A stretch of DNA of 64,000 bases from Macrostomum lignano (Eukaryota): the NCBI GenBank assembly GCA_002269645.1, contig NIVC01003085.1, forward strand, positions 56,492 to 120,491. Reading direction: 5' to 3'. The translations under genes and the position numbers were made by a program. How positions within the stretch are numbered: position 1 is the stretch's first letter; every line of letters begins with the position of its first letter. Shown piece by piece: positions 1 through 64,000 of this stretch. The notes below the pieces were generated by a model, which was not told the origin of the DNA, searched no databases, and saw nothing but the letters and a program-made list of their open reading frames with translations.

Positions 1-478
1 CCAAATAATCATCAATAATAGACTGTAGTGTCTAATAAATATCTTAACTGAAATAAATTATTATGCAACTGATTGTTTTGCATTTGTTTATTTTATCTTA
101 TTTATTCTAGTAAAATTTTCTTTATTCAAAACAATGCTGAGTATGATTTTTTGACTTAAAAACCTAGGAGAATCAAAAATGTCTAAGAAGCTTAAATTAT
201 ACAGCTAGACATGTTAGATATTGTTGCTTTTGCAAAAAGCTGGGTATTGAAATATGGTATTGGAATTAGTGTATTAACAATATTCAAAATTTGGGTATTC
301 GAGTTTAAGGTATTGGGTAATTACTTTTTTATAGATTACATGTATTGAAGTATCACTTTTAACTAACTGTTAGCTAAAGAACTGTTCATATTGACAATGT
401 GAAACTTTAGGCTTATAAAAGGGGCTAGTGGGAGTTTCCAAAACCAGCAAAATTGTGCCCACAATAATTTTGCTGCAG

Positions 479-3400
479 CCAATAGCAACAGCAACAGTCG
501 CGGCCTCCAGTGTCGCAGCAGCAGCAGGCGATGCCTTTCGGGCTGCACAGTACCGCCACCACTGCCGCCGTCAGTGCCGCACTGTGCATGCAGTTCGCAC
601 AGTTGCTATGCACAGACTCCCGGCAGGCTACGGCTTCAGCATCAGCGGCCAGCGTCCGTGCGTTGTTAGCGCAGTTGTGCCTGGCAGCGCCGCGCAGCAC
701 GCCGGCCTGAAACCTGGCGATTACCTGCTGGGCGTCAATGGCCAGCCAGTTGATGGGGCTGAGCACGAGCGAGTGGCTGCATTGATTGGCGCCAGCGGCG
801 ACTCTCTGGCGCTTCAGGTTGTGTCAGTGAGTTGGTCAACTTTTGTAGGGAACGTAGAGGTTTTGATAATTCAGAGGGTCTAGGGAATTTAGCTTTAGCT
901 GTTGGAATTTTGATGGTGTGAGCAATTTAAAGGGTGTAGGTAATTTAAAGCGTGTGGGGAATTCAAAGCGTGTGGGTGATTTAAAGGGTGTGGGGAATTT
1001 AAAGCGTGTGGAGAATTAAAGCGTGTGGGGAGTTTAAATAGGTATAGGGATGGGGAATTTAAGGATGTGGGGGAATTTAAAGCGTGTGGGGAGTTTAAAG
1101 GGGTAAAGGGGTGGGGAATTTAAAGGATGTGGGGAATTTATTGGGTGTGGGGAATTTGTAGGGTGTGGGGAATTTATAGGGTGTAGGGAAATTAAAGGCT
1201 GTGACTTAAAAAAAAATCAATGGCGGAACGGATTTTAGGGGCTGGGGGGAAGCTTCTAAGACGTAGGAAGCTTTTGGGCATTTGGGACTTTTTGAGAAAG
1301 TTGATGGCATTGCAATATTTCGAGCTCAGTCTGAGGTTCAAAACAAGGCTCAGTCTGAGGTTCGAAGCCCACTGTTACTTTGGACTTGGCGGCCCTCATC
1401 AATATGACAACAGAATTCGTGAGCACTACTCAGAGCGAGAACTCATTCTTAATCTGTGATGCCGAGCAGGCCGAGCCCAGCCTCCTAGGCGCCTGCTCAG
1501 ACAATGATGAAGCGGAAATGCCGCATCAAAAGCTGGCACAGCAACAGGCGCCGCCTCCGCCACCACCGCGGCATCAGCACTGCGGCGCCATCGGGCCGGA
1601 GCAGCGCTACGAAGACGCCGCCGCTGCCACTGCCCCGGCTCTGTCGGGCGAGCTGGCGGGCCGCTGGCTGGTCATCCACGTCGCCAGCCTGCAGCTGCCG
1701 GTCCCGGCGCCCGCCGACCGGCTGCGCGTCGTTCGCTCGGCGATCGCCAGCGCCCGCGCCGCGGCCCGCCTGCAGCCGTCGTCGCCCTCGGCCTCGCCGT
1801 CCTCACTATCGCCGTCGTCTTCGACCTCGTCGACGAAGCCGACGCCGACTCCAGCAACTTCCGCGGCGGGCCAGCCGACCCTTCTGGAGGTGACGCCGCG
1901 CTCTGTCAGCCTCGCCGACGCCCGAGGCCGCTCGCTGCTCAGCCTGCCAGCAGACAGTCTGGCCTTCGTCTGCGCCTACAACGAGGACGCCCGCTACTTT
2001 GCTCTCCTCACCGTCGCTGGCGCGGTGCACATCTTCCGGGTCAGCGGCCGCCTAGCCGATCATCGGCGCCGCGGTCACGCTCGATGGACGGCGGCGTTCG
2101 GATTGAACTGCCAGCCGGACGAGTCCGCTGGCTGCTGCACCCAGCTGCCTCAGGTGGCGGCTCCCATCGTGCACCGGCTGGTGCGCCTGTTCGCCGACAA
2201 GGAGGCCGCGGCGCCGCCCAGTCTGAGCTATCCGACCCCGCCGCCGTCTGGCCCGCCGGCTCTCAATCGACAGCAGCGCCAGCTTCGTCGACCGTCGGTT
2301 CCGATACACGTCGCCGACTCTTCATCGGGCACCCTGACTGGCCTGGCGGCATCGTTGAACTCAACAGTCAGGACGCTGGCCTCTGGAGAAGTTGTTCAAG
2401 GGCAGCAGCAAAAGACGGATGTCGCTCCGTCGACGCGATGGACAACTGGACTCAGTGCGCTCTCTTGTGAGGTACAGATTTACGCTCGTACCTGTTATTA
2501 TATTGGTGACTGGGATTCCCCTAACTGGATTCCTCTAGCTGGGATTCTCCTAGCTATAATTCCCCTAATTGGATTCCCCGAACTGGGATTTTCCTAGCAG
2601 GGATTTCCCTAACTGGATTCCCCTAGCTGGGATTCTCCTAGCTGATATTCTCCTAGCTGGGATTCCCCTAGCTGGATTCCTCTAGCTGGATTCCCCTAGC
2701 TGGGATTCTCCTAACTGGAATTCCCCTAACTGAATTCCTCTAGCTGGGATTCCCCTAGCTGGGATTCCCCTAGCTGGAATTCCCCTAGCTGGGATTCTCC
2801 TAACAGGATTCTCCTAACAGGATTCTCCTATCTGGGATTCCCCTAATTGGATTCCACTGTCAGGAATTTTCCTAACTGTGATTTCACTGACTGGGATTCT
2901 ATTTAACTGGAGCTCCACTGACTTGAACTCCACTGAAGAAACCAAATCTTAGCTGACAGAATGATATGAGGTAGTGTTATTATTGTAAAGCGGAGAAAAC
3001 TGCCGCTTTTTTTGCGCATCAGGCAGCAAGTGTCCAATGCCGAAGAGCTAGTTTCCCTCATAGCTGACCTTTTAACTAATATGTCTCACTTAAAAAGCAA
3101 TTACAAATTAACGCTAGGTAACTAATTAAGTAAAGCCAGCGGCCTCGCCTCTCCATACCGCAGAATCTGGCCAGCAGCGCCTCCTCCGATGACGCCGAAT
3201 CGCCGCCAATCGTTGCCGACAATCAGCGCCGACGCAGCGGCGGCGACTTCGGCGTCGGTACGGGAATCGGCGCCAAATTCGTCCCGGCGCCGCCGCCGCT
3301 GCTGCGCCGCCGGCCCCAATCGGCGATGGCGTTCGGCTCCGGCGTCGTTGATGCGCCCGACGCCATCGACGATACAGCCGCCACTGGCGGTCCCTCCGAC

Positions 3401-6400
3401 TGGTCGGCCGGGCTGGACCGCCTGCTGGCCGACCCGACTGGCGTCAAGCTGTTCGCCGAATTTCTGCGCGGCGAGTTCAGCGAAGAGAATGTCGCCTTCT
3501 GGCTGGCTGTTGAGCGGTATAGGGCGATTGAGGACCAGGAGGCAGTGAGTTCGGGGCTGGGGATGAGTAGTGGGATCGGGACTTCGCTAGTTGGGATCGG
3601 AACTTTGGTAGTTGGAATCAGGACTTTGATAGTTGGGATCAGGACTTTAGTAGTTGGGATCAGGACTTTGATAGTTGGGATCGGGACTTTGCTAGTTGGG
3701 ATCGGGACTTCGATAGCTAGGATCGGGACTTTGGTAGTTGGGATCAGGACTTTAGTAGTTGGGATCAGGACTTTGATAGTTGGGATCAGGACTTTGATAG
3801 TTGGGGTCGGGACTTCGATAGTTGGGATCGGGACTTCCGTTAGTTGGGATTTGGACTTCCGTTAGTTGGGATCGAGACGTCGATAGTTGGGATCGAGACG
3901 TCGATAGTTGGGATCGAGACGTCGATAGTTGGGATCGGGACGTCGATAGTTGGAATCGGGACGTCGATAGTTGGGATCGGGACGTCGATAGTTGGGATCG
4001 GGACGTCGATAGTTGGGATCGGGACGTCGATAGTAGGGATCGGGACGTCGATAGTAGGGATCGGGACTTTGGTATTTGGATCAAGACTTCCGTTAGTTGG
4101 GATCGGAACTTCCGTTAATTGGGATCGGGACTTCCATTAGTTTGGATGGGGACTTCGATAGTTGGGATTTAGACTCAAATAGTTGGGATCGGGAGTCAGA
4201 GAGTTAGGACCGGTGACTTATGAGTTCGGATTTTATGATCAGGGCTTAATAAATTGGGATCGGGAAACTCCGGCATGGAAACCCAGCAGTCACTGGAAAA
4301 TAGTGTCGGATGCGCTGCTCCCATCCGCAGCTGTCAACCGAAGCCGCCCGCATAGTATACGACTTCATCGGCATCAACGCGCCGCAGTGCGTCAATCTGG
4401 ACGGCGCCACGGTTGAGCAGCTTCGCGCCGATATTCTGGACGCCAGTCGGCCGCCGCCAAGTCGACACGCGTTCGACAAGGCGCAGCGGCACATCTACGA
4501 TCTGATGCGGATGGACAGCTACGCCAGGTTCCTCAAGTCCAGCTGCTACCGGGAGGCTGTGGCCGCGGCCGCAGCACAGCGACAACAGCGACCGTTGACT
4601 ATCGGGGCCGAGACTCTCGACAACGGCGGCGGGGCCAAGCGGCGCGGCTTCTTGGCGAGCTTGGTTCGCGGTGAGCTGGCCTTGCCACGGTCCTTACTCT
4701 CAGAGTCCCGATCCCTACTCCCAGTCCTGATCCCTACTCTCAGAGTCCTGATCCCTACTCTCAGAGTCCTGATCCCTACTCTCAGTCCCGATCCCTACTC
4801 CCAGTCCTGATCCCTACTCTCAGTCCTGATCCCTACTCTCAGTCCTGATCCCTACTCTCAGTCCCGATCCCTACTTTCAGATTCCCAATCCCTGCTCTCG
4901 GAATCTTGATCCCTACTTCTTAGTTTTTAATCCCAAATTTGAGTCCTAATTTTATTTAAATTCCAATCGCTTCTTAGCGCTTATTTCGGAAGGCCCCTTT
5001 TACTAGGAATTAAAAATTGTGTAAATTTTTGGCTACTAAAACTTATTAAACAATTGTTTATACAGGCCGCACGCTGAGACGCCACTCCGATCAGCAGCAG
5101 CAGCACGGATCTCGGTCACCGTCACCTCCGTCTGCATCAGCGCTGCCCACCGCTGCGGGCTGCTGCCGCGTTCAGCTGGCTGACGGCTCCTCGGCTCTGC
5201 TGGACGTTCGCGGCGCAGCCGGCCAGCAGCAGCGCAGCCTGCGCGAGGCCCTGCTAGATCTCTGCGAACGGCGCGGCCTCAACTTTGCCGCCGCTGAAGT
5301 CCGCGTGCTCAACGACGACGAGCCCGACGGTGTCAGCGGCAGCGGCGGTCTGGACGCTCCACTGTCGGCGTTCGCTGGCCGGCAAATCCGGATGGAACGG
5401 CGAGTTCTGTTCCGGCTAGAGCTGCCAGCCCCAGCCGGCCGGTGCGTCGGTGTCCGAGCTCGGCCAGCCAAATCGCTGCGTGACGTGCTGCGCCCGGTGT
5501 GCGGTCGGTACGGCCTCCGCCTGGACCGGCTCGTGGTCTGCCGCGAGTCCGGCTTCGTGCCGCTGGGCCTGGACGCTCCGGTTGACTGCGTTGACGGCCT
5601 CCGCCTGTGCGCCCTGCCCAAGGAGGACTTTGTCGGTGAGTTGTGCGGCGTCTGTGGAGCAGGCAGACAAGAATGTTGCTCCCTGTTTCCGGGGGCGCAG
5701 TGAGATCATGCTCTTTCCCTTATTAGATGGGGTCGTTCCTAACCAAAGAGAAGTCTCCGATTTCGCTTTAAAATATTTCGCGTATGCAAAAAGCCGCCTA
5801 TTATGATTTATTAACCGTTATAGTTACGTAACTTTAACCGCTGTGCTAAGCTAATCAATTAACCTAATTAATTAATCGTTAATCCTGTCACTATTTCGTT
5901 AACGCTTCGACCCAGCGGATTTATTTGGCCGTATTTGCTTGCAGATTTTCACCTCTTTGGCGACAACAGGGTGCCGCCGCGCCGACGGCAAAACCACCAG
6001 CAGAAGTCGGCCGCCAGTGCGGTCAAAAGATCTAGCATTGGCCATGCGGTGCACAGGCTGCTTAAAAGCTCCTTTGCCTAGGCCTGTCTCTTTCATGTGC
6101 CCATAGTCGTCTCTCATTGGCTGACAACCGGTGCTTGCACCCACCTCACTTCGTAGTCATCTCTCATTGGCTGATACCCCGTGCTTGCACCCACCTCACT
6201 TCGTAGTCGTCTCTCATTGGCTGATACCTCGTGCTTGCACCCACCTCACTTCGTAGTCGTCTCTCATTGGCTGATGCCTCGTGCTTGCACTTAGTGCTGT
6301 AATATTTAATGTTTTCTTCTTTTTTGTTTGTCCGCGATTTAATAGCAGTATTTTTAGCAAAAAAGTGGTTACAAAAATTCAAGTCGACGCATTTTGTCTT

Positions 6401-7895
6401 AACTTTTCTTTTTACTAATAATGCATTTTTGTAACATCCTGTTGTTTTTACGAGCTTGCGCGGCTGATCGAATTATAATTTCCAAGCGTTTTATGAAATT
6501 TTTAGAGAGCCTATTTGCTAAGAATATAAAGCTAGAATTTTATGATTGCTTTCATGCCTCCTACACGCAGCACGTTAAACTTTTTATGCTCTATTAGAAT
6601 ACGTTTCTACCTAAAAAGATCGCTGCTCCTCAGCTGCCCCAGTTCCTACCTGCCCCAGTACCCACCTACCCCAGTTCCCACCTGACCTAGTTCCTATCTG
6701 ACCCAGTTCCCACATGAACCAGTTCCCATCTGACCTAGTTCCTACCTGCCCCAGTTCCCACCTGCCCCATTTCCCACCTGCCCCAGTTCCCACCTGACCC
6801 AGTTCCCACCTGCCCTAGTTCCTACCTGACCCAGTTCCCACATGACCCAGTTCCCACCTGACCCAGTTCCTACCTGCCCCTTCCCACCTGCCCCAGTTCC
6901 CACCTGACCCAGTTCCCACCTGACCCATTTCCCACCTGCCCCAGTTCCCACCTGACCCAGTTCCCACCTGCCCTAGTTCCTACCTGACCCAGTTCCCACA
7001 TGACCCAGTTCCCACCTGACTCAGTTCCCACCTGCCCTAGTTCCTACAAGACCCAGTTCCCACATGACCCAGTTCCCACCTGACACAGTTCCCACCTGAC
7101 CTAGTTCCTACCTGCCCCAGTTCCCACCTGACCCAGTTCCCACCTGACCCAGTTCCCATCTGACCCAGTTCCCACCTGCCCAAGATCCCACCTGACCCAG
7201 TTCCCTATCAGACATCAATGTTAAGATTTACTATCCAGTAATGTGTTCTATTGCAATCTTACAGCAGCTTCACTATTTTATAATCCCCATTGCCTCAGCA
7301 ATGATATTTTCGTGTATATTTTTAACTTACTACTAACAGTAAATACGCGAGAATGTTTTCCCAATGCGAATTCAGTGAGTTTTTTAACAGGCTTCATTTA
7401 AAGCTGCCAGCTCAAAAGTTCGTCTAAGAGTGATTTAATTCTTTTATTCGTCAGCTTCTCTAGCGGCTCTGTTTCCATGGTTGTTACAAGTAATAGATTG
7501 GGTCGTTAGCTCATTTCAAAAAGATAAAAAATTTTAAATTCGACAGGCTAAGTGCAAAGGACGTTTATTGGATTTCAATTAGCAGTTTCGCTAATGCACG
7601 AATCACGAGCCTTTAAAAGGGGGTTTTCTAAACTCTATTCCATTTCTCAACTGATTGAGTACATCAGGCATCCATAACATAATTTTCAGACGATGAAGAT
7701 AAACTCGCTGCAGCTGCTGATGAGCGGCCACGCTCGCCACCGCCGCCGCCTCCAAGGCGTTGGCAACTGCCGCCGCGGACGCCCTCGCCGCCGTCGGTAT
7801 TCAAAGACGCTGACAGCGGGAGCGCCGCTGCTGCCCGAGCTCTGACACCGTCGCCAACTACGCACGAGCTGCTCATGCCTGTGCCGGACTCCTGA
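479..7895 (+). CDS. RGS12: RGS12/loco-like regulator of G-protein signalling (PDZ, PTB, RGS, two Ras-binding domains); multi-exon
   Basis: Exons by eye: 479-826 (PDZ: RTVAMHRLPAGYGFSISGQRPCVV...ERVAALIG; donor GTGAGT at 827), ~1434-2471 (PTB: LAFVCAYNEDARYFALLT...HIFRV...FGLNCQPD; acceptor uncertain), 3164-3544 and 4331-4670 (RGS box: LLADPTGVKLFAEFLRGEFSEENVAFWLAVERY / AFDKAQRHIYDLMRMDSYARFLKS), 5066-5635 (two RBDs), possible small exon 5945-6016, last exon 7690-7895 (TGA 7893-7895). Intron phases 0,0,0,1,1 are mutually consistent. Domain order matches the established RGS12 architecture. Confidence 0.9.
905..1200. repeat. G-rich degenerate minisatellite (GTGGGGAATTTAAAG-like) in RGS12 intron 1
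   Basis: Repeated gtggggaattta(a)ag units seen directly. Confidence 0.8.
2510..2910. repeat. ~15-bp minisatellite (GGGATTCCCCTAGCT) in RGS12 intron 2
   Basis: Tandem degenerate units seen directly. Confidence 0.85.
3565..4200. repeat. 21-bp minisatellite (GGGATCGGGACTTCGATAGTT) in RGS12 intron 3
   Basis: Tandem units; they explain the spurious 7-aa-repeat ORFs at 3752-4140. Confidence 0.9.
4695..4920. repeat. 19-21-bp minisatellite (CTCAGAGTCCTGATCCCTACT) in RGS12 intron 4
   Basis: Tandem units; their reverse complement resembles the intron-3 unit. Confidence 0.85.
6107..6291. repeat. 50-bp tandem repeat, ~4 copies
   Basis: gtcgtctctcattggctga...gtgcttgcacccacctcacttcgta recurs with period 50. 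Confidence 0.85.
6635..7205. repeat. 16-bp minisatellite (CCAGTTCCCACCTGAC)
   Basis: Tandem units seen directly. Confidence 0.9.
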
Positions 7896-8789
7896 ACTCT
7901 ACTGGGTTTCGGGGCACTTTTATTGGGCTACGAGTACTTTATTAGAGGCAGGGGGCTGTATGCAACCTGGCGCACTGTGAGCGACAATGTAAAAAACTTT
8001 TACCTAAACACAATGACAAGTCAAAACGGTCATTATTACACCATTCGGTGACTCCACTGGCAGATTTTTCTAATTGATAAAAGCAGGCATACTGCTATGA
8101 TTTTAAATTAAACTAATTAAAAATTTATGACTAAGATATAGACTCGCCTATTCTCTTATCTGATTTTCAGTTCAACTGTCCCTCGCCACACGTAATCAAT
8201 GTACATCATACTCTCTACGCAAATGACCAATCAGTTCACCCACCCCATTCCTCGTCCAATCAAATCAAATTACACAATCACACAGGAGTGTACAGCGGCC
8301 CTGACTTCATTAGTCATTAGACATGTACACTTCACTGTGCCTTGGGAGCAGAGCCAAGCTGAGATTCCAATTTAGACCCAAATTAATTTAAACTGCACTT
8401 GGAATCGAGCCTGGGCCACGGCCCTCTTCTATTGGGCCAAGTGATTTATTGCATTTTTGTTAATATAATGCAGCACTTCTACTTTGCCAATTGTTTATCT
8501 GTGATCTACTTAATATTTTACTCTTGTTTTAAGCTGCCTTTAAAAACAGTTATTGGCTAATTTTGCCGTTTTGTCATATCATTATACTAATAGTAGTAAC
8601 AGACAGGTGCTGTTTCTCTGTTTTTTGGTATATATATTTAATAAATCTTTGTGAGTAAAAAGTGTCTGGCGTTCGAGTAATTATGTATGGGCTTATTTTG
8701 CTCTTTTAAATCATTTGCAATTGCATGAGATTTCCTGCATACAGTCTAGTTAACAGTAATGGGACCGATTGCCAAACGAGTTGACAGCC

Positions 8790-10117
8790 CTACTGTCTGC
8801 AGCTGATGGCGGCCAGGGCGGCGGCTGGCAGCAGCAACCAGGAGAGGCCGGGCAGTCGCTCAGCGGAGTTGCACAGGTTTCCTTGGCAACAGTGCTGCCC
8901 GTTGCCACTGGAGTCTATGGCCTGAAGGCAGGCGCTGAGGCACTGGCGGCTGACCAAGCTCGACACTTTGCTTTTCTGGAATTGGAGTTTCCGCGTCACA
9001 ATTTTGTCTTTTCTTGCAATGCTGCGCTGATCACAAACTTATCATCAGCAGAAGTATTCACATTATTTATTTCTTTGGACAGTTAAATTGGGACTCGTTA
9101 AACGCTTTTGACAAGATGAAATTTGTTTTCTCCGACTCAGCGCGATCGGCTTCCTCTCTCTCTCTCTCTCCCACTTTCTCTCTCTCGCTCTCGCTCTCTC
9201 TCCCACTTTCTCTCTCTCTCTCTCTTTCTCTATCTCTCTCTCTCTCCCTCTCTCTCCCTCTCTCTTCCTCTCTCTCCCTCTCTCTCTCTTCTCTCTCCCT
9301 CTCTCTCTCTTCTCTCTCTCTCTCTCTTCTCTCTCCCTCTCTCTCTCTTCTCTCTCTCTCTCTCTATCTCTCTCCTTCTCTCTCTCCCTCTCTCTCTCTT
9401 TCTCTATCTCTCTCTCTCTCCCTCTCTCTCCCTCTCTCTCCCCCTCTCTCTCTTTCTCTCTCTCTCTCCCTCTCTCTATCTCTATCTCTATCTCTATCTC
9501 TATCTATCTCTCTATATCTCTCTCCCTCTCTCTTCAGTCATTTTTTAACGTGTCAGCGTCCGAGATTGGAGGTGCCTTCCTGTCCCCCCTCTCTCTCTCT
9601 CCCTCTCTCTCACTCTCTTTCTGTCTCACGCTCCCTCTCTCTCTTTGTTTCTCTCTCTTTAAAATTTATTATTTATTTAAATTCGAAATTTCGGAGAAAC
9701 ATTAACTAAATTGACTTATCAGTCTTTTTTCAACGTGTCAGCGCCCAAGATTGGAGGTGCCCTCCTCTCTTCCCATTTCCCTCTCTCTCGGTCTCTCCCC
9801 TCTCTCCCTGTTCGGGCACAACATTAAAAAATGCCTCTTGTAGGTTTCCCCCTTGTTAGTTCCTCAGGTCATAAAAGAGAGCAAGCACTCACTCCGCAGT
9901 AGGTGCAGTTGGTCGCTGTGGACACTTCGCTCATTTTGAAAGTCTCGCTGCACAGCGTGCAGGTGTAGCAATTGATGGCCTCGGCAGTCAGCATGAAGGC
10001 TATGAGGAAGTTTGGTTGGTTAGTCGGTTTTATCGGATTTCATCGCGAAATTCCCGGTGTCCCCCAGCTCTGTCTCTTACCCCCGAGCAGCAGCAGGAGA
10101 ACCAGTCCGAGTCGCAT
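8790..10117 (-). CDS. Ly6/uPAR (three-finger, LU domain) GPI-anchored protein, paralog 1
   Basis: Exons 10117-10081, 9999-9893 and 8975-8790 with GT/AG ends give MRLGLVLLLLLGAFMLTAEAINCYTCTLCSETFKMSEVSTATNCTYCGKSKVSSLVSRQCLSACLQAIDSSGNGQHCCQGNLCNSAERLPGLSWLLLPAAALAAISCRQ*. This has a signal peptide, 10 Cys with CYxC...CCxxxxCN, and a hydrophobic GPI tail. Confidence 0.88.
9150..9660. repeat. (CT)n-rich microsatellite in intron 2 of Ly6 paralog 1
   Basis: Pyrimidine CT runs; source of the Leu/Ser ORFs at 9014-9709. Confidence 0.95.
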
Positions 10118-10213
10118 TGTGCTTGCGGATCTGTGTTTAGATTTGGCAGCTCTTCGGAAAGTCTTCAGGATTGTGAACTTTGTTAGAATAGCAGGAACCG
10201 GAGCGCCTCCTCG

Positions 10214-10222
10214 TATATACAC
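10214..10222 (-). promoter_or_regulatory. Putative TATA element (GTGTATATA) upstream of Ly6 paralog 1; same motif at ~12521-12529 upstream of paralog 2
   Basis: Identical 9-mer ~100 bp upstream of both ATGs on the minus strand. Function is inferred. Confidence 0.45.
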
Positions 10223-10489
10223 GAGGTTTGGCTCTGGGCGTGGCTGTGGAACTGCGCGTGCAAGCAGCTAGTGTGTGAAATTGTCCGCTGAGAACTGTGG
10301 GTGAAGTCTGCGAAAAACTCAACTCGATGTGAATTCCCCACGGTCCACTTTCCACGGTTGTACCATTTAATTGGCTATTATGCACGGTTTCTGCATGGGC
10401 GTAGTCGGCTTTCTTTAATGTGTGGTTGCCAGCAATATGGGACCCCAGCAACCTAGAGCGACAGTAACGGCAACCGCCAGAACCGAGGG

Positions 10490-10985
10490 GCGCCGGTAAT
10501 GAGCGCCAGAATTGAGGGGTGCCAGTAATGACCGCTAAAATCTTGGGGTGACATCGTAATGAGCGCTAGAATCGAAGGGGCGCCAGTAATGAGCGCCAGA
10601 ATATTGAGGCACCAGTAATGAGTACTAGAATCTTGGGGCGCCAGTAATGAGTACTAGAATCTTGGGGCGCCAGTAATGAGTGCCAGAATCTTAGGGCGCC
10701 AGTAATGAGTACTAGAATCTTGGGGCGCCAGTAATGAGTACTAGAATCTTGGGGCGCCAGTAATGAGTACTAGAATCTTGGGGCGCCAGTAATGAGTACT
10801 AGAATCTTGGGGCGCCAGTAATGAGTACTAGAATCTTGGGGCGCCAGTAATGAGCGCCAGAATCTTAGGGCGCCAGTATAGAGAGCGCTATAGAATCTTG
10901 GGGCGCCAGTAATGAGTGCCAGAATCTTAGGGCGCCAACTAGTAATGAGTGCCAGAATCTTGGGGCGCCAGTAGTGAGCGCCATA
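10490..10985. repeat. 28-29-bp minisatellite (TTGGGGCGCCAGTAATGAGTACTAGAATC)
   Basis: Tandem units seen directly. Confidence 0.9.
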
Positions 10986-11909
10986 ATTGCACCAAGGAGA
11001 AATTGTGTGCATATTTGTATAACATTTCGTAAAACAGTTCTCCTCCTAAGCCCAGACCTCTGAGTCTGCTCTGAGGCTAACACCGTCCTCCCAGCCGACC
11101 CACTGAGCCCGGTAGGATCTGCTGACTATTAATTAGTCTACATGTAAAATCGCAAATCTGCCTGAAGTGCTGTGTTCTCTCTTCTTTGTTATTTCTTTCC
11201 GACGGGATCCTCACCTCACCGAAGGCTGAGACCCGAAGTGACTGGTGACAGCACTACCAACGCTACTGAGAAGGCTTCCGATTGCAGAAGACGGAGAGCC
11301 TACAACACTGTGCTAGCGCAGCCAGAGAAGCACAGGTACAATATTTGGTGCCAGCGGTGGGATACTGAAGGCCTAACAAACCACCCAAGCGCAAATCAAA
11401 TACAACAAAAGAGAAAATAGCCGTGTTCTGATAGGCTTAAATTAGTGTATAAATGGGGCGAAACCATCCTTTAACGCGATAATGTACGCGACCTTACTAT
11501 TAGTAGCTAAGTATGTATAAAAAGTCATATTTTTGTCATCAGGCCCGATTTTTATTTCATTATCATTCATTGTTATAATAAAATCTTAATTGATTTGCCT
11601 CTGAGATGGAAAAATTGAATTTCCCAACAAGACGTTGACGAGTTTATTTGATAAAATTAAAAAGGTGCTTTATATATTTGTTTTATAGTTCCCAAAAGAT
11701 GTTTTAATATTTGGGAATAATATAATTTATCGTTATGGATCAAATATAGTCTCAATACAATAACAATTATTGTTATGTGTTATACAAAGTACATTGATAC
11801 TCGAAATCTTATTATAGCCACCAAATACTACAGCAAGTGTCTCTTGTGTTATTATCAGGCGTAGTCAGTTATCATAATAAGTCCCTTTGAGGTCGAGTTG
11901 GCAGCCCAA

Positions 11910-12419
11910 TTACTGCCTGCAGCTGATGGCGGCCAGGGAGGCGGCTGGCAGCAGCAGCAGCAACCAGGAGAGGCCGCGCAGGCGCTCACCGGAGTTGCAC
12001 AGGTCGCCTTGGCAACAGTGCTGCCCGTTGCCATCAGAGTCCGTGGCCTGGGTGCAGACACTGAGGCACTGGCGGCTGATGACGCTCAATGCCTTGCTTT
12101 TCTGCAATTAGAGTTTTGCGTCACGAGTTCGTCCTGCATCAGTGCTTATTGCAAGCTGCTATCGATAAAATCTAGCGAGGACTCACCCCGCAGTAGGTGC
12201 AGCCGGTAGATGTGGACACTTCGCTGCTCTTGAAAGTCTCACTGCAGAGAAAGCAGGTGTAGCAACTGATGGCCTCAGCGGTCAGCATGGAGGCTGCGGG
12301 ATTTCAACCGGGAAGGGGTGGAGTTTAAAATGATTATAGATTACTGCTATCAAATAAGATGGCTATTAAGCTACAAGGAATTTACCTCCGAGCACAAGCA
12401 GTAGCAGGGCGACGCGCAT
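11910..12419 (-). CDS. Ly6/uPAR GPI-anchored protein, paralog 2
   Basis: Exons 12419-12386, 12293-12187 and 12101-11910 give MRVALLLLVLGASMLTAEAISCYTCFLCSETFKSSEVSTSTGCTYCGKSKALSVISRQCLSVCTQATDSDGNGQHCCQGDLCNSGERLRGLSWLLLLLPAASLAAISCRQ*. Exon 2 is 107 bp, as in paralog 1. Confidence 0.9.
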
Positions 12420-12810
12420 TCTGTGGCAGGCGCAACAGCGAACGGCAAAATATGGCTATGGAATTGAAGGCTGTTGAAGCTCGGCTTGGCTGGGTGCCGT
12501 TGCCGCTCAGCTCGGGTAATTATATACACCGCCAGCGGTTGCTATGGAGCCTCATGGGGTTGGTTGCACCATTCAAGCATCCATGCTTCTAAGTGTGTGC
12601 AGAGGCGGGTGATGGCTCCAGTTTTCTGTTACGCAGTTCTGTAATTGTCCTATTGGACTGGCATTCTATTTTCAAAAATAATTTGACGCAGTTGCAATTG
12701 CAAATAAACTCAGAATCTGTGGGACTACAGTATAACAAACCCATAGCAGGCGCCTCATCTAGCAAAAATACAGAAGTGATAGCTAAGGTTTCGGGCTCGC
12801 CTTGACAGGC

Positions 12811-13410
12811 GGTGTTCCATTTGAGGTCGGCTATTGTGTGCACTCGTGAGGAAAGCTGTAGAAACAGAAACGAATCTCTCTAGCCCCAAACGAAAGGCCC
12901 CCAAAACTCTCAGGTATGGATAGGTGCGCACATGAATTTGAAAAGACAATTATAATTTCCAGGGCCACTGCTCCTGATAATTTTGAGGCTGAAACCACAG
13001 CACACCGCGTGTCTATTTAGCAGAGGGGTTTTCTGAAGTGGGGCTTCAACTACCCCCAGGGGGTCGACAGCACTGGTTTGGGGCTGCTCGGCTGCTCAAA
13101 GGGGGGTTGGTGACAGTTGGATTCGGAAAGATTTATGACATTTTTTATAAATATTTTTGTTGAAAACTTGCATAGCAACCGTGCGCGCGACCTGCCTATG
13201 CTTTTACTAATATTGAGTGGCAAGCATTTGGCGTGTTGCTAGACCCAGCCTATATTCGCGCAGGCCATGCAAAATGAGAAGGGGCGGGTGCAGCAAACTT
13301 GAAATGTTATTCGGGAGCATCTCAGTTTAAACGTAAACTTTTCTCGCCACTCGTATCCAGTTTGTTTAACACGCAACCGTGACGAGTGGGAAATTTGCAG
13401 CTCCAGATTT
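12811..13410 (+). repeat. Dispersed ~600-bp repeat, copy 1 (copy 2 at ~23348-23902, same orientation)
   Basis: Shared runs such as agccccaaacgaaaggc.cccaaaactctcagg, caggccatgcaaaatgagaagggg and gaaatgttattcgggagcatctcagttt. Confidence 0.8.
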
Positions 13411-13479
13411 AGGTTTACAATTTATTTCTGTTTCACTTTGACTTTACTAAGGAGCCTGTTAAAGTTCTTGATGAACTTT

Positions 13480-15722
13480 TAAAGAGGGGACAGCGGAGAG
13501 AGAGGGGAAAGCGAGGAGAGACAGAGAGGGGAAAGCGGAGAGAGACAGAGGGGAAAGCGGAGAGAGACAGAGGGGAAAGCGGGGAAAGACAGTGAGGGAG
13601 AGAGGGAAAGCGGGGAGAGACAGAGAGGGGAAAGCGGGGAGAGACAGAGGGGAAAGCGGGGAAAGACAAAGAGGGGAGAGAGGGGAAAGCGGAGTGAGAC
13701 AGAGGGGAAAGCGGGAAGAGACAGAGAGGGGAAAGCGGGGAGAGACAGTGGGGAAAGCAGGGAAAGACAGTGAGGGAGAGAGGGGAAAGCGGGGAGAGAC
13801 AGAGAGGGGAAAGCGGGGAGAGACAGAGAGGGGAAAGCGGGGAGAGACAGAGAGGGGAAAGCGAGTGAGACAGAGAGGAGAAAGCGGGGAAAGACAGAGA
13901 GGGGAAAGCGGGGAGAGACAGAGAGGGGAAAGCGGAGTGAGACAGAGAGGGGAAAGCGGGGAGAGACAGAGAGGGGAAAGCGGGGAAAGACAGAGAGGGG
14001 AAAGCGGGGAGAGACAGAGAGGAGAAAGCGGGGAAAGACAGAGAGGAGAAAGCGGGGAGAGACAGAGGGGAAATAGGGGAGAGACAGAGGGGAAAGCGGG
14101 GAGAGACAGAGATGGGAAAGAGGGGAGAGACAGAGAGAAAGCGGGGAGAGACAGAGAGGAAAGCGGGGAGAGACAGAGAAGAGAAAGCGGGGAAAGACAG
14201 AGAGGAAAGCGGGGAGAGACAGAGAAGAGAAAGCGGGGAAAGACAGAGAGGGGAAAGCGGGGAGAGACAGAGAGGGGAAAGCGGGGAGAGACAGAGAGGG
14301 GAAAGCGGGGAGAGACAGAGATGGGAAAGAGGGGAGAGACAGAGGAGAAAGCGGGGAGAGACAGAGAGGAAAGCGGGGAGAGACAGAGAAGAGAAAGCGG
14401 GGAAAGACAGAGAGGAAAGCGGGGAGAGACAGAGAAGAGAAAGCGGGGAAAGACAGAGAGGGGAAAGCGGGGAGAGACAGAGAGGGGAAAGCGGGGAGAG
14501 ACAGAGAGGGGAAAGCGGGGAGAGACAGAGAGGAGAAAGCGGGGAGAGACAGAGAGGGGAAAGCGGAGTGAGACAGAGAGGGGAAAGCGGGGAGAGACAG
14601 AGAGGAGAAAGCGGGGAAAGACAGAGAGGGGAAAGCGGGGAGAGACAGAGATGGGAAAGAGGGGAGAGACAGAGGAGAAAGCGGGGAGAGACAGAGATGG
14701 GAAAGAGGGGAGAGACAGAGGAGAAAGCGGGGAGAGACAGAGAGGAAAGCGGGGAGAGACAGAGAAGAGAAAGCGGGGAAAGACAGAGAGGAAAGCGGGG
14801 AGAGACAGAGAAGAGAAAGCGGGGAAAGACAGAGAGGGGAAAGCGGGGAGAGACAGAGAGGGGAAAGCGGGGAGAGACAGAGAGGGGAAAGCGGGAAGAG
14901 ACAGAGAGGGGAAAGCGGGGAGAGACAGAGAGGGGAAAGCGGAGTGAGACAGAGAGGGGAAAGCGGGAAGAGACAGAGGGGAAAGCGGGAAGAGACAGAG
15001 GGGAAAGCGGGAAGAGACAGAGAGGAAAGCGGGGAGAGACAGAGAGGGGAAAGCGGGAAGAGACAGAGAGGGGAAAGCGGGGAGAGACAGAGAGGGGAAA
15101 GCGGGAAGAGACAGAGAGGGGAAAGCGGGGAGAGACAGAGAGGGGAAAGCGGGAAGAGACAGAGAGGGGAAAGCGGGGAGAGACAGAGAGGGGAAAGCGG
15201 GGAGAGACAGAGGGGGAAAGCGGGGAGAGACAGAGAGGGGAAAGCGGAGTGAGACAGAGAGGGGAAAGCGGGAAGAGACAGAGGGGAAAGCGGGAAGAGA
15301 CAGATAGGGGAAAGCGGGAAGAGACAGAGGGGAAAGCGGAGTGAGACAAAGAGAGGGGAAAGCGGAGTGAGACAGAGAGGGGAAAGCGGGGAGAGACAGA
15401 GGGGAAAGCGGGAAGAGACAGATAGGGGAAAGCGGGAAGAGACAGAGGGGAAAGCGGGGAAAGACATAGAGGGGAAAGCGGAGTGAGACAGAGAGAGGGG
15501 AAAGCGGAGTGAGACAGAGAGGGGAAAGCGGGAAGAGACAGAGAGGGGAAAGCGGGAAGAGACAGAGAGGAAAGCGGGGAAAGACAAGACAGAGGGGAGA
15601 GAGGGGAAAGCGGAGTGAGACAGAGAGAGGGGAAAGCGGAGTGAGACAGAGAGGGGAAAGCGGGAAGAGACAGAGAGGGGAAAGCGGGGAGAGACAGAGA
15701 GAGGAAAGCGGGAGGGACAGAG
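13480..15722. repeat. Purine-rich ~22-24-bp minisatellite (GGGGAAAGCGGGGAGAGACAGAGA)
   Basis: 2.2 kb of tandem units; source of the long repetitive ORFs at 13433-16254. Confidence 0.95.
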
Positions 15723-16330
15723 AGTGCGCCAGCAGTTCTCCCTCAGCGAAGCGGGAATCACCAGCCGCGCGCAACCCATTCGCCAGGCACTTGCCTTCAT
15801 TCCAGACTGGGAGCTGCTCCTTGATCAGCCAGAACGGCTGACCTCCGGGTCCTGTAGAGATGCTTGGGCCAGTTCGCTTGGGCTCACGATCTGCAGTGCC
15901 CACATTAACAGGACGGCGTTCACCTGGAGCTCCACTGGGTCCTCCTCGCTGCTGTCGTTGTAGTAGAGTTTTGTGACTCAATGATGCTCTACAAGCAATT
16001 TTCTTCCCGGGTGGCTGCCCTCGCTGCCGAAAACTGTGGCGCTCAGCGTCGCCACGTTGGTCTTGCCACCAAACTGCTCCTTCAGCAGCTTCACGGTCCC
16101 GTCGAATCCCGGCGGGGTCTGTTCCCGACTCGAATTCTGTGGTGGCGCGATGCCTGCATCGCCAAGAGGATCCGCTATCCTTCAGCACCTCTTTCTCGTG
16201 TCTTGTCGCCGCCACAAAGGTACATGTTGTTGCCAAACTGGCTCTTCCAGTCATTCCACGGCCTCGTTGGCGGTCCCTGTTGTGGCAGGAATTGCTCTGG
16301 TGGCGAGATGTTGATCCGTGGCACCAACAA
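15723..16330 (-). mobile_element. Decayed, internally deleted Ty3/Gypsy relic (gag plus a pre-integrase fragment)
   Basis: Minus-strand frames give ISPPEQFLPQQGPPTRPWNDWKSQF and FDGTVKLLKEQFGGKTNV (gag-like, similar to the intact gag at 39502), then ELAQASLQDPEV and RLVIPASLR (typical of the region before the integrase zinc domain). Stops and frameshifts are present. Confidence 0.6.
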
Positions 16331-16808
16331 TGTGCCAGGAGCTATTCTATGCACTGTGTACTTTTTTGGCGCTTATTTAATTTGCAGTGGCGGCCTCCTC
16401 GGCTGGGCTGGCAACTCATATTCACTTAAAACTCAAAACCCCCACGTCTCCCCTGAAGAGTGAGTTTGGTCAATGAAATATACCCTGAAAAATACTGATT
16501 TCCCATGAATCTTTGACTTAACAGAAGTCCAAAAAAGCAATCGTTGAAATCCTATCGCATTGTCTGTATAGCGTACAGGTGTGCTAATTAGTACACAGAT
16601 GTTTTGTACCAGGTGGGTACTACAAGAAGGACTAGAAGCTTAGGGAAGAACATGGTGACTATCCTGCACCTATGAAAAGACTAAAACTAGATAGGATTTA
16701 TATTTCTCTTCTTTCTCAGTCACTTTTGGTTCATAAGTGCTCTTTTACCTGCCCATACCTGGCTAAAATCGCTGTACACCTGAAAATTGTGTTTCTGCTC
16801 ACAATATT

Positions 16809-18905
16809 GTGCTGAATAATTCACTCCAGGGCCATCGAGGATTTCTGGCTTCCAGTATCTGCAATTGTTGCAGAATCAAGCTGATGTCGCAAAACAGCCT
16901 TGCACCAACACCTCTGCCACCAAGAATGCTCTACGAGCAAGTTATTGCAGATCTGCGCGATCTTCCACCACTCACTCGCGAACGCCCCGAGTGCAACTGC
17001 TGGATGTGCCATGTGGGATCCAGCAGAGCCAACAAGAATGTGGCAGTGTATCACCGCTTCATGCCAGATAAGTCTACAGCAGGGATCATGACGCCACTTG
17101 GCTCCAAATAATGCAACTGGGCCGATGGGAAACAGTGTTGTCAACCGCTGTGAGACGTGCTCATCGCCAGTGGCGCGTGGATTGAGGCACGAGTGTGGAC
17201 AGGCGGCAAAGCTGCGCTATCTTGATGCCCTAAGCCCAAACTCAAGGGAGCACGTAGCCTGCGGTCTTCTGCGTGAGAAGCTGGGTGCAGCCACCTCTTC
17301 TGGCTCCTTAGCAACTGCAAGCTTGACTTCTGGCACAGGTGGACGCCCACTCCAAGTTCAAGTGGCTGGTACATCAACTACTGAGATTGCATCGCTGCAA
17401 CATAGCACAATGCGGGCCATGAAGACTGCACTGAACCTCAGCACCAGCCAGACGCTACGTGCGGCTCAGGTGATCAGAGAAACGTACAATGGCGTGAGAA
17501 AAGGTTGCGCAAGAGAGGGGGATGAGTCACTGCCACTGTCTCTTGGTGGGCGCCACTGTCTCTTGGTGGGCGCCACAGGAGTGAAAAAGATCCTCATCCT
17601 GCAGCCCTTGTTGAGGATGTCAGAGAATGCTACCAGAACGTTAGTGTACTAATGTCAACCATCGACATTACCTTCATCAACTTCACGTTAGCCTGCGATT
17701 TTAAACTCGCCAACATTATTAGCGGGATCCAGAGCCACTCTTCATCGCATCCCTGCCTGCACTGTGAGGGCAGGCCGCCATGGGAAGTGCCAGCACAAAG
17801 GCGGACGCTCGGCTCAATTCAACGCCTTGCAGGTGAGTTTCAGGCAGCTGGTGGACACCAGCCTCTAGCCAAAAAAACTTTGCCAACTGCGTCCAGCCCC
17901 CACTGCTACCTGGGAGCGACTCTGCTGAACTGCTAGACTTGGTACCACCGCCAGAGTTGCACATGATGCTTGGCATTGTAAACCGGCTGCTTGATGCTCT
18001 CAATGAAAGCTGGGGAGGCAATTGGCCTACGAGTGGGCCTATGAAGCAGGCATCTGCCGGCAGCAGTACCACGGAGGTTGCCTGGAGGGCCCAGCATGCA
18101 AGAAGCTCCTCCTGAAGACGGGTGAGCTGTGGAGCGTGCTGCCTGCACACCTGAAGCTCTACGCAACTGCACTTCATGACTTCAATGCTGTGCGCGAAGC
18201 TTGCTTTGGCCAAAGTCTGGCAGCTGACTTTAGTCTCCACATTGCTCGCTTCCAGACAACATGCAGGTACATGGAGCTTCCAGTGACGCCAAAGATGCAC
18301 GCGCTTTTTGACCATGTGCCAGCATTCTGCAGTAAGTTTGGCAAGGGACTTGGTAGCTTCAGTGAACAGCCTGTTGAATCAGCCCACAGTGACTTCGAAG
18401 CCACCTGGCAGCGCTATAAGCGCCCCTTAATCATCCTCAATATAGCACGTGTCTACTGCAAGCTATTGTCAACTACAATTCATTTCATATCTGAGCCAAC
18501 TGTGCCTTAATTTGTAACTTGCAACTTGCAAGTCACTACTACCCAAGATAACAACGAGTAAACTGTAGACAACTCACTGTCATAATTAAATTACCCGTTA
18601 AATAGGATATTTCACCAGTTGATTGGTTTTGTTAGTATTTTACTAGTTTTAACAAATATTCTAGTTATTTGACTCTAGTTATTCTACCTGTGTAGTCATT
18701 TGCAGCAAACAGTCCCAGTGAGCTCTGTTCATTTTTTGTCTTTTGCGATAACTAACTCCCTTCTGTAATAGTTACTGGCTTGGTTTTGATTTTCAGTGCC
18801 AGCCAATTGCTGCACTGCTCCAAAAACTTAAATAAATTGAAAAATTTTAAACCATTACAAGGAAAACCTAGCGTGCGGTGCCCAGATTGCGACGCCAATG
18901 CTGTG
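16809..18905 (+). mobile_element. Chapaev-type (CMC superfamily) DNA transposon relic with frameshifted transposase
   Basis: Fragments: CNCC...CNCWMC and CETCSSPVARGLRHEC (Zn-binding N-terminus), TGVKKILIL, ACDFKLANIISGIQSHSSSHPCLHCEG, PPELHMMLG, TPKMHALFDHVPAF...GLGSFSEQPVESAHSDF. There are at least 3 frameshifts. A candidate right terminus ends ...ATGCTGTG at 18905; no left TIR was found. Confidence 0.75.
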
Positions 18906-19077
18906 TTGAGACAGTCAGACTGACTGATTTGGGGTACATACGAACTTTAGCTTAAGTTGGCCTTAAGTTGTATTGTATATTTATACCCCAGCCAAATATG
19001 TTTGCAAACAGATGTTCTCGAAACATTTCTGTATTTATGTATGAGTACATCTACACAGCGGGCGGGAAAAGAAAGAA

Positions 19078-19212
19078 CGCCAGCACTAAGGGGCGCCAGC
19101 ACTAAGGGGCGCCAGCACCAAGGGGCGCCAGCACTAAGGGGCGCCAGCACTAAGGGGCGCCAGCACCAAGGGGCGCCAGCACCAAGGGGCGCCAGCACCA
19201 AGGGGCGCCACA
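19078..19212. repeat. 17-bp minisatellite (GGGGCGCCAGCACTAAG)
   Basis: Tandem units seen directly. Confidence 0.85.
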
Positions 19213-19324
19213 ATTGTTGCCAGCCAATTGTAAGGCCGCGGTCCCCCCTCGCCCCCCCCCCCATTTGGCTATGCCTCTGGTGCATGCATAGGTACGAGCG
19301 TAACTCAAATTAAGAACGGGGCTT

Positions 19325-20331
19325 GACCAACTGTAAACAGATTTAAGCAGTCTTCGTGAACTTAGCCCTAGACCAACTGTAAACAGATTTAAGAAATCTT
19401 CGTGAACTTAGCCCTAGACCAACTGTAAACAGATTTAAGAAATCTTCGTGAACTTAGCCCTAGACCAACTGTAAACAGATTTAAGAAATCTTCGTGAACT
19501 TAGCCCTAGACCAACTGTAAACAAATTTGAGAAATCTTCGTGAACTTAGCCCTAGACCAACTGTAAACAGATTTAAGAAATCTTCGTGAACTTAGCCCTA
19601 GACCAACTGTAAACAGATTTAAGAAATCTTCGTGAACTTAGCCCTAGACCAACTGTAAACAGATTTGAGAAATCTTCGTGAACTTAGCCCTAGACCAACT
19701 GTAAACAGATTTAAGCAGTCTTCGTGAACTTAGCCCTAGACCAACTGTAAACAGATTTGAGAAATCTTCGTGAACTTAGCCCTAGACCAACTGTAAACAG
19801 ATTTGAGAAATCTTCGTGAACTTAGCCCTAGACCAACTGTAAACAGATTTAAGAAATCTTCGTGAACTTATCCCTAGACCAACTGTAAACAGATTTGAGA
19901 AATCTTCGTGAACTTAGCCCTAGACCAACTGTAAACAGATTTAAGAAATCTTCGTGAACTTAGCCCTAGACCAACTGTAAACAGATTTGAGAAATCTTCG
20001 TGAACTTAGCCCTAGACCAACTGTAAACAGATTTGAGAAATCTTCGTGAACTTAGCCCTAGACCAACTGTAAACAGATTTAAGCAGTCTTCGTGAACTTA
20101 GCCCTAGACCAACTGTAAACAGATTTGAGAAATCTTCGTGAACTTAGCCCTAGACCAACTGTAAACAGATTTAAGCAGTCTTCGTGAACTTAGCCCTAGA
20201 CCAACTGTAAACAGATTTAAGCAGTCTTCGTGAACTTAGCCCTAGACCAACTGTAAACAGATTTAAGCAGTCTTCGTGAACTTAGCCCTAGACCAACTGT
20301 AAACAGATTTAAGAAATCTTCGTGAACTTAG
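19325..20331. repeat. 46-bp tandem satellite, ~22 copies
   Basis: GACCAACTGTAAACAGATTTAAGAAATCTTCGTGAACTTAGCCCTA head-to-tail with no spacers. Confidence 0.95.
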
Positions 20332-20729
20332 CGCCGCATCGTACCCAACTGTCTGGCTAAGCTGGCTTGAAATGTTTGTGCAGGGGGCGCACCCACATCA
20401 ACTAGAGCGAAATATTGCGAATAGCAGAAATGGGACAATGCCTGTCAACTTTAATGCCTCACCGGTGGCCGTAAACAAGCGTAGATTTTAAGCCTACACT
20501 TTGAACTGAAGCATCCAGCGCTGCGTGTTGGGTGAGGCGGAAATTACGAGTTATGCTTAGGAATGCCTTATTATCTTCTTCTCAATTCTTTCCTGAGAAG
20601 CTTTGTCATGGCAACAAAACCCTACATAAAACTGCCCTCATCCATGCAGTCTATAAGCTCAAAATACATTTTTAAATAGCTACAGAGCTTTTATAGGAAG
20701 AAAAGTACAAGCCCTTACCAAGAGCAACC

Positions 20730-21207
20730 ATGCGCTTCACTCTGCTTCTCCTGGTGCTCGGAGGTGAGTGGCGAAGTGACTTATTGACCTTAGCTTCTTA
20801 ATTTCTAATTCGCAATAATTCGCCCTTGCAGCCGTGACGCTCAGTGCCGATGCGATCCAGTGCTACACCTGCACAACATGCAGCGAGAAATTCTACACCA
20901 GTCAAAACTCTATTTCTAGCGGCTGCACCTACTGTGCAGTGAGTTAAAACTGTCAGACAGACAGTCTGACCAGCTCATAAGTCATTCTAGAATTCTGCAT
21001 GACTAATTGCAGAAATACAAGTACTACGGCACCACAACTGTGAACCGCGTGTGCGCCAGCCTCTGCATCGAGGGAAGGGACTCCGCTGGAAACTACATCT
21101 ATTGCTGCAGCAGGGACCGCTGCAACTCCGGTGAGCGCCTCCGCAGCCTCTCCTGGCTGCTGCTGCTGCCAGCTGCCGCCATGGCCGTCATCAGCTGCCG
21201 GCTGTGA
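20730..21207 (+). CDS. Ly6/uPAR GPI-anchored protein, paralog 3
   Basis: Exons 20730-20763, 20832-20938 and 21013-21207 give MRFTLLLLVLGAVTLSADAIQCYTCTTCSEKFYTSQNSISSGCTYCAKYKYYGTTTVNRVCASLCIEGRDSAGNYIYCCSRDRCNSGERLRSLSWLLLLPAAAMAVISCRL*. Intron positions are the same as in paralogs 1 and 2. Confidence 0.92.
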
Positions 21208-21644
21208 GCCACTGCTTAGCAACAGCAGAAGATCCTGATACGATGGGAACTCTAAAATTTACGCTAAACTTAAACAGCTGAACTCATATAAACGAATTGG
21301 CAGATCCTTCAGTATCAAGTTTTGTTTTTTAGTATAAACTCGATTGCCTGTACCTAACCTCCATATCAAAATATTCTCAAAATTCTCTGTTTACGTTTTT
21401 TCATTTTTTATTTATTTGGTTTAGATCAATGTTAGCAGCAGACTTGTTTGTCTAACTTCCTATTAAACCAAGATATTGATTTTTTAATTTGTAGTTTCTT
21501 CGGCTTTTAACAAATTCTTGGCAAGCCAGCACTGACCGCCAATTGGCAAAATAATTTTGCTAATTTTTAAAATGCTGATACAGGGGCTTTGTGGAAATTA
21601 TTCACTACACAAAAAGCAAAAAATCAACTTCCAAAGAAACAAAA

Positions 21645-23345
21645 TCAGACCTAAAACACGCCTATCCTGCAGACCTAAAACACCTATCCTGCAGACCTAA
21701 AACACGCCTATCCTGCAGACCTAAAACACGCCTATCCTGCAGACCTAAAACACCTATCCTGCAGACCTAAAACACGCCTATCCTGCAGACCTAAAACACC
21801 TATCCTGCAGACCTAAAACACGCCTATCCTGCAGACCTAAAACACCTATCCTGCAGACCTAAAACACGCCTATCCTGCAGACCTAAAACACCTATCCTGC
21901 AGACCTAAAACACCTATCCTGCAGACCTAAAACACCTATCCTGCAGACCTAAAACACGCCTATCCTGCAGACCTAAAACACCTATCCTGCAGACCTAAAA
22001 CACCTATCCTGCAGACCTAAAACACCTATCCTGCAGACCTAAAACACCTATCCTGCAGACCTAAAACACGCCTATCCTGCAGACCTAAAACGCGCCTATC
22101 CTGCAGACCTAAAACACGCCTATCCTGCAGACCTAAAACACCTATCCTGCAGACCTAAAACACCTATCCTGCAGACCTAAAACACCTATCCTGCAGACCT
22201 AAAACACCTATCCTGCAGACCTAAAACACGCCTATCCTGCAGACCTAAAACACGCCTATCCTGCAGACCTAAAACACGCCTATCCTGCAGACCTAAAACA
22301 CCTATCCTGCAGACCTAAAACACCTATCCTGCAGACCTAAAACACGCCTATCCAGCAGACCTAAAACACCTATCCTGCAGACCTAAAACACGCCTATCCT
22401 GCAGACCTAAACACCTATCCTGCAGACCTAAAACACCTATCCTACAGACCTAAAACACCTATCCTGCAGACCTAAAACACCTATCCTGCAGACCTAAAAC
22501 ACCTATCCTGCAGACCTAAAACACCTATCCTGCAGACCTAAAACACCTATCCTGCAGACCTAAAACACGCCTATCCTGCAGACCTAAAACACCTATCCTG
22601 CAGACCTAAAACACCTATCATGCAGACCTAAAACACCTATCCTGCAAACCTAAAACACCTATCCTGCAGACCTAAAACGCCTATCCTGCAGACCTAAAAC
22701 ACGCCTATCCTGCAGACCTAAAACACCTATCCTGCAGACCTAAAACACCTATCCTGCAGACCTAAAACACCTATCCTGCAGACCTAAAACACGCCTATCC
22801 TGCAGACCTAAAACACCTATCCTGCAGACCTAAAACACCTATCATGCAGACCTAAAACACCTATCCTGCAGACCTAAAACACCTATCCTGCAGACCTAAA
22901 ACACCTATCCTGCAGACCTAAAACACCTATCCTGCAGACCTAAAACACCTATCCTGCAGACCTAAAACACCTATCCTGCAGACCTAAAACACCTATCCTG
23001 CAGACCTAAAACACGCCTATCCTGCAGACATAAAACACGACTATCCTGCAGACCTAATACACGCCTATCCTGCAGACATAAAACACGCCTATCCTGCAGA
23101 CCTAAAACACCTATCCTGCAGACCTAATACACGCCTATCCTGCAGACATAAAACACGCCTATCCTGCAGACCTAAAACACCTATCCTGCAGACCTAAAAC
23201 ACCTATCCTGCAGACCTAAAACACCTATCCTGCAGACCTAATACCGACCTAAAACACACTCATCTTGCAGACCTAAAGCACACCTAATCCTGCAGACCTA
23301 AAACACCTATCCTGCAGACCTAAAACATCTATCCTGCAGAACTAA
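21645..23345. repeat. 21/23-bp minisatellite (CTATCCTGCAGACCTAAAACAC +/- GC)
   Basis: 1.7 kb of tandem units. Confidence 0.95.
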
Positions 23346-23347
23346 AG

Positions 23348-23902
23348 GTGTTTCATCTAAGGTCGCCTATTGTGTGCATTCGCGATGAATGCTTTTGAAA
23401 TAGAAACAACTCTCTATAGCCCCAAACGAAAGGCTCCCAAAACTCTCAGGCATGGATTCTGTGCGCACACGCATTCAAAAAGACAATTTCCAGGGCCACT
23501 GCTCCGGATAATTTTGGCGCTGAAACCACTGCACACGGCGTTGTTTACGGCGTATTGAGCAGGGCTTCAACTACCCCAGAGGTTCGACAGCACTGGTTTG
23601 GGGCTGCTCCACTGCTCAACAGGGGGTGGCTTAGGTTTGTTGGCAGCTGGATTCGGAAAGATTTATCATTTTTCTGTCGTTTTTTTTCTGCGACCTGCCT
23701 AAATGCCTTTACTAAGATTGTGCAGCGAGCATTTGGCGTGTTGCTAGACTAGTCTATATCACGGACTACTTAATTGTCGTACTTAAGTAGTCCGTGTTCT
23801 ATATGCGCGCAGGCCATGCAAAATGAGAAGGGGCCGGTGCAGCTAACTTGAAATGTTATTCGGGAGCATCTCAGTTTTACCGTAAACTTTTGCAGCTCCA
23901 GA
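23348..23902 (+). repeat. Dispersed repeat, copy 2 (see 12811-13410)
   Basis: Direct sequence similarity to copy 1. Confidence 0.8.
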
Positions 23903-23909
23903 TGTAAAT

Positions 23910-24575
23910 TTAGTAGAAGCAGAACACTTGAGAAGCCTAGGCATCTTTCTCGATGTGGAGGGAGCCTTTGACACGATGGTCCATAACTATATTAGTGTAG
24001 AATGTTCCAGGTAGACTTGCCAACAGCCATTACCAGGATCTGCTTTAACTACCTTGAGAACAGAAGTTTTCGATTCAAGGTTAACAACATCCTTAGTGAC
24101 TCGTTTCAAATTATGGCAGGCGTTCCCCAGGGAGGTATACTCATTACTCAGCCCCTTCTTATACCTGCTCTTCATCAGCACAATGCCCCAAACGGGTCAT
24201 CCAGACATCAAGAAGAGCCAATTTGCAGATGACATGGCCATCTGGGGATCTGTCAATTCCTTCGGAGAACTCCGAAATATAGTTCAACCCTACCTGAACA
24301 GCCTTTGGGCCTGGTGCGGAGAACAAGGCATCAAAATAAATGCTAGCAAAAGTCAAGCTATAGTCTTTTCCTATGCCCCAGCGAACCCGACTAGAAGGGA
24401 CATCAGGCCGGAACTAAAACTAGGAGACGCAACCCTAACCTACCAAAAAGAAGTGAAATTTCTGGGCATTAACCTTGACTATAGACTCACCCTGAAACCC
24501 CAGTGTAAGGCTGTAATCACCAAATGCAGAGCACTTATTATGTCAATCCATCGAATCTCCAAACTCACCAAACTC
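23910..24575 (+). mobile_element. Non-LTR retrotransposon (LINE) reverse transcriptase fragment, 5' part
   Basis: FLDVEGAFD, AGVPQG...LSPFLYLLFI, QFADDMAIW, INASKSQAIVF and KFLGINLD motifs across shifted frames. Confidence 0.85.
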
Positions 24576-27500
24576 CCCAGTAAAAAAGGGTAGTCGGAAT
24601 TCGATTGGAATCTGGACGGAATTTAATCGGTAGTCGGAATTTGCCGGAAAAGGTTTAAACCACTATATTTTGTTTTATATAATACGTTACTATGATAAAA
24701 AGTATCAAGTAATTCAAGAAAATCTTTTTCGAGGTATATTTGCGCAATCGGAAATTAGTCGGAAACCGTCTCTTCTTCTTCCAATCGGAATTTGTACTCA
24801 TTTTTCTTCCTAGTTTCCGATACAGCCATATTCATAACGCATGTGCTGTACTAAACGTGTTTTCTTGCTTTTATGTATTGCCAGTATGTGCAGAATATAC
24901 TTTTATGATACAAAAAATTACTACAATAATTCGGTTTTTGTTTTGATGCTACAATAAAATGCTGGCCATCCAATTTATATCGAAAGTATTTAAAAAGCGA
25001 TTTATTTTTTACCCTGATCCTCTCTATAACCTTTTTGTTGAAATATTGTAACATATATTTGCTTATAGTGTCTTTCCACTGGCACTAGCCTCTGCAAAAA
25101 GTTATTAAAAACCTGCTTAATGCCTAGCCACTATCTTATTAACTATTGCTAATTGCAATACTCCTAGGCTTACTCCTATTGCAATTCTTACTTTACTAGG
25201 CCTAGCCTATTCTGCTACACATTTTTCTCAAGATTGTTTTTAAAGCAGTTGGCTTTGCTTTTTCATTTAAGTTTTAACTACAACTACAACTTATATCTTG
25301 TTTTTCATATATATGAAATTAATACTACCTAGTTTTAGGCTTTTGGCCATTGAAACTAAAAATATAGGGCCTTGGCCAGGCCAGGCCCTAGTTAAACTTA
25401 CTTTAGACATTTAGTGTGTCTTATTAGGTTTAGGGCCTACTCAATATTCTAATAATATATACCTAATAATCAATAGACATTTGTTTGGGCTAAGGCATTT
25501 AAGCAAAGTAATAGAATAACGTCTATAGTTTACAATTGTATATTATAATTTGCTTTTAGATGAGACATTTTTAGTAATAGGCCTATAATAAAGAATTATT
25601 AACTTATGATTTATAGACTAATAAGTAAATAATATAGGCCACATGTCAATAGGCCTAGCTATTTACACTTGCTTATAAAACATTTCTATGTCTAGAACTC
25701 TAAGACTCCTGACTCTGACCTATGCTACATGTTACATATATGCCAGAAAATTTGGGTATGCAAATCACTCGTTTTAAAGTTTGCATATAAATTTTGGTAT
25801 ACAAACTTATATATTTTTTGGCAGTTGGCCTACAAATTTCAGTGAATAAACTCTTGTTGAGCATGAAAAGTTCAATGTAAATTTATGTTTTTATATAGGC
25901 CTTAAATAAAGGAAAATTTGTATACTCAAGAAAGTCAGTAATAGTGTTTTGCTTCGTTAAAATTAAAAATGAATTAATTTAGTAAAATTATTATTAAAAA
26001 TTAATAATTAAGTATAATTAAGTTTGTTTAAAATGAAAATATTTATAATATTTTAAAGAAAACTTTTCTTAGGAAACTCAACCTGTAAAAACCAAATGAC
26101 CTTTTTAAGTGACTTTTTAGTATACTTTTTTAAGGAATTTTTTGTTTTTGGCATACACTGGCCTACATTTAGCTAAGATAAGATTCTTGTTCTGGCATAC
26201 ACTATTATACAATCTGGACCCTGGCTAAGACTTAAAATAATTTGGTCTTTTAATTTTGCCTTTAGAAATATAAAGAGTTTGTATATTTAGATAAATAAAG
26301 TACTATATATCTCAATATCAAATGAAAGTTCTAGTAGAGAATAGGTTAATGAGATAATTTGATAAAAAATACTCAGGACATTATGTCCTTAGAATATATT
26401 ATTTATAATAGTAAATATGATTCTACATTTAGATTATGCTAGTATTAATTTTTTGTTATTTATATTATTTATATTAGTTTTCATAGGGCACTGTTAAACT
26501 AAGACTAGGCCCCTAGTTCTAGCTTTACTAAGCATTCTATATTATTATCTTATCAATGGCTTCTGCTTCTATTTCAGATACTGCTGGTCTAGATGTGGTG
26601 CATTAGTGCAAAGGTGCCACAGTCTGTTTGCTACATAATGGATGGGATCTCTAGGTTCAGTTCAAAACTAGGGAAAAGGATCCTGGAAGAGCTGACTAGG
26701 CCTAGCTAACAAGGATCAAAGGTCAAATTGTCTTTGAATATGTACAAGCATACTTTGGCGAGATCTTCAAGGGTATGTGTTCTTTGTGTTTTTATTCTTA
26801 TAGTATATTCCAATTGCTTTCATACCAGTTTTAAAGAAGATCGCAAATGTTAAGTTTTTTCTTGCCTTGCCTGAAGACAACTATTCTCCTTATTTTTTAT
26901 TTCCAAATCTTTCTAATGACAGTGAAGGTGCCCAACTGGTCTGCTGATCATGCCATTAACTCTCTAAATTACTCAATGCAGGACCATATCCTCCGAGTTC
27001 TCTGGATTGCATCAAAGGCCATTTAGAGCTTCTGCGATGGCGTCTGAAAGTGCAAGAGCTCCAGACCAACAATCGTGGAGTGTCAGTGGGGAAGCAATCG
27101 CGACAATGAAGAGCTGAAATTGCGCCTCTGCCGCCACCGCCACCTGTGATGACAAAGCATGTGCTGACTCTGGTTGTAAGTTTGCTGACTGATAATGCAG
27201 CCGTTTGGTTCACAACATTTATCTAGCTAGCTAGCTTTTTGCATTCAGGTGTTCTTCATCAATCATATCGTATTATTCTGCATTTGTTTTCTGTATCTTA
27301 TTATTTGTTTCGGTGCTCATTTTCTGCATGTTGCATTATTATGCTCTTTCTCTATGTTTCCTTGCATCTACATGTAATACAATTACTCTCTTGACGTGTT
27401 GTGCAGAAATTGCATACTGTAATCTTTATAATTGCATAATATACAATGCATTGAGTAAATTAAATAGCCAATCATTATTGTGCTTCACTCTTCAGGCAGA

Positions 27501-27738
27501 AAAATATTTTAAATATTGTAATATTTTGCTAAGTTACTTTGAAAACCGATTTGTTTATTTTTATGCAAGCTAGCCGACGCAAAGCAAAAATACAACCTAA
27601 TCGTAATTTAGTCGGATATTAGCGTCACATTCCGATCGGAAAACTCCGACTAGAAAACGACCGGATTGCACGAGCCACTTTGCTGACAAATTCCGACCGG
27701 ACATTCCGATCGGATTCCGACAACCCTTTTTTACTGGG
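24576..27738. mobile_element. 3163-bp non-autonomous TIR DNA transposon (CCCAG...CTGGG, 2-bp TSD TC; EnSpm/CACTA-like)
   Basis: Left end CCCAGTAAAAAAGGGTAGTCGGAATTCGATTGGAAT; right end reverse complement CCCAGTAAAAAAGGGTTGTCGGAATCCGATCGGAAT. TC flanks both sides, and removing the element restores the LINE frame. The interior is AT-rich with no intact ORF. Confidence 0.85.
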
Positions 27739-27960
27739 TCAGCAGTGAGACACTAAAAATGCTCTACAGAGCATATGTTGAGAGCGCCATGACCTACGGT
27801 GCACCAATTCTCCAAGTACTCAGAAATGACAGCATTACGAAACGATCCAACAGACCCAAAATCGTACAAAAGCTCAATGCGCTACCTACGGGCCACCCTC
27901 TAGGCCACAGAATATTCTGTGCTCTAGGCTAAACTCTACTTTCCAGAGCGCAACACAGCT
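27739..27960 (+). mobile_element. LINE RT fragment, 3' continuation
   Basis: Rejoined reading is KLTKLSSETLKMLYRAYVESAMTYGAPIL, a typical LINE post-RT segment. Confidence 0.8.
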
Positions 27961-28199
27961 GCACAACTGGGGGGCCTCCCTGGGCGTCGTCTGTGCCTTC
28001 CCACCGTGTCCCCTCCGGGACAGCCCTGCAGCTAAGTCAAGTTAAGTCAAAGGGTCCCCACAAAGGGTTCGCCACAAAAGGGTCACGCTGACGGAGTCGC
28101 CAGCCTACCTGACGATCTGGACGGTCTTTGCACAAGCAAATTGGCATGTACGAGTATAGAAATTTTTGTACATGCATGGGCCGATGCTGTATCATTAGT

Positions 28200-28712
28200 G
28201 CATTTTTCAACACAAAAATTTTTATTGCTTTCGATAGGACACGCAGACCCAATGTTTGTCTTTTGGTATGTCTGGCCTTTCTTGTAATTCTATTGACATT
28301 CATAAAGCTTTTCGTTCAGAAAATTGGGATTCTACGGCACCGCGGATGTTATTTTTATTCTAAGTACATTTCCTATACCTAAAATCATAAAAGTGCATGG
28401 CACAGCCCGACTCATAGGTTTTATGCATCTATTTCATAATCTCTGTTACACATATTGTTACACAGTCAGCTAAGAATGAAAAAACAGATTCATAAAATCA
28501 ATGAGCCGAGCCAAACCATCTTAATGGGTTTTTAGGCATAGGGCACGTGCAATAGTGCGTAGAATCAAAAATTATCATAGAATCCTAATTTTCTGAACAA
28601 AAAGCTTTATGAAAATTGATAGAGCAATAAGAAAGGCACAACATATTAAAATATGAACACTGGGTCTGCTTCCTATCGAAGGCAATCACAATTTTAGTGC
28701 TGAAAAAATGAA
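28200..28712. mobile_element. Foldback/MITE-like element with ~140-bp imperfect inverted arms; related sequence at ~63860-64000
   Basis: 28200-28340 (ttcataaagcttttcgttcagaaaattgggattcta) is the inverted match of 28575-28712. The same arm recurs at the window end. Confidence 0.6.
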
Positions 28713-29186
28713 AACTTCCTGTATCCGTAGTGTATTTTTCGGCGAAAACTGGCCTTCAAAACTTTTTCCATGAAAAGTGAAAGTCGCGTCCTGTATATAC
28801 GTTGCTTTAGTTGTCCTTGGGTGCTACTCTGAGATACACGGTGATACTTGTGATACTCTACACGGTGAAAAATCGATATTTGGATTAGGTGTAATCTTAA
28901 CCCCTAATATTCGTTTTAATCCTAATCTTCTCTTAGAATATCCCATTGCACTCTCCTCATCAATCCCCGATCCAAAGTAACTGTATTTTTATGTCGATTA
29001 TGGACTTGGCATTGCTGAAACTCATAAATCATTTTGTATCAAAATCGGATGATTTATGACAGCACCTGTCATTTTTCAGTGCTCGCCGGACTTCATAAGT
29101 TTTTTTGGCTCTTCTAATTTCTCAAAAATGTTGCCGATCAGAATCTACTACGTGTGCCGGATTGTGACATGCCAACGTCTTCGCGG

Positions 29187-29753
29187 GATACACGGTGATG
29201 CACGGTGATGCACGGTGATGCACGGTGATGCACGGTGATGCACGGTGATGCACGGTGATGCACGGTGATGCACTGTGATGCACGGTGATGCACGGTGATG
29301 CACGGTGATGCACGGTGATGCACTGTGATGCACGGTGATGCACGGTGATGCACGGTGATGCACGGTGATGCACGGTGATGCACGGTGATGCACGGTGATG
29401 CACGGTGATGCACGGTGATGCACGGTGATGCACGGTGATGCACGGTGATGCACGGTGATGCACGGTGATGCACGGTGATGCACGGTGATGCACTGTGATG
29501 CACGGTGATGCACGGTGATGCACGGTGATGCACGGTGATGCACGGTGACGCACGGTGATGCACTGTGATGCACGGTGATGCACGGTGATGCACGGTGATG
29601 CACGGTGATGCACGGTGATGCACGGTGATGCACGGTGATGCACGGTGATGCACTGTGATGCACGGTGATGCACGGTGATGCACGGTGATGCACGGTGATG
29701 CACGGTGATGCACGGTGATGCACGGTGATGCACGGTGATGCACGGTGATGCAC
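29187..29753. repeat. 10-bp tandem repeat (CACGGTGATG), ~57 copies
   Basis: Seen directly; source of the HHRASPCITV ORFs. Confidence 0.97.
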
Positions 29754-30434
29754 AACATATCAAAACCAAATGCTGGATCGGCATCAAGATTTCAGCGCCC
29801 TTTACTCTACCAAAAATGTCCTGCGTCTGGCGGTCTCAGGATTCCTTGGCCATCGGCAGTCTGAGTATATCTGATTAGTTGGGTACGTGAGAGGCTACTT
29901 GGAACTTGCTTAGCTGGGCAGTTGTGCTCTTTATCTGACCCCGTTCTCAGTAGCTCGATTGAGCATTGCACTTTGCTTGCTTGCTTTTCATTTGCGGAAC
30001 TTTTTGAGGCAAAAAAAATTGCGTGTTTATAATAATGAGAACTTCGCTTATTAGCTCTGAATCATCTTGAGTATATTTGCACCAGCTTAGTGCATGAGAG
30101 GGCAGATTTGATCACAAAACAATTTTTTCCCTGGATCAGCGCTGCCGGAGAGTTTCAGTCACATTTATAATGGGGAGAAGCTTGCATATGGGATTTAGAT
30201 AAAGTAATAGTACATCCCCGACCCTGTACACTGCAGCTGTACACTCGCCTCGCAAGAACTCCGCTGCAAAAATTCTTCTCTGTCGTTGCAAATGCGATCC
30301 AGCCCCAGCAGCGTCCCTTTTATCGGCTTATGACCATTGACATACTACATGTAGTTGACAGGTTAGTTAATAGTGTTCTAGGTAGTTCGCTCGGTAGGTG
30401 ACCGTGGTTTGGCCTAGCTTAGGATTAAAGGTAT

Positions 30435-31320
30435 AGCCAATTTCTAACTTTTCAATTTCTCTGCTCGTCTATCGCTGCCTTCTTTTACCTCTAGAGCGTA
30501 GCTGCATGGTCGCCACATCTTGGGGCAACCAGCTTGCTACCTTGGGGCTTGACCACCTGACAGAAGTGGCCGGGCGGCGACCGGGAGTGATTAAATTTCT
30601 GCACTCTGAGGCCTGGCCTGGGGGTCGTTTTGCAAATAATAAATTTCATAAAGACGAAAAAAAACTTTCTTTTATGAACCATAATTTTTTCTAGTAACAA
30701 GAAACGATTTAGGAGTTGATAGATCTCGCCTCTGTGATTCCACCTGCTCCCTTGGTCCATCTGCTGGCTCCTCTGGAAGTCTCCCTGCTTTTGTGTCTCT
30801 GGCTCTCATCTCTCACAGTGGATTGGTGTCCTGGGGAAGAGTTCGTCCCGAATCGGGGAAAACCGGCTGAGTCCGGTGTCCCTTTGCTCCATGGTGCCCC
30901 TTCTCCGACCCCTTGGCTTGGGCTAATTAGAGCTGGGTAGTAAAAAAGCCTTGAGGCTCGCAACCCTATGGGAGGATTTATGCGGTTGCCTACCTGATAC
31001 GAAACTCGCGCCCTTCGTAAATAAGCTGCCCAGACTCTCGCTTCCAATATTAAGCCATTTCCGTAGAGTCGATCGGGTCTTTCCGCTGTCGGATTGCTTA
31101 CCAATAAATTTTCCAAAAATTTTGATGGGTTTCGACCTTTCGGCCCCCTTGTGGGGAAGCCCTCGGGTCTCAGAAATAAACCAATTAGAGTCCTGGCCCC
31201 CCACTCCTGTCAGATGGTCAGCCCCATGGTAGCTTGATCGTGTGGCGAGCAGTCTAGGTCCTATAGCTAAGAGAGGGACAGCGAGAGACGAGCAGGGAGA
31301 ATTTTGAAAGTAGAAATTAG
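30435..31320. mobile_element. ~890-bp element bounded by ~140-bp imperfect inverted repeats
   Basis: The left arm (tctgctcgtctatcgctg ... gctaccttggggcttgaccacctgacagaagtgg) matches the reverse complement of 31190-31320. Confidence 0.55.
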
Positions 31321-31379
31321 TTAATCCGCAGATTAACTAATCCGCTGCCACCAGCCCGTACGCCCTGGCTCACCACAAC

Positions 31380-31672
31380 GGTGTTAGGCTTTCTGTTCAC
31401 CGGGGTCTTAATTTGTCCGGGGGACATCGCAAAGCAAAATTATTGTCGCTTTGCGATAACCTACCCTGGATAATCCGGATAGCAGAGTCAGTACCGTAGG
31501 ATGTCCGGGAGAGACATCTCAAAGTGCCCGGACAATGCAAAGCAGCTCAAGATATCCGGGAAGGAGAAAACATAGCAGGTTTTTTGCTTGGCAGTATCCG
31601 GGCGGATATCGTAAGTGCGTTCGGATATCCGGGCCAGACAAAAAAACCCCGGATAGTCTAAAGTGTAACACC
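31380..31672. mobile_element. Small MITE-like element (GGTGTTA...TAACACC ends, internal ATCCGG motifs)
   Basis: Imperfect ~26-bp terminal inversions; no TSD seen. Confidence 0.4.
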
Positions 31673-34600
31673 GGGACTCTCGAAATCGGGCTTCCGACTA
31701 GAAGGGGCTTTGCACTTACCTGCCAACTAGTGTCTTTTTGCTGTCAATCTCGAAGTCATAGCCGATGATAAGGGACACTGCTGGGACTAGATCGCATTGG
31801 CCATGCAGGTACAAAGGGGACTTGTGCAGGGGATTCTTGCAGTGGCGAGACTATGGGGTAGCTACATATGTACTATTACATTGCTAAATACGAAGAATTG
31901 TACTTTTGGCCATCAACGCGCCAACTAGCCTCTCCTAGCGCTGATGATAGGCTAACTCGAACCTCAGAGACCGCATGATTGATTACCCGAGCCGCTTGGC
32001 TAACCTAGAGTGCACAAAGTACATCTCTGGCGCCGATTCTGCACTACTGGCAGTTTCGCTAACTGATTCGATAGATTGGTCGACTGAGAACTGCCTTGCC
32101 ATTGGTCCACTGTGACCGGCGCCTACTAGCTTAGCCACTCATCTGAGCCATCGGCGAACAAAGAAATGAAACCGATAAAAATAACTGTCAGATTTAACCT
32201 TCTCCTTAGATCACTTCACACCTCAGATTAAATTGGAGCTTCAGACTACTAGCAGTATTATTGAATGGTTTCTGCCTCAGTAACAGCACTACTGAACAAA
32301 ATGAGCAAAAGTGTGCGCCTAATCCAGCTACTGAAACGGGGGACAGATAAGGAATCACCCAATCAAGCAAGTCTAGGTAGCCTCTCACCCAACCAATCAG
32401 AAACTCAACAGCCGGAGACCAGGTTATCCACAGTGACCGAATCGGCTTAGTGCTTCGCAGCTGTAGACCCGGGATGATGCTGATGTCACAACCTTCGCAG
32501 ATAGCTAGCAGGTGACGCTCTTAACTTTGATGTTCACTGCTGATGACCGGGGGAATTCGTCCTTGATGATGATGGGGGGAGTCGCAATCCGGGGATCAAG
32601 AAATGACGGTCGGGCCAGGGAGAGAACAAGTTCCTAAAGTCAAGTCTCCAAAAAGGGTTGAAAAGTTAGTCCGAGCGGGCCAAAAACACCGGTTTAAATA
32701 GCCGCCAACTGGACCGCAGTTTGTTATAATGGAACACGTCGATTCTGATTGGCTAAGTCGATTTTTTAAATTTTCTTTTAAATTTTCTTCTTTGAGAGCG
32801 TCAAATTTTCTGATTGGCTGAGCTTGTTGCCACCCAAAGTCACGTGACCGGGAGATCCTATCAGTTCCCTCGGGGTCGTAAAAATATGACAGGTGCGGCC
32901 ATAAATCAATCAAAATCGCAACAAAATGATTTATGAATTTTCGCGTAGAATTGACAAAAATTAATGAAAAAATATACATTAGAAAGCTCTTATTAAGTAG
33001 AAAGTGAAGGTATTAAAGAGAAATCGCTAGTCGCTAATCCCAACGTACTTTTACGCATAGGGGTAAAACGCATAGCTGTCAAAGCTGTGTCACACGCTTG
33101 AGTGAACACGAACAATAGGCCCTGACCTCATAAATCTTGATGGCCTGTCAAAATGATGAGAAAAAAGCTACCGCCCGCATCCTCTCAGACCATCTGGCGC
33201 CAGCCCCAGCACTGAGTGAGGCGCAGGTGGCTGTCAAACTAGCTCAGACGCAATTATTTATGACCCAAAAGCAGCAAAAAACCGCGCCTATGTTTATTAT
33301 TACTACAAGTATGGCAGATTAATATAGCTACAAAAGTCCTACTAGTATGAATTCTAGAAAAATTACAAGAGGAAGAAAAACGCCCATAGCCTGCTGTTAG
33401 TAGGCTAGCAAGTTTGCATGGAACCCATGTGCGAGCGTGAAATTTGGAAAAAAGTGCGTCCTCATCAATTTTCAATTCCAATCTTTTTCGCGCACACTCA
33501 GGTTTTGTCGCTGGGAGTGGCTTGGGTGGATCGGTTTTGCACCGTCCCTGATTCCACTATTGGGTTGGCGGTGTCTTAGTCCATGCTTGGGTTAGTAGCA
33601 TCCAATAAGGCTTCACCACGCCTTGAGTCCTGGTCCCAATCTGGGCCTCTCGGGCTTCGGCCCCTGGCAGTATGACCCCTACTATACTATAGCGGCCCTT
33701 CTTTGGGCTGATCCGCGGGTTGCCCCAGCTTGCCTCCTCGTTTAACAACAGCAAGAAACGATCAAAAAGAAAGGAAAGGGCACTGCACCCGTGTCTCGTC
33801 ATTCTATGTCTTAAATTTACTTTTATTGCTATGATAAAAAATTAATTTTTATCAAGCCGCTTAAGAAGTCTGTTGAGTTGCTAAAATATGTTTTACTGAC
33901 CTAATTGCTTATTTATTATACAGCGATAACCTGAGGAACATTTCAATTTCAAGTATATAATTTTCTCAAGAAACAAAGAAAATGTTAAAATTGATATTTT
34001 CGCTTAGACTGAATTAGCATTTTCATTATATAGTATTATACTCCTATGTAATTAGCAAAGTGCATAAAATGTGGAAAGTATGCGCAATTAGATTCTCATA
34101 TTAGTATTCTTAAATGTTTTTCGAGAATATGATTGAGACATGTTTGAACAAGTAATGATTTTTTAAAAATCTTTTTTTGTTGGGTCATATCAAGGAAAAG
34201 ATAGGAATTCCATGGATATAGTTTAATCTTACTTCTACTAATATTTTTTTCAATTCATCAATATCAGATTTTCATATATATTTTCAGATTTTTGCTTTCT
34301 GCAGTAATCTGGTATATTAGAAAGTTATTTGTTTACATTAGGCTTTTATATAATTAATGTAGGTTTTGATTAATAGATGAATTAGGCAAATTATATAAAT
34401 ATTTTTGTAAGAATATACATTAATAAATTGATAAGTTATTTTATTTTATAACCAGTTGAGGTTTAATAAATTAGGTATGAGTATGAATTAACAATTTATT
34501 AAAGAATTATAAGATATGACTCATCCCTCTCTTCAGTCAACAACACTAATGCATTTAAAATCTTTATTAATCATAATTTTTGATACCCTACTACTAGTAG

Positions 34601-34696
34601 AAGTACATAAAAAGGCAATTTCAATAATAAAAATAATGTCTATGTAAAATGTTAATTTTATGAATTAGTTCTGCAACAACAGCATCATGTCTTCAG

Positions 34697-37600
34697 GCTT
34701 CCAACCAGCCATTTGATGCCCTGATAATTGGCGCTGGAATTTCCGGCCTGGTGGCAGCTGTCCGCCTGCTGGAGTCGCGGCCAGCGGCCCGCCTGTTAGT
34801 GCTGGAGGCCAAGGACCGGGTGGGCGGCCGGACCCTGAGCACCGCCTTGCCTAGCAGTGGCAGCGGCGGCACAGACTGGTGGGACCTGGGCGGGCAGTGG
34901 GTCGGCGACTGCCAGCCTCGGGTGTGCCAGCTGGCCGAGGAACTGGGCATCGGCCGCTACCAGCAGTTCAATGAGGTGCTACTTGGCTGTTCGCATTTGA
35001 GAATTCTTCTAATCTTTGTCTTTGATAATCTAGGATGATGAGATCTCAGATGTGTCAAATTGGAGGAAATGGCGCTAATGAGATCTCAGATGTGTCAAAT
35101 TGGAGGAAATGGCGCTAATGAGATCTCAGATGTGTCAAATTGGAGGAAATGGCGCTAATGAGATCTCAGATGTGTCAAATTGGAGGAAATGGCGCTAATG
35201 AGATCTCAGATGTGTCAAATTGGAGGAAATGGCGCTAATGAGATCTCAGATGTGTCAAATTGGAGGAAATGGCGCTAATGAGATCTCAGATGTGTCAAAT
35301 TGGAGGAAATGGCGCTAATGAGATCTCAGATGTGTCAAATTGGAGGAAATGGCGCTAATGAGATCTCAGATGTGTCAAATTGGAGGAAATGGCGCTAATG
35401 AGATCTCAGATGTGTCAAATTGGAGGAAATGGCGCTAATGAGATCTCAGATGTGTCAAATTGGAGGAAATGGCGCTAATGAGATCTCAGATGTGTCAAAT
35501 TGGAGGAAATGGCGCTAATGAGATCTCAGATGTGTCAAATTGGAGGAAATGGCGCTAATGAGATCTCAAAGGTGTCAAATTGGAGTAAATAGCGCTAATG
35601 AGATCTCTGATGTTTCAAATTGGAGGAAATGGCGCTAATGAGATCTCAGAGGCCGCATTGAATCAACAAGCCAATCCCAACAACCAACCGCAGGGCCGCA
35701 AGCTGCTCCAGCTAGCGGACGGCAGGGTGACAAATTACTCGGGTGAGCTGCCCAGCATTGGCCTGCTGGGCAACCTGGACTTGGCGCAGGCAATCTACCG
35801 GTTCGAGTCCCGACTGTCGGTGTCAGGCAGGTCGTCGCTTGTGCCCGAAGCTGCTGGGAGCGAGCCGGCATCGTTGCCGGAGTTGCCGTCGGATCAGGCT
35901 AGTGAAGAGTTCGCCTTGAGCACACTGAGAATGAGAGAGTTTACCTTATTTGGTGTTCAAAAGAAGTATTGGGTTCATGATTCATTGTTTACACTCTAAA
36001 TATATAGTAACATATCTGGTATTCATAGTTTTAAATTTACTGCGAGTAAAAAATTAAACTAAAAAATTAACTGCTCAAGTGTCTGTGACCAAGTGTCTGT
36101 GACCAAGTGTCTGTGACCAAGTGTCTGTGACCAAGTGTATGTGACAAGTGTCTGTGACAAAGTGTCTGTGACCAAGTGTCTGTGACCAAGTGTCTGTGAC
36201 CAAGTGTCTGTGACCAAGTGTCTGTGACCAAGTGTCTGTGACCAAGTGTCTGTGACCAAGTGTCTGTGACCAAGTGTCTGTGACCAAGTGTCTGTGACCA
36301 AGTGTCTGTGACCAAGTGTCTGTGACCAAGTGTCTGTGACCAAGTGTCTGTGACCAAGTGTCTGTTGCTAAAAATTGACAAATTTGACTTTTCTTTGCAA
36401 AATCCTGTTGTAATTTGCATTCAATATGCTCATAGGTAAGTAGTCTAAGCACAATGTATGCTTTAAAATTAGATGTTTACACGAAATCTATCCATTAGAT
36501 AACAATTCTATTTAAAAAATGCAACGCCAAATGCCAGGCCATACTGGACGGCCGCACAATGAGCACGGAGGCCGCCGGCCTGTGCTGGACGCGCAACGTC
36601 CGCTCGCTGCTGGATTCGACGATTCGGATCCTGTTCGGCCAGGAGCCTGCGGCTGTTTCGGCGCTTTACGCGGCCAGAATGTTCCACTCGGTTGGCGACT
36701 TCGAGCGACTGATCAGCGACATGCCTGACGGTGCTCAGGTGCGCTTGTGCGGCTGAAGGAGCTGGTGTCTGAGCTGAGATCTCCTACTGAGAGAGCTGGT
36801 GTCTGAGCTGAGATCTCCTACTGAGAGAGCTGGTGTCTGAGCTGAGATCTCCTACTGAGAGAGCTGGTGTCTGAGCTGAGATTTCCTACTGAGAGAGCTG
36901 GTGTCTGAGCTGAGATCTCCTACTGAGAGAGCTGGTGTCTGAGCTGAGATCTCCTACTGAGAGAGCTGGTGTCTGAGCTGAGATCTCCTACTGAGAGAGC
37001 TGGTGTCTGAGCTGAGATCTCCTACTGAGAGAGCTGGTGTCTGAGCTGAGATCTCCTACTGAGAGAGCTGGTGTCTGAGCTGAGATCTCCTACTGAGAGA
37101 GCTGGTGTCTGAGCTGAGATCTCCTACTGAGAGAGCTGGTGTCTGAGCTGAGATCTCCTACTGAGAGAGCTGGTGTCTGAGCTGAGATCTCCTACTGAGA
37201 GAGCTGGTGTCTGAGCTGAGATCTCCTACTGAGAGAGCTGGTGTCTGAGCTGAGATCTCCTACTGAGAGAGCTGGTGTCTGAGCTGAGATCTCCTACTGA
37301 GAGAGCTGGTGTCTGAGCTGAGATCTCCTACTGAGAGAGCTGGTGTCTGAGCTGAGATCTCCTACTGAGAGAGCTGGTGTCTGAGCTGAGATCTCCTACT
37401 GAGAGAGCTGGTGTCTGAGCTGAGATCTCCTACTGAGAGAGCTGGTGTCTGAGCTGAGATCTCCTACTGAGAGAGCTGGTGTCTGAGCTGAGATCTCCTA
37501 CTGAGAGAGCTGGTGTCTGAGCTGAGATCTCCTACTGAGAGAGCTGGTGTCTGAGCTGAGATCTCCTACTGAGAGAGCTGGTGTCTGAGCTGAGATCTCC

Positions 37601-40600
37601 TACTGAGAGAGCTGGTGTCTGAGCTGAGATCTCCTACTGAGAGAGCTGGTGTCTGAGCTGAGATCTCCTACTGAGAGAGCTGGTGTCTGAGCTGAGATCT
37701 CCTACTGAGAGAGCTGGTGTCTGAGCTGAGATTTCCTACTGAGAGAGCTGGTGTCTGAGCTGAGATCTCCTACTGAGAGAGCTGGTGTCTGAGCTGAGAT
37801 CTCCTACTGAGAGAGCTGGTATCTGAGCTGAGATCTCCTAATGAGAGAGCTGGTGTCTGAGCTGAGATCTCCTACTGAGAGAGCTGGTGTCTGAGCTGAG
37901 ATCTCCTACTGAGAGAGCTGGTGTCTGAGCTGAGATCTCCTACTGAGAGAGCTGGTGTCTGAGCTGAGATCTCCTACTGAGAGAGCTGGTGTCTGAGCTG
38001 AGATCTCCTACTGAGAGAGCTGGTGTCTGAGCTGAGATCTCCTACTGAGAGAGCTGGTGTCTGAGCTGAGATCTCCTACTGAGAGAGCTGGTGTCTGAGC
38101 TGAGATCTCCTACTGAGAGAGCTGGTGTCTGAGCTGAGATCTCCTACTGAGAGAGCTGGTGTCTGAGCTGAGATCTCCTACTGAGAGAGCTGGTGTCTGA
38201 GCTGAGATCTCCTAATGAGAGAGCTGGTGTCTGAGCTGAGATCTCCTACTGAGAGAGCTGGTGTCTGAGCTGAGATCTCCTAATGAGAGAGCTGGTGTCT
38301 GAGCTGAGATCTCCTAATGAGAGAGCTGGCATCTGAGCTGAGATCTCCTACTGAGAGAGCTGGTGTCTGAGCTGAGATCTCCTACTGAGAGAGCTGGTGT
38401 CTGAGCTGAGATCTCCTACTGAGAGAGCTGGTGTCTGAGCTGAGATCTCCTACTGAGAGAGCTGGTGTCTGAGCTGAGATCTCCTACTGAGAGAGCTGGT
38501 GTCTGAGCTGAGATCTCCTACTGAGAGAGCTGGTGTCTGAGCTGAGATCTCCTAATGAGAGAGCTGGTGTCTGAGCTGAGATCTCCTAATGAGAGAGCTG
38601 GTGTCTGAGCTGAGATCTCCTACTGAGAGAGCTGGTGTCTGAGCTGAGATCTCCTACTGAGAGAGCTGGTGTCTGAGCTGAGATCTCCTACTGAGAGAGC
38701 TGGTGTCTGAGCTGAGATCTCCTACTGAGAGAGCTGGTGTCTGAGCTGAGATCTCCTACTGAGAGAGCTGGTGTCTGAGCTGAGATCTCCTACTGAGAGA
38801 GCTGGTGTCTGAGCTGAGATCTCCTACTGAGAGAGCTGGTGTCTGAGCTGAGATCTCCTACTGAGAGAGCTGGTGTCTGAGCTGAGATCTCCTACTGAGA
38901 GAGCTGGTGTCTGAGCTGAGATCTCCTACTGAGAGAGCTGGTGTCTGAGCTGAGATCTCCTACTGAGAGAGCTGGTGTCTGAGCTGAGATCTCCTACTGA
39001 GAGAGCTGGTGTCTGAGCTGAGATCTCATCGAGAATGCTGGTGTCTGAGCTGAGATCTCATCGAGAATGCTGATGTCTGAGCTGAGATCTCATCGAGAAG
39101 GCATGTGTCTGAGCTGAGATCTCATCGAGAATGCTGGTGTCTGAGCTGAGATCTCATCGAGAATGCTGATGTCTGAGCTGAGATCTCATCGAGAAGGCAT
39201 GTGTCTGAGCTGAGATCTCATCGGGAATGCTGGTGTCTGTGGGGCAGTGTACATCTGCCTCCCTCTCTCTCTCCCTCGCTCACTTGGTCCAGCGCTATCA
39301 CTGCCCCGTACAAGTACGTACAGCCAACCACTCACTTCAATAATTGATTTAGCTCGTATTACGCAACTAGTCATAGCCAAATATAAGCCGGCCCTGCTAA
39401 GTGCAAGCGGCCCTTGAGTTATTCTTCATGCCTGCCTAGCACCATATCGCGGCATTAACTTTTCTACATTGGCGTCGCAAGCCATCGGACAAACAAGTGC
39501 CATGGCAAACTTTATTTCTCTGCCACCGCCCGAGCCATTCAATCCATCCAGTGACTCTCAAAACTCAAGCAAGCAGTGGGCGGCCTGGTCAAGCAGATTC
39601 GATGACTTCATCGCAGCGTCTGGAATCTCAGAAGAAAAACAAAAGTGCAAGCTGCTCTCCTACACGGGGGCAGAGAGCTAGCCGAGATCATCAGAGAAGT
39701 GCAGGCCAATCACGAAGACACGAAAGGATCGCTGGAGAGGCTTCTGGCCGAACTGACCAACTATTTCAACGACCGAAAAAACCTGGTCTTCGCACGGTAT
39801 CAGTTTCGGCAGTGCACACAACAGCTGGGAGAGACCATAGACAACTGGTACGCTCGGATGAAAGCATCCGCTGACACCTGCGACTTCGGAGAACTTCGAG
39901 ATTCCATCATTCGTGATCAGTTGGTCGCCACCTGCCTCTCTGACGCACTTCGTCGCCGACTACTGCGAGAATCTGACATTTCGCTCAGCGACGCTCTCAA
40001 GTGTGCGAGAGCCTACGAAGCTTCAGAAGCGCAAGCAACCGCAATCGAGCAATCGAAGGACTCGACCGTCGCTGCTATCAGCCAGCAAGGCACCACGCAA
40101 CGGCAACGGCATCGGCAACAACAGCCAAACAGAAGAAGTTATTTGGACCGCCCACCACAATCAACAAGTCAATCCCTCACCTGCTACAGATGCGGCGAAT
40201 CCGGCCACAGCAACTGTGAAGCTGCTAGAGGCAAAACTTGCAGCAACTGCGGAAAACCGAACCATTTGGCAAAGGCGTGCCTCGGGGCAACGCAGGCGCG
40301 GCTCGATATTCGAAAGTGAACTCTGTTTCAACTGAAGAAGCACAAATTCTCTACACCGACGAGAGCATTACTGAGGGCGTCTTCACTCTGCCCGCTGACC
40401 AGGTGCAGTACCCAGAAGATGTGACAGTGCGAGTCCTGGTTGGAGGTGAGCCTCTAGATATGATGGTAGACAGCGGGGCCAGCTGCAACATCATGAGCGA
40501 TGAGACATTCAAGAAGCTCCACGGAGTGCAACTTCTCCATACCAACCGCGTCATCAAGGCGTACGGCGCATCTGCCCCGCTCAACATCAAAGGAATGTCG

Positions 40601-43600
40601 CATCTTGTAATCACCGTGGGCAAGAACTGCTGCAAGACGCCGTTCTACGTGATGGAAGGGCGGGGTGCCACATTACTCGGGCGCCAGGCCGCCTTTGAAC
40701 TCGGTTTGCTCGAAATTCGCCGGCCGAAGCAGCTCGCCGACGTCAGCGCTGTCGAAGCAAAACCTTCCGAATGATCCACAACTGAGGACAGTCTTGCAGA
40801 AGCACAAGAATTTCTTCACAGGGCTCGGCTGCGTCAAAGGCGTCGAGGTATCAGTGCGACTCCAAGAAGATGCCATCCCGGCCTGCCATCCACCAGCCCG
40901 AGTTCCGGTCCACCTAAAGACAGCAGTGGAAAAAGAGCTGCAGGGTTTACTGGACTTAGACGTCATCGAGCCGGTAACCGGTCCCACACCGTGGGTGTCT
41001 CGCATGGTCGTTGTACCGAAGTCGTCTGGAGGCGTCAGAATATGCCAAGACCTTCGAGACCTCAACAAATTTGTGATCCCGGAAAAGCAAGCCATACCCA
41101 CCTTGGACGAGGTCACAGAAGAGATGGCCGGAGCAACCCTATTCAGCGAGCTGGACATCTGCAAAGCATTCTACCAAATACCGGTGGATGAAGAAAGCCG
41201 ACACTTGTTCACATTCAGCACCCCCATCGGATTGATGCGGCTAAAGCGACTGAGCATGGGGTTTACAAGTGCCTCTGAAATCTTGCAGCGGATCATGTCA
41301 GGAGTGCTCAGCGGCCTCCCCGGAGTCCGGTGGATCCATGATGACGTCATAATATATGCGGACAGTATGCAGCAGCACAATCAGCGCCTTGACGACTGCC
41401 TCACTAGGCTCTCAGAGTGTGGACTCACGGTCAACCCGGAAAAATGCAAGTTCGCCAAAAGTTCCATCAGCTTCCTCGGCGTTACATTATCGGCCAAGGG
41501 CATTTCGGCGCCAGCTGAGAAAATCCAAGCAGTCCAGGATTTTCGACCACCAACCAACGCATCCGAGACTCGGTCCTTCCTGGGACTGGCGAATTATTTG
41601 TCAAAGTTCATCCCGAGCTTCGCCGACCTGACAGCCCCACTGCGCGAGCTAACCAAGAAGTGCAAGCGCTGGGAATGGACGACTCAGCATGCAGAGGCCT
41701 TCAACGCGTTGAAAAGCGCTATCAGCAAGCCAGAAACGCTGGCCTTCTTTGATTGCAATCGGTCCACAGAACTTGTCGTCGATGCTTCACCAATCGGACT
41801 GGGCGCAATTCTCAGCCAGAAGCAACCGAATGGCACCGTCAGGCCCGTCGCCTACGCCAGTCGAACTCTGACTCCAGTTGAGCAGCGCTACTCACAAATA
41901 GAGCGCGAGGCTTTGGCCGTAAAATTCGGCTGCCTTAAGTTCGACTTCTACTTGGCTGGCAATTCGAATTTTACCATCGTCACAGATCACAAGCCTCTGA
42001 TCCCGCTTTTTAAGCCGGGTTCACGGCCGCCGCCGAGAATTGAGCGAATGGCGCTCCGCATCCAACATCTTCAGTTCAAGCTCGAATACCGGCCCGGCGC
42101 ATCGAACCCGTCGGACCTTCTAAGCCGACAGCCGATGCCAACAGATCTGTCTCGTGCTATCGGTGAAACTCTAGACGCCGCCTACATCAACGCAGTGGTC
42201 AAAAGTGCTGTCCCCCGCGGTCTATCTCTAAAAGACTTCAAAACAGCTACCGGAAGCGACATGGACATCCAGGCTGCCATCACCGGCATCAAGACGCAGC
42301 ATTGGAACCAGCACAGCAGTACACAGCGAACCTTCAAAGGAATCGAGCACGAGCTATCAGAAAGCGACGGAGTTCTACTCCGCGGTGACTTGATCGTCGT
42401 GCCTTCATCGCTGCGGCGGCAGGTCTTAGCACTGGCACACACTGGACATCTCAGCGCCGAGCGGACACTCCAGCGGCTGCAGACCAAGGTGTGGTGGCCA
42501 GGGGTTCGAGCCGACTGCGAGGCATTCGTTCAAGCTTGTCTGCCATGTCAGGCCACATCCCACGCTACCTACCATGCGCCGCTGAGGCCTACAAAGATCC
42601 CGGATGGGGCCTGGCTCCTGCTAGGAATGGACTTCTATGGGCCCATCCAAGGACAGATGCTTCTCGTCACGACGGACCTGTTTTCTAAATATCCTGAAAT
42701 CAACTACGTCAGCTCAACATCAGCAGCAACAGTTATTCCTCACATACGACAGCTCTTCGCCCGCCACGGGGTCCCGCTGGAGCTGATCACAGACAACGGG
42801 CCGCCTTTCAGCTCGCACGAGTTCCGCGCTTTCCTGACCTCGTTCGGCGTCAAACACCGCCTCATCTGCCCGCTGCATCCTGAAGCCAACGGTGCCACCG
42901 AACGCGTCAATCGCTCAGTGAACAAAGTTGTCAGAGCCGCTATCGCTGAAGGTCGCTGCTGGAAAGAGGCGCTGGATGAGTGGCTCCTCGCATTCCAGGT
43001 GACGCCGCACAGAGCCACAGGCAAAGCGCCGGCTGAACTTCTGATGGGTCGCAGAGTTAACGACGTCATTCCATCGGTCAGACCATCACGGCGAGCCAGC
43101 TGGTCTACCAGTGACATCAAGAACCGGCACAACCGCTACAACGACAACATGAAGGCCGGCTTCGACAAGACCAAGCGGGTTCGACAGCACAGCATCCGGC
43201 CGGGTGACCGAGTCCTTCGACGGCAGAACAAGTCCAAGCTGCACACCCCGTTCGAACTGGAACCCTGGGTGGTCGAGTCCGTCAAAGGCGACACATTCAC
43301 TCTGCAACGGCAAGGACAGTCGTGCATGCGTCACCTGGTGCACATCCGGCCGGTTTCACAGCCGCTGCATCCGCCTGAAGCAGCGGCCGGCCAGCCGCCA
43401 GCCAGCGCGGGTCCCGCTGAAGCAGACGACGGCGAGTCAATCGCAATGCGCAGTCACTCGAGAAGAGCGCGAGACGCAGTGATTAACTACAAACTGTGAT
43501 TTAAAAAGAATTGACTGTCTAATATCATTAACTGTCGCCGCTGCCAATCGTTTTTTTGCGAATTCGTAGTCAGTTCAATATTTTTGTTTTAATGTCCCCA

Positions 43601-45807
43601 TTACGAATATCTCTTTTTGTCTCAACGCGTGCCAAGACTAATATTCGCGCATTTTGTAATACTATGTGTTTGCTGCATTTTTACTATCCACAGCTTTTTC
43701 TCGCTCGTACTTACTTCGGCATTGCAATTTTTCGAATTTCTCTTTTGTCGTTCAAGCAGAAACTGCGTTTCTTTTCCGTTTGGGGAGAAATGTGGGGCAG
43801 TGTACATCTGCCTCCCTCTCTCTCTCCCTCGCTCACTTGGTCCAGCGCTATCACTGCCCCGTACAAGTACGTACAGCCAACCACTCACTTCAATAATTGA
43901 TTTAGCTCGTATTACGCAACTAGTCATAGCCAAATATAAGCCGGCCCTGCTAAGTGCAAGCGGCCCTTGAGTTATTCTTCATGCCTGCCTAGCACCATAT
44001 CGCGGCATTAACTTTTCTACAGTGTCTGAGCTGAGATCTCATCGAGAAGGCATGTGTCTGAGCTGAAATCTCATCGAGAAGGCAGGTGTCTGAGCTGAGA
44101 TCTCATCGAGAAGGCATGTGTCTGAGCTGAGATCTCATCGAGAATGCTGGTGTCTGAGCTGAGATCTCATCGAGAAGGCATGTGTCTGAGCTGAAATCTC
44201 ATCGAGAAGGCAGGTGTCTGAGCTGAGATCTCATCGAGAATGCTGGTGTCTGAGCTGAGATCTCATCGAGAAGGCATGTGTCTGAGCTGAGATCTCATCG
44301 GGAATGCTGGTGTCTGAGCTGAGATCTCATCGAGAAGGCATGTGTCTGAGCTGAGATCTCATCGGGAATGCTGGTGTCTGAGCTGAGATCTCATCGAGAA
44401 GGCAGGTGTCTGAGCTGAGATCTCAGTCAGATCGGATCAAATCTGTCCGTCTGCCTTTCTGTCTTCGTGCCCTACGAGCAGTCTTGGCCCGCTGTCCTCA
44501 GGGCTACCGACTGGTGGGCGGCGCGCAGAGTCTGAGCCTCCGCCTGGCCGACCGGCTGGGCCCCGGCCGGCTGCGGCTCGGCAGCCCCGTGGCCGGCGTT
44601 GAAGAGGTCGAGGCTTCGTCATCGGCGTCAGCCGATGCGCCAGACGGAGGCGCCCGCCTGGCCGTCCGCCTGAGCAGCGGAGACCGCCTGCTGGCCCGCC
44701 TGGTCATCGCTGCCGTGCCGCCCAACCAGCTGGCCCGTCTGGCCCTGCCCTCCTCCGAGCCGGCCGCCGTCAGCCTGCAGACGGCCGTCGGTGCCGCGGT
44801 GCCGTCTCATTACGCCAAGTTTATCGTAACCTACTCGGAGGCCTGGTGGCGACGGCTCGGCTACTCTGGCGAGCTGTTCAGCTGCGACCCGCTGTCCCCC
44901 ATTGTGACCGGATTCGACGGTTGGTGGCCTGCAGGACGGAATTACCTGCGGGTTCACTTCCGGTTCTCTAATCCGATTAACTTCCGGTTCTCTCATCCGA
45001 TTAACTTCCGGTTCTCTCATCCGATTAACTTCCGGTTCTCTAATCCGATTAACTTCCGGTTCTCTCATCCGATTAACTTCCGGTTCTCTCATCCGATTAA
45101 CTTCCGGTTCTCTCATCCGATTAACTTCCGGTTCTCTCATCCGATTAACTTCCGGTTCTCTAATCCGATTAACTTCCGGTTCTCTTATCCAATTCACTTC
45201 CGGTTCTCTAATCCGATTAACTTCCGGTTCTCTAATGTTTTAATTTTTCATTCTTATCCTGGTTCCCATGGAATTGGCATCCGGTTCCCATCGAATTCAC
45301 ATCCGGTTTCCATCGAATTCACATCCAGTTCCCATCGAGTTCACATTTGGTTCCCATCGAATTCACATCCGATTCTCAACACCAGGCACCACGGACACCG
45401 GATCAGCTGCTCTGGTGCTACTATCGGCCGGTCGGCCCTCTCAGGACCTCGAGTGCCTGCCTACGCCGGAGGCCCGTCGCGAGGCGGTTCTCCGCCATCT
45501 GGCCAAATTCTTCCCTCATGATTCAGCCTCCGGCCTCGCTGCCGACTGCCTCCACTTCGCCGAGAAGTTCTGGCGCGCCGAGCCATTCAACGGCGGCTGC
45601 CCATCTGACGTGGCGCCCTGTGGATTCGGCCGGTTCCACCTGGCCGACCTGGCCGCGGCCACTGCTGGTCTGTGCGACGGCCGTCTGCTGTTTGCCGGCA
45701 CCGAGTTCGCGCGCCGCTGGGTCGGCTACATGGAAGGCGCCATTGAGAGCGGCGAGCGGGCGGCCACCGCCGCGGCGACCAAGCTGGAAGATGGCCAGGA
45801 CGGCTGA
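34697..45807 (+). CDS. MAO: Flavin-containing monoamine oxidase-like protein, multi-exon
   Basis: Exons 34697-34975 (FDALIIGAGISGLVAA...VLEAKDRVGGRT...DLGGQWVG), 35694-35897, 36538-36738, 44502-44919 (GGAQSLS...LGSPV...YAKFIVTYSEAWWR) and 45386-45807 (EKFW..EPFNGGC...RLLFAGTE...GYMEGAIESGERAA). Phases 0,0,0,1 are consistent. No ATG lies in frame in the first exon; a possible cis exon is 33140-33226. Confidence 0.88.
35038..35650. repeat. 40-bp tandem satellite (~15 copies) filling the first MAO intron
   Basis: AGATCTCAGATGTGTCAAATTGGAGGAAATGGCGCTAATG repeated almost identically. Confidence 0.95.
36075..36365. repeat. 14-bp minisatellite (CCAAGTGTCTGTGA) in a MAO intron
   Basis: Seen directly. 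Confidence 0.95.
36760..39237. repeat. 34-bp satellite (GAGAGAGCTGGTGTCTGAGCTGAGATCTCCTACT), grading into 30-31-bp variants; resumes at 44022-44423
   Basis: Homogeneous tandem array interrupted by the LTR element. Confidence 0.95.
39238..44021 (+). mobile_element. Full-length Ty3/Gypsy LTR retrotransposon (Mag-like), recent insertion
   Basis: 231-bp LTRs at 39238-39468 and 43791-44021 (TG...CA, no difference seen by eye); 5-bp TSD GTGTC; PBS-like TGGCGTCGC after the 5' LTR; PPT GGGGAGAAA before the 3' LTR. Confidence 0.95.
39502..43499 (+). CDS. Gag-Pol polyprotein of the LTR element (gag with two CCHC knuckles, protease, RT, RNase H, integrase), with three 1-bp indels
   Basis: CYRCGESGH...CSNCGKPNHLAKAC; VDSGASCN; WIHDDVII; VDASPIGLGAIL; TDHKPL; H-x3-H...C-x2-C; GMDFYGP, TDNGPPF, NGATER. 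Frame changes occur near 39665, 40290 and 40760. The pol frame is open from ~40760 to 43499. Confidence 0.88.
44955..45375. repeat. 24-bp (TTCCGGTTCTCTCATCCGATTAAC) and ~22-bp minisatellites in the last MAO intron
   Basis: Seen directly. Confidence 0.9.
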
Positions 45808-45816
45808 TTCGAGAGC

Positions 45817-46380
45817 AGGGACTGAGGGACAAGGGACTGAGGGACAAGGGACTGAGGGACAAGGGACTGAGGGACAAGGGACTGAGGGACAAGGGACTGT
45901 AGGACAAGGGACTGAGGGACAAGAACTGAGGGATAAGGGACAAGGGACTGAGGGACAAGGGACTGTGGGACAAGGGACTGAGGGACAAGGGACTGAGGGA
46001 CAAGGGACTGTGGGACAAGCGACTGAGGGACAAGGGACAAGGGACTGAGGGACAAGGGACTGAGGGACAAGGGACTGAGGGACAAGGGACTGAGGGACAA
46101 GGGACTGAGGGACAAGGGACTGTGGGACAAGGGACTGAGGGACAAGGGACTGAGGGACAAGGGACTGAGGGACAAGGGACTGTAGGACAAGGGACTGAGG
46201 GACAAGGGACTGAGGGACAAGGGACTGAGGGACAAGGGACTGTGGGACAAGGGACTGAGGGACAAGGGACTGTGGGACAAGGGACTGAGGGACAAGGGAC
46301 TGAGGGACAAGGGACTGTGGGACAAGGGACTGAGGGACAAGGGACTGAGGGACAAGGGACTGAGGGACAGGGACTGAGGG
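45817..46380. repeat. 15-bp minisatellite (GGGACAAGGGACTGA) starting just after the MAO stop codon
   Basis: Seen directly. Confidence 0.95.
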
Positions 46381-47046
46381 AACTGGGATTGGAGCACAGG
46401 GATTTGTCGGCAAGGTTAGAAAGCAAGGACGTCAATTCGATGACAGGGACTCGGCGATCCAGGAATGTTATAAGACGGGATTGAAGTGAGGGCACCGAAA
46501 ACCAATAAATTTGAGTGGCCAATTGTGTCCATTCGAGCAGTTCATTCACTAATTCGATGGTAAATTTCAAATTTTGTTTTATTTTAACAGTACTTCATTA
46601 TCATGTCAAATAATAAAGTTTTAGCTGCTTAAATCATAAAATTTTTACCAATTTTTATTTATTTATTGCAAATCAAAACTGAATTCATAATTTTTATTCA
46701 AGTTTTCTGTAGAGACTGGCTGTACCAGAGTTCGCTTATTGTGTGTCTCGTGGATCAGTCAGGCTTAACTGACTTTTTATAAGATTCAAATTATATGATA
46801 ATATAAAATATTAATTCACAACTAGCATTTTGATTATAGAGCTAGCAAACTATATTTGTCATCTGGCGCATTTTATTTCGGTCAAGCATCATTATTAATC
46901 GTAAAACTTGTCGAACTTACGAGATTAGCTGTTTCTAAGGTGCGAATGACCGCGGCACCAGCGACCGAGCCCCGAGACCCAATCAGCAACTCAACCCAGC
47001 AGCCAGTCTCAAGAAGCCAGCAACCAAAGCACCCAGCTCAGCAGCC

Positions 47047-47334
47047 ATGTACAAGCTCATCTGCCTGTTCGCTCTCGTGGCCTTCGCCGCCGCCGCCTAC
47101 ACTCCGGAGCAGAAGAACGAGGTCGTGAACGACATCATTCACGAGGTCGTTCCCGTGCTCAGCATCGACACCAACTGCCTGCTGCAGAACGGCATCGACT
47201 CCGTGAACTGCCTGATCTCCAACCTGGCCTCCTGCTACTTCGCCCACGGCACCAACATCAGCCAGCTGGCCGGCTGCCTGGCCAACAAGTGCGGCGGCAG
47301 CGCCATCCAGATTCTCAGCTGCATCAAGCTGTAA
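47047..47334 (+). CDS. Small secreted six-cysteine protein, copy A (unknown family)
   Basis: Single-exon 95-aa ORF with a signal peptide ending AAA-AY; mature part C-x10-C-x7-C-x13-C-x4-C-x9-C; GC3-rich codons; conserved in five other copies. Confidence 0.88.
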   Translation: MYKLICLFALVAFAAAAYTPEQKNEVVNDIIHEVVPVLSIDTNCLLQNGIDSVNCLISNLASCYFAHGTNISQLAGCLANKCGGSAIQILSCIKL

Positions 47335-47500
47335 ATGCTCTGCTTGCTGTGTTCTCATAGATAGCTAGATTTCAAATACACTTTGGCTAAATCCAAATCA
47401 GGTGCCATATCTATTAATTAACTGCGATTCACACGCCAAGTCACCGAGAATGTAGATTCCTGACGATCAGAAAGTCAGGGCCGCTGTACAGCCTTGTGAG

Positions 47501-47503
<3 letters not shown>

Positions 47504-47538
<35 letters not shown>
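47504..47538. repeat. (TG)n microsatellite
   Basis: Seen directly. Confidence 0.95.
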
Positions 47539-47539
<1 letters not shown>

Positions 47540-47797
47540 TGCGTACAGTTTCCATCAAATCACATAGTGTACATTTTTCGGGCCTGTGATTCAATCTCTG
47601 TATTTTGTATATTTCTGAGACGGCTCTAACTGTAGGCAATTGAATGCGAACAAGAATACCTGTATATGAGATTCTAATATGAATACAGTTATAACAATGT
47701 CAATAATATTAATTACGATGATAATAACAATAATAAAAGCACAAGCGACTTCAGAAAGCATGTTCAATAACAGTGAAGTACCGCATTGGTGTGGCTG

Positions 47798-48355
47798 TCA
47801 CACTGCACTTTTAGCCTCCAGCCGCAGGCCGACAGTCAGCCAGCCGGTCGGGCTGACATAAACGCAGTCATCGCCGCTGAGGCGCTGGCTGTCCATCAGC
47901 ACAACGCCCTGACTGAGCACCGACAGGTCCTCCGGGGTGGCGGGTTGCGGCGCCAGCTGCAGCCGGGTCAGCGGCTCCCGGGCCAGCACCAGGTCGGGCA
48001 CGCCGGCTCGCTGACCGAAGACGGTCCAGGTGGCGAACAGGCGGCATTTCTGTGGAGCCGAGCTGCCGGGCCTCCGGTGCAGGTAGGCGACAAGAACGGC
48101 GGAGTCGTCTGCAGAGTCTGCAGGGCGCGGCCTGTCAGAGCACCGCTGGCGGAGCCGTCGAATCCGAATGGACAGCGACAGGCCGGCCAGCTGGAACACC
48201 TCCGAGTGCAGGTCGAGCGGCTGATCGGGCAACAGCAGCCGGTGCAGCGGCAGGTGCAGCTGGACCTCCGACATGGCAGCAGAGACTGGCGACGTCAGCA
48301 AGCTGCAGTCCGTGCCGCAGTCTGCAACAAGCTCACAGTCGACGGGACGAACCAT
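47798..48355 (-). CDS. Standalone MATH/TRAF-like domain protein (185 aa; second ATG at 48274)
   Basis: Open GC-rich frame with beta-strand spacing resembling MATH: SEVFQLAGLSLSIRI...LVAYLHR...CRLFATWTVFGQ...GVVLMDSQRL...YVSPTGWLTVGLRL. The domain call is by pattern only. Confidence 0.6.
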   Translation of the reverse strand: MVRPVDCELVADCGTDCSLLTSPVSAAMSEVQLHLPLHRLLLPDQPLDLHSEVFQLAGLSLSIRIRRLRQRCSDRPRPADSADDSAVLVAYLHRRPGSSAPQKCRLFATWTVFGQRAGVPDLVLAREPLTRLQLAPQPATPEDLSVLSQGVVLMDSQRLSGDDCVYVSPTGWLTVGLRLEAKSAV

Positions 48356-49619
48356 GCTGCTAAAAATGGGAACTTATTGAACTGATCTTTGTGTGTCTGA
48401 GAGGGAAAATTCGAACGCACGGCAGGTCGGCGGCAAACCGACGGGAATTCCGCGGAATTTCCGGCTTGCTTGCTTCTTAAAGAGTAAGACAGGCATAATA
48501 GCATGTGTTGTCGCTTCAGCTAGGATAGACGAACAAATTAAGCCTAGAACAGCGATGCCGAATTGGAGCATCTCATAAAAATAGTGTATAGAAAAAATGG
48601 CTTTGAGTACATACAATTGGCTGTCCCAGGATAGTCCGCGGAAATACGTTGGAATACGCGCGGGAATTCCGTGGAAAAACCCGCACAGTATAAATTAATA
48701 AATGTTTTCTGGGGAGTTCCGAACCACCGGCATGTCCGCATCTCTTCCCAAGCACTTCAAAGTCATCAACTGCTTTGCTTATTGGTTGCTCCAAAGCCCA
48801 TTGTGCCTAGTTTCGTTTGGGCCACAAACGATTGCGTCGACGGAAATTGTGAACTAAGTAAATTTTTGCGCGCCTTTCAGGCATCGAAACAGGAATACAA
48901 CAGATTGCTTATCTGCGAATAGTCTATGGTCAAGCCGCCCCCATCTTTGGATATTCCCAACGGGTTATATTTGGATATACCCATTTGCAGATGAGCAATC
49001 TGTATATTCCTGTATCAATGCGTTTGCGAGGATATTTTTTATTCAATACAACAAAGCTGAATAAACAGATTGTATACATGTACGAAAAGAAAAATAATAA
49101 GAAATGTCTTTAGACGTTACACTCACATCAGCCGAATTGCGTGGTTTGTTCCGCATGGAATCCTCGGGGCAAGCCTCTTCTTTGCTTGGCAGTGGTGGCA
49201 GAGCATCATCGTTACCGCATTCAATGAATAGGATGAACTCCATCAACTCTTCGTCATCCGCCTCGTCACGTTCACCCATACTCAAGTCGCTGAGAAAGTT
49301 GACCTCATTTCCATTCAAGCCGTCAATGCTTTCAATCGGCAAATTCGACCAATTTATCATTCGTATGAGTGGCATGAATAGAGGTTAGGGCAAACAGAAG
49401 AAACAGGAACATGTTATCCTCTGCTGCAGAGTTCCAGCTTATAAGACCACAACTTCATTTAACATGTTTCGTCTATGGTAATTTCAGGCTGCTCCGCTTA
49501 ACTTTTCGTTCCAGACGTTTAGTCTATGGCCATCATTTGGCTTGCACCAAGTGGAAAATGGGGAGTTGTGTCCTAGCCCTTTTGAATTGGTTTTTGGTCG
49601 AAAATAGACACAATTCCAC

Positions 49620-49717
49620 TATCGAGAGGTAACGCTTCACACACAACTGCCTTACCGCGTCTCGGCCTACCGGCCTCGACGCCATGGCAGTTGTGTGTGA
49701 AGCGTGACCTCTCGATA
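49620..49717. other. 98-nt near-perfect hairpin (32-bp stem, 1 mismatch, extra inner pairing)
   Basis: 49620-49651 TATCGAGAGGTAACGCTTCACACACAACTGCC pairs with 49686-49717 GGCAGTTGTGTGTGAAGCGTGACCTCTCGATA. Confidence 0.85.
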
Positions 49718-50109
49718 ATCATACATGGTTGGACCATAGAGTACTGAGAACTCTACAAAGGGTGCTAGCTGGGATAGTGATCGTTTGGGCACTACTTTCT
49801 ACAACAGCATCTAAATTGCCTAAAGCAGCAGGTAGTTTAAAAAAACTATCAATGGTCTAATTGAGTGTTGATTTTTTTCTCTAGCACTTTTATTAGCTGA
49901 GTTATGGCCCATCACGTGGTGATATCTATGGCCATAAATTGCAATTTCACTAGCTGCGGGTGACAGATTGCAGTCTAAAGCTGCAAATTGCAGCATCAAA
50001 TCTCAGTCTACCCTGCAATCCCTCTGCTTAATCAGTCTTTAAGCAAATCAGTTCAACAATTGGCACAAGTTAACCATTCAGTATGCTAAATTTTACTAAA
50101 CAACACAAG

Positions 50110-50238
50110 ATGGCATCAGCTTCAAAGAAAGACCTCAAACCAACAGTGCGTGGCATCATTCGCTTCTGGATTGACAGCGGACGCACAAATGTAGCTGAAA
50201 TGCACGCAGAGCTTGTTGCGACATATGGAGATGTTTGA
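50110..50238 (+). mobile_element. Mariner-like transposase N-terminal HTH remnant
   Basis: MASASKKDLKPTVRGIIRFWIDSGRTNVAEMHAELVATYGDV* resembles the first HTH of mariner transposases. Confidence 0.45.
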
Positions 50239-51832
50239 AGAATAGTTGTGTCCCCTTGACCCTCCAATCCTAGTGGCTTTAAACTTTTATCTTTCAGCAG
50301 CTGGTGAAAATCGCAATTTATCGAAAAAGGGCTGAAAAAATGCTAAAAAGTGGCCATAAAAGAGGGTCACTTTTAGTGGCTGAAGGAAGGACACTTTCAG
50401 TCCCTCACCAGCCACTTACAACCGGCCACCTCTCGACCACTTTTTCAGCCACTTTTAATTTACAGTGAATAATTTTATGACATGTTATTAAATGATTTTA
50501 AGGGATAGTAGGTATATTCTAACAAGCGAGTCGCCATCAAAGGTGTGCAATGGCACAAGCCCGGCCTGTGTACCTTTATGTCTGTTCTGTTGTTGAATTA
50601 ACGAAAGCAGAACAAGATAGATAATTATCTGGGCGCCCAGCGGCACCAAAAGAGGGCTTGGCCAATAGGAGGGCGGCTCTAGAAGGAAAGTTCTAGAAAG
50701 ACCGGGAGAGGAAACTTCTGGAACTATGCGTAAACAAGTCCTGCTGTGGAAGTTTCTAGAAACCCTGTCCCCGAACTACCCCTACGCATTGCATGCCTTT
50801 GCAATACACAACAATGTCAAAGTGTGGCGATGTTTCGGAGCGGTAAAAATTGTGCTCAGCATTGGCACAAGCGCACACTTTATAGACTCTGTGTTGAAAT
50901 AGACAGCGTAGTCTAAGTTTTGCGCATGCAGGAACTACTTATTCAAGTAGTCTACTACCCGGCCTAATATAGCCAAGCAGGCTGAAAGACAAAAGACAAA
51001 AGGCTGAAAAAATTGCACCTTATAACAGCAGCCAATCACGTCACCCGTGCTTCCCAGTGTGCCGCACTCCACAAAGTAAATCTCTACTTTCAAAAGCAAC
51101 TAAAACGGCTGACCTGAGTCCTTTCAGGGTATCTTTGACGGCATCTGCCTGGACAAGCGGCTCCATGAAGCCATGAAAAACTGTCATAGGATGCTACTCA
51201 AGATAGAGGCCATCGAGAAGATCAATGCGTCTAATTAAAAGGACGCTACGAGCTGCTTTTTTTGTTCTCTCCCGCTTCCAATGGACGAGCGTACAAGCCA
51301 TGCGTTTTAGTTAGCGTTAGGGTTAAAGCTTATAGCTTAAGAGGAGCTGCTGAGATGCCAGCAATCACTGTGGAATGCTTTTAACTTTGTCCTTAAGAAA
51401 CTAGCAATATAGTGACTGTAGAAGGCTGAGAAATACACAGTCATTTTAGCGCTAGTTCAAGGACGAACGACCCATCCTGACTAGCAAATGCATTGGAACT
51501 TTCCCACTTGTTTACGCGATAATTTACAAATATGAGCTGTCAATATTCGTTGCCGATTGGCTGCAAGGACTCCATTCTGCCTCTCAACCCACTGCCGCAC
51601 CCAATACGGAACCGTTCCGTTTAATGAGCAGTCGATCCTACTCTGCATTACTTCAATAAACAAAGAAACTCCAATGAGCTGATGTGGAATTCGAACTTAA
51701 TTTCTCTAATTTGTCGTTCGAAACTGAAAACCACCAACAGACCAAGTGAATTAATAGGTATTAAATCTGATTTCAACGTAGTCAAGTGTATTTGAAATCT
51801 AGCTATCTATGAGAGCACAGCCAGCAGAGCAT

Positions 51833-52048
51833 TTACAGCTTGATGCAGCTGATGATCTGGATGGCGTTGCCGCCGCACTTGCTGGCCAGGCAGGTGGCCA
51901 GCTTGCTGATGTTGGTGCCGCTGGAGAAGAAGCAGGTGATCAGGTTGCTCACCAGGCACGTCACGGAGTCGATGCCGTGCTGCAGGACTGTCAGGATTGA
52001 GCCGCCAGCTGTCATCAATAAGTCAGCCAAGTAGTCCCGCTTTGCCAT
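51833..52048 (-). pseudogene. Chimeric 5'-truncated copy (F) of the six-Cys family fused to antisense FANCL 3' sequence
   Basis: The C-terminal 50 aa (LQHGIDSVTCLVSNLITCFFSSGTNISKLATCLASKCGGNAIQIISCIKL) belong to the family. The N-terminal MAKRDYLADLLMTAGGSILTV is identical to 59685-59757. There is no signal peptide. Confidence 0.75.
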
Positions 52049-52715
52049 TCACTGCAAATCTTGTAGTAAACAAAAAGTGTCGAAGACAAGCCATGAATTT
52101 TATGCATTTGAACCCTGTGTCCGAGTTCGAGTTCCCACTTGCACTTTAAATTCTATCGCGTGCGACTAAATAAAAATATAAAGTCAATTAAACAGTGAGT
52201 TTTGATAGTTTAATTAATATTTAAGCTGGCGCTTTCCACTGTTCCAGATTGCGCTCAGCAACCGAATTGTATTTCTATGCATTGATAGAAAACTGCATTT
52301 ACAGCTTGATGCAGCTGAGGATCTGGATGGCGCTGCCGCCGCACTTGTTGGCCAGGCAGCCGGCCAGCTGGCTGATGTTGGTGCCGTGGGCGAAGTAGCA
52401 GGAGGCCAGGTTGGAGATCAGGCAGTTCACGGAGTCGATGCCGTTCTGCAGCAGGCAGTTGGTGTCGATGCTGATCACGGGAACGACTTCGTGAATGATG
52501 TCGTTCACGACCTCGTTCTTCTGCTCCGGAGTGTAGGCGGCGGCGGCGAAGGCCACGAGAGCGAACAGGCAGACGACGTTGTACATGGCTGCTGAGCTGG
52601 GTGCTTTGGTTGCTGGCTTCTTGAGACTGGCTGCTGGGTTGAGTTGCTGATTGGGTCTCGGGCTCGGTCGCTGGGCTCTCATTTATGGTGCCGCTGGTGC
52701 CGCTGCAGGTGACGC
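51976..52715 (-). repeat. Inverted segmental duplicate of ~59018-59757
   Basis: Promoter, CDS, 3' flank and the FANCL 3' end match in reverse complement. Confidence 0.85.
52299..52586 (-). CDS. Small secreted six-Cys protein, copy B
   Basis: 95-aa ORF MYNVVCLF...SCIKL, near-identical to copies A and D. Confidence 0.88.
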   Translation of the reverse strand: MYNVVCLFALVAFAAAAYTPEQKNEVVNDIIHEVVPVISIDTNCLLQNGIDSVNCLISNLASCYFAHGTNISQLAGCLANKCGGSAIQILSCIKL

Positions 52716-53059
52716 GGTCCCGGCCTGTCACGCCGCCCACGCCCTGCCAGAGGCAGCTAGTTCTTATCGCTTCAAATTGACTGACTGTCCTGCAGTCGCG
52801 GTTCAGCTTAATGTCTTCTCGAATGTTCTTGCAAGATGATTCAGCTGTTTTTGCGACCGCTTGAACTATTAGGGTTCTATTGACCGACAAATTCAACACC
52901 ATTAATAAAGCCCTCCGACAGCTCGGGTAAAAAAGGTGCAACAATGAGATGCATTCCTTTGAAAAAGCAGGACTTTGGCGAAGTATATTTATTGATCATT
53001 TTATCTTCTTGTCGTAAATTTTCCATCTTGTGCGCCAAGTTTTATATGCGCCAAGCCAA

Positions 53060-53725
53060 GAGACACACTTCATAATGTGCGCTTGTGTCACTGAGACACA
53101 CTTCATAATGTGCGCTTGTGTCACTGAGACACACTTCATAATGTGCGCTTGTGTCACTGAGACACACTTCATAATGTGCGCTTGTGTCACTGAGACACAC
53201 TTCATAATGTGCGCTTGTGTCACTGAGACACACTTCATAATGTGCGCTTGTATTATTGAGACACACTTCATAATGTGCGCTTGTGTTATTGAGACACACT
53301 TCATAATGTGCGCTTGTGTTATTGAGACACACTTCATAATGTGCGCTTGTATCACTGAGACACACTTCATAATGTGCACTAGTGTTATTGAGACACACTT
53401 CATAATGTGCGCTTGTGTTATTGAGACACACTTCATAATGTGCGCTTGTATCACTGAGACACACTTCATAATGTGCGCTTGTGTTATTGAGACACACTTC
53501 ATAATGTGCGCTTGTATCACTGAGACACACTTCATAATGTGCGCTTGTGTTATTGAGACACACTTCATAATGTGCGCTTGTATCACTGAGACACATTTCA
53601 TAATGTGCGCTTGTGTTATTGAGACACACTTCATAATGTGCGCTTGTATCACTGAGACACATTTCATAATGTGCGCTTGTGTTATTGAGACACACTTCAT
53701 AATGTGCGCTTGTATTATTGAGACA
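53060..53725. repeat. 33-bp tandem repeat (GAGACACACTTCATAATGTGCGCTTGTGTCACT), ~20 copies
   Basis: Seen directly; source of the 11-aa-repeat ORFs. Confidence 0.95.
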
Positions 53726-54299
53726 GCCTTCGGCTTTTGTGATTTATACGAATAGCTCCCTCGAAAGGCATGTTTAATCTTCTACATAAAACATGGACAT
53801 GTTTTATGGACAATTTTCGGGGCAATGTTGAATCTAACCAAATAGAATCCTGGAAAAGGGAAATAATGTCTTTGGAAATCAGTATAACTATACAAATGGT
53901 TGTCTTAATGGCATTTTCTTAAGGATCAAACAGAAACGTTCGGGTTGTTTTGTTTGGGTTATTTTGAGCATAAAAAGACTCGACTGTAATTAAGCATTCC
54001 CAATTTTAAAATCAGGATTCCAAAAGTTATTTCAGAAGATATATAACTTCTACAAAAGGAAACAGCATTGCTTTCTCATTTTTACGAGCGTGTTCGAAGT
54101 TTTCTCACTTACTATTTTATTGAAGTGATTGCATTAATGTAGATACTGCATTCTTGTCCATAGAAATCGGAATTATTTTTCTCCCATTTTGGCTAAACTG
54201 TTACAGCGCAAATGTCACCCTGTAAATCGCTATAATGACAGGAAATTGAGTAAACTCAGCCCCCATCAAGCGTCCCTCAGCTGGGATAGCCATCGCCCA

Positions 54300-55170
54300 A
54301 ATTTTTCACCCGAGGCCTTTGCATGGCCATCCAAATTGCTGCTTCTCCCACCAGCCTCCGGCCTGACGTCCGCCCCAGCCGAGTCCTTCTACTTCACTCC
54401 AATCATCATGGACGAGGTCGCTAAGGTCCTGGAGGCAATGCGAGCGGACGCTCCGTCTGGAGTTGACGGAATCCGCCCCGAGAGTGCTGAAGTTGCCTGA
54501 GCTGCTTGGCACCGTGACCAACCGCCTGCTCAACCGCCTTGGTGGGGACGAGTCCGCCTCTGCCACCAAGCAGTGGAAGACTTCAAAGATCATCTCCATC
54601 CCCAAGAAAGGCAACTCCACCAGACTAGACAACCGGCGCGGGATTGCAATCTCCCAAAAGCGCTGAACGCCGTGCTGAGAAACCGCGCCTGCTCCCAGCG
54701 CTCAGCTCGCGCATGCCAGCTTTTCAGAGTGGTTTTTTTCTGGCAGATCAACTACTGAGCAGGTGGCGGCAATCATCATCGACTTCCGCAAAGCCTTTGA
54801 TTCTGTCAGCCGGCTGGCCATAGCCTGGCTGCTCGCTCAGCATGGAGTGCCACCTCTGCTTGTGCGGGCAGTCATGGACGTGTACAGCAGTTCTATGGCC
54901 TTCCAAGCATCCGATGGACCCACTGCAGAGTTTCCAACCTACGTGCCCCGAAGGACTCTGCAGGAAGAGGATGGCTTTTTGGTCACCCAGTGCCACGTCT
55001 CGCAGCATCCCGAGGTTTGACTCTCCTGCCTGATGCTGACCTTACGCGCCCTGGCCGTGAAATTAGTGGAAAACCTTAGTTGGCCAAACTGGCCCATATC
55101 GCTGGTGACAGGTCTGACAGGCTGTGGCGCGGCCGTGTCACGACAGTGTCCCAGACTGTTGTTCCGCTGC
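54300..55170 (+). mobile_element. Degenerate LINE (RTE-like) RT fragment with an inverted 3' piece
   Basis: APSGVDGIRPE, QWKTSKIISIPKKGN...NRRGIA and IIIDFRKAFDSVSR...LLAQHGVP in shifted frames; a minus-strand LGHCR...QPV segment at ~55000-55170. Confidence 0.75.
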
Positions 55171-55339
55171 ATGAGTATGCTAATTAGGAAGCGTGTAAAT
55201 TAGCTCTATACTACGCTCATACGCACAGATAAGGGAAGGAAACGCTACTTGCAGAGCCTTCTGTGACAGTTCTGACAGCTTTAACGGATTGCGCGCGGTG
55301 CTGCAGTCCGAGACCGCGTCACCTGCAGCGCCACCAGCG

Positions 55340-55350
55340 GCACCATAAAT
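55340..55350 (+). promoter_or_regulatory. TATA-like element (CCATAAAT) within a conserved upstream block of copies B, C and D
   Basis: gaccgcgtcacctg.agcg.caccagcggcaccataaat is shared upstream of copies B, C and D, about 100 bp before the ATG. Function is inferred. Confidence 0.5.
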
Positions 55351-55444
55351 GAGAGCCCAGCGACCGAGCCCGAGACCCAATCAGCAACTCAACCCAGCAG
55401 CCAGTCTCAAGAAGCCAGCAACCAAAGCACCCAGCTCAGCAGCC

Positions 55445-55732
55445 ATGTACAAGCTCGTCTGTCTGTTCGCTCTCGTGGCCTTCGCCGCCGCCGCCTACAC
55501 TCCGGAGCAGAAGAACGAGGTCGTGAACGACATCATTCACGAGGTCGTTCCCGTGATCAGCATCGACACCAACTGCTTGAAGCAGAACGGCATCAGCTCC
55601 GTGAACTGCCTGATCTCCAACCTGGCGACCTGCTACTTCGCCCACGGCACCAACATCAGCCAGCTGGCCGGCTGCCTGGCCAACAAGTGCGGCGGCAGCG
55701 CCATCCAGATTCTCAGCTGCATCAAGCTGTAA
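55445..55732 (+). CDS. Small secreted six-Cys protein, copy C
   Basis: 95-aa ORF MYKLVCLF...CLKQNGISSVNC...LATC...SCIKL. Confidence 0.88.
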   Translation: MYKLVCLFALVAFAAAAYTPEQKNEVVNDIIHEVVPVISIDTNCLKQNGISSVNCLISNLATCYFAHGTNISQLAGCLANKCGGSAIQILSCIKL

Positions 55733-56357
55733 ATGTTTCGGTATTGAGGCTATAAAATAAACTTAAAGTACAATATTAACAACGATCTTACTTTACTAAT
55801 AACTGAATTTCTTTTCTGAGTGCATTTTTTGTTTAGACTTGTTGGTATAACAAAGTTAAGAAAACTGGAAACTTTATATCCCCAGATAAGTTAAAGAATT
55901 GTCTGATCAAAGGGTGTCTTTAGTTAAAACAAATTAATTTATTGGTGTTCTCGGATTTATCAACCAGCTGCTACAGCAATAACACCCTCGATCTGCTATT
56001 ACTGCTCCTGGATAACTAGTGCTCAAGGACTACTAAAGTAACGTAATTGTTCCAGTGGTCCTAGCCTACGCGCTTTATCACTGACGATTGCAGAAAACAA
56101 GGCTTTGACAATTGCTTTGTCAGATACTGCTGGCGAAAATGCTTGCAGTTGATGCTGCTGATAAAATTCTCTCCTAGGGCAATTCCATGTCACCGCTAAC
56201 ATTTGGTCATCTTCACCCAATTGTCAATATTCACCCAAGATGTCCTGTGTTCTTAAGTCGTCCTTGAATACAAGCGATTGTGCGATCGAGACTGATTGAA
56301 GCGAATAAATCTGAAGGGCAACTTGCAGCATGTAGCGGAGAACTAGCTGTAAGTTTG

Positions 56358-56815
56358 CGGCACAGATACTATAGAATGACTGGATGGGCCACTCAGCACA
56401 TTTGCGTGTAGGCTACTTTCAGTTCAGTAGTAAGTTAAACAGAAGCATTTGAATTCCAAAGCTCGTTTATTGGGTCTTACCCACCAGCTTAAACCCTCCA
56501 ACCGCGCCTTTCCACACGACACCAACCCCCCCCCCCGCCCCGCCCCAATTTTTATTGCCTTTCTCGGAATTTCAGCCTAAAGCTGCCATGTACACTTCAG
56601 TGGACTGGCTAATGTACATTACTGCTGAACCAATTAGCAAGTTGCTTACGCCTGCAGGCTTGGGATTCTAAACTTATCAGTCATTTCAGCTGCCTTTATT
56701 TTTATAAATAGCTTATATATTCTTCTTTGCTACTGAACTGAAAGTAGAAAGCTGTTTTACTAAGTATTTATGGCTGAGTGGCCCATCCAGTTAGTTTAGC
56801 ATCTGTGGTCTGCGG
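56358..56815. mobile_element. MITE-like element with imperfect inverted ends
   Basis: actggatgggccactcagc and ctactttcagttcagtag (56375-56430) recur inverted at 56725-56795. Confidence 0.6.
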
Positions 56816-57749
56816 GCAGAAAACTACAAGCAGAAGACGAACCACCATGAGAAAGGTGACAATAACCGTCGCGATAGAGAGAAACTAAAAAACTTAAAAA
56901 ATCAGGGAAACAAGTACTTGTATAGCTTGTTGCTTCAGAAATAATTCCCGCAAGAACATAACAGGCTCATCCACGCTGCGCTATCAAATTAGGCGATTTA
57001 TGTGTGTTGTTATTCCTTGTAGCTATGTACTTTTTCGTTGCTTTGCACATTATCCGATTTGTTCAATTTGACAGCGCGTAACTTGATGGCGGCGAGAAGT
57101 ATCTAGATCTAGTTTTAAAATTATTTTGCAGAAAATTCCAAATGTTCAATCTGATTGATTTATCGAGCCAGAATAGTAATAATAATAAAACTGATTACAC
57201 CTCCCTGATTACACGATTGTTATCGAGCTTGACAATTAAAGGCTTGTGGCATAGACCAGAGATAGAGACCGCGTCAAGGCATTTCACGGCATAATGGCTA
57301 CCTAACAAAGAAATCAGTGCATGTCCAATCACAGCTAGTCTGAAGCGCTCTAAAGTCCACGGCTCGTATACCTGCCCGCGTGCATCACATCGTTGATAAA
57401 ATACCATGCTTCCCGAAGAAAGCTAGATCACAAACCCGAAATATCATAGCTCCGAAAACCAAAATAGCGTTAGGCGTTGCTAGCATTCGGAGTTATGATG
57501 TTTCCGGTTTATGATATGGAAAGCACTTTTTAGAGTTGTAATTTTTCGGGTTTGCGATGCCCTCCCAGACATGGGGTGGACGAACTTTGGAACATCTTTG
57601 GAACGATTCACTAGAAATTTTAAACTAAGTCCTTTATGCTACCATATGTATGTCTCCAAAGTATAGCCAAACTACTTGACAAAGTTGCGAAATTATTTTT
57701 AGATTCTGCATTCACAAGCGCCGACAACATGCACTGAGAAATAATTATT

Positions 57750-58787
57750 TACTATGGCTACAAGAGGTTTAAGACAGCAAAAGAGCTTTGAGGAACTTTA
57801 GGCAGTTTTTGGCAATAAAGTACCTTCCACTACCACAGTTTTTGAGTGGTTTGCCGAAGTTCGACATAGCCGACGGAGTCTGGATGATGAAGACTGCAGC
57901 GGCTGGCCCACCTCCGCAGCAAGGGATGAGAATATGAGTGCTGCTATTCAGGCCATGACTAAGAATGATGCCAGGGTAACTGTGGCCCAGATGGAGGCAG
58001 AAGTGGGCATCTCATCGGCAGCCATCCGCACGATTCTGCACTCAAGGCTCAACCTGAGCAAGATTTCTGCACGCTGGGTGCCTCATCACCTGACAGAGGA
58101 GCAAAAGGAGGCTCGGGTGGCTTGGTGCCATGCCATGCTCGACAGATTCGATGGTGGCCGCTCAAACTGGATCTGGGAAATCGTCAGTGGTGAAGAATCC
58201 TGGATCTACAGTTTTGACCCAGAGACCACACGCAGCAGTCGACACAGTGAACACCAGTTAAAGGTGCCCCACGTGGGGCAGCGTGGCAAAGCAGATGTTG
58301 GCCGTTTTTGTGACGAAAGCAGCGCACAGTCACTGGCAACTGGCGTACCGACTACTGCCTGTCAGAAGTGCTGAGTGCTCTCTCCAATTGCCGTTTAAGG
58401 ACTCGAGCTCGGGGTGTGCTTCTTCATCACAACGCCCCGCCCACAAGTCCAGGCAAGTGGTCGAATTTCTGGCTGGAGAACACATTCAAGAGCTCCGCTA
58501 TCCACCCTACAGCACAGACCTGGCCCCGCGCGAGTTCTTTGTGTTTCCGCAAACCGAGCAGAAGATGCAAGGCAGTCGCTATTCATCGCCGGAAGCTGCA
58601 GTCGAGGCCTTCATCAAGCATGTCAAGGGGGTGCCAAGTTCAGTGGTCCAGCTGCTTCAATAAGTGGTATGAGAGGATGCAATGGTGCATAGATTCTTAT
58701 GGAGAGTACCTTAAAAAAATATGACTGTCAGTTGCTCTCCAACTATTTCAGACTTCGCACATCCAGAAACTTATTGCACACCCCTCC
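57750..58787 (+). mobile_element. Degenerate mariner transposon (transposase pseudogene, right TIR only)
   Basis: TTVFEWFAEV...SLDDED.SG.P, ISARWVPHHLTEEQK, VSGEESWIY (D to E), LLHHNAP (D to N) and YPPYSTDLAPREFFVF, with frameshifts. The right end AAACTTATTGCACACCCCTCC is followed by TA. Confidence 0.85.
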
Positions 58788-59146
58788 TAAAAACTTGGTT
58801 TCGGAAAACCGCCGACAGTGCAAAATATTTGTGAATTAAGCAGCATGCGCTGATAATCTGACAGCAGCGCAGGCAACAAGACTGTCAAATACCAAAACGC
58901 ATGATAAGAGATGAGATATTGGAAACCACTAAACAGCAGACAAAATAAACCGGTTAAAAACTTTGTGACAGTTCTGACAGCTTTAACGGACTGCGCGCGG
59001 TGCGGCTGTCCGAGACCGCGTCACCTGTAGCGCCACCAGCGGCACCATAAATGAGAGCCCAGCGACCGAGCCCGAGACCCAATCAGCAACTCAACCCAGC
59101 AGCCAGTCTCAAGAAGCCAGCAACCAAAGCACCCAGCTCAGCAGCC

Positions 59147-59434
59147 ATGTACAACGTCGTCTGCCTGTTCGCTCTCGTGGCCTTCGCCGCCGCCGCCTAC
59201 ACTCCGGAGCAGAAGAACGAGGTCGTGAACGACATCATTCACGAGGTCGTTCCCGTGCTCAGCATCGACACCAACTGCCTGCTGCAGAACGGCATCGGCT
59301 CCGTGAACTGCCTGATCTCCAACCTGGCCTCCTGCTACTTCGCCCACGGCACCAACATCAGCCAGCTGGCCGGCTGCCTGGCCAACAAGTGCGGCGGCAG
59401 CGCCATCCAGATTCTCAGCTGCATCAAGCTGTAA
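59147..59434 (+). CDS. Small secreted six-Cys protein, copy D
   Basis: 95-aa ORF; 4 nt differ from copy A and 2 nt from copy B. Confidence 0.88.
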   Translation: MYNVVCLFALVAFAAAAYTPEQKNEVVNDIIHEVVPVLSIDTNCLLQNGIGSVNCLISNLASCYFAHGTNISQLAGCLANKCGGSAIQILSCIKL

Positions 59435-59732
59435 ATGCATTTTTCTATCAATGCATAGAAATACAATTTGGTTGCTGAGCGCAATCTGGAACAGTTGAAA
59501 GCGCCAGCTAAAATATTAATTAAACTATCAAAACTCACTGTTTAATTGACTTTATATTTTTATTTTGTCGCACGCGATAGAATTTAAAGTGCAAGTGGGA
59601 ACTCGAACTCGGACACAGGGTTCAAATGCATAAAATTCATGGCTTGTCTTCGACACTTTTTGTTTACTACAAGATTTGCAGTGAATGGCAAAGCGGGACT
59701 ACTTGGCTGACTTATTGATGACAGCTGGCGGC

Positions 59733-61999
59733 TCAATCCTGACAGTCCTGCAGCACGCACAGCCTCGCCCTGCAGTAGGGGCAGCAGCCGTGCAGTCGGT
59801 TGAAGCCCTGCCGAGTGTCCGGCAGGCCGCGCAGCCACTCCACTGCGCAGCTGCGGTGGTAGCGACGCCGGCAGCGCTCGCAAGTGACGCAGTCGGGACC
59901 ATCGGCGGAGCAGTCAGCGTAGCAGATGCCGCAGTCGACATCCTCGGTAGCGGCCTCGACGCCAGCATCGCCCGCCACCGGCTGCTCGGTCTCGACGGCT
60001 GAAGGCTCGGCAAGCAAGGCGGAGCCGCCCAGCAGAGCTCTCAGGTTGGACACAAAGTCCGCGACGTCCGCGCCTGCTTTCCAGGCGGCGGAGTTGGCGG
60101 TCACGGCCACTTCGATGGCCTCGGCAGCCGGACCTGCGGCACTGACGGATGGCAGGGCAGCCGGGCTGGCGTCGGGGTCCAGCCTGATCAGCAGGCTGCT
60201 GGCGCGGCTGCGGGGAGTTGGAGCTGCCTCCGCATCAATATGATGTAGTTTTTGTTTTAGTGCGCGATGGCGGCTATTTAGGGTATTCAGTATCTGAGCA
60301 CACCTGGGGCCGACCTCATGAAGATGGCAGTTGCAATCTTCAACAAAAGGATTTGCCATAGACAAAACAGCCTCTGCTAAATCCGATTGCATGTTGGAGA
60401 TTGGAAGCGGACCTGGACTTCTTGAGCTTTAGGTACATAAAATACTTCCGATTTTTTCGCCAGAGTCTTAGAGCAAAAAACTGCAAAAATTACCTTCAGA
60501 GTTAACAGGAGCTTAATTTGTTAATCTCCTATGTAATTAGTGATAATTTGATATAAGCAGGTTCGGAGAATTTTGTGTTTGAAATTTGAAGTTTTTTTGG
60601 AATCATATCTTTCAACTGTAAAAAATTTCCAAAATTTGATGAAATTATTCTAATAAAAACATTTAGAGGGTTCAAATTTTAACTCCGATAAAAATAGTGT
60701 CTATTCTAATTTAAATATGCTGACTCAGGGTTCGCCACCCGCCCCTTACCTCCCGCTTTTTGATTTGCTGTCGTTCTCTCATTGTTGTGCCGACTAGCCG
60801 TACATTCTTTACTTGTTTACCTATACTAACTTTTACTAATCTGCCTTGTCTCCATTCAAAAGTTAACTACAGCTGCTGATGTCAATTAGTTTTGATAGGA
60901 TTGTCATTTTTTCTTCATGGAGGTGTTTGATGGCTTGCCGAATTTTTTATTTAAGCCCATCCCTCAGTCTCCGAATTTATCTACCTAATCTACAATAGAC
61001 TCCCATGCTTCTGTTGAAGTTTATGTACATAAAATCAATCCCCATGAAGATTCTCCCCACCCTAAAACCCCCCATTCCCTATGCCCCGGTGGTTGGTTTG
61101 AAGCTACGAAAAAACGAAGCTCAAATTTGAAATCAGCACCATCAAAAACCTCTAAAGGAACAAAATTATGATCCTATCAAAACTGCAACAATTTTATACC
61201 TACCTAAAGCTCAAGAAGTCCGCGGAGCTGTGTAGTGCAAAAATGCAAATATTTGATTAAAAACTCAGCTAGAGTCGCCAGTTGCTCAGCAAAAGCCACT
61301 CACTCGGCCAGCAGCACCCGTCGGTGAAGCGAGCGTCTACGCTGGGCCGGCCGCGGCTCAAGCACGACCAGCCGGCTGTCCAGCTGCTCCAGCAGCTCCC
61401 AGTGCGGCAGCAGCGACCGCGACGCCCCGGCGAACCGGTCGAACAGGCGCCGCAGGCTGCCGTCACCGCCACCGCCGCCGGGATCGGAACTGGCAGCTCC
61501 GAGTCGACGAGGCAGAAATTGGGACAGTCGCCAACATCGGCGGCAACGCGAAGCCGGACGCCCTCCGGGCTGATCAGAGTGGCCGAGGCAAAGTCGGGCG
61601 ACACGGACTCGATGCAGCCGAGCCCGACGGTCAGGAGTTCGCGCCCGGCGCGGGCCAACCAGCGCCGATGGCGCAGACGATCGGTCGAAACAGACACCGT
61701 CACGTCCTCGGCCGGCGCGGCAGCCTCTTCACCCGGAGTCATCGGGCGTTGAAGCAGGTCGCGCGCCGTCGCCAGCATTTCGTCGGGGTTTTCTGGTGGC
61801 GCGGCCGCCTCGGCCAGCACTGACCGGCCGGACTCGGCGAAGGCCAGCAGGCCACAGCGGCGCGGCTCCACGGCTAGCAGAAGACGGCCGATATCGGCGC
61901 CGCCGGGATTCGAACTCGGATCGTGATTCGGCTGCTGCTGCTCCGCCGCGCAGGCAGCGGCAGAAGCAGCCAATGAGCAGCTGTGGCGCTGATTGAGGA
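59733..61999 (-). CDS. FANCL: Fanconi anaemia group L E3 ubiquitin ligase (two exons; two apparent 1-bp frameshifts in exon 1)
   Basis: Exon 2 (60207-59733): SLLIRLDP...LP, NSAAW...NLRALL, RING DCGICY...C..C...YHRSCAVEWLRGLPDTRQGFNRLHGCCPYC. Exon 1 (~61999-61304): WLLLPL, GCIESVSPDFASATL, ELPVP, SLRRLFDRF...HWELLEQLDSRLVVLEP...RRVLL. The intron is phase 2 (GTGAGT...CCGCAG). Confidence 0.85.
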
Positions 62000-62354
62000 C
62001 TGAAGAGCAGTGAATGGTTTGCACTGTGCATTTGTACAGCTCGTATACTCGGACAGGTAGCGAATCCAGGTGCCCACCCCGTGGCATTCCAGTATATACA
62101 CAGTGCCGCTTATTTTCAGGGACACTGGCGCTGGCAGGGGTGCCTCCATGGATTTTTATGGCGTGGGGGGCGAAACTTATTTTGTCGCCCGAAGGAAAAC
62201 TCTTGGTTTCACTTGATTTCACTATTGATTTCTGCTAGCCTGTGTTCTGAGGCTATAGCAGAACACTAGCCTCTTTTGCTAGTGGTCCTGGGATAAAAAG
62301 CATTGGCATATCCCCCTGTCTCCCCTGGTGACGACGTCCCTGAGCGCTAATCTA

Positions 62355-62825
62355 CAGACATCGGCGCTTGTCTAGAGATACCTACGCTAAGCTAGAGACA
62401 TTGGCGCCTGTCTAGAGAAACTGGCGCTAGTCTAGAGACACTGGTGCTAGGCTAGAGACACTGGTGCTAGGCTAGAGACACTGGTGCTAGGCTAGAGACA
62501 CTGGTGCTAGGCTAGAGACACTGGTGCTAGGCTAGAGACACTGGTGCTAGGCTAGAGACACTGGTGCTAGGCTAGAGACACTGGTGCTAGGCTAGAGACA
62601 CTGGTGCTAGGCTAGAGACACTGGTGCTAGGCTAGAGACACTGGTGCTAGGCTAGAGACACTGGTGCTAGGCTAAAAACATTGGGGCTACTCTAGAGACA
62701 TTGGCACTTGTCTAGACATACTGGCACGTATCTAGAGATATTGGCGTTAGTCGAGAGACACTGCGCTAGTCTAAAAACATTGGGGCTAATCTAGAGACAT
62801 TGGCGCTTGTCTAGAGATACTGGCG
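62355..62825. repeat. 20-bp minisatellite (CTAGAGACACTGGTGCTAGG)
   Basis: Seen directly. Confidence 0.92.
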
Positions 62826-63447
62826 TTAGTCGAGAGATATTGGCGTAAATAGCATGTAAAAACTCTATAAACACTAGAAGCCCCTTAAAGACGCTGGAAT
62901 AACGGGATTATGTCTCCCTGACCAATAAAACCTTGTGTGTACAAAGTAGACAAAGATAACCCCGATCCTCAAGACAAAAAAGCTCACAACACACTACAAT
63001 AGATAATTAGACTTTGGTAGTCACAGAAATGCACCCTTACATGCTTGTGGATCCCCTTGTGATCAAATTGCGGAATGAAGCTCTTAAAGTGTCGAAAAAT
63101 CTGCTTAGAAAATATGCGACTACTAAATTCGACTAGCAGTCGGCAAGCGAACGCTGACAGTCGAGCTGCATTATCTTGACAGCTGACTTGAAAAAAAAAC
63201 ATGACAAAGGGCGTCAGTAGAAAAGCTGGCAGTGTCTCACCGTCACTTAGCAGCAAGCGGTCTGACCCGACAGGCCGTGGGCGGACCAACAATTTGCGGT
63301 GGAGTGGGGGGGGTCAATCAAAAACTGCGTCACCTGCGACTTATTCAGACATTTAGGAGTATTTCAATATGCATTCGGGGGCAAAGGCTGACTGAGCGAC
63401 GGACCCAAGCCTGTGCCATCAGCACCAAAGCACCCAGCTCAGCAGCC

Positions 63448-63735
63448 ATGTACAAGCTCCTCTGCCTGTTCGCTCTCGTGGCCTTTGCCGCCGCCGCCTA
63501 CACTCCGGAGCAGAAGAACGAGGTCGTGAACGACATCATTCACGAGGTCGTTCCCGTGCTCCGATTGGACACCATCTGCTTGCAGCAGAACGGCATCACA
63601 TCCGTGACCTGCATCGTGACCAGCCTGCTGGTCTGCTTCGTCTCCAATGGCAACAACATCAACGAACTGGCTGCCTGCCTGGCCAGCAAGTGCGGCAGCA
63701 GCGCCAGCCAGATCATCAGCTGCATCAAGCTGTAG
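63448..63735 (+). CDS. Small secreted six-Cys protein, divergent copy E
   Basis: 95 aa. The first ~38 residues are nearly identical to copies A-D; the rest is diverged (RLDTICLQQNGITSVTCIVTSLLVCFVSNGNNINELAACLASKCGSSASQIISCIKL), with all 6 Cys at the same spacing. Confidence 0.88.
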   Translation: MYKLLCLFALVAFAAAAYTPEQKNEVVNDIIHEVVPVLRLDTICLQQNGITSVTCIVTSLLVCFVSNGNNINELAACLASKCGSSASQIISCIKL

Positions 63736-64000
63736 AGGCCCAGCTTCAACGATGCAGTCTGATTGAAAGCAAATTAAAAATACACGGCCCACCTGCGTGA
63801 CTGGTACAGCTCACTGCAGCTTGCCGCAGCGCGAAATGCATTTACTTGCTTTTGTAGACAAAGCCTTGCCTTTCTGATAGCTCTATTGATATTCATAAAG
63901 CTTTTCGTTTTAGAAAATTAGGATTCTTTGTTAATTTTATATCCTACATGTAATTGTACATGTCCTGTGCCTAAAAATCATTATAAATGGCACGACCCGG

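What the first reader, a model, noticed from the sequence alone, without database searches (positions are those of the whole stretch)
479..61999. Three unrelated genes lack an in-frame ATG but start at a phase-0 acceptor: start codon possibly donated by a spliced leader
Seen: RGS12 (ttgctgCAG|479 PIATAT...; the first in-frame ATG at 608 lies inside the PDZ), MAO (tcttCAG|34697 ASNQPFDALIIGAG; in-frame stop just upstream) and FANCL (ctcttCAG|61999 SSISATAAHWLLLPL) each begin at a pyrimidine-CAG acceptor exactly in frame. Established: flatworm spliced leaders end in AUG, which can serve as the initiator Met. Adding Met gives plausible N-termini (M-ASNQPFDALIIGAG; M-SSISATAAHWLLLP, compare human FANCL MAVTEASLLRQCPLLLP). 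Inference: these genes depend on trans-splicing to be translated. The secreted genes nearby have their own ATG and TATA-like motifs. The acceptors were chosen by eye, so the phase agreement is suggestive only.
Basis: partly seen in the sequence, partly recalled or inferred. Interest (0 to 1): 0.72.

Follow-up and report, generated by a model that had tools for sequence, protein, structure and literature searches.

The report
Flatworm genes probably started by spliced leader
Three conserved genes of the flatworm Macrostomum lignano begin at splice acceptors that would join in frame to the ATG ending the species' spliced leader, a known flatworm way of supplying a start codon; no transcript data could be reached, so it is likely but unproven here.

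Summary
The window is Macrostomum lignano assembly Mlig_3_7, contig NIVC01003085.1. This species' 35-nt spliced leader (SL) ends in ATG, and its trans-splice acceptors fit [T/C]TNCAG (PMC8629364). All three claimed acceptors exist and fit that motif.

RGS12 (CTGCAG|479) and MAO (CTTCAG|34697) are as described. In-frame stops lie 63 and 36 nt upstream, with no in-frame ATG between. The first RGS12 Met lies inside the PDZ. MAO exon 1 has no Met, and its Rossmann fold starts at residue 7.

FANCL is not as described in this window. However, a 98.6%-identical paralogous contig shows that the window lacks two single bases. In the paralog, the frame from the same acceptor runs 211 codons through FANCL. 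Filling the indels gives a 390-aa ORF collinear with vertebrate FANCL. Phase 0 therefore holds for all three genes.

SL use remains an inference. Rivals are:
- upstream cis exons (MAO 33140-33226);
- FANCL's own ATG at 62149;
- a 1-nt assembly deletion that would put RGS12's ATG 531 in frame.

The mechanism is already known (Cheng 2006). These would be new examples only.

The parts
473..478 (+). RGS12 candidate SL/3' splice acceptor CTGCAG (fits [T/C]TNCAG)
   Evidence: motif from PMC8629364. GC content rises from 0.32 (200 nt upstream) to 0.62 (200 nt downstream)
479..826 (+). RGS12-like exon 1 (116 codons, phase 0 at both ends). PDZ runs from about codon 39. Donor is TCA|GTGAGT
   Evidence: PDZ 1.7e-16; 2KV8 RGS12 PDZ 6e-15. 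RGS and RBD exons lie downstream at 3134-3562, 4304-4807 and 5050-5700
416..418 (+). In-frame TAA upstream of the RGS12 acceptor; no in-frame ATG between it and 479
531..533 (+). Out-of-frame ATG in RGS12 exon 1. One missing base between 534 and 592 would bring it into the PDZ frame (rival start). As the sequence stands, it precedes and competes with ATG 608
608..610 (+). First in-frame ATG of RGS12 exon 1, inside PDZ strand beta-1
34691..34696 (+). MAO candidate SL/3' splice acceptor CTTCAG. It is the only [T/C]TNCAG between -150 and +90
34697..34975 (+). Amine-oxidase (MAO-like) exon 1: 93 codons, no Met, GxGxxG Rossmann fold from residue 7
   Evidence: It is the only Rossmann exon in the window
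34661..34663 (+). In-frame TGA 36 nt upstream of the MAO acceptor
34687..34689 (+). Out-of-frame ATG 10 nt upstream of MAO exon 1 (9-codon ORF). It is in frame only in the older ML2-derived protein P0001, which lacks one C
33140..33226 (+). Rival upstream cis exon for MAO: ATG plus 28 codons, ending in phase 0 at the weak donor CAG|GTGGCT
   Evidence: Codon-usage score +6.9, in the top 6% of non-coding ATG-open controls. No Pfam hit
35694..45807 (+). Remaining MAO exons: 35694-35819, 36538-36738, 44502-44919 and 45386-45804, plus the stop. The model gives 481 aa from 34697
   Evidence: Pfam Amino_oxidase covers profile positions 1-441 of 443. The NCBI annotation gives a 506-aa product ending at 45807
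62000..62005 (-). FANCL candidate SL/3' splice acceptor CTTCAG, with 10 of 13 pyrimidines upstream. It is identical in the paralog from -74 to +51
61304..61999 (-). FANCL exon 1. Compared with paralog L003 it lacks one base near 61945 and one near 61483, which splits the ORF over three frames
59733..60207 (-). FANCL exon 2 (rest of UBC-like domain 3, plus RING) with stop; acceptor ccccgCAG|C
   Evidence: (FANCL_C 2e-14, FANCL_d3 4e-7)
61874..61876 (-).
62147..62149 (-). ATG in frame with the acceptor-phase FANCL ORF, 150 nt upstream. It is open down to the acceptor in both copies and is a rival own start

Best explanation
Positions 479, 34697 and 61999(-) are the 5' ends of the first coding exons of three conserved M. 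lignano genes: an RGS12-like gene, an amine oxidase and FANCL. Each is preceded by an acceptor of the species' SL trans-splicing type. The pre-mRNA's 5' outron is removed, taking with it stop codons and out-of-frame ATGs. The 35-nt SL is joined so that its last three bases, AUG, sit directly in front of the first codon. Translation then starts 32 nt from the cap at the SL AUG.

This is most likely for MAO (about 0.6), likely for FANCL (about 0.5) and possible for RGS12 (about 0.35).

Shown here: the acceptors, their motif, their phase, the lack of a usable in-frame ATG in the exons of RGS12 and MAO, and the N-terminal collinearity of MAO and FANCL. Inferred: that the SL is joined at these sites, and that its AUG is used.
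For: Organism and SL. All three sites match [T/C]TNCAG.

Phase 0 with an open frame holds for RGS12 and MAO in the window. It holds for FANCL in paralog L003 over 211 codons, and in the indel-filled 390-aa consensus.

MAO: exon 1 has no Met; the DAO, NAD_binding_8 and Amino_oxidase profiles start at residues 7, 10 and 15. No 5' domain part is therefore missing.

FANCL: with Met added at the acceptor, residues 155-385 align to residues 154-366 of the 373-aa chicken FANCL.

RGS12: homology to the human RGS12 PDZ starts upstream of the first in-frame Met. Out-of-frame ATGs at 531 and 588 precede that Met.

No upstream ATG exon with a GT[GA]AG donor exists within 478 nt (RGS12) or 1.7 kb (MAO). 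GC content jumps exactly at the acceptors.

Literature: 30-39% of genes are trans-spliced, with conserved and stem-cell genes enriched. The SL AUG works as initiator in Schistosoma. The SL ATG is called a start codon in Macrostomum.
Against: No RNA evidence was found. Protein searches returned no transcript-derived protein with an M-prefixed N-terminus. The SL-exon junction was not found in metagenome contigs.

FANCL has an in-frame ATG 150 nt upstream, and the window copy is frame-broken.

For RGS12, codons 1-43 score as non-coding in the PDZ frame: -10 bits, against +11 +/- 7 for coding windows.

The MAO candidate exon 33140-33226 scores as moderately coding-like.

Phase 0 is also the commonest intron phase (from general knowledge), so three out of three is weak evidence.

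The assembly demonstrably drops single bases in GC-rich exons, so phases near the 5' ends are fragile.
Confidence: 0.5

Rival explanations
1. The acceptors are ordinary cis acceptors. Each gene has an upstream first exon with its own ATG that ends in phase 0. For MAO this would be 33140-33226 (MACQNDEKKATARILSDHLAPAPALSEAQ). For RGS12 it would lie left of the window.
For: The MAO candidate exon is ATG-initiated, has 29 codons, ends in phase 0 and scores +6.9 on codon usage (top 6% of controls). Only 478 nt upstream of RGS12 are visible, while the contig continues 56 kb further to the left. The NCBI annotation gives MAO a 506-aa product. That is 25 aa longer than the 481-aa homology model that starts at 34697.
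Against: No upstream candidate has a GT[GA]AG donor. The 29-aa exon added to the natural core gives 510 aa, not 506, and six guessed products were not on record. The MAO and FANCL N-termini are already complete by homology. The 29-aa peptide has no Pfam hit. Using acceptor 44427 gives exactly 506 aa from 34697 with no upstream exon at all.
Confidence: 0.25
2. The genes have their own start codons, which are hidden or misjudged. FANCL would start at ATG 62149, without trans-splicing or in an untrans-spliced fraction. RGS12 would start at ATG 531, because the assembly dropped one base between 534 and 592. MAO would start at ATG 34687, because the assembly carries one extra C.
For: ATG 62149 is in frame and open in both copies. 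The contig lacks 2 bases in 1.17 kb of FANCL coding sequence, and all four coding indels between the two copies are deletions. In RGS12 the frame of ATG 531 scores better than the PDZ frame over 540-590. That start would place Met about 20 residues before VRTV. From memory, this matches human RGS12. P0001 (ML2 assembly) reads MSSGFQQPFDALIIGAG.
Against: The expected number of deletions in a 59-nt interval is about 0.07 (one search counts). The MAO case needs an insertion error, and no insertion errors were seen. P0001 itself carries at least three other frame-breaking deletions within 300 nt. Starting FANCL at 62149 adds 50 residues with no counterpart in vertebrate FANCL, and their codon score is -1.9.
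Confidence: 0.2
3. The loci, FANCL at least, are decaying duplicates in a recently polyploid genome. On this view their start codons do not matter.
For: The FANCL ORF is broken in both copies. The annotation gives only a 219-aa product at the window locus and lists no FANCL_C product within L003. M. lignano is a hidden polyploid (PMC10468722).
Against: Each copy is broken at different sites, and only by 1-nt deletions. Filling them restores one 390-aa ORF with all C-terminal FANCL domains. Exon 2 has no substitutions in 472 nt. The RGS12 and MAO ORFs are intact across all exons examined.
Confidence: 0.05

Closest known systems
Flatworm SL 3'-terminal AUG as initiator methionine (Schistosoma mansoni; Cheng, Cohen, Ndegwa & Davis 2006, J Biol Chem 281:733, as cited in PMC9851317 and PMC12582326)
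   Same: The SL ends in AUG. The acceptor is in phase 0 with the ORF. The recipient exon lacks a usable in-frame AUG, and Met comes from the SL.
   Different: The Schistosoma cases rest on cDNAs and translation assays. Here only genomic sequence supports the idea. The species is a free-living basal flatworm, and the SL is a different 35-nt sequence.
SL trans-splicing in M. lignano (Ustyantsev & Berezikov 2021, PMC8629364; Wudarski et al. 2017, PMC5730564)
   Same: Same organism and same assembly. The acceptor motif [T/C]TNCAG is met at all three sites. The three genes are conserved genes, the class those papers report as preferentially trans-spliced.
   Different: Neither paper's text, as searched, mentions the SL ATG being used as a start codon. 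Their per-gene SL track could not be consulted here.
slORFs: ORFs created by SL addition (slORFfinder, PMC9851317)
   Same: The concept is the same: the SL supplies the start codon of the recipient mRNA's ORF.
   Different: That work supports slORFs in nematodes, Oikopleura and trypanosomes with ribosome footprints and mass spectrometry, mostly from non-AUG codons. No flatworm was analysed.
Macrostomum cliftonense/hystrix annotation note (Wiberg et al. 2023, PMC10468722)
   Same: [quoted passage not shown]
   Different: It is a methodological remark. No genes are named and no test is made.

Membership tests
mRNAs initiated at the SL-donated AUG (Cheng et al. 2006 class) | The organism has an SL RNA whose leader ends in AUG directly before the GU donor | tested here: met
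   The window is M. lignano Mlig_3_7. The SL ...TTGCATG|GTAAG is given in PMC8629364. No SL gene lies in the window itself.
mRNAs initiated at the SL-donated AUG (Cheng et al. 2006 class) | The SL is actually joined to this acceptor in mature mRNA | not testable with these tools
   No RNA-seq or EST data were reachable. Protein collections hold no transcript-derived product of these genes. The junction scan of metagenome contigs was empty.
mRNAs initiated at the SL-donated AUG (Cheng et al. 2006 class) | The acceptor is in phase 0 with the conserved ORF, with no stop between the acceptor and the conserved domain | tested here: met
   Met for RGS12 and MAO in the window. Met for FANCL in paralog L003 and in the consensus. 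Not met in the window copy of FANCL, where a TAG follows after 41 codons.
mRNAs initiated at the SL-donated AUG (Cheng et al. 2006 class) | No other in-frame AUG could give the complete protein | tested here: inconclusive
   MAO: none in exon 1, and an in-frame stop lies at -36. RGS12: the first in-frame ATG cuts into the PDZ, but ATG 531 is one base out of frame. FANCL: the in-frame ATG at 62149 stays in any transcript that is not trans-spliced. Upstream cis exons are not excluded.
mRNAs initiated at the SL-donated AUG (Cheng et al. 2006 class) | Ribosomes initiate at the SL AUG | not testable with these tools
   This needs ribosome profiling, N-terminal proteomics or reporter assays.
M. lignano SL trans-splice acceptor | Motif [T/C]TNCAG directly at the exon start | tested here: met
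   CTGCAG|479, CTTCAG|34697 and CTTCAG|61999(-). The motif is present at 44% of known trans-splice sites. Its background density is 0.0037 per nt.
RGS12/RGS14-type regulator of G-protein signalling | PDZ, RGS and Raf-like RBD domains in that order | tested here: met
   PDZ 1.7e-16. The best PDB hit is the RGS12 PDZ. RGS is split over two exons and RBD scores 3.5e-12. PTB and GoLoco were not detected by Pfam.
FANCL E3 ligase | UBC-like domain 3 plus the FANCL C-terminal RING; collinear with known FANCL | tested here: met
   FANCL_d3 4.4e-7 and FANCL_C 1.7e-14. 6SRI_q 2.6e-20 and 7KZP_L 1.4e-19. The N-terminal ELF domain was not detected by sequence.
Flavin amine oxidase (MAO-like) | N-terminal FAD Rossmann fold plus the full Amino_oxidase domain | tested here: met
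   Amino_oxidase 5.4e-45 over profile positions 1-441 of 443; NAD_binding_8. Whether it is a true monoamine oxidase was not tested, and no C-terminal membrane anchor is evident.

The most novel reading that the evidence does not exclude
Dependence on the SL-donated AUG may be common among conserved M. lignano genes rather than occasional. All three conserved multi-exon genes in this 64-kb window show the pattern. If so, trans-splicing would be obligatory for translating a sizeable part of the conserved proteome, and standard annotation would systematically truncate or mis-start those proteins.
Probability: 0.2. Interest if true: 0.5.

Novelty: new member of a known kind. Interest (0 to 1): 0.3.

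Why it matters
If confirmed, the finding adds named examples of SL-AUG initiation in the one flatworm with stable transgenesis. There it can be tested directly with ATG-less reporters placed behind an outron and acceptor.

It also has a practical side. Gene models for such genes come out 5'-partial or wrongly started. Transgenes built from 'promoter + first ATG' would fail for them.

The side result matters for anyone using Mlig_3_7. GC-rich exons carry single-base deletions that break real ORFs. FANCL is broken at different sites in the two copies.

Tried and rejected
- **Chimeric homolog search.** I queried the RGS12 and FANCL N-termini together.
- **Cleaner chimeric query.** It returned only the window's own 219-aa FANCL product. 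The collection therefore holds no transcript-derived or full-length homologue.
- **Exhaustive HMMER search with the FANCL exon-1 ORF.** There was one spurious hit.
- **Exact-product look-ups for more contig sequence or annotation.** None was on record. I could not read the region left of the window, and I could not see the annotated start of MAO.
- **Six guessed 506-aa MAO products.** None is in the collection.
- **Supplementary tables of two M. lignano transcriptome papers.** They do not list FANCL, RGS12 or MAO.
- **Wasik et al. 2015.** The paper is not held.
- **SL-MAO junction scan of metagenome contigs.** It was empty.
- **Bacterial promoter scan.** It is not meaningful for this organism.
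- **Higher divergence upstream of the FANCL acceptor as a sign of non-coding sequence.** I dropped this argument because the intron diverges no faster than the exon.
- **Acceptor AATCAG|61988 for FANCL.** I considered it because it is in frame with the window's main ORF. I rejected it once the paralog showed that the frame difference is a missing base.


Full report
**Identity of the window.** An exact-product look-up places the window on NCBI assembly GCA_002269645.1 (Macrostomum lignano Mlig_3_7). The contig is NIVC01003085.1, 120,491 nt long. Window position equals record position minus 56,491, and the window's right end is the contig end. A UniRef M. lignano fragment from the older ML2 assembly matches MAO exon 1 apart from indels.

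The premise that this is a flatworm with SL trans-splicing therefore holds.
- M. lignano has one 35-nt SL, CGGTCTCTTACTGCGAAGACTCAATTTATTGCATG, followed by GTAAG.
- Between 30 and 39% of its genes are trans-spliced, with conserved and stem-cell genes over-represented.
- The top motif at trans-acceptors is [T/C]TNCAG (PMC8629364; PMC5730564).
- No SL gene lies in the window.

**RGS12-like gene.** The acceptor ttgctgCAG sits at 476-478 and the exon starts at 479.
- An in-frame TAA lies at 416-418, and there is no in-frame ATG between it and 479.
- Out-of-frame ATGs lie at 531 and 588. The first in-frame ATG is at 608.
- Pfam PDZ covers residues 42-114 of the exon peptide.
- The best PDB hit is the human RGS12 PDZ (2KV8, 6e-15). 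It aligns from residue 39 (VRTVAMHR to VRSVEVAR), so coding in this frame begins upstream of Met44.
- Downstream exons carry RGS and RBD domains.
- Exon 1 ends at 826 (TCA|GTGAGT).

One caveat: codons 1-43 score like non-coding sequence in this frame. They give -10 bits, where coding windows average +11 (sd 7) and non-coding open segments average -5.7. Over 540-590, the frame of ATG 531 scores better.

**Amine oxidase (MAO).** The acceptor tcttCAG sits at 34694-34696 and the exon starts at 34697.
- An in-frame TGA lies at 34661-34663. The ATG at 34687 is out of frame and opens a 9-codon ORF.
- Exon 1 (34697-34975) has no Met. The DAO, NAD_binding_8 and Amino_oxidase profiles start at residues 7, 10 and 15.
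- A five-exon model (34697-34975, 35694-35819, 36538-36738, 44502-44919, 45386-45804) gives 481 aa. It covers Amino_oxidase profile positions 1-441 of 443.
- The gene therefore looks intact, and its N-terminus is complete once a Met is added.
- Intron 3 holds two tandem arrays and a Ty3/gypsy-type retroelement.

**FANCL.** The acceptor ctcttCAG|T at 61999 on the minus strand is real, but the description fails in this window in three ways.
- The frame SSISATAAHWLLLPLP... hits TAG at 61876-61874 after 41 codons.
- The FANCL-like sequence lies in a second frame, and then in a third.
- Upstream in-frame ATGs exist.

The NCBI annotation gives only a 219-aa product here.

A look-up of a neighbouring 117-aa gene brought in a second contig, NIVC01004760.1 (locus L003). 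It is 98.6% identical to the window over 5 kb.
- Within the FANCL exons the two copies differ by four single-base indels. The window lacks a G near 61945 and a C near 61483. L003 lacks an A at the counterparts of window 61336 and of window 60080.
- In L003 the frame from the same CTTCAG acceptor runs 211 codons: SSISATAAHWLLLPLPAPREQQQ...PAQR.
- Filling each gap from the other copy gives exon 1 at 61999-61304, exon 2 at 60207-59736, and one 390-aa ORF.
- That ORF carries FANCL_d3 (4e-7) and FANCL_C (2e-14).
- With Met added, residues 155-385 align to residues 154-366 of the 373-aa chicken FANCL (6SRI_q, 2.6e-20).

The protein is collinear with vertebrate FANCL when it starts at the acceptor. 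Starting at ATG 62149 would add 50 residues with no counterpart and a codon score of -1.9.

**How much the pattern means.** The motif occurs 0.0037 times per nt per strand. An in-phase motif in the permitted interval is expected 0.22 times for RGS12 and 0.07 times for MAO. GC content jumps at each acceptor. However, an acceptor is required whether splicing is cis or trans. Only the phase discriminates, and phase 0 is also the most frequent intron phase (general knowledge). Three out of three is modest evidence.

Stronger arguments are the completeness of the MAO and FANCL N-termini and the lack of good upstream exons. No ATG-initiated, phase-0 candidate within 478 nt (RGS12) or 1.7 kb (MAO) has a GT[GA]AG donor.

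The one serious MAO candidate is 33140-33226. It has the weak donor CAG|GTGGCT but a codon score of +6.9, in the top 6% of controls.

**Attempts to reach transcripts or annotated 5' ends.**
- The protein collections hold no product that contains RGS12 exon 1 or FANCL exon 1, and no FANCL relative at all.
- The annotation lists a 506-aa MAO product with Amino_oxidase and NAD_binding_8, ending at 45807. Its start lies outside every locus I could fetch.
- With acceptor 44427 in place of 44502, the model from 34697 is exactly 506 aa, which would fit a 5'-partial CDS that starts at the acceptor. That sequence and five alternatives are not in the collection.
- The annotated N-terminus therefore remains unknown. 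It is also unexplained why the exon-1 query did not return the annotated product.

**Assembly quality as a rival.** FANCL shows that this contig drops single bases in GC-rich exons: 2 in 1.17 kb, all deletions.
- One such deletion between 534 and 592 would put RGS12's ATG 531 in frame. Met would then sit about 20 residues before VRTV, which from memory matches human RGS12.
- The prior for a deletion in that interval is about 0.07. Codon usage and the Arg/Cys/His-rich look of the present translation favour it, so I give it about 0.25 for RGS12.
- The MAO analogue (ATG 34687, as in P0001) needs an insertion error. It rests on an ML2 protein that has at least three other frame-breaking deletions in 300 nt, so I rate it at about 0.04.

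**Mechanism and verdict.** The most likely picture is as follows. The outron is removed together with its stops and out-of-frame ATGs. The SL is joined at the acceptor. Its terminal AUG, 32 nt from the cap, is the initiator. The next base is G for MAO, which gives a favourable +4 position.

My probability estimates per gene are:

| Gene | SL AUG | Upstream cis exon | Own ATG or other |
|---|---|---|---|
| MAO | about 0.6 | about 0.3 | about 0.1 (own ATG 34687, non-AUG start or other) |
| FANCL | about 0.5 | about 0.15 | about 0.3 for own ATG 62149, rest other |
| RGS12 | about 0.35 | about 0.3 | about 0.25 for ATG 531 with a missing base, rest other |

**Comparison with what is known.** Use of the flatworm SL's 3' AUG as initiator Met is established for Schistosoma mansoni. 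There the AUG is in frame in 28% of trans-spliced transcripts, and more than 40 cDNAs need it (Cheng et al. 2006, as summarised in PMC9851317; also PMC12582326). A Macrostomum genome paper already calls the SL's final ATG a translation start codon (PMC10468722).

In the M. lignano trans-splicing papers, term searches of the text turned up no mention of this use. The finding would therefore add gene-level examples in a new species, which makes it a new member of a known kind.

Its practical value is for gene models and transgene design. It also flags indel errors in Mlig_3_7 coding exons.

Noticed in passing
window 61945, 61483; L003 about 11476 and about 10237: Two 98.6%-identical copies of the FANCL locus each carry different single-base deletions that break the ORF. 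Filling them restores a 390-aa FANCL. These are probably assembly errors in GC-rich exons of Mlig_3_7. Indels outnumber substitutions across the 2.65-kb alignment (16 events against 17 substitutions).
   Followed up: yes
window about 39400-43900 (+), inside MAO intron 3: A Ty3/gypsy-type LTR retroelement with a gag zinc knuckle, protease, RT, RNase H and integrase (Pfam RVT_1 6e-26, rve 6e-13). It is flanked by related 34-nt and 32-nt tandem arrays at 36759-39219 and 44022-44425. The sequence was not assembled or printed.
   Followed up: partly
window 47047-47334 (+), 55445-55732 (+), 59147-59434 (+), 63448-63735 (+), 52586-52302 (-), partial 52048-51836 (-): A family of 95-aa secreted-looking proteins (MYKL.CLFALVAFAAAAYTPEQKNEVVNDIIHEV...). 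They share near-identical 5' flanks and a CATAAAT box about 96 nt upstream. There is no Pfam hit. The annotation aa for the 55379 copy, starting from the ATG inside that box.
   Followed up: partly
window 60392-59733 (-): The annotated FANCL product (219 aa) starts at an ATG inside what homology indicates is the FANCL intron (61303-60208). This fits a longest-ORF call made on a frame-broken transcript model.
   Followed up: partly
window 34697-45807 (+): The annotated MAO product is 506 aa, but the homology-guided model is 481 aa. The alternative acceptor 44427, at the end of a tandem array, adds exactly 25 codons. The exon-1 protein search did not return the annotated product.
   Followed up: partly
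whole window (e.g. 916-1197, 2510-2855, 3571-4194, 13496-15722, 19325-20332, 21646-23241, 29187-29753, 35038-35650, 53060-53725, 62344-62845): Many of the introns and intergenic stretches examined carry a long tandem array with a 10-60-nt unit. Several arrays generate long spurious ORFs, such as the 931-aa ORF at 13459-16254 (-).
   Followed up: no
window 24054-24593 (+); 57934-58374 (+): A reverse-transcriptase fragment (RVT_1 8e-9) and a Tc1/mariner-type transposase HTH fragment (5e-5).
   Followed up: no
window 8769-9086 (+) and 11898-12209 (+): Two similar ORFs 3.1 kb apart (…AADGGQGGGWQQQ.PGEA.Q.L.GVAQV.LATVLPVA…). Their nature is unknown. They may be exons of a duplicated gene or a repeat.
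   Followed up: no
window 34-39 and 53-58 (+): AATAAA motifs lie about 440 nt upstream of the RGS12 acceptor. They could mark the 3' end of an upstream same-strand gene, which would fit an operon-like arrangement. In AT-rich sequence this is weak evidence. The upstream contig sequence could not be fetched.
   Followed up: no

Follow-up and report, generated by a model that had tools for sequence, protein, structure and literature searches.

The end of contig NIVC01003085.1 of Macrostomum lignano, represented here by a stretch of 64,000 nucleotides (the window), contains a cluster of genes encoding small proteins with six invariant cysteines, which constitute a real and undescribed family. Sequence features, together with the published expression of close paralogues, make it somewhat probable that the product is an abundant, body-wide secreted, acidic and hydrophobic helical protein with a role at lipids or membranes, and that the tandem cluster was amplified for dosage. 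The family had been called undescribed in a first-pass annotation of this DNA, and in agreement with this, no paper naming its gene IDs or peptide strings was found in the literature, where a search for "Macrostomum + saposin" gave nothing relevant.

Organization of the gene cluster

Inspection of the open reading frames (ORFs) in the window revealed five intact ORFs of 95 aa and one 5'-truncated chimera (Table 1), so that all five single-exon copies listed in the first-pass annotation were recovered at their positions, and the chimera mentioned there was recovered as well. A tblastn search with six family members matched exactly these six loci, which lie within 17 kb, and returned zero family matches in positions 1-46000. 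The GenBank annotation of copy 4 is a single 288-nt interval, the coding sequence being uninterrupted.

Table 1. Coordinates of the family members and their putative regulatory motifs in the window
Feature	Span	Strand	Coding sequence	Upstream motifs	Poly(A) hexamer
Copy 1, block	46958..47380	+	47047-47334, 95 aa		AATACA 47375-47380
5'-truncated family copy	51745..51988	-	remnant 51836-51988, residues ~45-95		AATACA 51787-51792
Chimera ORF	51833-52048	-			
Copy 2, unit	51976..52740	-	52299-52586	GC box 52733-52740; CGCGTCACCTG 52706-52716; TATA-like CATAAATGAGAG 52676-52687	AATACA 52268-52273
Copy 3, unit	55258..55761	+	55445-55732	TGACAG x2 55264-55278; CGCGTCACCTG 55315-55325; TATA-like 55344-55355	AATAAA 55756-55761
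Copy 4, unit	58961..59757	+	59147-59434	TGACAG x2 58966-58980; CGCGTCACCTG 59017-59027; TATA-like 59046-59057	AATACA 59460-59465
Copy 5, diverged subtype (74% aa identity)	63277..63784	+	63448-63735	GC box 63277-63284; TGCGTCACCTG 63326-63336	AATACA 63779-63784

Judged by its motifs, every copy appears to be a compact transcription unit without introns, with a 5'UTR that would be about 70 nt long. The promoter motifs (GC box or TGACAG repeats, a CGTCA/E-box-like motif and a TATA-like motif) are conserved between the copies with the exception of copy 1, which has none of them and in which the block common to the other copies runs from -89 (46958) to 4 nt past the stop codon. A poly(A) hexamer, AAUACA or AAUAAA, follows 24-55 nt past the stop codon, the background frequency of AATACA being 0.28 per kb. 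GC3 is 0.89-0.95 in the copies versus 0.59-0.72 in other ORFs of the window.

The chimera ORF has two parts. Its C-terminal part is the 5'-truncated family copy, the 3' flank of which is homologous to the flank of copy 1 (85.5% to 47182-47423), and its first 24 codons come from the end of an inverted duplicate that includes copy 2. This duplicate (51976-52723) is 98.4% identical over 748 bp to 59010-59757 at copy 4, and the 3' flank of copy 4, up to the end of a FANCL-like ORF, is the source or the partner of the inverted duplication.

Duplication, probable gene conversion and selection

The sequence that the copies have in common spans just ~380-480 bp, and the flanks are unrelated. Copy 5 has a mosaic structure, the stretch between -27 and about +115 being almost the same as in copies 1-4 and the remainder being ~22% diverged (2 differences in 114 nt versus 38 in 171 nt), which points to gene conversion. 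The best explanation of the sequence pattern is that recent small duplications and gene conversion have kept the copies alike over promoter and coding sequence alone. Carriage of gene copies by transposable elements was considered as another route of duplication; retroposition was rejected because the copies bring their own promoter and have no remnant of a poly(A) tail.

Two further contigs of the assembly carry the cluster with 99.3-99.9% identity, so that copy numbers counted across the assembly are inflated by redundancy. The presence of the cluster on three contigs in all (99.3-100% identity), and the richness of the region in satellites and transposable elements, would be in line with an amplification that is an artefact, produced by mis-joined reads or uncollapsed haplotypes from a true locus of one or two genes, yet this explanation is scarcely credible for the copies in the window. 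They differ by 1-26% at the protein level and are 3-5 kb apart with unique or transposable-element sequence between them, and parts of the cluster are repeated with the same gene order on NIVC01000671.1, which covers copies 2-5, and on NIVC01004760.1, which has the same span, with just copies 2, 3 and 5 called in its annotation. Their unrelated flanks and their occurrence in both orientations identify them as paralogues and not as collapsed or uncollapsed haplotypes, an artefact that the first-pass annotation had raised.

Between subtypes, dN/dS in the cysteine-rich half is ~1.0-1.3, a value derived from only ~8 synonymous and 30 non-synonymous changes, with all cysteines kept; in the signal and N-terminal region it is 0.2-0.3. 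It should be noted that a ratio near 1 could reflect relaxed constraint instead of an arms race. Of the dosage or diversifying selection proposed earlier, dosage fits the high expression of paralogues described below, and diversification is not demonstrated by so few changes.

Features of the encoded protein

The proteins encoded by the five intact copies are 74-96% identical. The scaffold C-x10-C-x7-C-x13-C-x4-C-x9-C, previously described as invariant, is present in five of five, and the truncated copy retains the last five cysteines only. All six cysteines are located within the C-terminal 50 residues, with none in the first helix, and presumably form three disulfides. Of the diverged paralogues, P0004, P0019 and P0021 have the same spacing, and P0020 has x11 where the others have x13.

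The N-terminus MYKLxCLFALVAFAAAA|YTPEQ, read by eye, has the classic n/h/c layout of a signal peptide and an AxA cleavage motif, so the product is predicted to be secreted; a dibasic propeptide cleavage site is absent from the protein. The mature protein (8.3 kDa, pI about 5, GRAVY +0.4) is acidic and hydrophobic, which speaks against a classical cationic antimicrobial peptide, one of the functions that had been considered. An AF2 model of the mature protein, built on an alignment of only 10 close relatives, has five helices (pLDDT 81, pTM 0.66); with the signal peptide left on, pLDDT fell to 65 and the Foldseek output was uninformative. The earlier description as a secreted, helical, cysteine-rich protein therefore holds at the level of prediction. 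The paralogue P0021 has no N-terminal helix, indicating that this acidic helix is dispensable in one subtype.

Searches of 5.8 billion proteins and of 1.84 billion representatives found named homologues in M. lignano only, where they form at least six diverged subtypes. Outside this named set, P0004 is a further homologue on two Logan contigs of genomic appearance, and look-ups of exact proteins meant to reach RNA-derived contigs returned genomic contigs alone. Three further matches of the HMM search of the 1.84 billion representatives, P0023-P0025, were discarded as low-complexity or repeat false positives.

Relationship to saposins and other known families

The first-pass annotation had not recognized the cysteine spacing as that of saposin-like proteins (SAPLIPs), a group of lipid-binding or pore-forming proteins that includes amoebapore, NK-lysin and the saposins. 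However, three paralogues (P0005, P0007 and P0020) already bear the automatic UniProt/UniRef name "Saposin B-type domain-containing protein", which suggests that the automatic rule for PROSITE PS50015 fired. A divergent SAPLIP would also fit the secreted, all-helical, hydrophobic or amphipathic mature domain of ~78 aa (~78-80 aa in saposins) with six cysteines, and the first spacing of the family, C-x10-C, equals C3-x10-C4 of aligned saposins. The remaining evidence makes this assignment unlikely. SAPLIPs are defined by C-x2/3-C ... C-x~10-C ... C-x5-C, where C1 and C2 of the first helix are paired with C6 and C5 of the last one, and by a bundle of four to five helices that the N- and C-terminal helices close. 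The cysteines of a SAPLIP alignment are at positions 5, 8, 36, 47, 72 and 78, whereas four of the six cysteines of the family are spaced otherwise, none is in helix 1, and one paralogue lacks an N-terminal helix altogether.

Homology searches gave the same picture. Pfam searches with single members and with seven members (E<=10) produced only noise, with neither SapB_1 (PF05184) nor SapB_2 (PF03489), and searches of PDB sequences with one protein and with a family profile (E<=10) likewise returned noise such as topoisomerase and SecB, with no SAPLIP; a search with just saposin C, by contrast, recovers saposins A-D, SP-B, AOAH, amoebapore, NK-lysin and caenopore-5. An hhalign comparison with an alignment of six SAPLIPs gave a probability of 0.09%. 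A Foldseek search of 350,542 PDB chains with the AF2 model, itself based on a shallow alignment, yielded 32 matches at E<=10, all with E>3 and no saposin among them, the best TM-score normalized to the query being 0.41, and the viral BFVD library gave no match. The saposin label was thus not reproduced by Pfam, PDB, profile-profile or structural comparison, and the first-pass annotation, in which the cysteine spacing was not recognized from saposin-like, defensin, three-finger or WAP families, agrees with the Pfam, PDB and Foldseek results. A kinship in the mode of action, that is, binding of lipids or membranes, is nevertheless plausible.

Crustacean hyperglycemic hormone-type peptides (CHH/ITP/MIH) have the cysteine spacing C-x15/16-C-x2-C-x12-C-x3-C-x8-C. 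They are similarly secreted helical proteins of ~72-78 aa with six cysteines, and the last spacings of the family (x13, x4, x9) resemble x12, x3 and x8, but the first ones (x10, x7) differ from x15-16 and x2. Because of this difference and the lack of a match to Pfam Crust_neurohorm, membership was rejected; CHH, MIH or HAND-toxin structures were not among the Foldseek matches of the AF2 model to PDB chains either.

Precursors of the conotoxin or antimicrobial-peptide type combine a conserved leader with a variable mature region. The family resembles this kind in its conserved signal and N-terminus, its fast-evolving region around six invariant cysteines, its gene amplification and its taxonomic restriction, as does Mytilus MgCRP-I, a lineage-restricted family of small secreted cysteine-rich peptides (PMC4558851). 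In contrast to these, its members are intronless, lack a dibasic site and a sequence relationship, and are predicted to be all-helical, acidic and hydrophobic instead of small cationic knottins or beta-rich peptides. With its predicted signal peptide, its invariant cysteines among variable residues, its six loci in 17 kb besides those on other contigs, and named homologues from M. lignano alone, it belongs with the tandem families of secreted cysteine-rich proteins that are confined to one taxon, in the sense of a kind, not of homology.

Expression of paralogues

The GenBank gene models rest on RNA-seq (PMC5730564). Expression data for the family come from Brand et al. 2020 alone, with only Mlig000320 among the matches listed. 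For its genes g3 and g4 (288 nt; g4 is P0007), each positional fragment, head included, has 3575-7938 reads (PMC7336406, Tables S6, S8-S10), but these paralogues are ~85% identical to the window copies and reads multi-map, so the counts are not copy-specific. Typical genes have tens to hundreds of reads in the tables of the same study, which classes Mlig000320.g3/g4 as "Non-Specific"; its contrasts of social group size are not significant for them, and the counts in the head-only fragment A (~3800) equal those of whole worms (PMC7336406). No tissue localization of the family was found, and no family matches were present in the supplements of the seminal-fluid protein screen, the ageing paper, the aneuploidy paper or Grudniewska 2018.

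These data bear on two functions that might be expected of such a family. One is that of seminal-fluid or prostate proteins under sexual selection, an option in the first-pass annotation: the family is small, secreted, fast-evolving, lineage-restricted and tandemly duplicated, and seminal-fluid candidates of M. lignano are typically such orphans (PMC5977470). This is very improbable, since in the expression tables the paralogues are not classed as "Tail", are as abundant in the head as in whole worms and show no differential expression when octets are compared with pairs or isolated worms, and since peptide and DNA strings of the family are absent from the supplements examined of the seminal-fluid in situ hybridization screen.

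The other is that of a water-borne or contact signal, a pheromone-like protein diversifying between subtypes. Aplysia attractin and the Euplotes pheromones are small helical disulfide signals of this kind, and a small, acidic, helical, predicted secreted product with three putative disulfides, a fast-changing core around fixed cysteines and species-restricted named homologues would be in line with it. However, the very high body-wide mRNA level would be odd for a signalling ligand, the tables show no response to social group size, and the Pfam, PDB and Foldseek searches linked the protein to none of the known families of pheromones, so that a signalling role is distinctly unlikely.

Discussion

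As the paralogues are abundant and expressed throughout the body, we infer a bulk, body-wide secretory product. It would be made and released by secretory tissue found throughout the body, for which epidermal or rhabdite-type gland cells, other glands or the gut are candidates, and the amplification of the cluster would serve dosage. The hydrophobicity, helicity and putative disulfide scaffold suggest that the protein most likely acts in mucus or surface defence by binding lipids, membranes or hydrophobic ligands; its action would resemble that of saposin-like or lipid-transfer-type proteins, to which it does not belong. The anatomy, the restriction of named homologues to M. lignano, the absence of known homologues, and the level and pattern of paralogue expression are observed, whereas secretion, disulfides, tissue and biochemical activity are deduced.

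A more far-reaching reading, which we regard as possible but tentative, is that the family represents an undescribed disulfide-stabilized helical fold that was born within Macrostomum and became a major bulk surface secretion, either as a chemical cue that is released or as a component of rhabdites, mucus or glands.

Many lineage-restricted families of secreted cysteine-rich proteins exist in animals, and the present family does not indicate a new biological principle. The cluster is, nevertheless, a clear small-scale case of concerted evolution confined to promoter and coding sequence. As a flatworm model, M. lignano is amenable to transgenesis and RNAi, and the promoter-coding units (~500 bp, TATA-containing, with high expression) could serve as strong promoters for transgenesis. 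An orphan family with neither a recognizable fold nor a described function among the most abundant transcripts of this species marks a gap in the annotation of the model. To our knowledge, the protein make-up of flatworm surface secretions is poorly characterized, and a surface product with a new fold, if true, would provide a molecular handle on these secretions.

The gene cluster and its surroundings

The ORFs of the five intact genes lie exactly where the first-pass annotation had placed them, and a 71-aa chimeric ORF accompanies them; in the 64-kb window, tblastn with six diverse family members as queries detected no locus beyond these six. In protein sequence, copies 1-4 share 95-96% identity and copy 5 has 74%; the scaffold C-x10-C-x7-C-x13-C-x4-C-x9-C, claimed to be invariant, indeed keeps its six cysteines and their spacing in all five intact copies.

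Position, strand and character of the features in the window
Feature	Position	Strand	Remarks	Source
Copy 1	47047-47334	+	95 aa	ORF listing
Copy 2	52299-52586	-	95 aa	ORF listing
Copy 3	55445-55732	+	95 aa	ORF listing
Copy 4	59147-59434	+	95 aa	ORF listing
Copy 5	63448-63735	+	95 aa	ORF listing
Chimera	51833-52048	-	71 aa, C-terminal 48 residues from family	ORF listing
5'-truncated family member	51745-51985
Inverted duplication	51976-52723 vs 59757-59010		748 bp, 98.4% identity
LTR retrotransposon	39238-44021		Ty3/gypsy type
gag-like ORF	39645-40319		zf-CCHC
pol ORF	40665-43499		RVT_1, RNase H, integrase
Satellite array	36753-39239, 44022-44425		34-bp unit
Amine-oxidase ORF	44406-45521	+	flavin amine-oxidase domain
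Transposase remnant	57934-58724	+	Tc1/mariner-like
FANCL-like ORF	59733-60392	-	219 aa, possibly reaching ~62222
Tandem-repeat arrays	13481-15724, 21646-23346, 29184-29753, 62340-62846
Tandem-repeat array	19322-20332		46-bp unit
Tandem-repeat array	45817-46381		15-bp unit
Tandem-repeat array	53060-53725		33-bp unit

The window matches the terminal 18.6 kb compared of contig NIVC01003085.1 (Macrostomum lignano Mlig_3_7 assembly, GCA_002269645.1) at 100% identity, with position 64000 at the contig end, and the same cluster recurs at the ends of NIVC01000671.1 (99.92% identity) and NIVC01004760.1 (99.3-99.4%), so that gene counts for the family across the assembly are inflated. Within the window, the copies have unrelated flanks and lie in both orientations, with satellites, a Tc1/mariner-like remnant and a FANCL-like RING ORF between them. 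The five copies are genuine paralogues, and the reading of the amplification as an assembly artefact is largely excluded by the data.

Other elements accompany the cluster. The transposase remnant, between copies 3 and 4, has a weak HTH_Tnp_Tc3_2 match below the Pfam cut-off and a frame broken over three overlapping ORFs; immediately beyond the 3' end of copy 4, and in tail-to-tail arrangement with it, comes the ORF with the FANCL C-terminal RING domain (E=3e-15). The retrotransposon is apparently very young, has two 231-bp LTRs that are 100% identical, and is inserted in the satellite array, which resumes on both sides. A GenBank 506-aa amine-oxidase gene spans the start of a compared locus, L004 (L004 1-429, about window 45379-45807). 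The many long tandem-repeat arrays give long spurious ORFs in several frames, which fits the repeat-rich genome of M. lignano.

Putative transcription units and their duplication

Self-BLAST showed that the block common to the copies comprises only ~380-480 bp, starting about -190, -130 or -89 from the ATG and ending 4 nt past the stop, and the same short block is found in the solitary copy on another contig (L006, encoding P0003). Three upstream elements are common to copies 2, 3 and 4 and the L006 copy, and more loosely to a diverged copy on the Logan contig L001: TGACAG repeats or a GTGGGCGG box, a (C/T)GCGTCA(C/G)CTG motif, and a TATA-like motif ~100 nt upstream of the ATG (copies 2-4 and L006 have CATAAATGAGAG, L001 has CATAAAT). 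Copy 5 has kept the first two, and copy 1 has none of the three because its homology begins at -89. Every copy, including the truncated one and those on other contigs, has AATACA or AATAAA 24-55 nt past the stop (background rate of AATACA, 0.28 per kb), and GC3 of the family's coding sequences is 0.89-0.95 versus 0.59-0.72 in other ORFs of the window, with a flank GC of 0.32-0.56. Taken together, every locus has the appearance of a full transcription unit of ~0.5 kb without introns. The annotated 127-aa models (MRAQRPSP...) begin at an in-frame upstream ATG that overlaps the TATA-like motif, and therefore the 95-aa ORF with its N-terminal signal peptide, not the 127-aa model, is likely to be the real product.

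The annotated product P0003 of the solitary copy (L006 positions 10001-10384, on NIVC01001252.1) has 8 residues (NDIIHEVV) fewer than the genomic ORF; the 24 nt absent from it are situated between two direct CGAGGTCGT repeats, and the gap may reflect variation among transcripts, deletion by slippage in another copy or an error of annotation.

Copies 2 and 4 both fall within the inverted duplication, which begins in the copy 4 promoter and takes in the last codons and 3' end of the FANCL-like ORF. The duplicate adjoins an older, truncated family member that is 85.5% identical to copy 1 (47182-47423) over a stretch that takes in 89 bp of 3' flank. The chimera exists because duplicate and truncated member meet at this junction: its codons 1-24 come from the FANCL 3' end read in antisense, and family residues ~48-95 make up the remainder. 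Copy 5 is a mosaic, differing from copy 1 at 2 positions in the first 114 coding nucleotides and at 38 in the remaining 171, with homology reaching 27 nt upstream as well; gene conversion best accounts for this pattern. Small duplications together with gene conversion would homogenise the copies across promoter and coding sequence. Retroposition was excluded as a duplication route, since the promoters were copied along and poly(A) tracts are lacking.

For residues 39-95, dN/dS between copies 1-4 and copy 5 or P0004 (a family homologue) is 0.8-1.3, and 1.0-1.3 for copy 5 alone, with all cysteines kept; for residues 1-38 versus P0004 it is 0.2-0.3. The core thus changes fast around a fixed cysteine scaffold. 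Diversifying selection, which had been proposed, is not proven by a ratio of 0.8-1.3 that is based on small counts (~8 synonymous and ~30 non-synonymous changes).

Relationships and predicted fold

For homologues, 5.8 billion proteins were searched by word seeding, once with one sequence and once with the family profile, and 1.84 billion representatives were searched exhaustively by HMM. Named homologues from all three were confined to M. lignano (BOX15_Mlig018888, 013012, 000320, 003595, 003912, 004736, 021740, 025334, 029556, 019425 and 026862, and two WormBase-derived entries); P0004, 68% identical, lies on two short Logan contigs of genomic appearance. One of them (L001, SRR31628394) carries a tRNA-like terminal sequence at 1120-1179 (…GGTTCGAATCCC). 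The initial failure to recognise the family was borne out, as Pfam at E<=10, PDB sequences and a Foldseek comparison of the AF2 model with PDB and BFVD gave no match to a characterised family. A literature search found no description of it, although GenBank already lists the genes as hypothetical proteins. The family is new but of a familiar kind, i.e. lineage-restricted, tandemly amplified, secreted and cysteine-rich.

The signal peptide, as read from the sequence, is predicted to be cleaved after AAA, leaving a mature 78-aa protein of 8.3 kDa with a pI of about 5 and a GRAVY of +0.4. The helical character suggested at first pass is supported by AF2 prediction for the mature protein, using 10 family members (pLDDT 81, pTM 0.66), which yields five helices (residues 3-17, 25-30, 36-50, 54-65 and 69-73); the modelled fold may be new. 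One paralogue subtype (P0021/Mlig019425/Mlig026862) lacks the acidic N-terminal helix, and therefore the conserved module is the cysteine-rich core of ~55 aa.

Three paralogues bear the automatic UniRef name 'Saposin B-type domain-containing protein', and the family shares size, helicity and one C-x10-C spacing with saposin-like proteins (SAPLIPs), to which the resemblance is limited. As a positive control, human saposin C (a query identical to 2GTG) alone retrieved saposins A-D, SP-B, AOAH, amoebapore A, NK-lysin and caenopore-5 from the PDB, whereas the family profile retrieved none of these at E<=10. In addition, hhalign against a six-member SAPLIP alignment gave a probability of 0.09%, no saposin structure was among the Foldseek matches listed for the AF2 model, and the first helix of the family, unlike that of SAPLIPs, has no cysteines. 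The family was therefore not classed as a SAPLIP, and we regard a divergent SAPLIP as unlikely.

Expression and proposed role

Fragment A in the published read counts is presumably the head only and fragment D the whole worm, an assignment that follows partly the table legend and is otherwise as reportedly described by Arbore et al. 2015. The assembly's gene models in GenBank derive from RNA-seq assemblies, novel transcripts of <0.5 RPKM without overlap to the earlier de novo transcriptome having been discarded (PMC5730564); the existence of such BOX15 models therefore implies transcripts. The paralogues Mlig000320.g3 and Mlig000320.g4 (P0007), both of 288 nt, have 3790, 7938, 5935 and 3873 and 3806, 7806, 5528 and 3575 reads, respectively, in fragments A, B, C and D, counts that cover Mlig000320 paralogues and include reads multi-mapping among family copies, while genes tabulated beside them mostly have tens to hundreds (Brand et al. 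2020, PMC7336406, Tables S6, S8-S10). Both are classed as 'Non-Specific', carry no neoblast or germline annotation and show no differential expression across social treatments (baseMean 1706 and 919, adjusted p 0.76 and 0.33; PMC7336406). This is strong evidence that close paralogues are expressed body-wide at a very high level, and it argues against a role specific to prostate, tail or gonad. A seminal-fluid protein, one of the options originally listed, is largely excluded, as counts in the presumed head-only fragment equal those of the whole worm and the social treatments elicited no response. A pheromone-like signal appears quite improbable.

The best-supported reading is a family, named members of which are confined to M. 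lignano, encoding a secreted helical protein that is abundant and braced by disulfides; body-wide secretory tissue would make this protein, and the genes would have been amplified for dosage. The protein's hydrophobic, acidic and helical nature suggests that, as part of mucus or of surface defence, it may bind lipids, membranes or hydrophobic ligands, and a SAPLIP-like way of working through lipid or membrane binding is plausible for this family.
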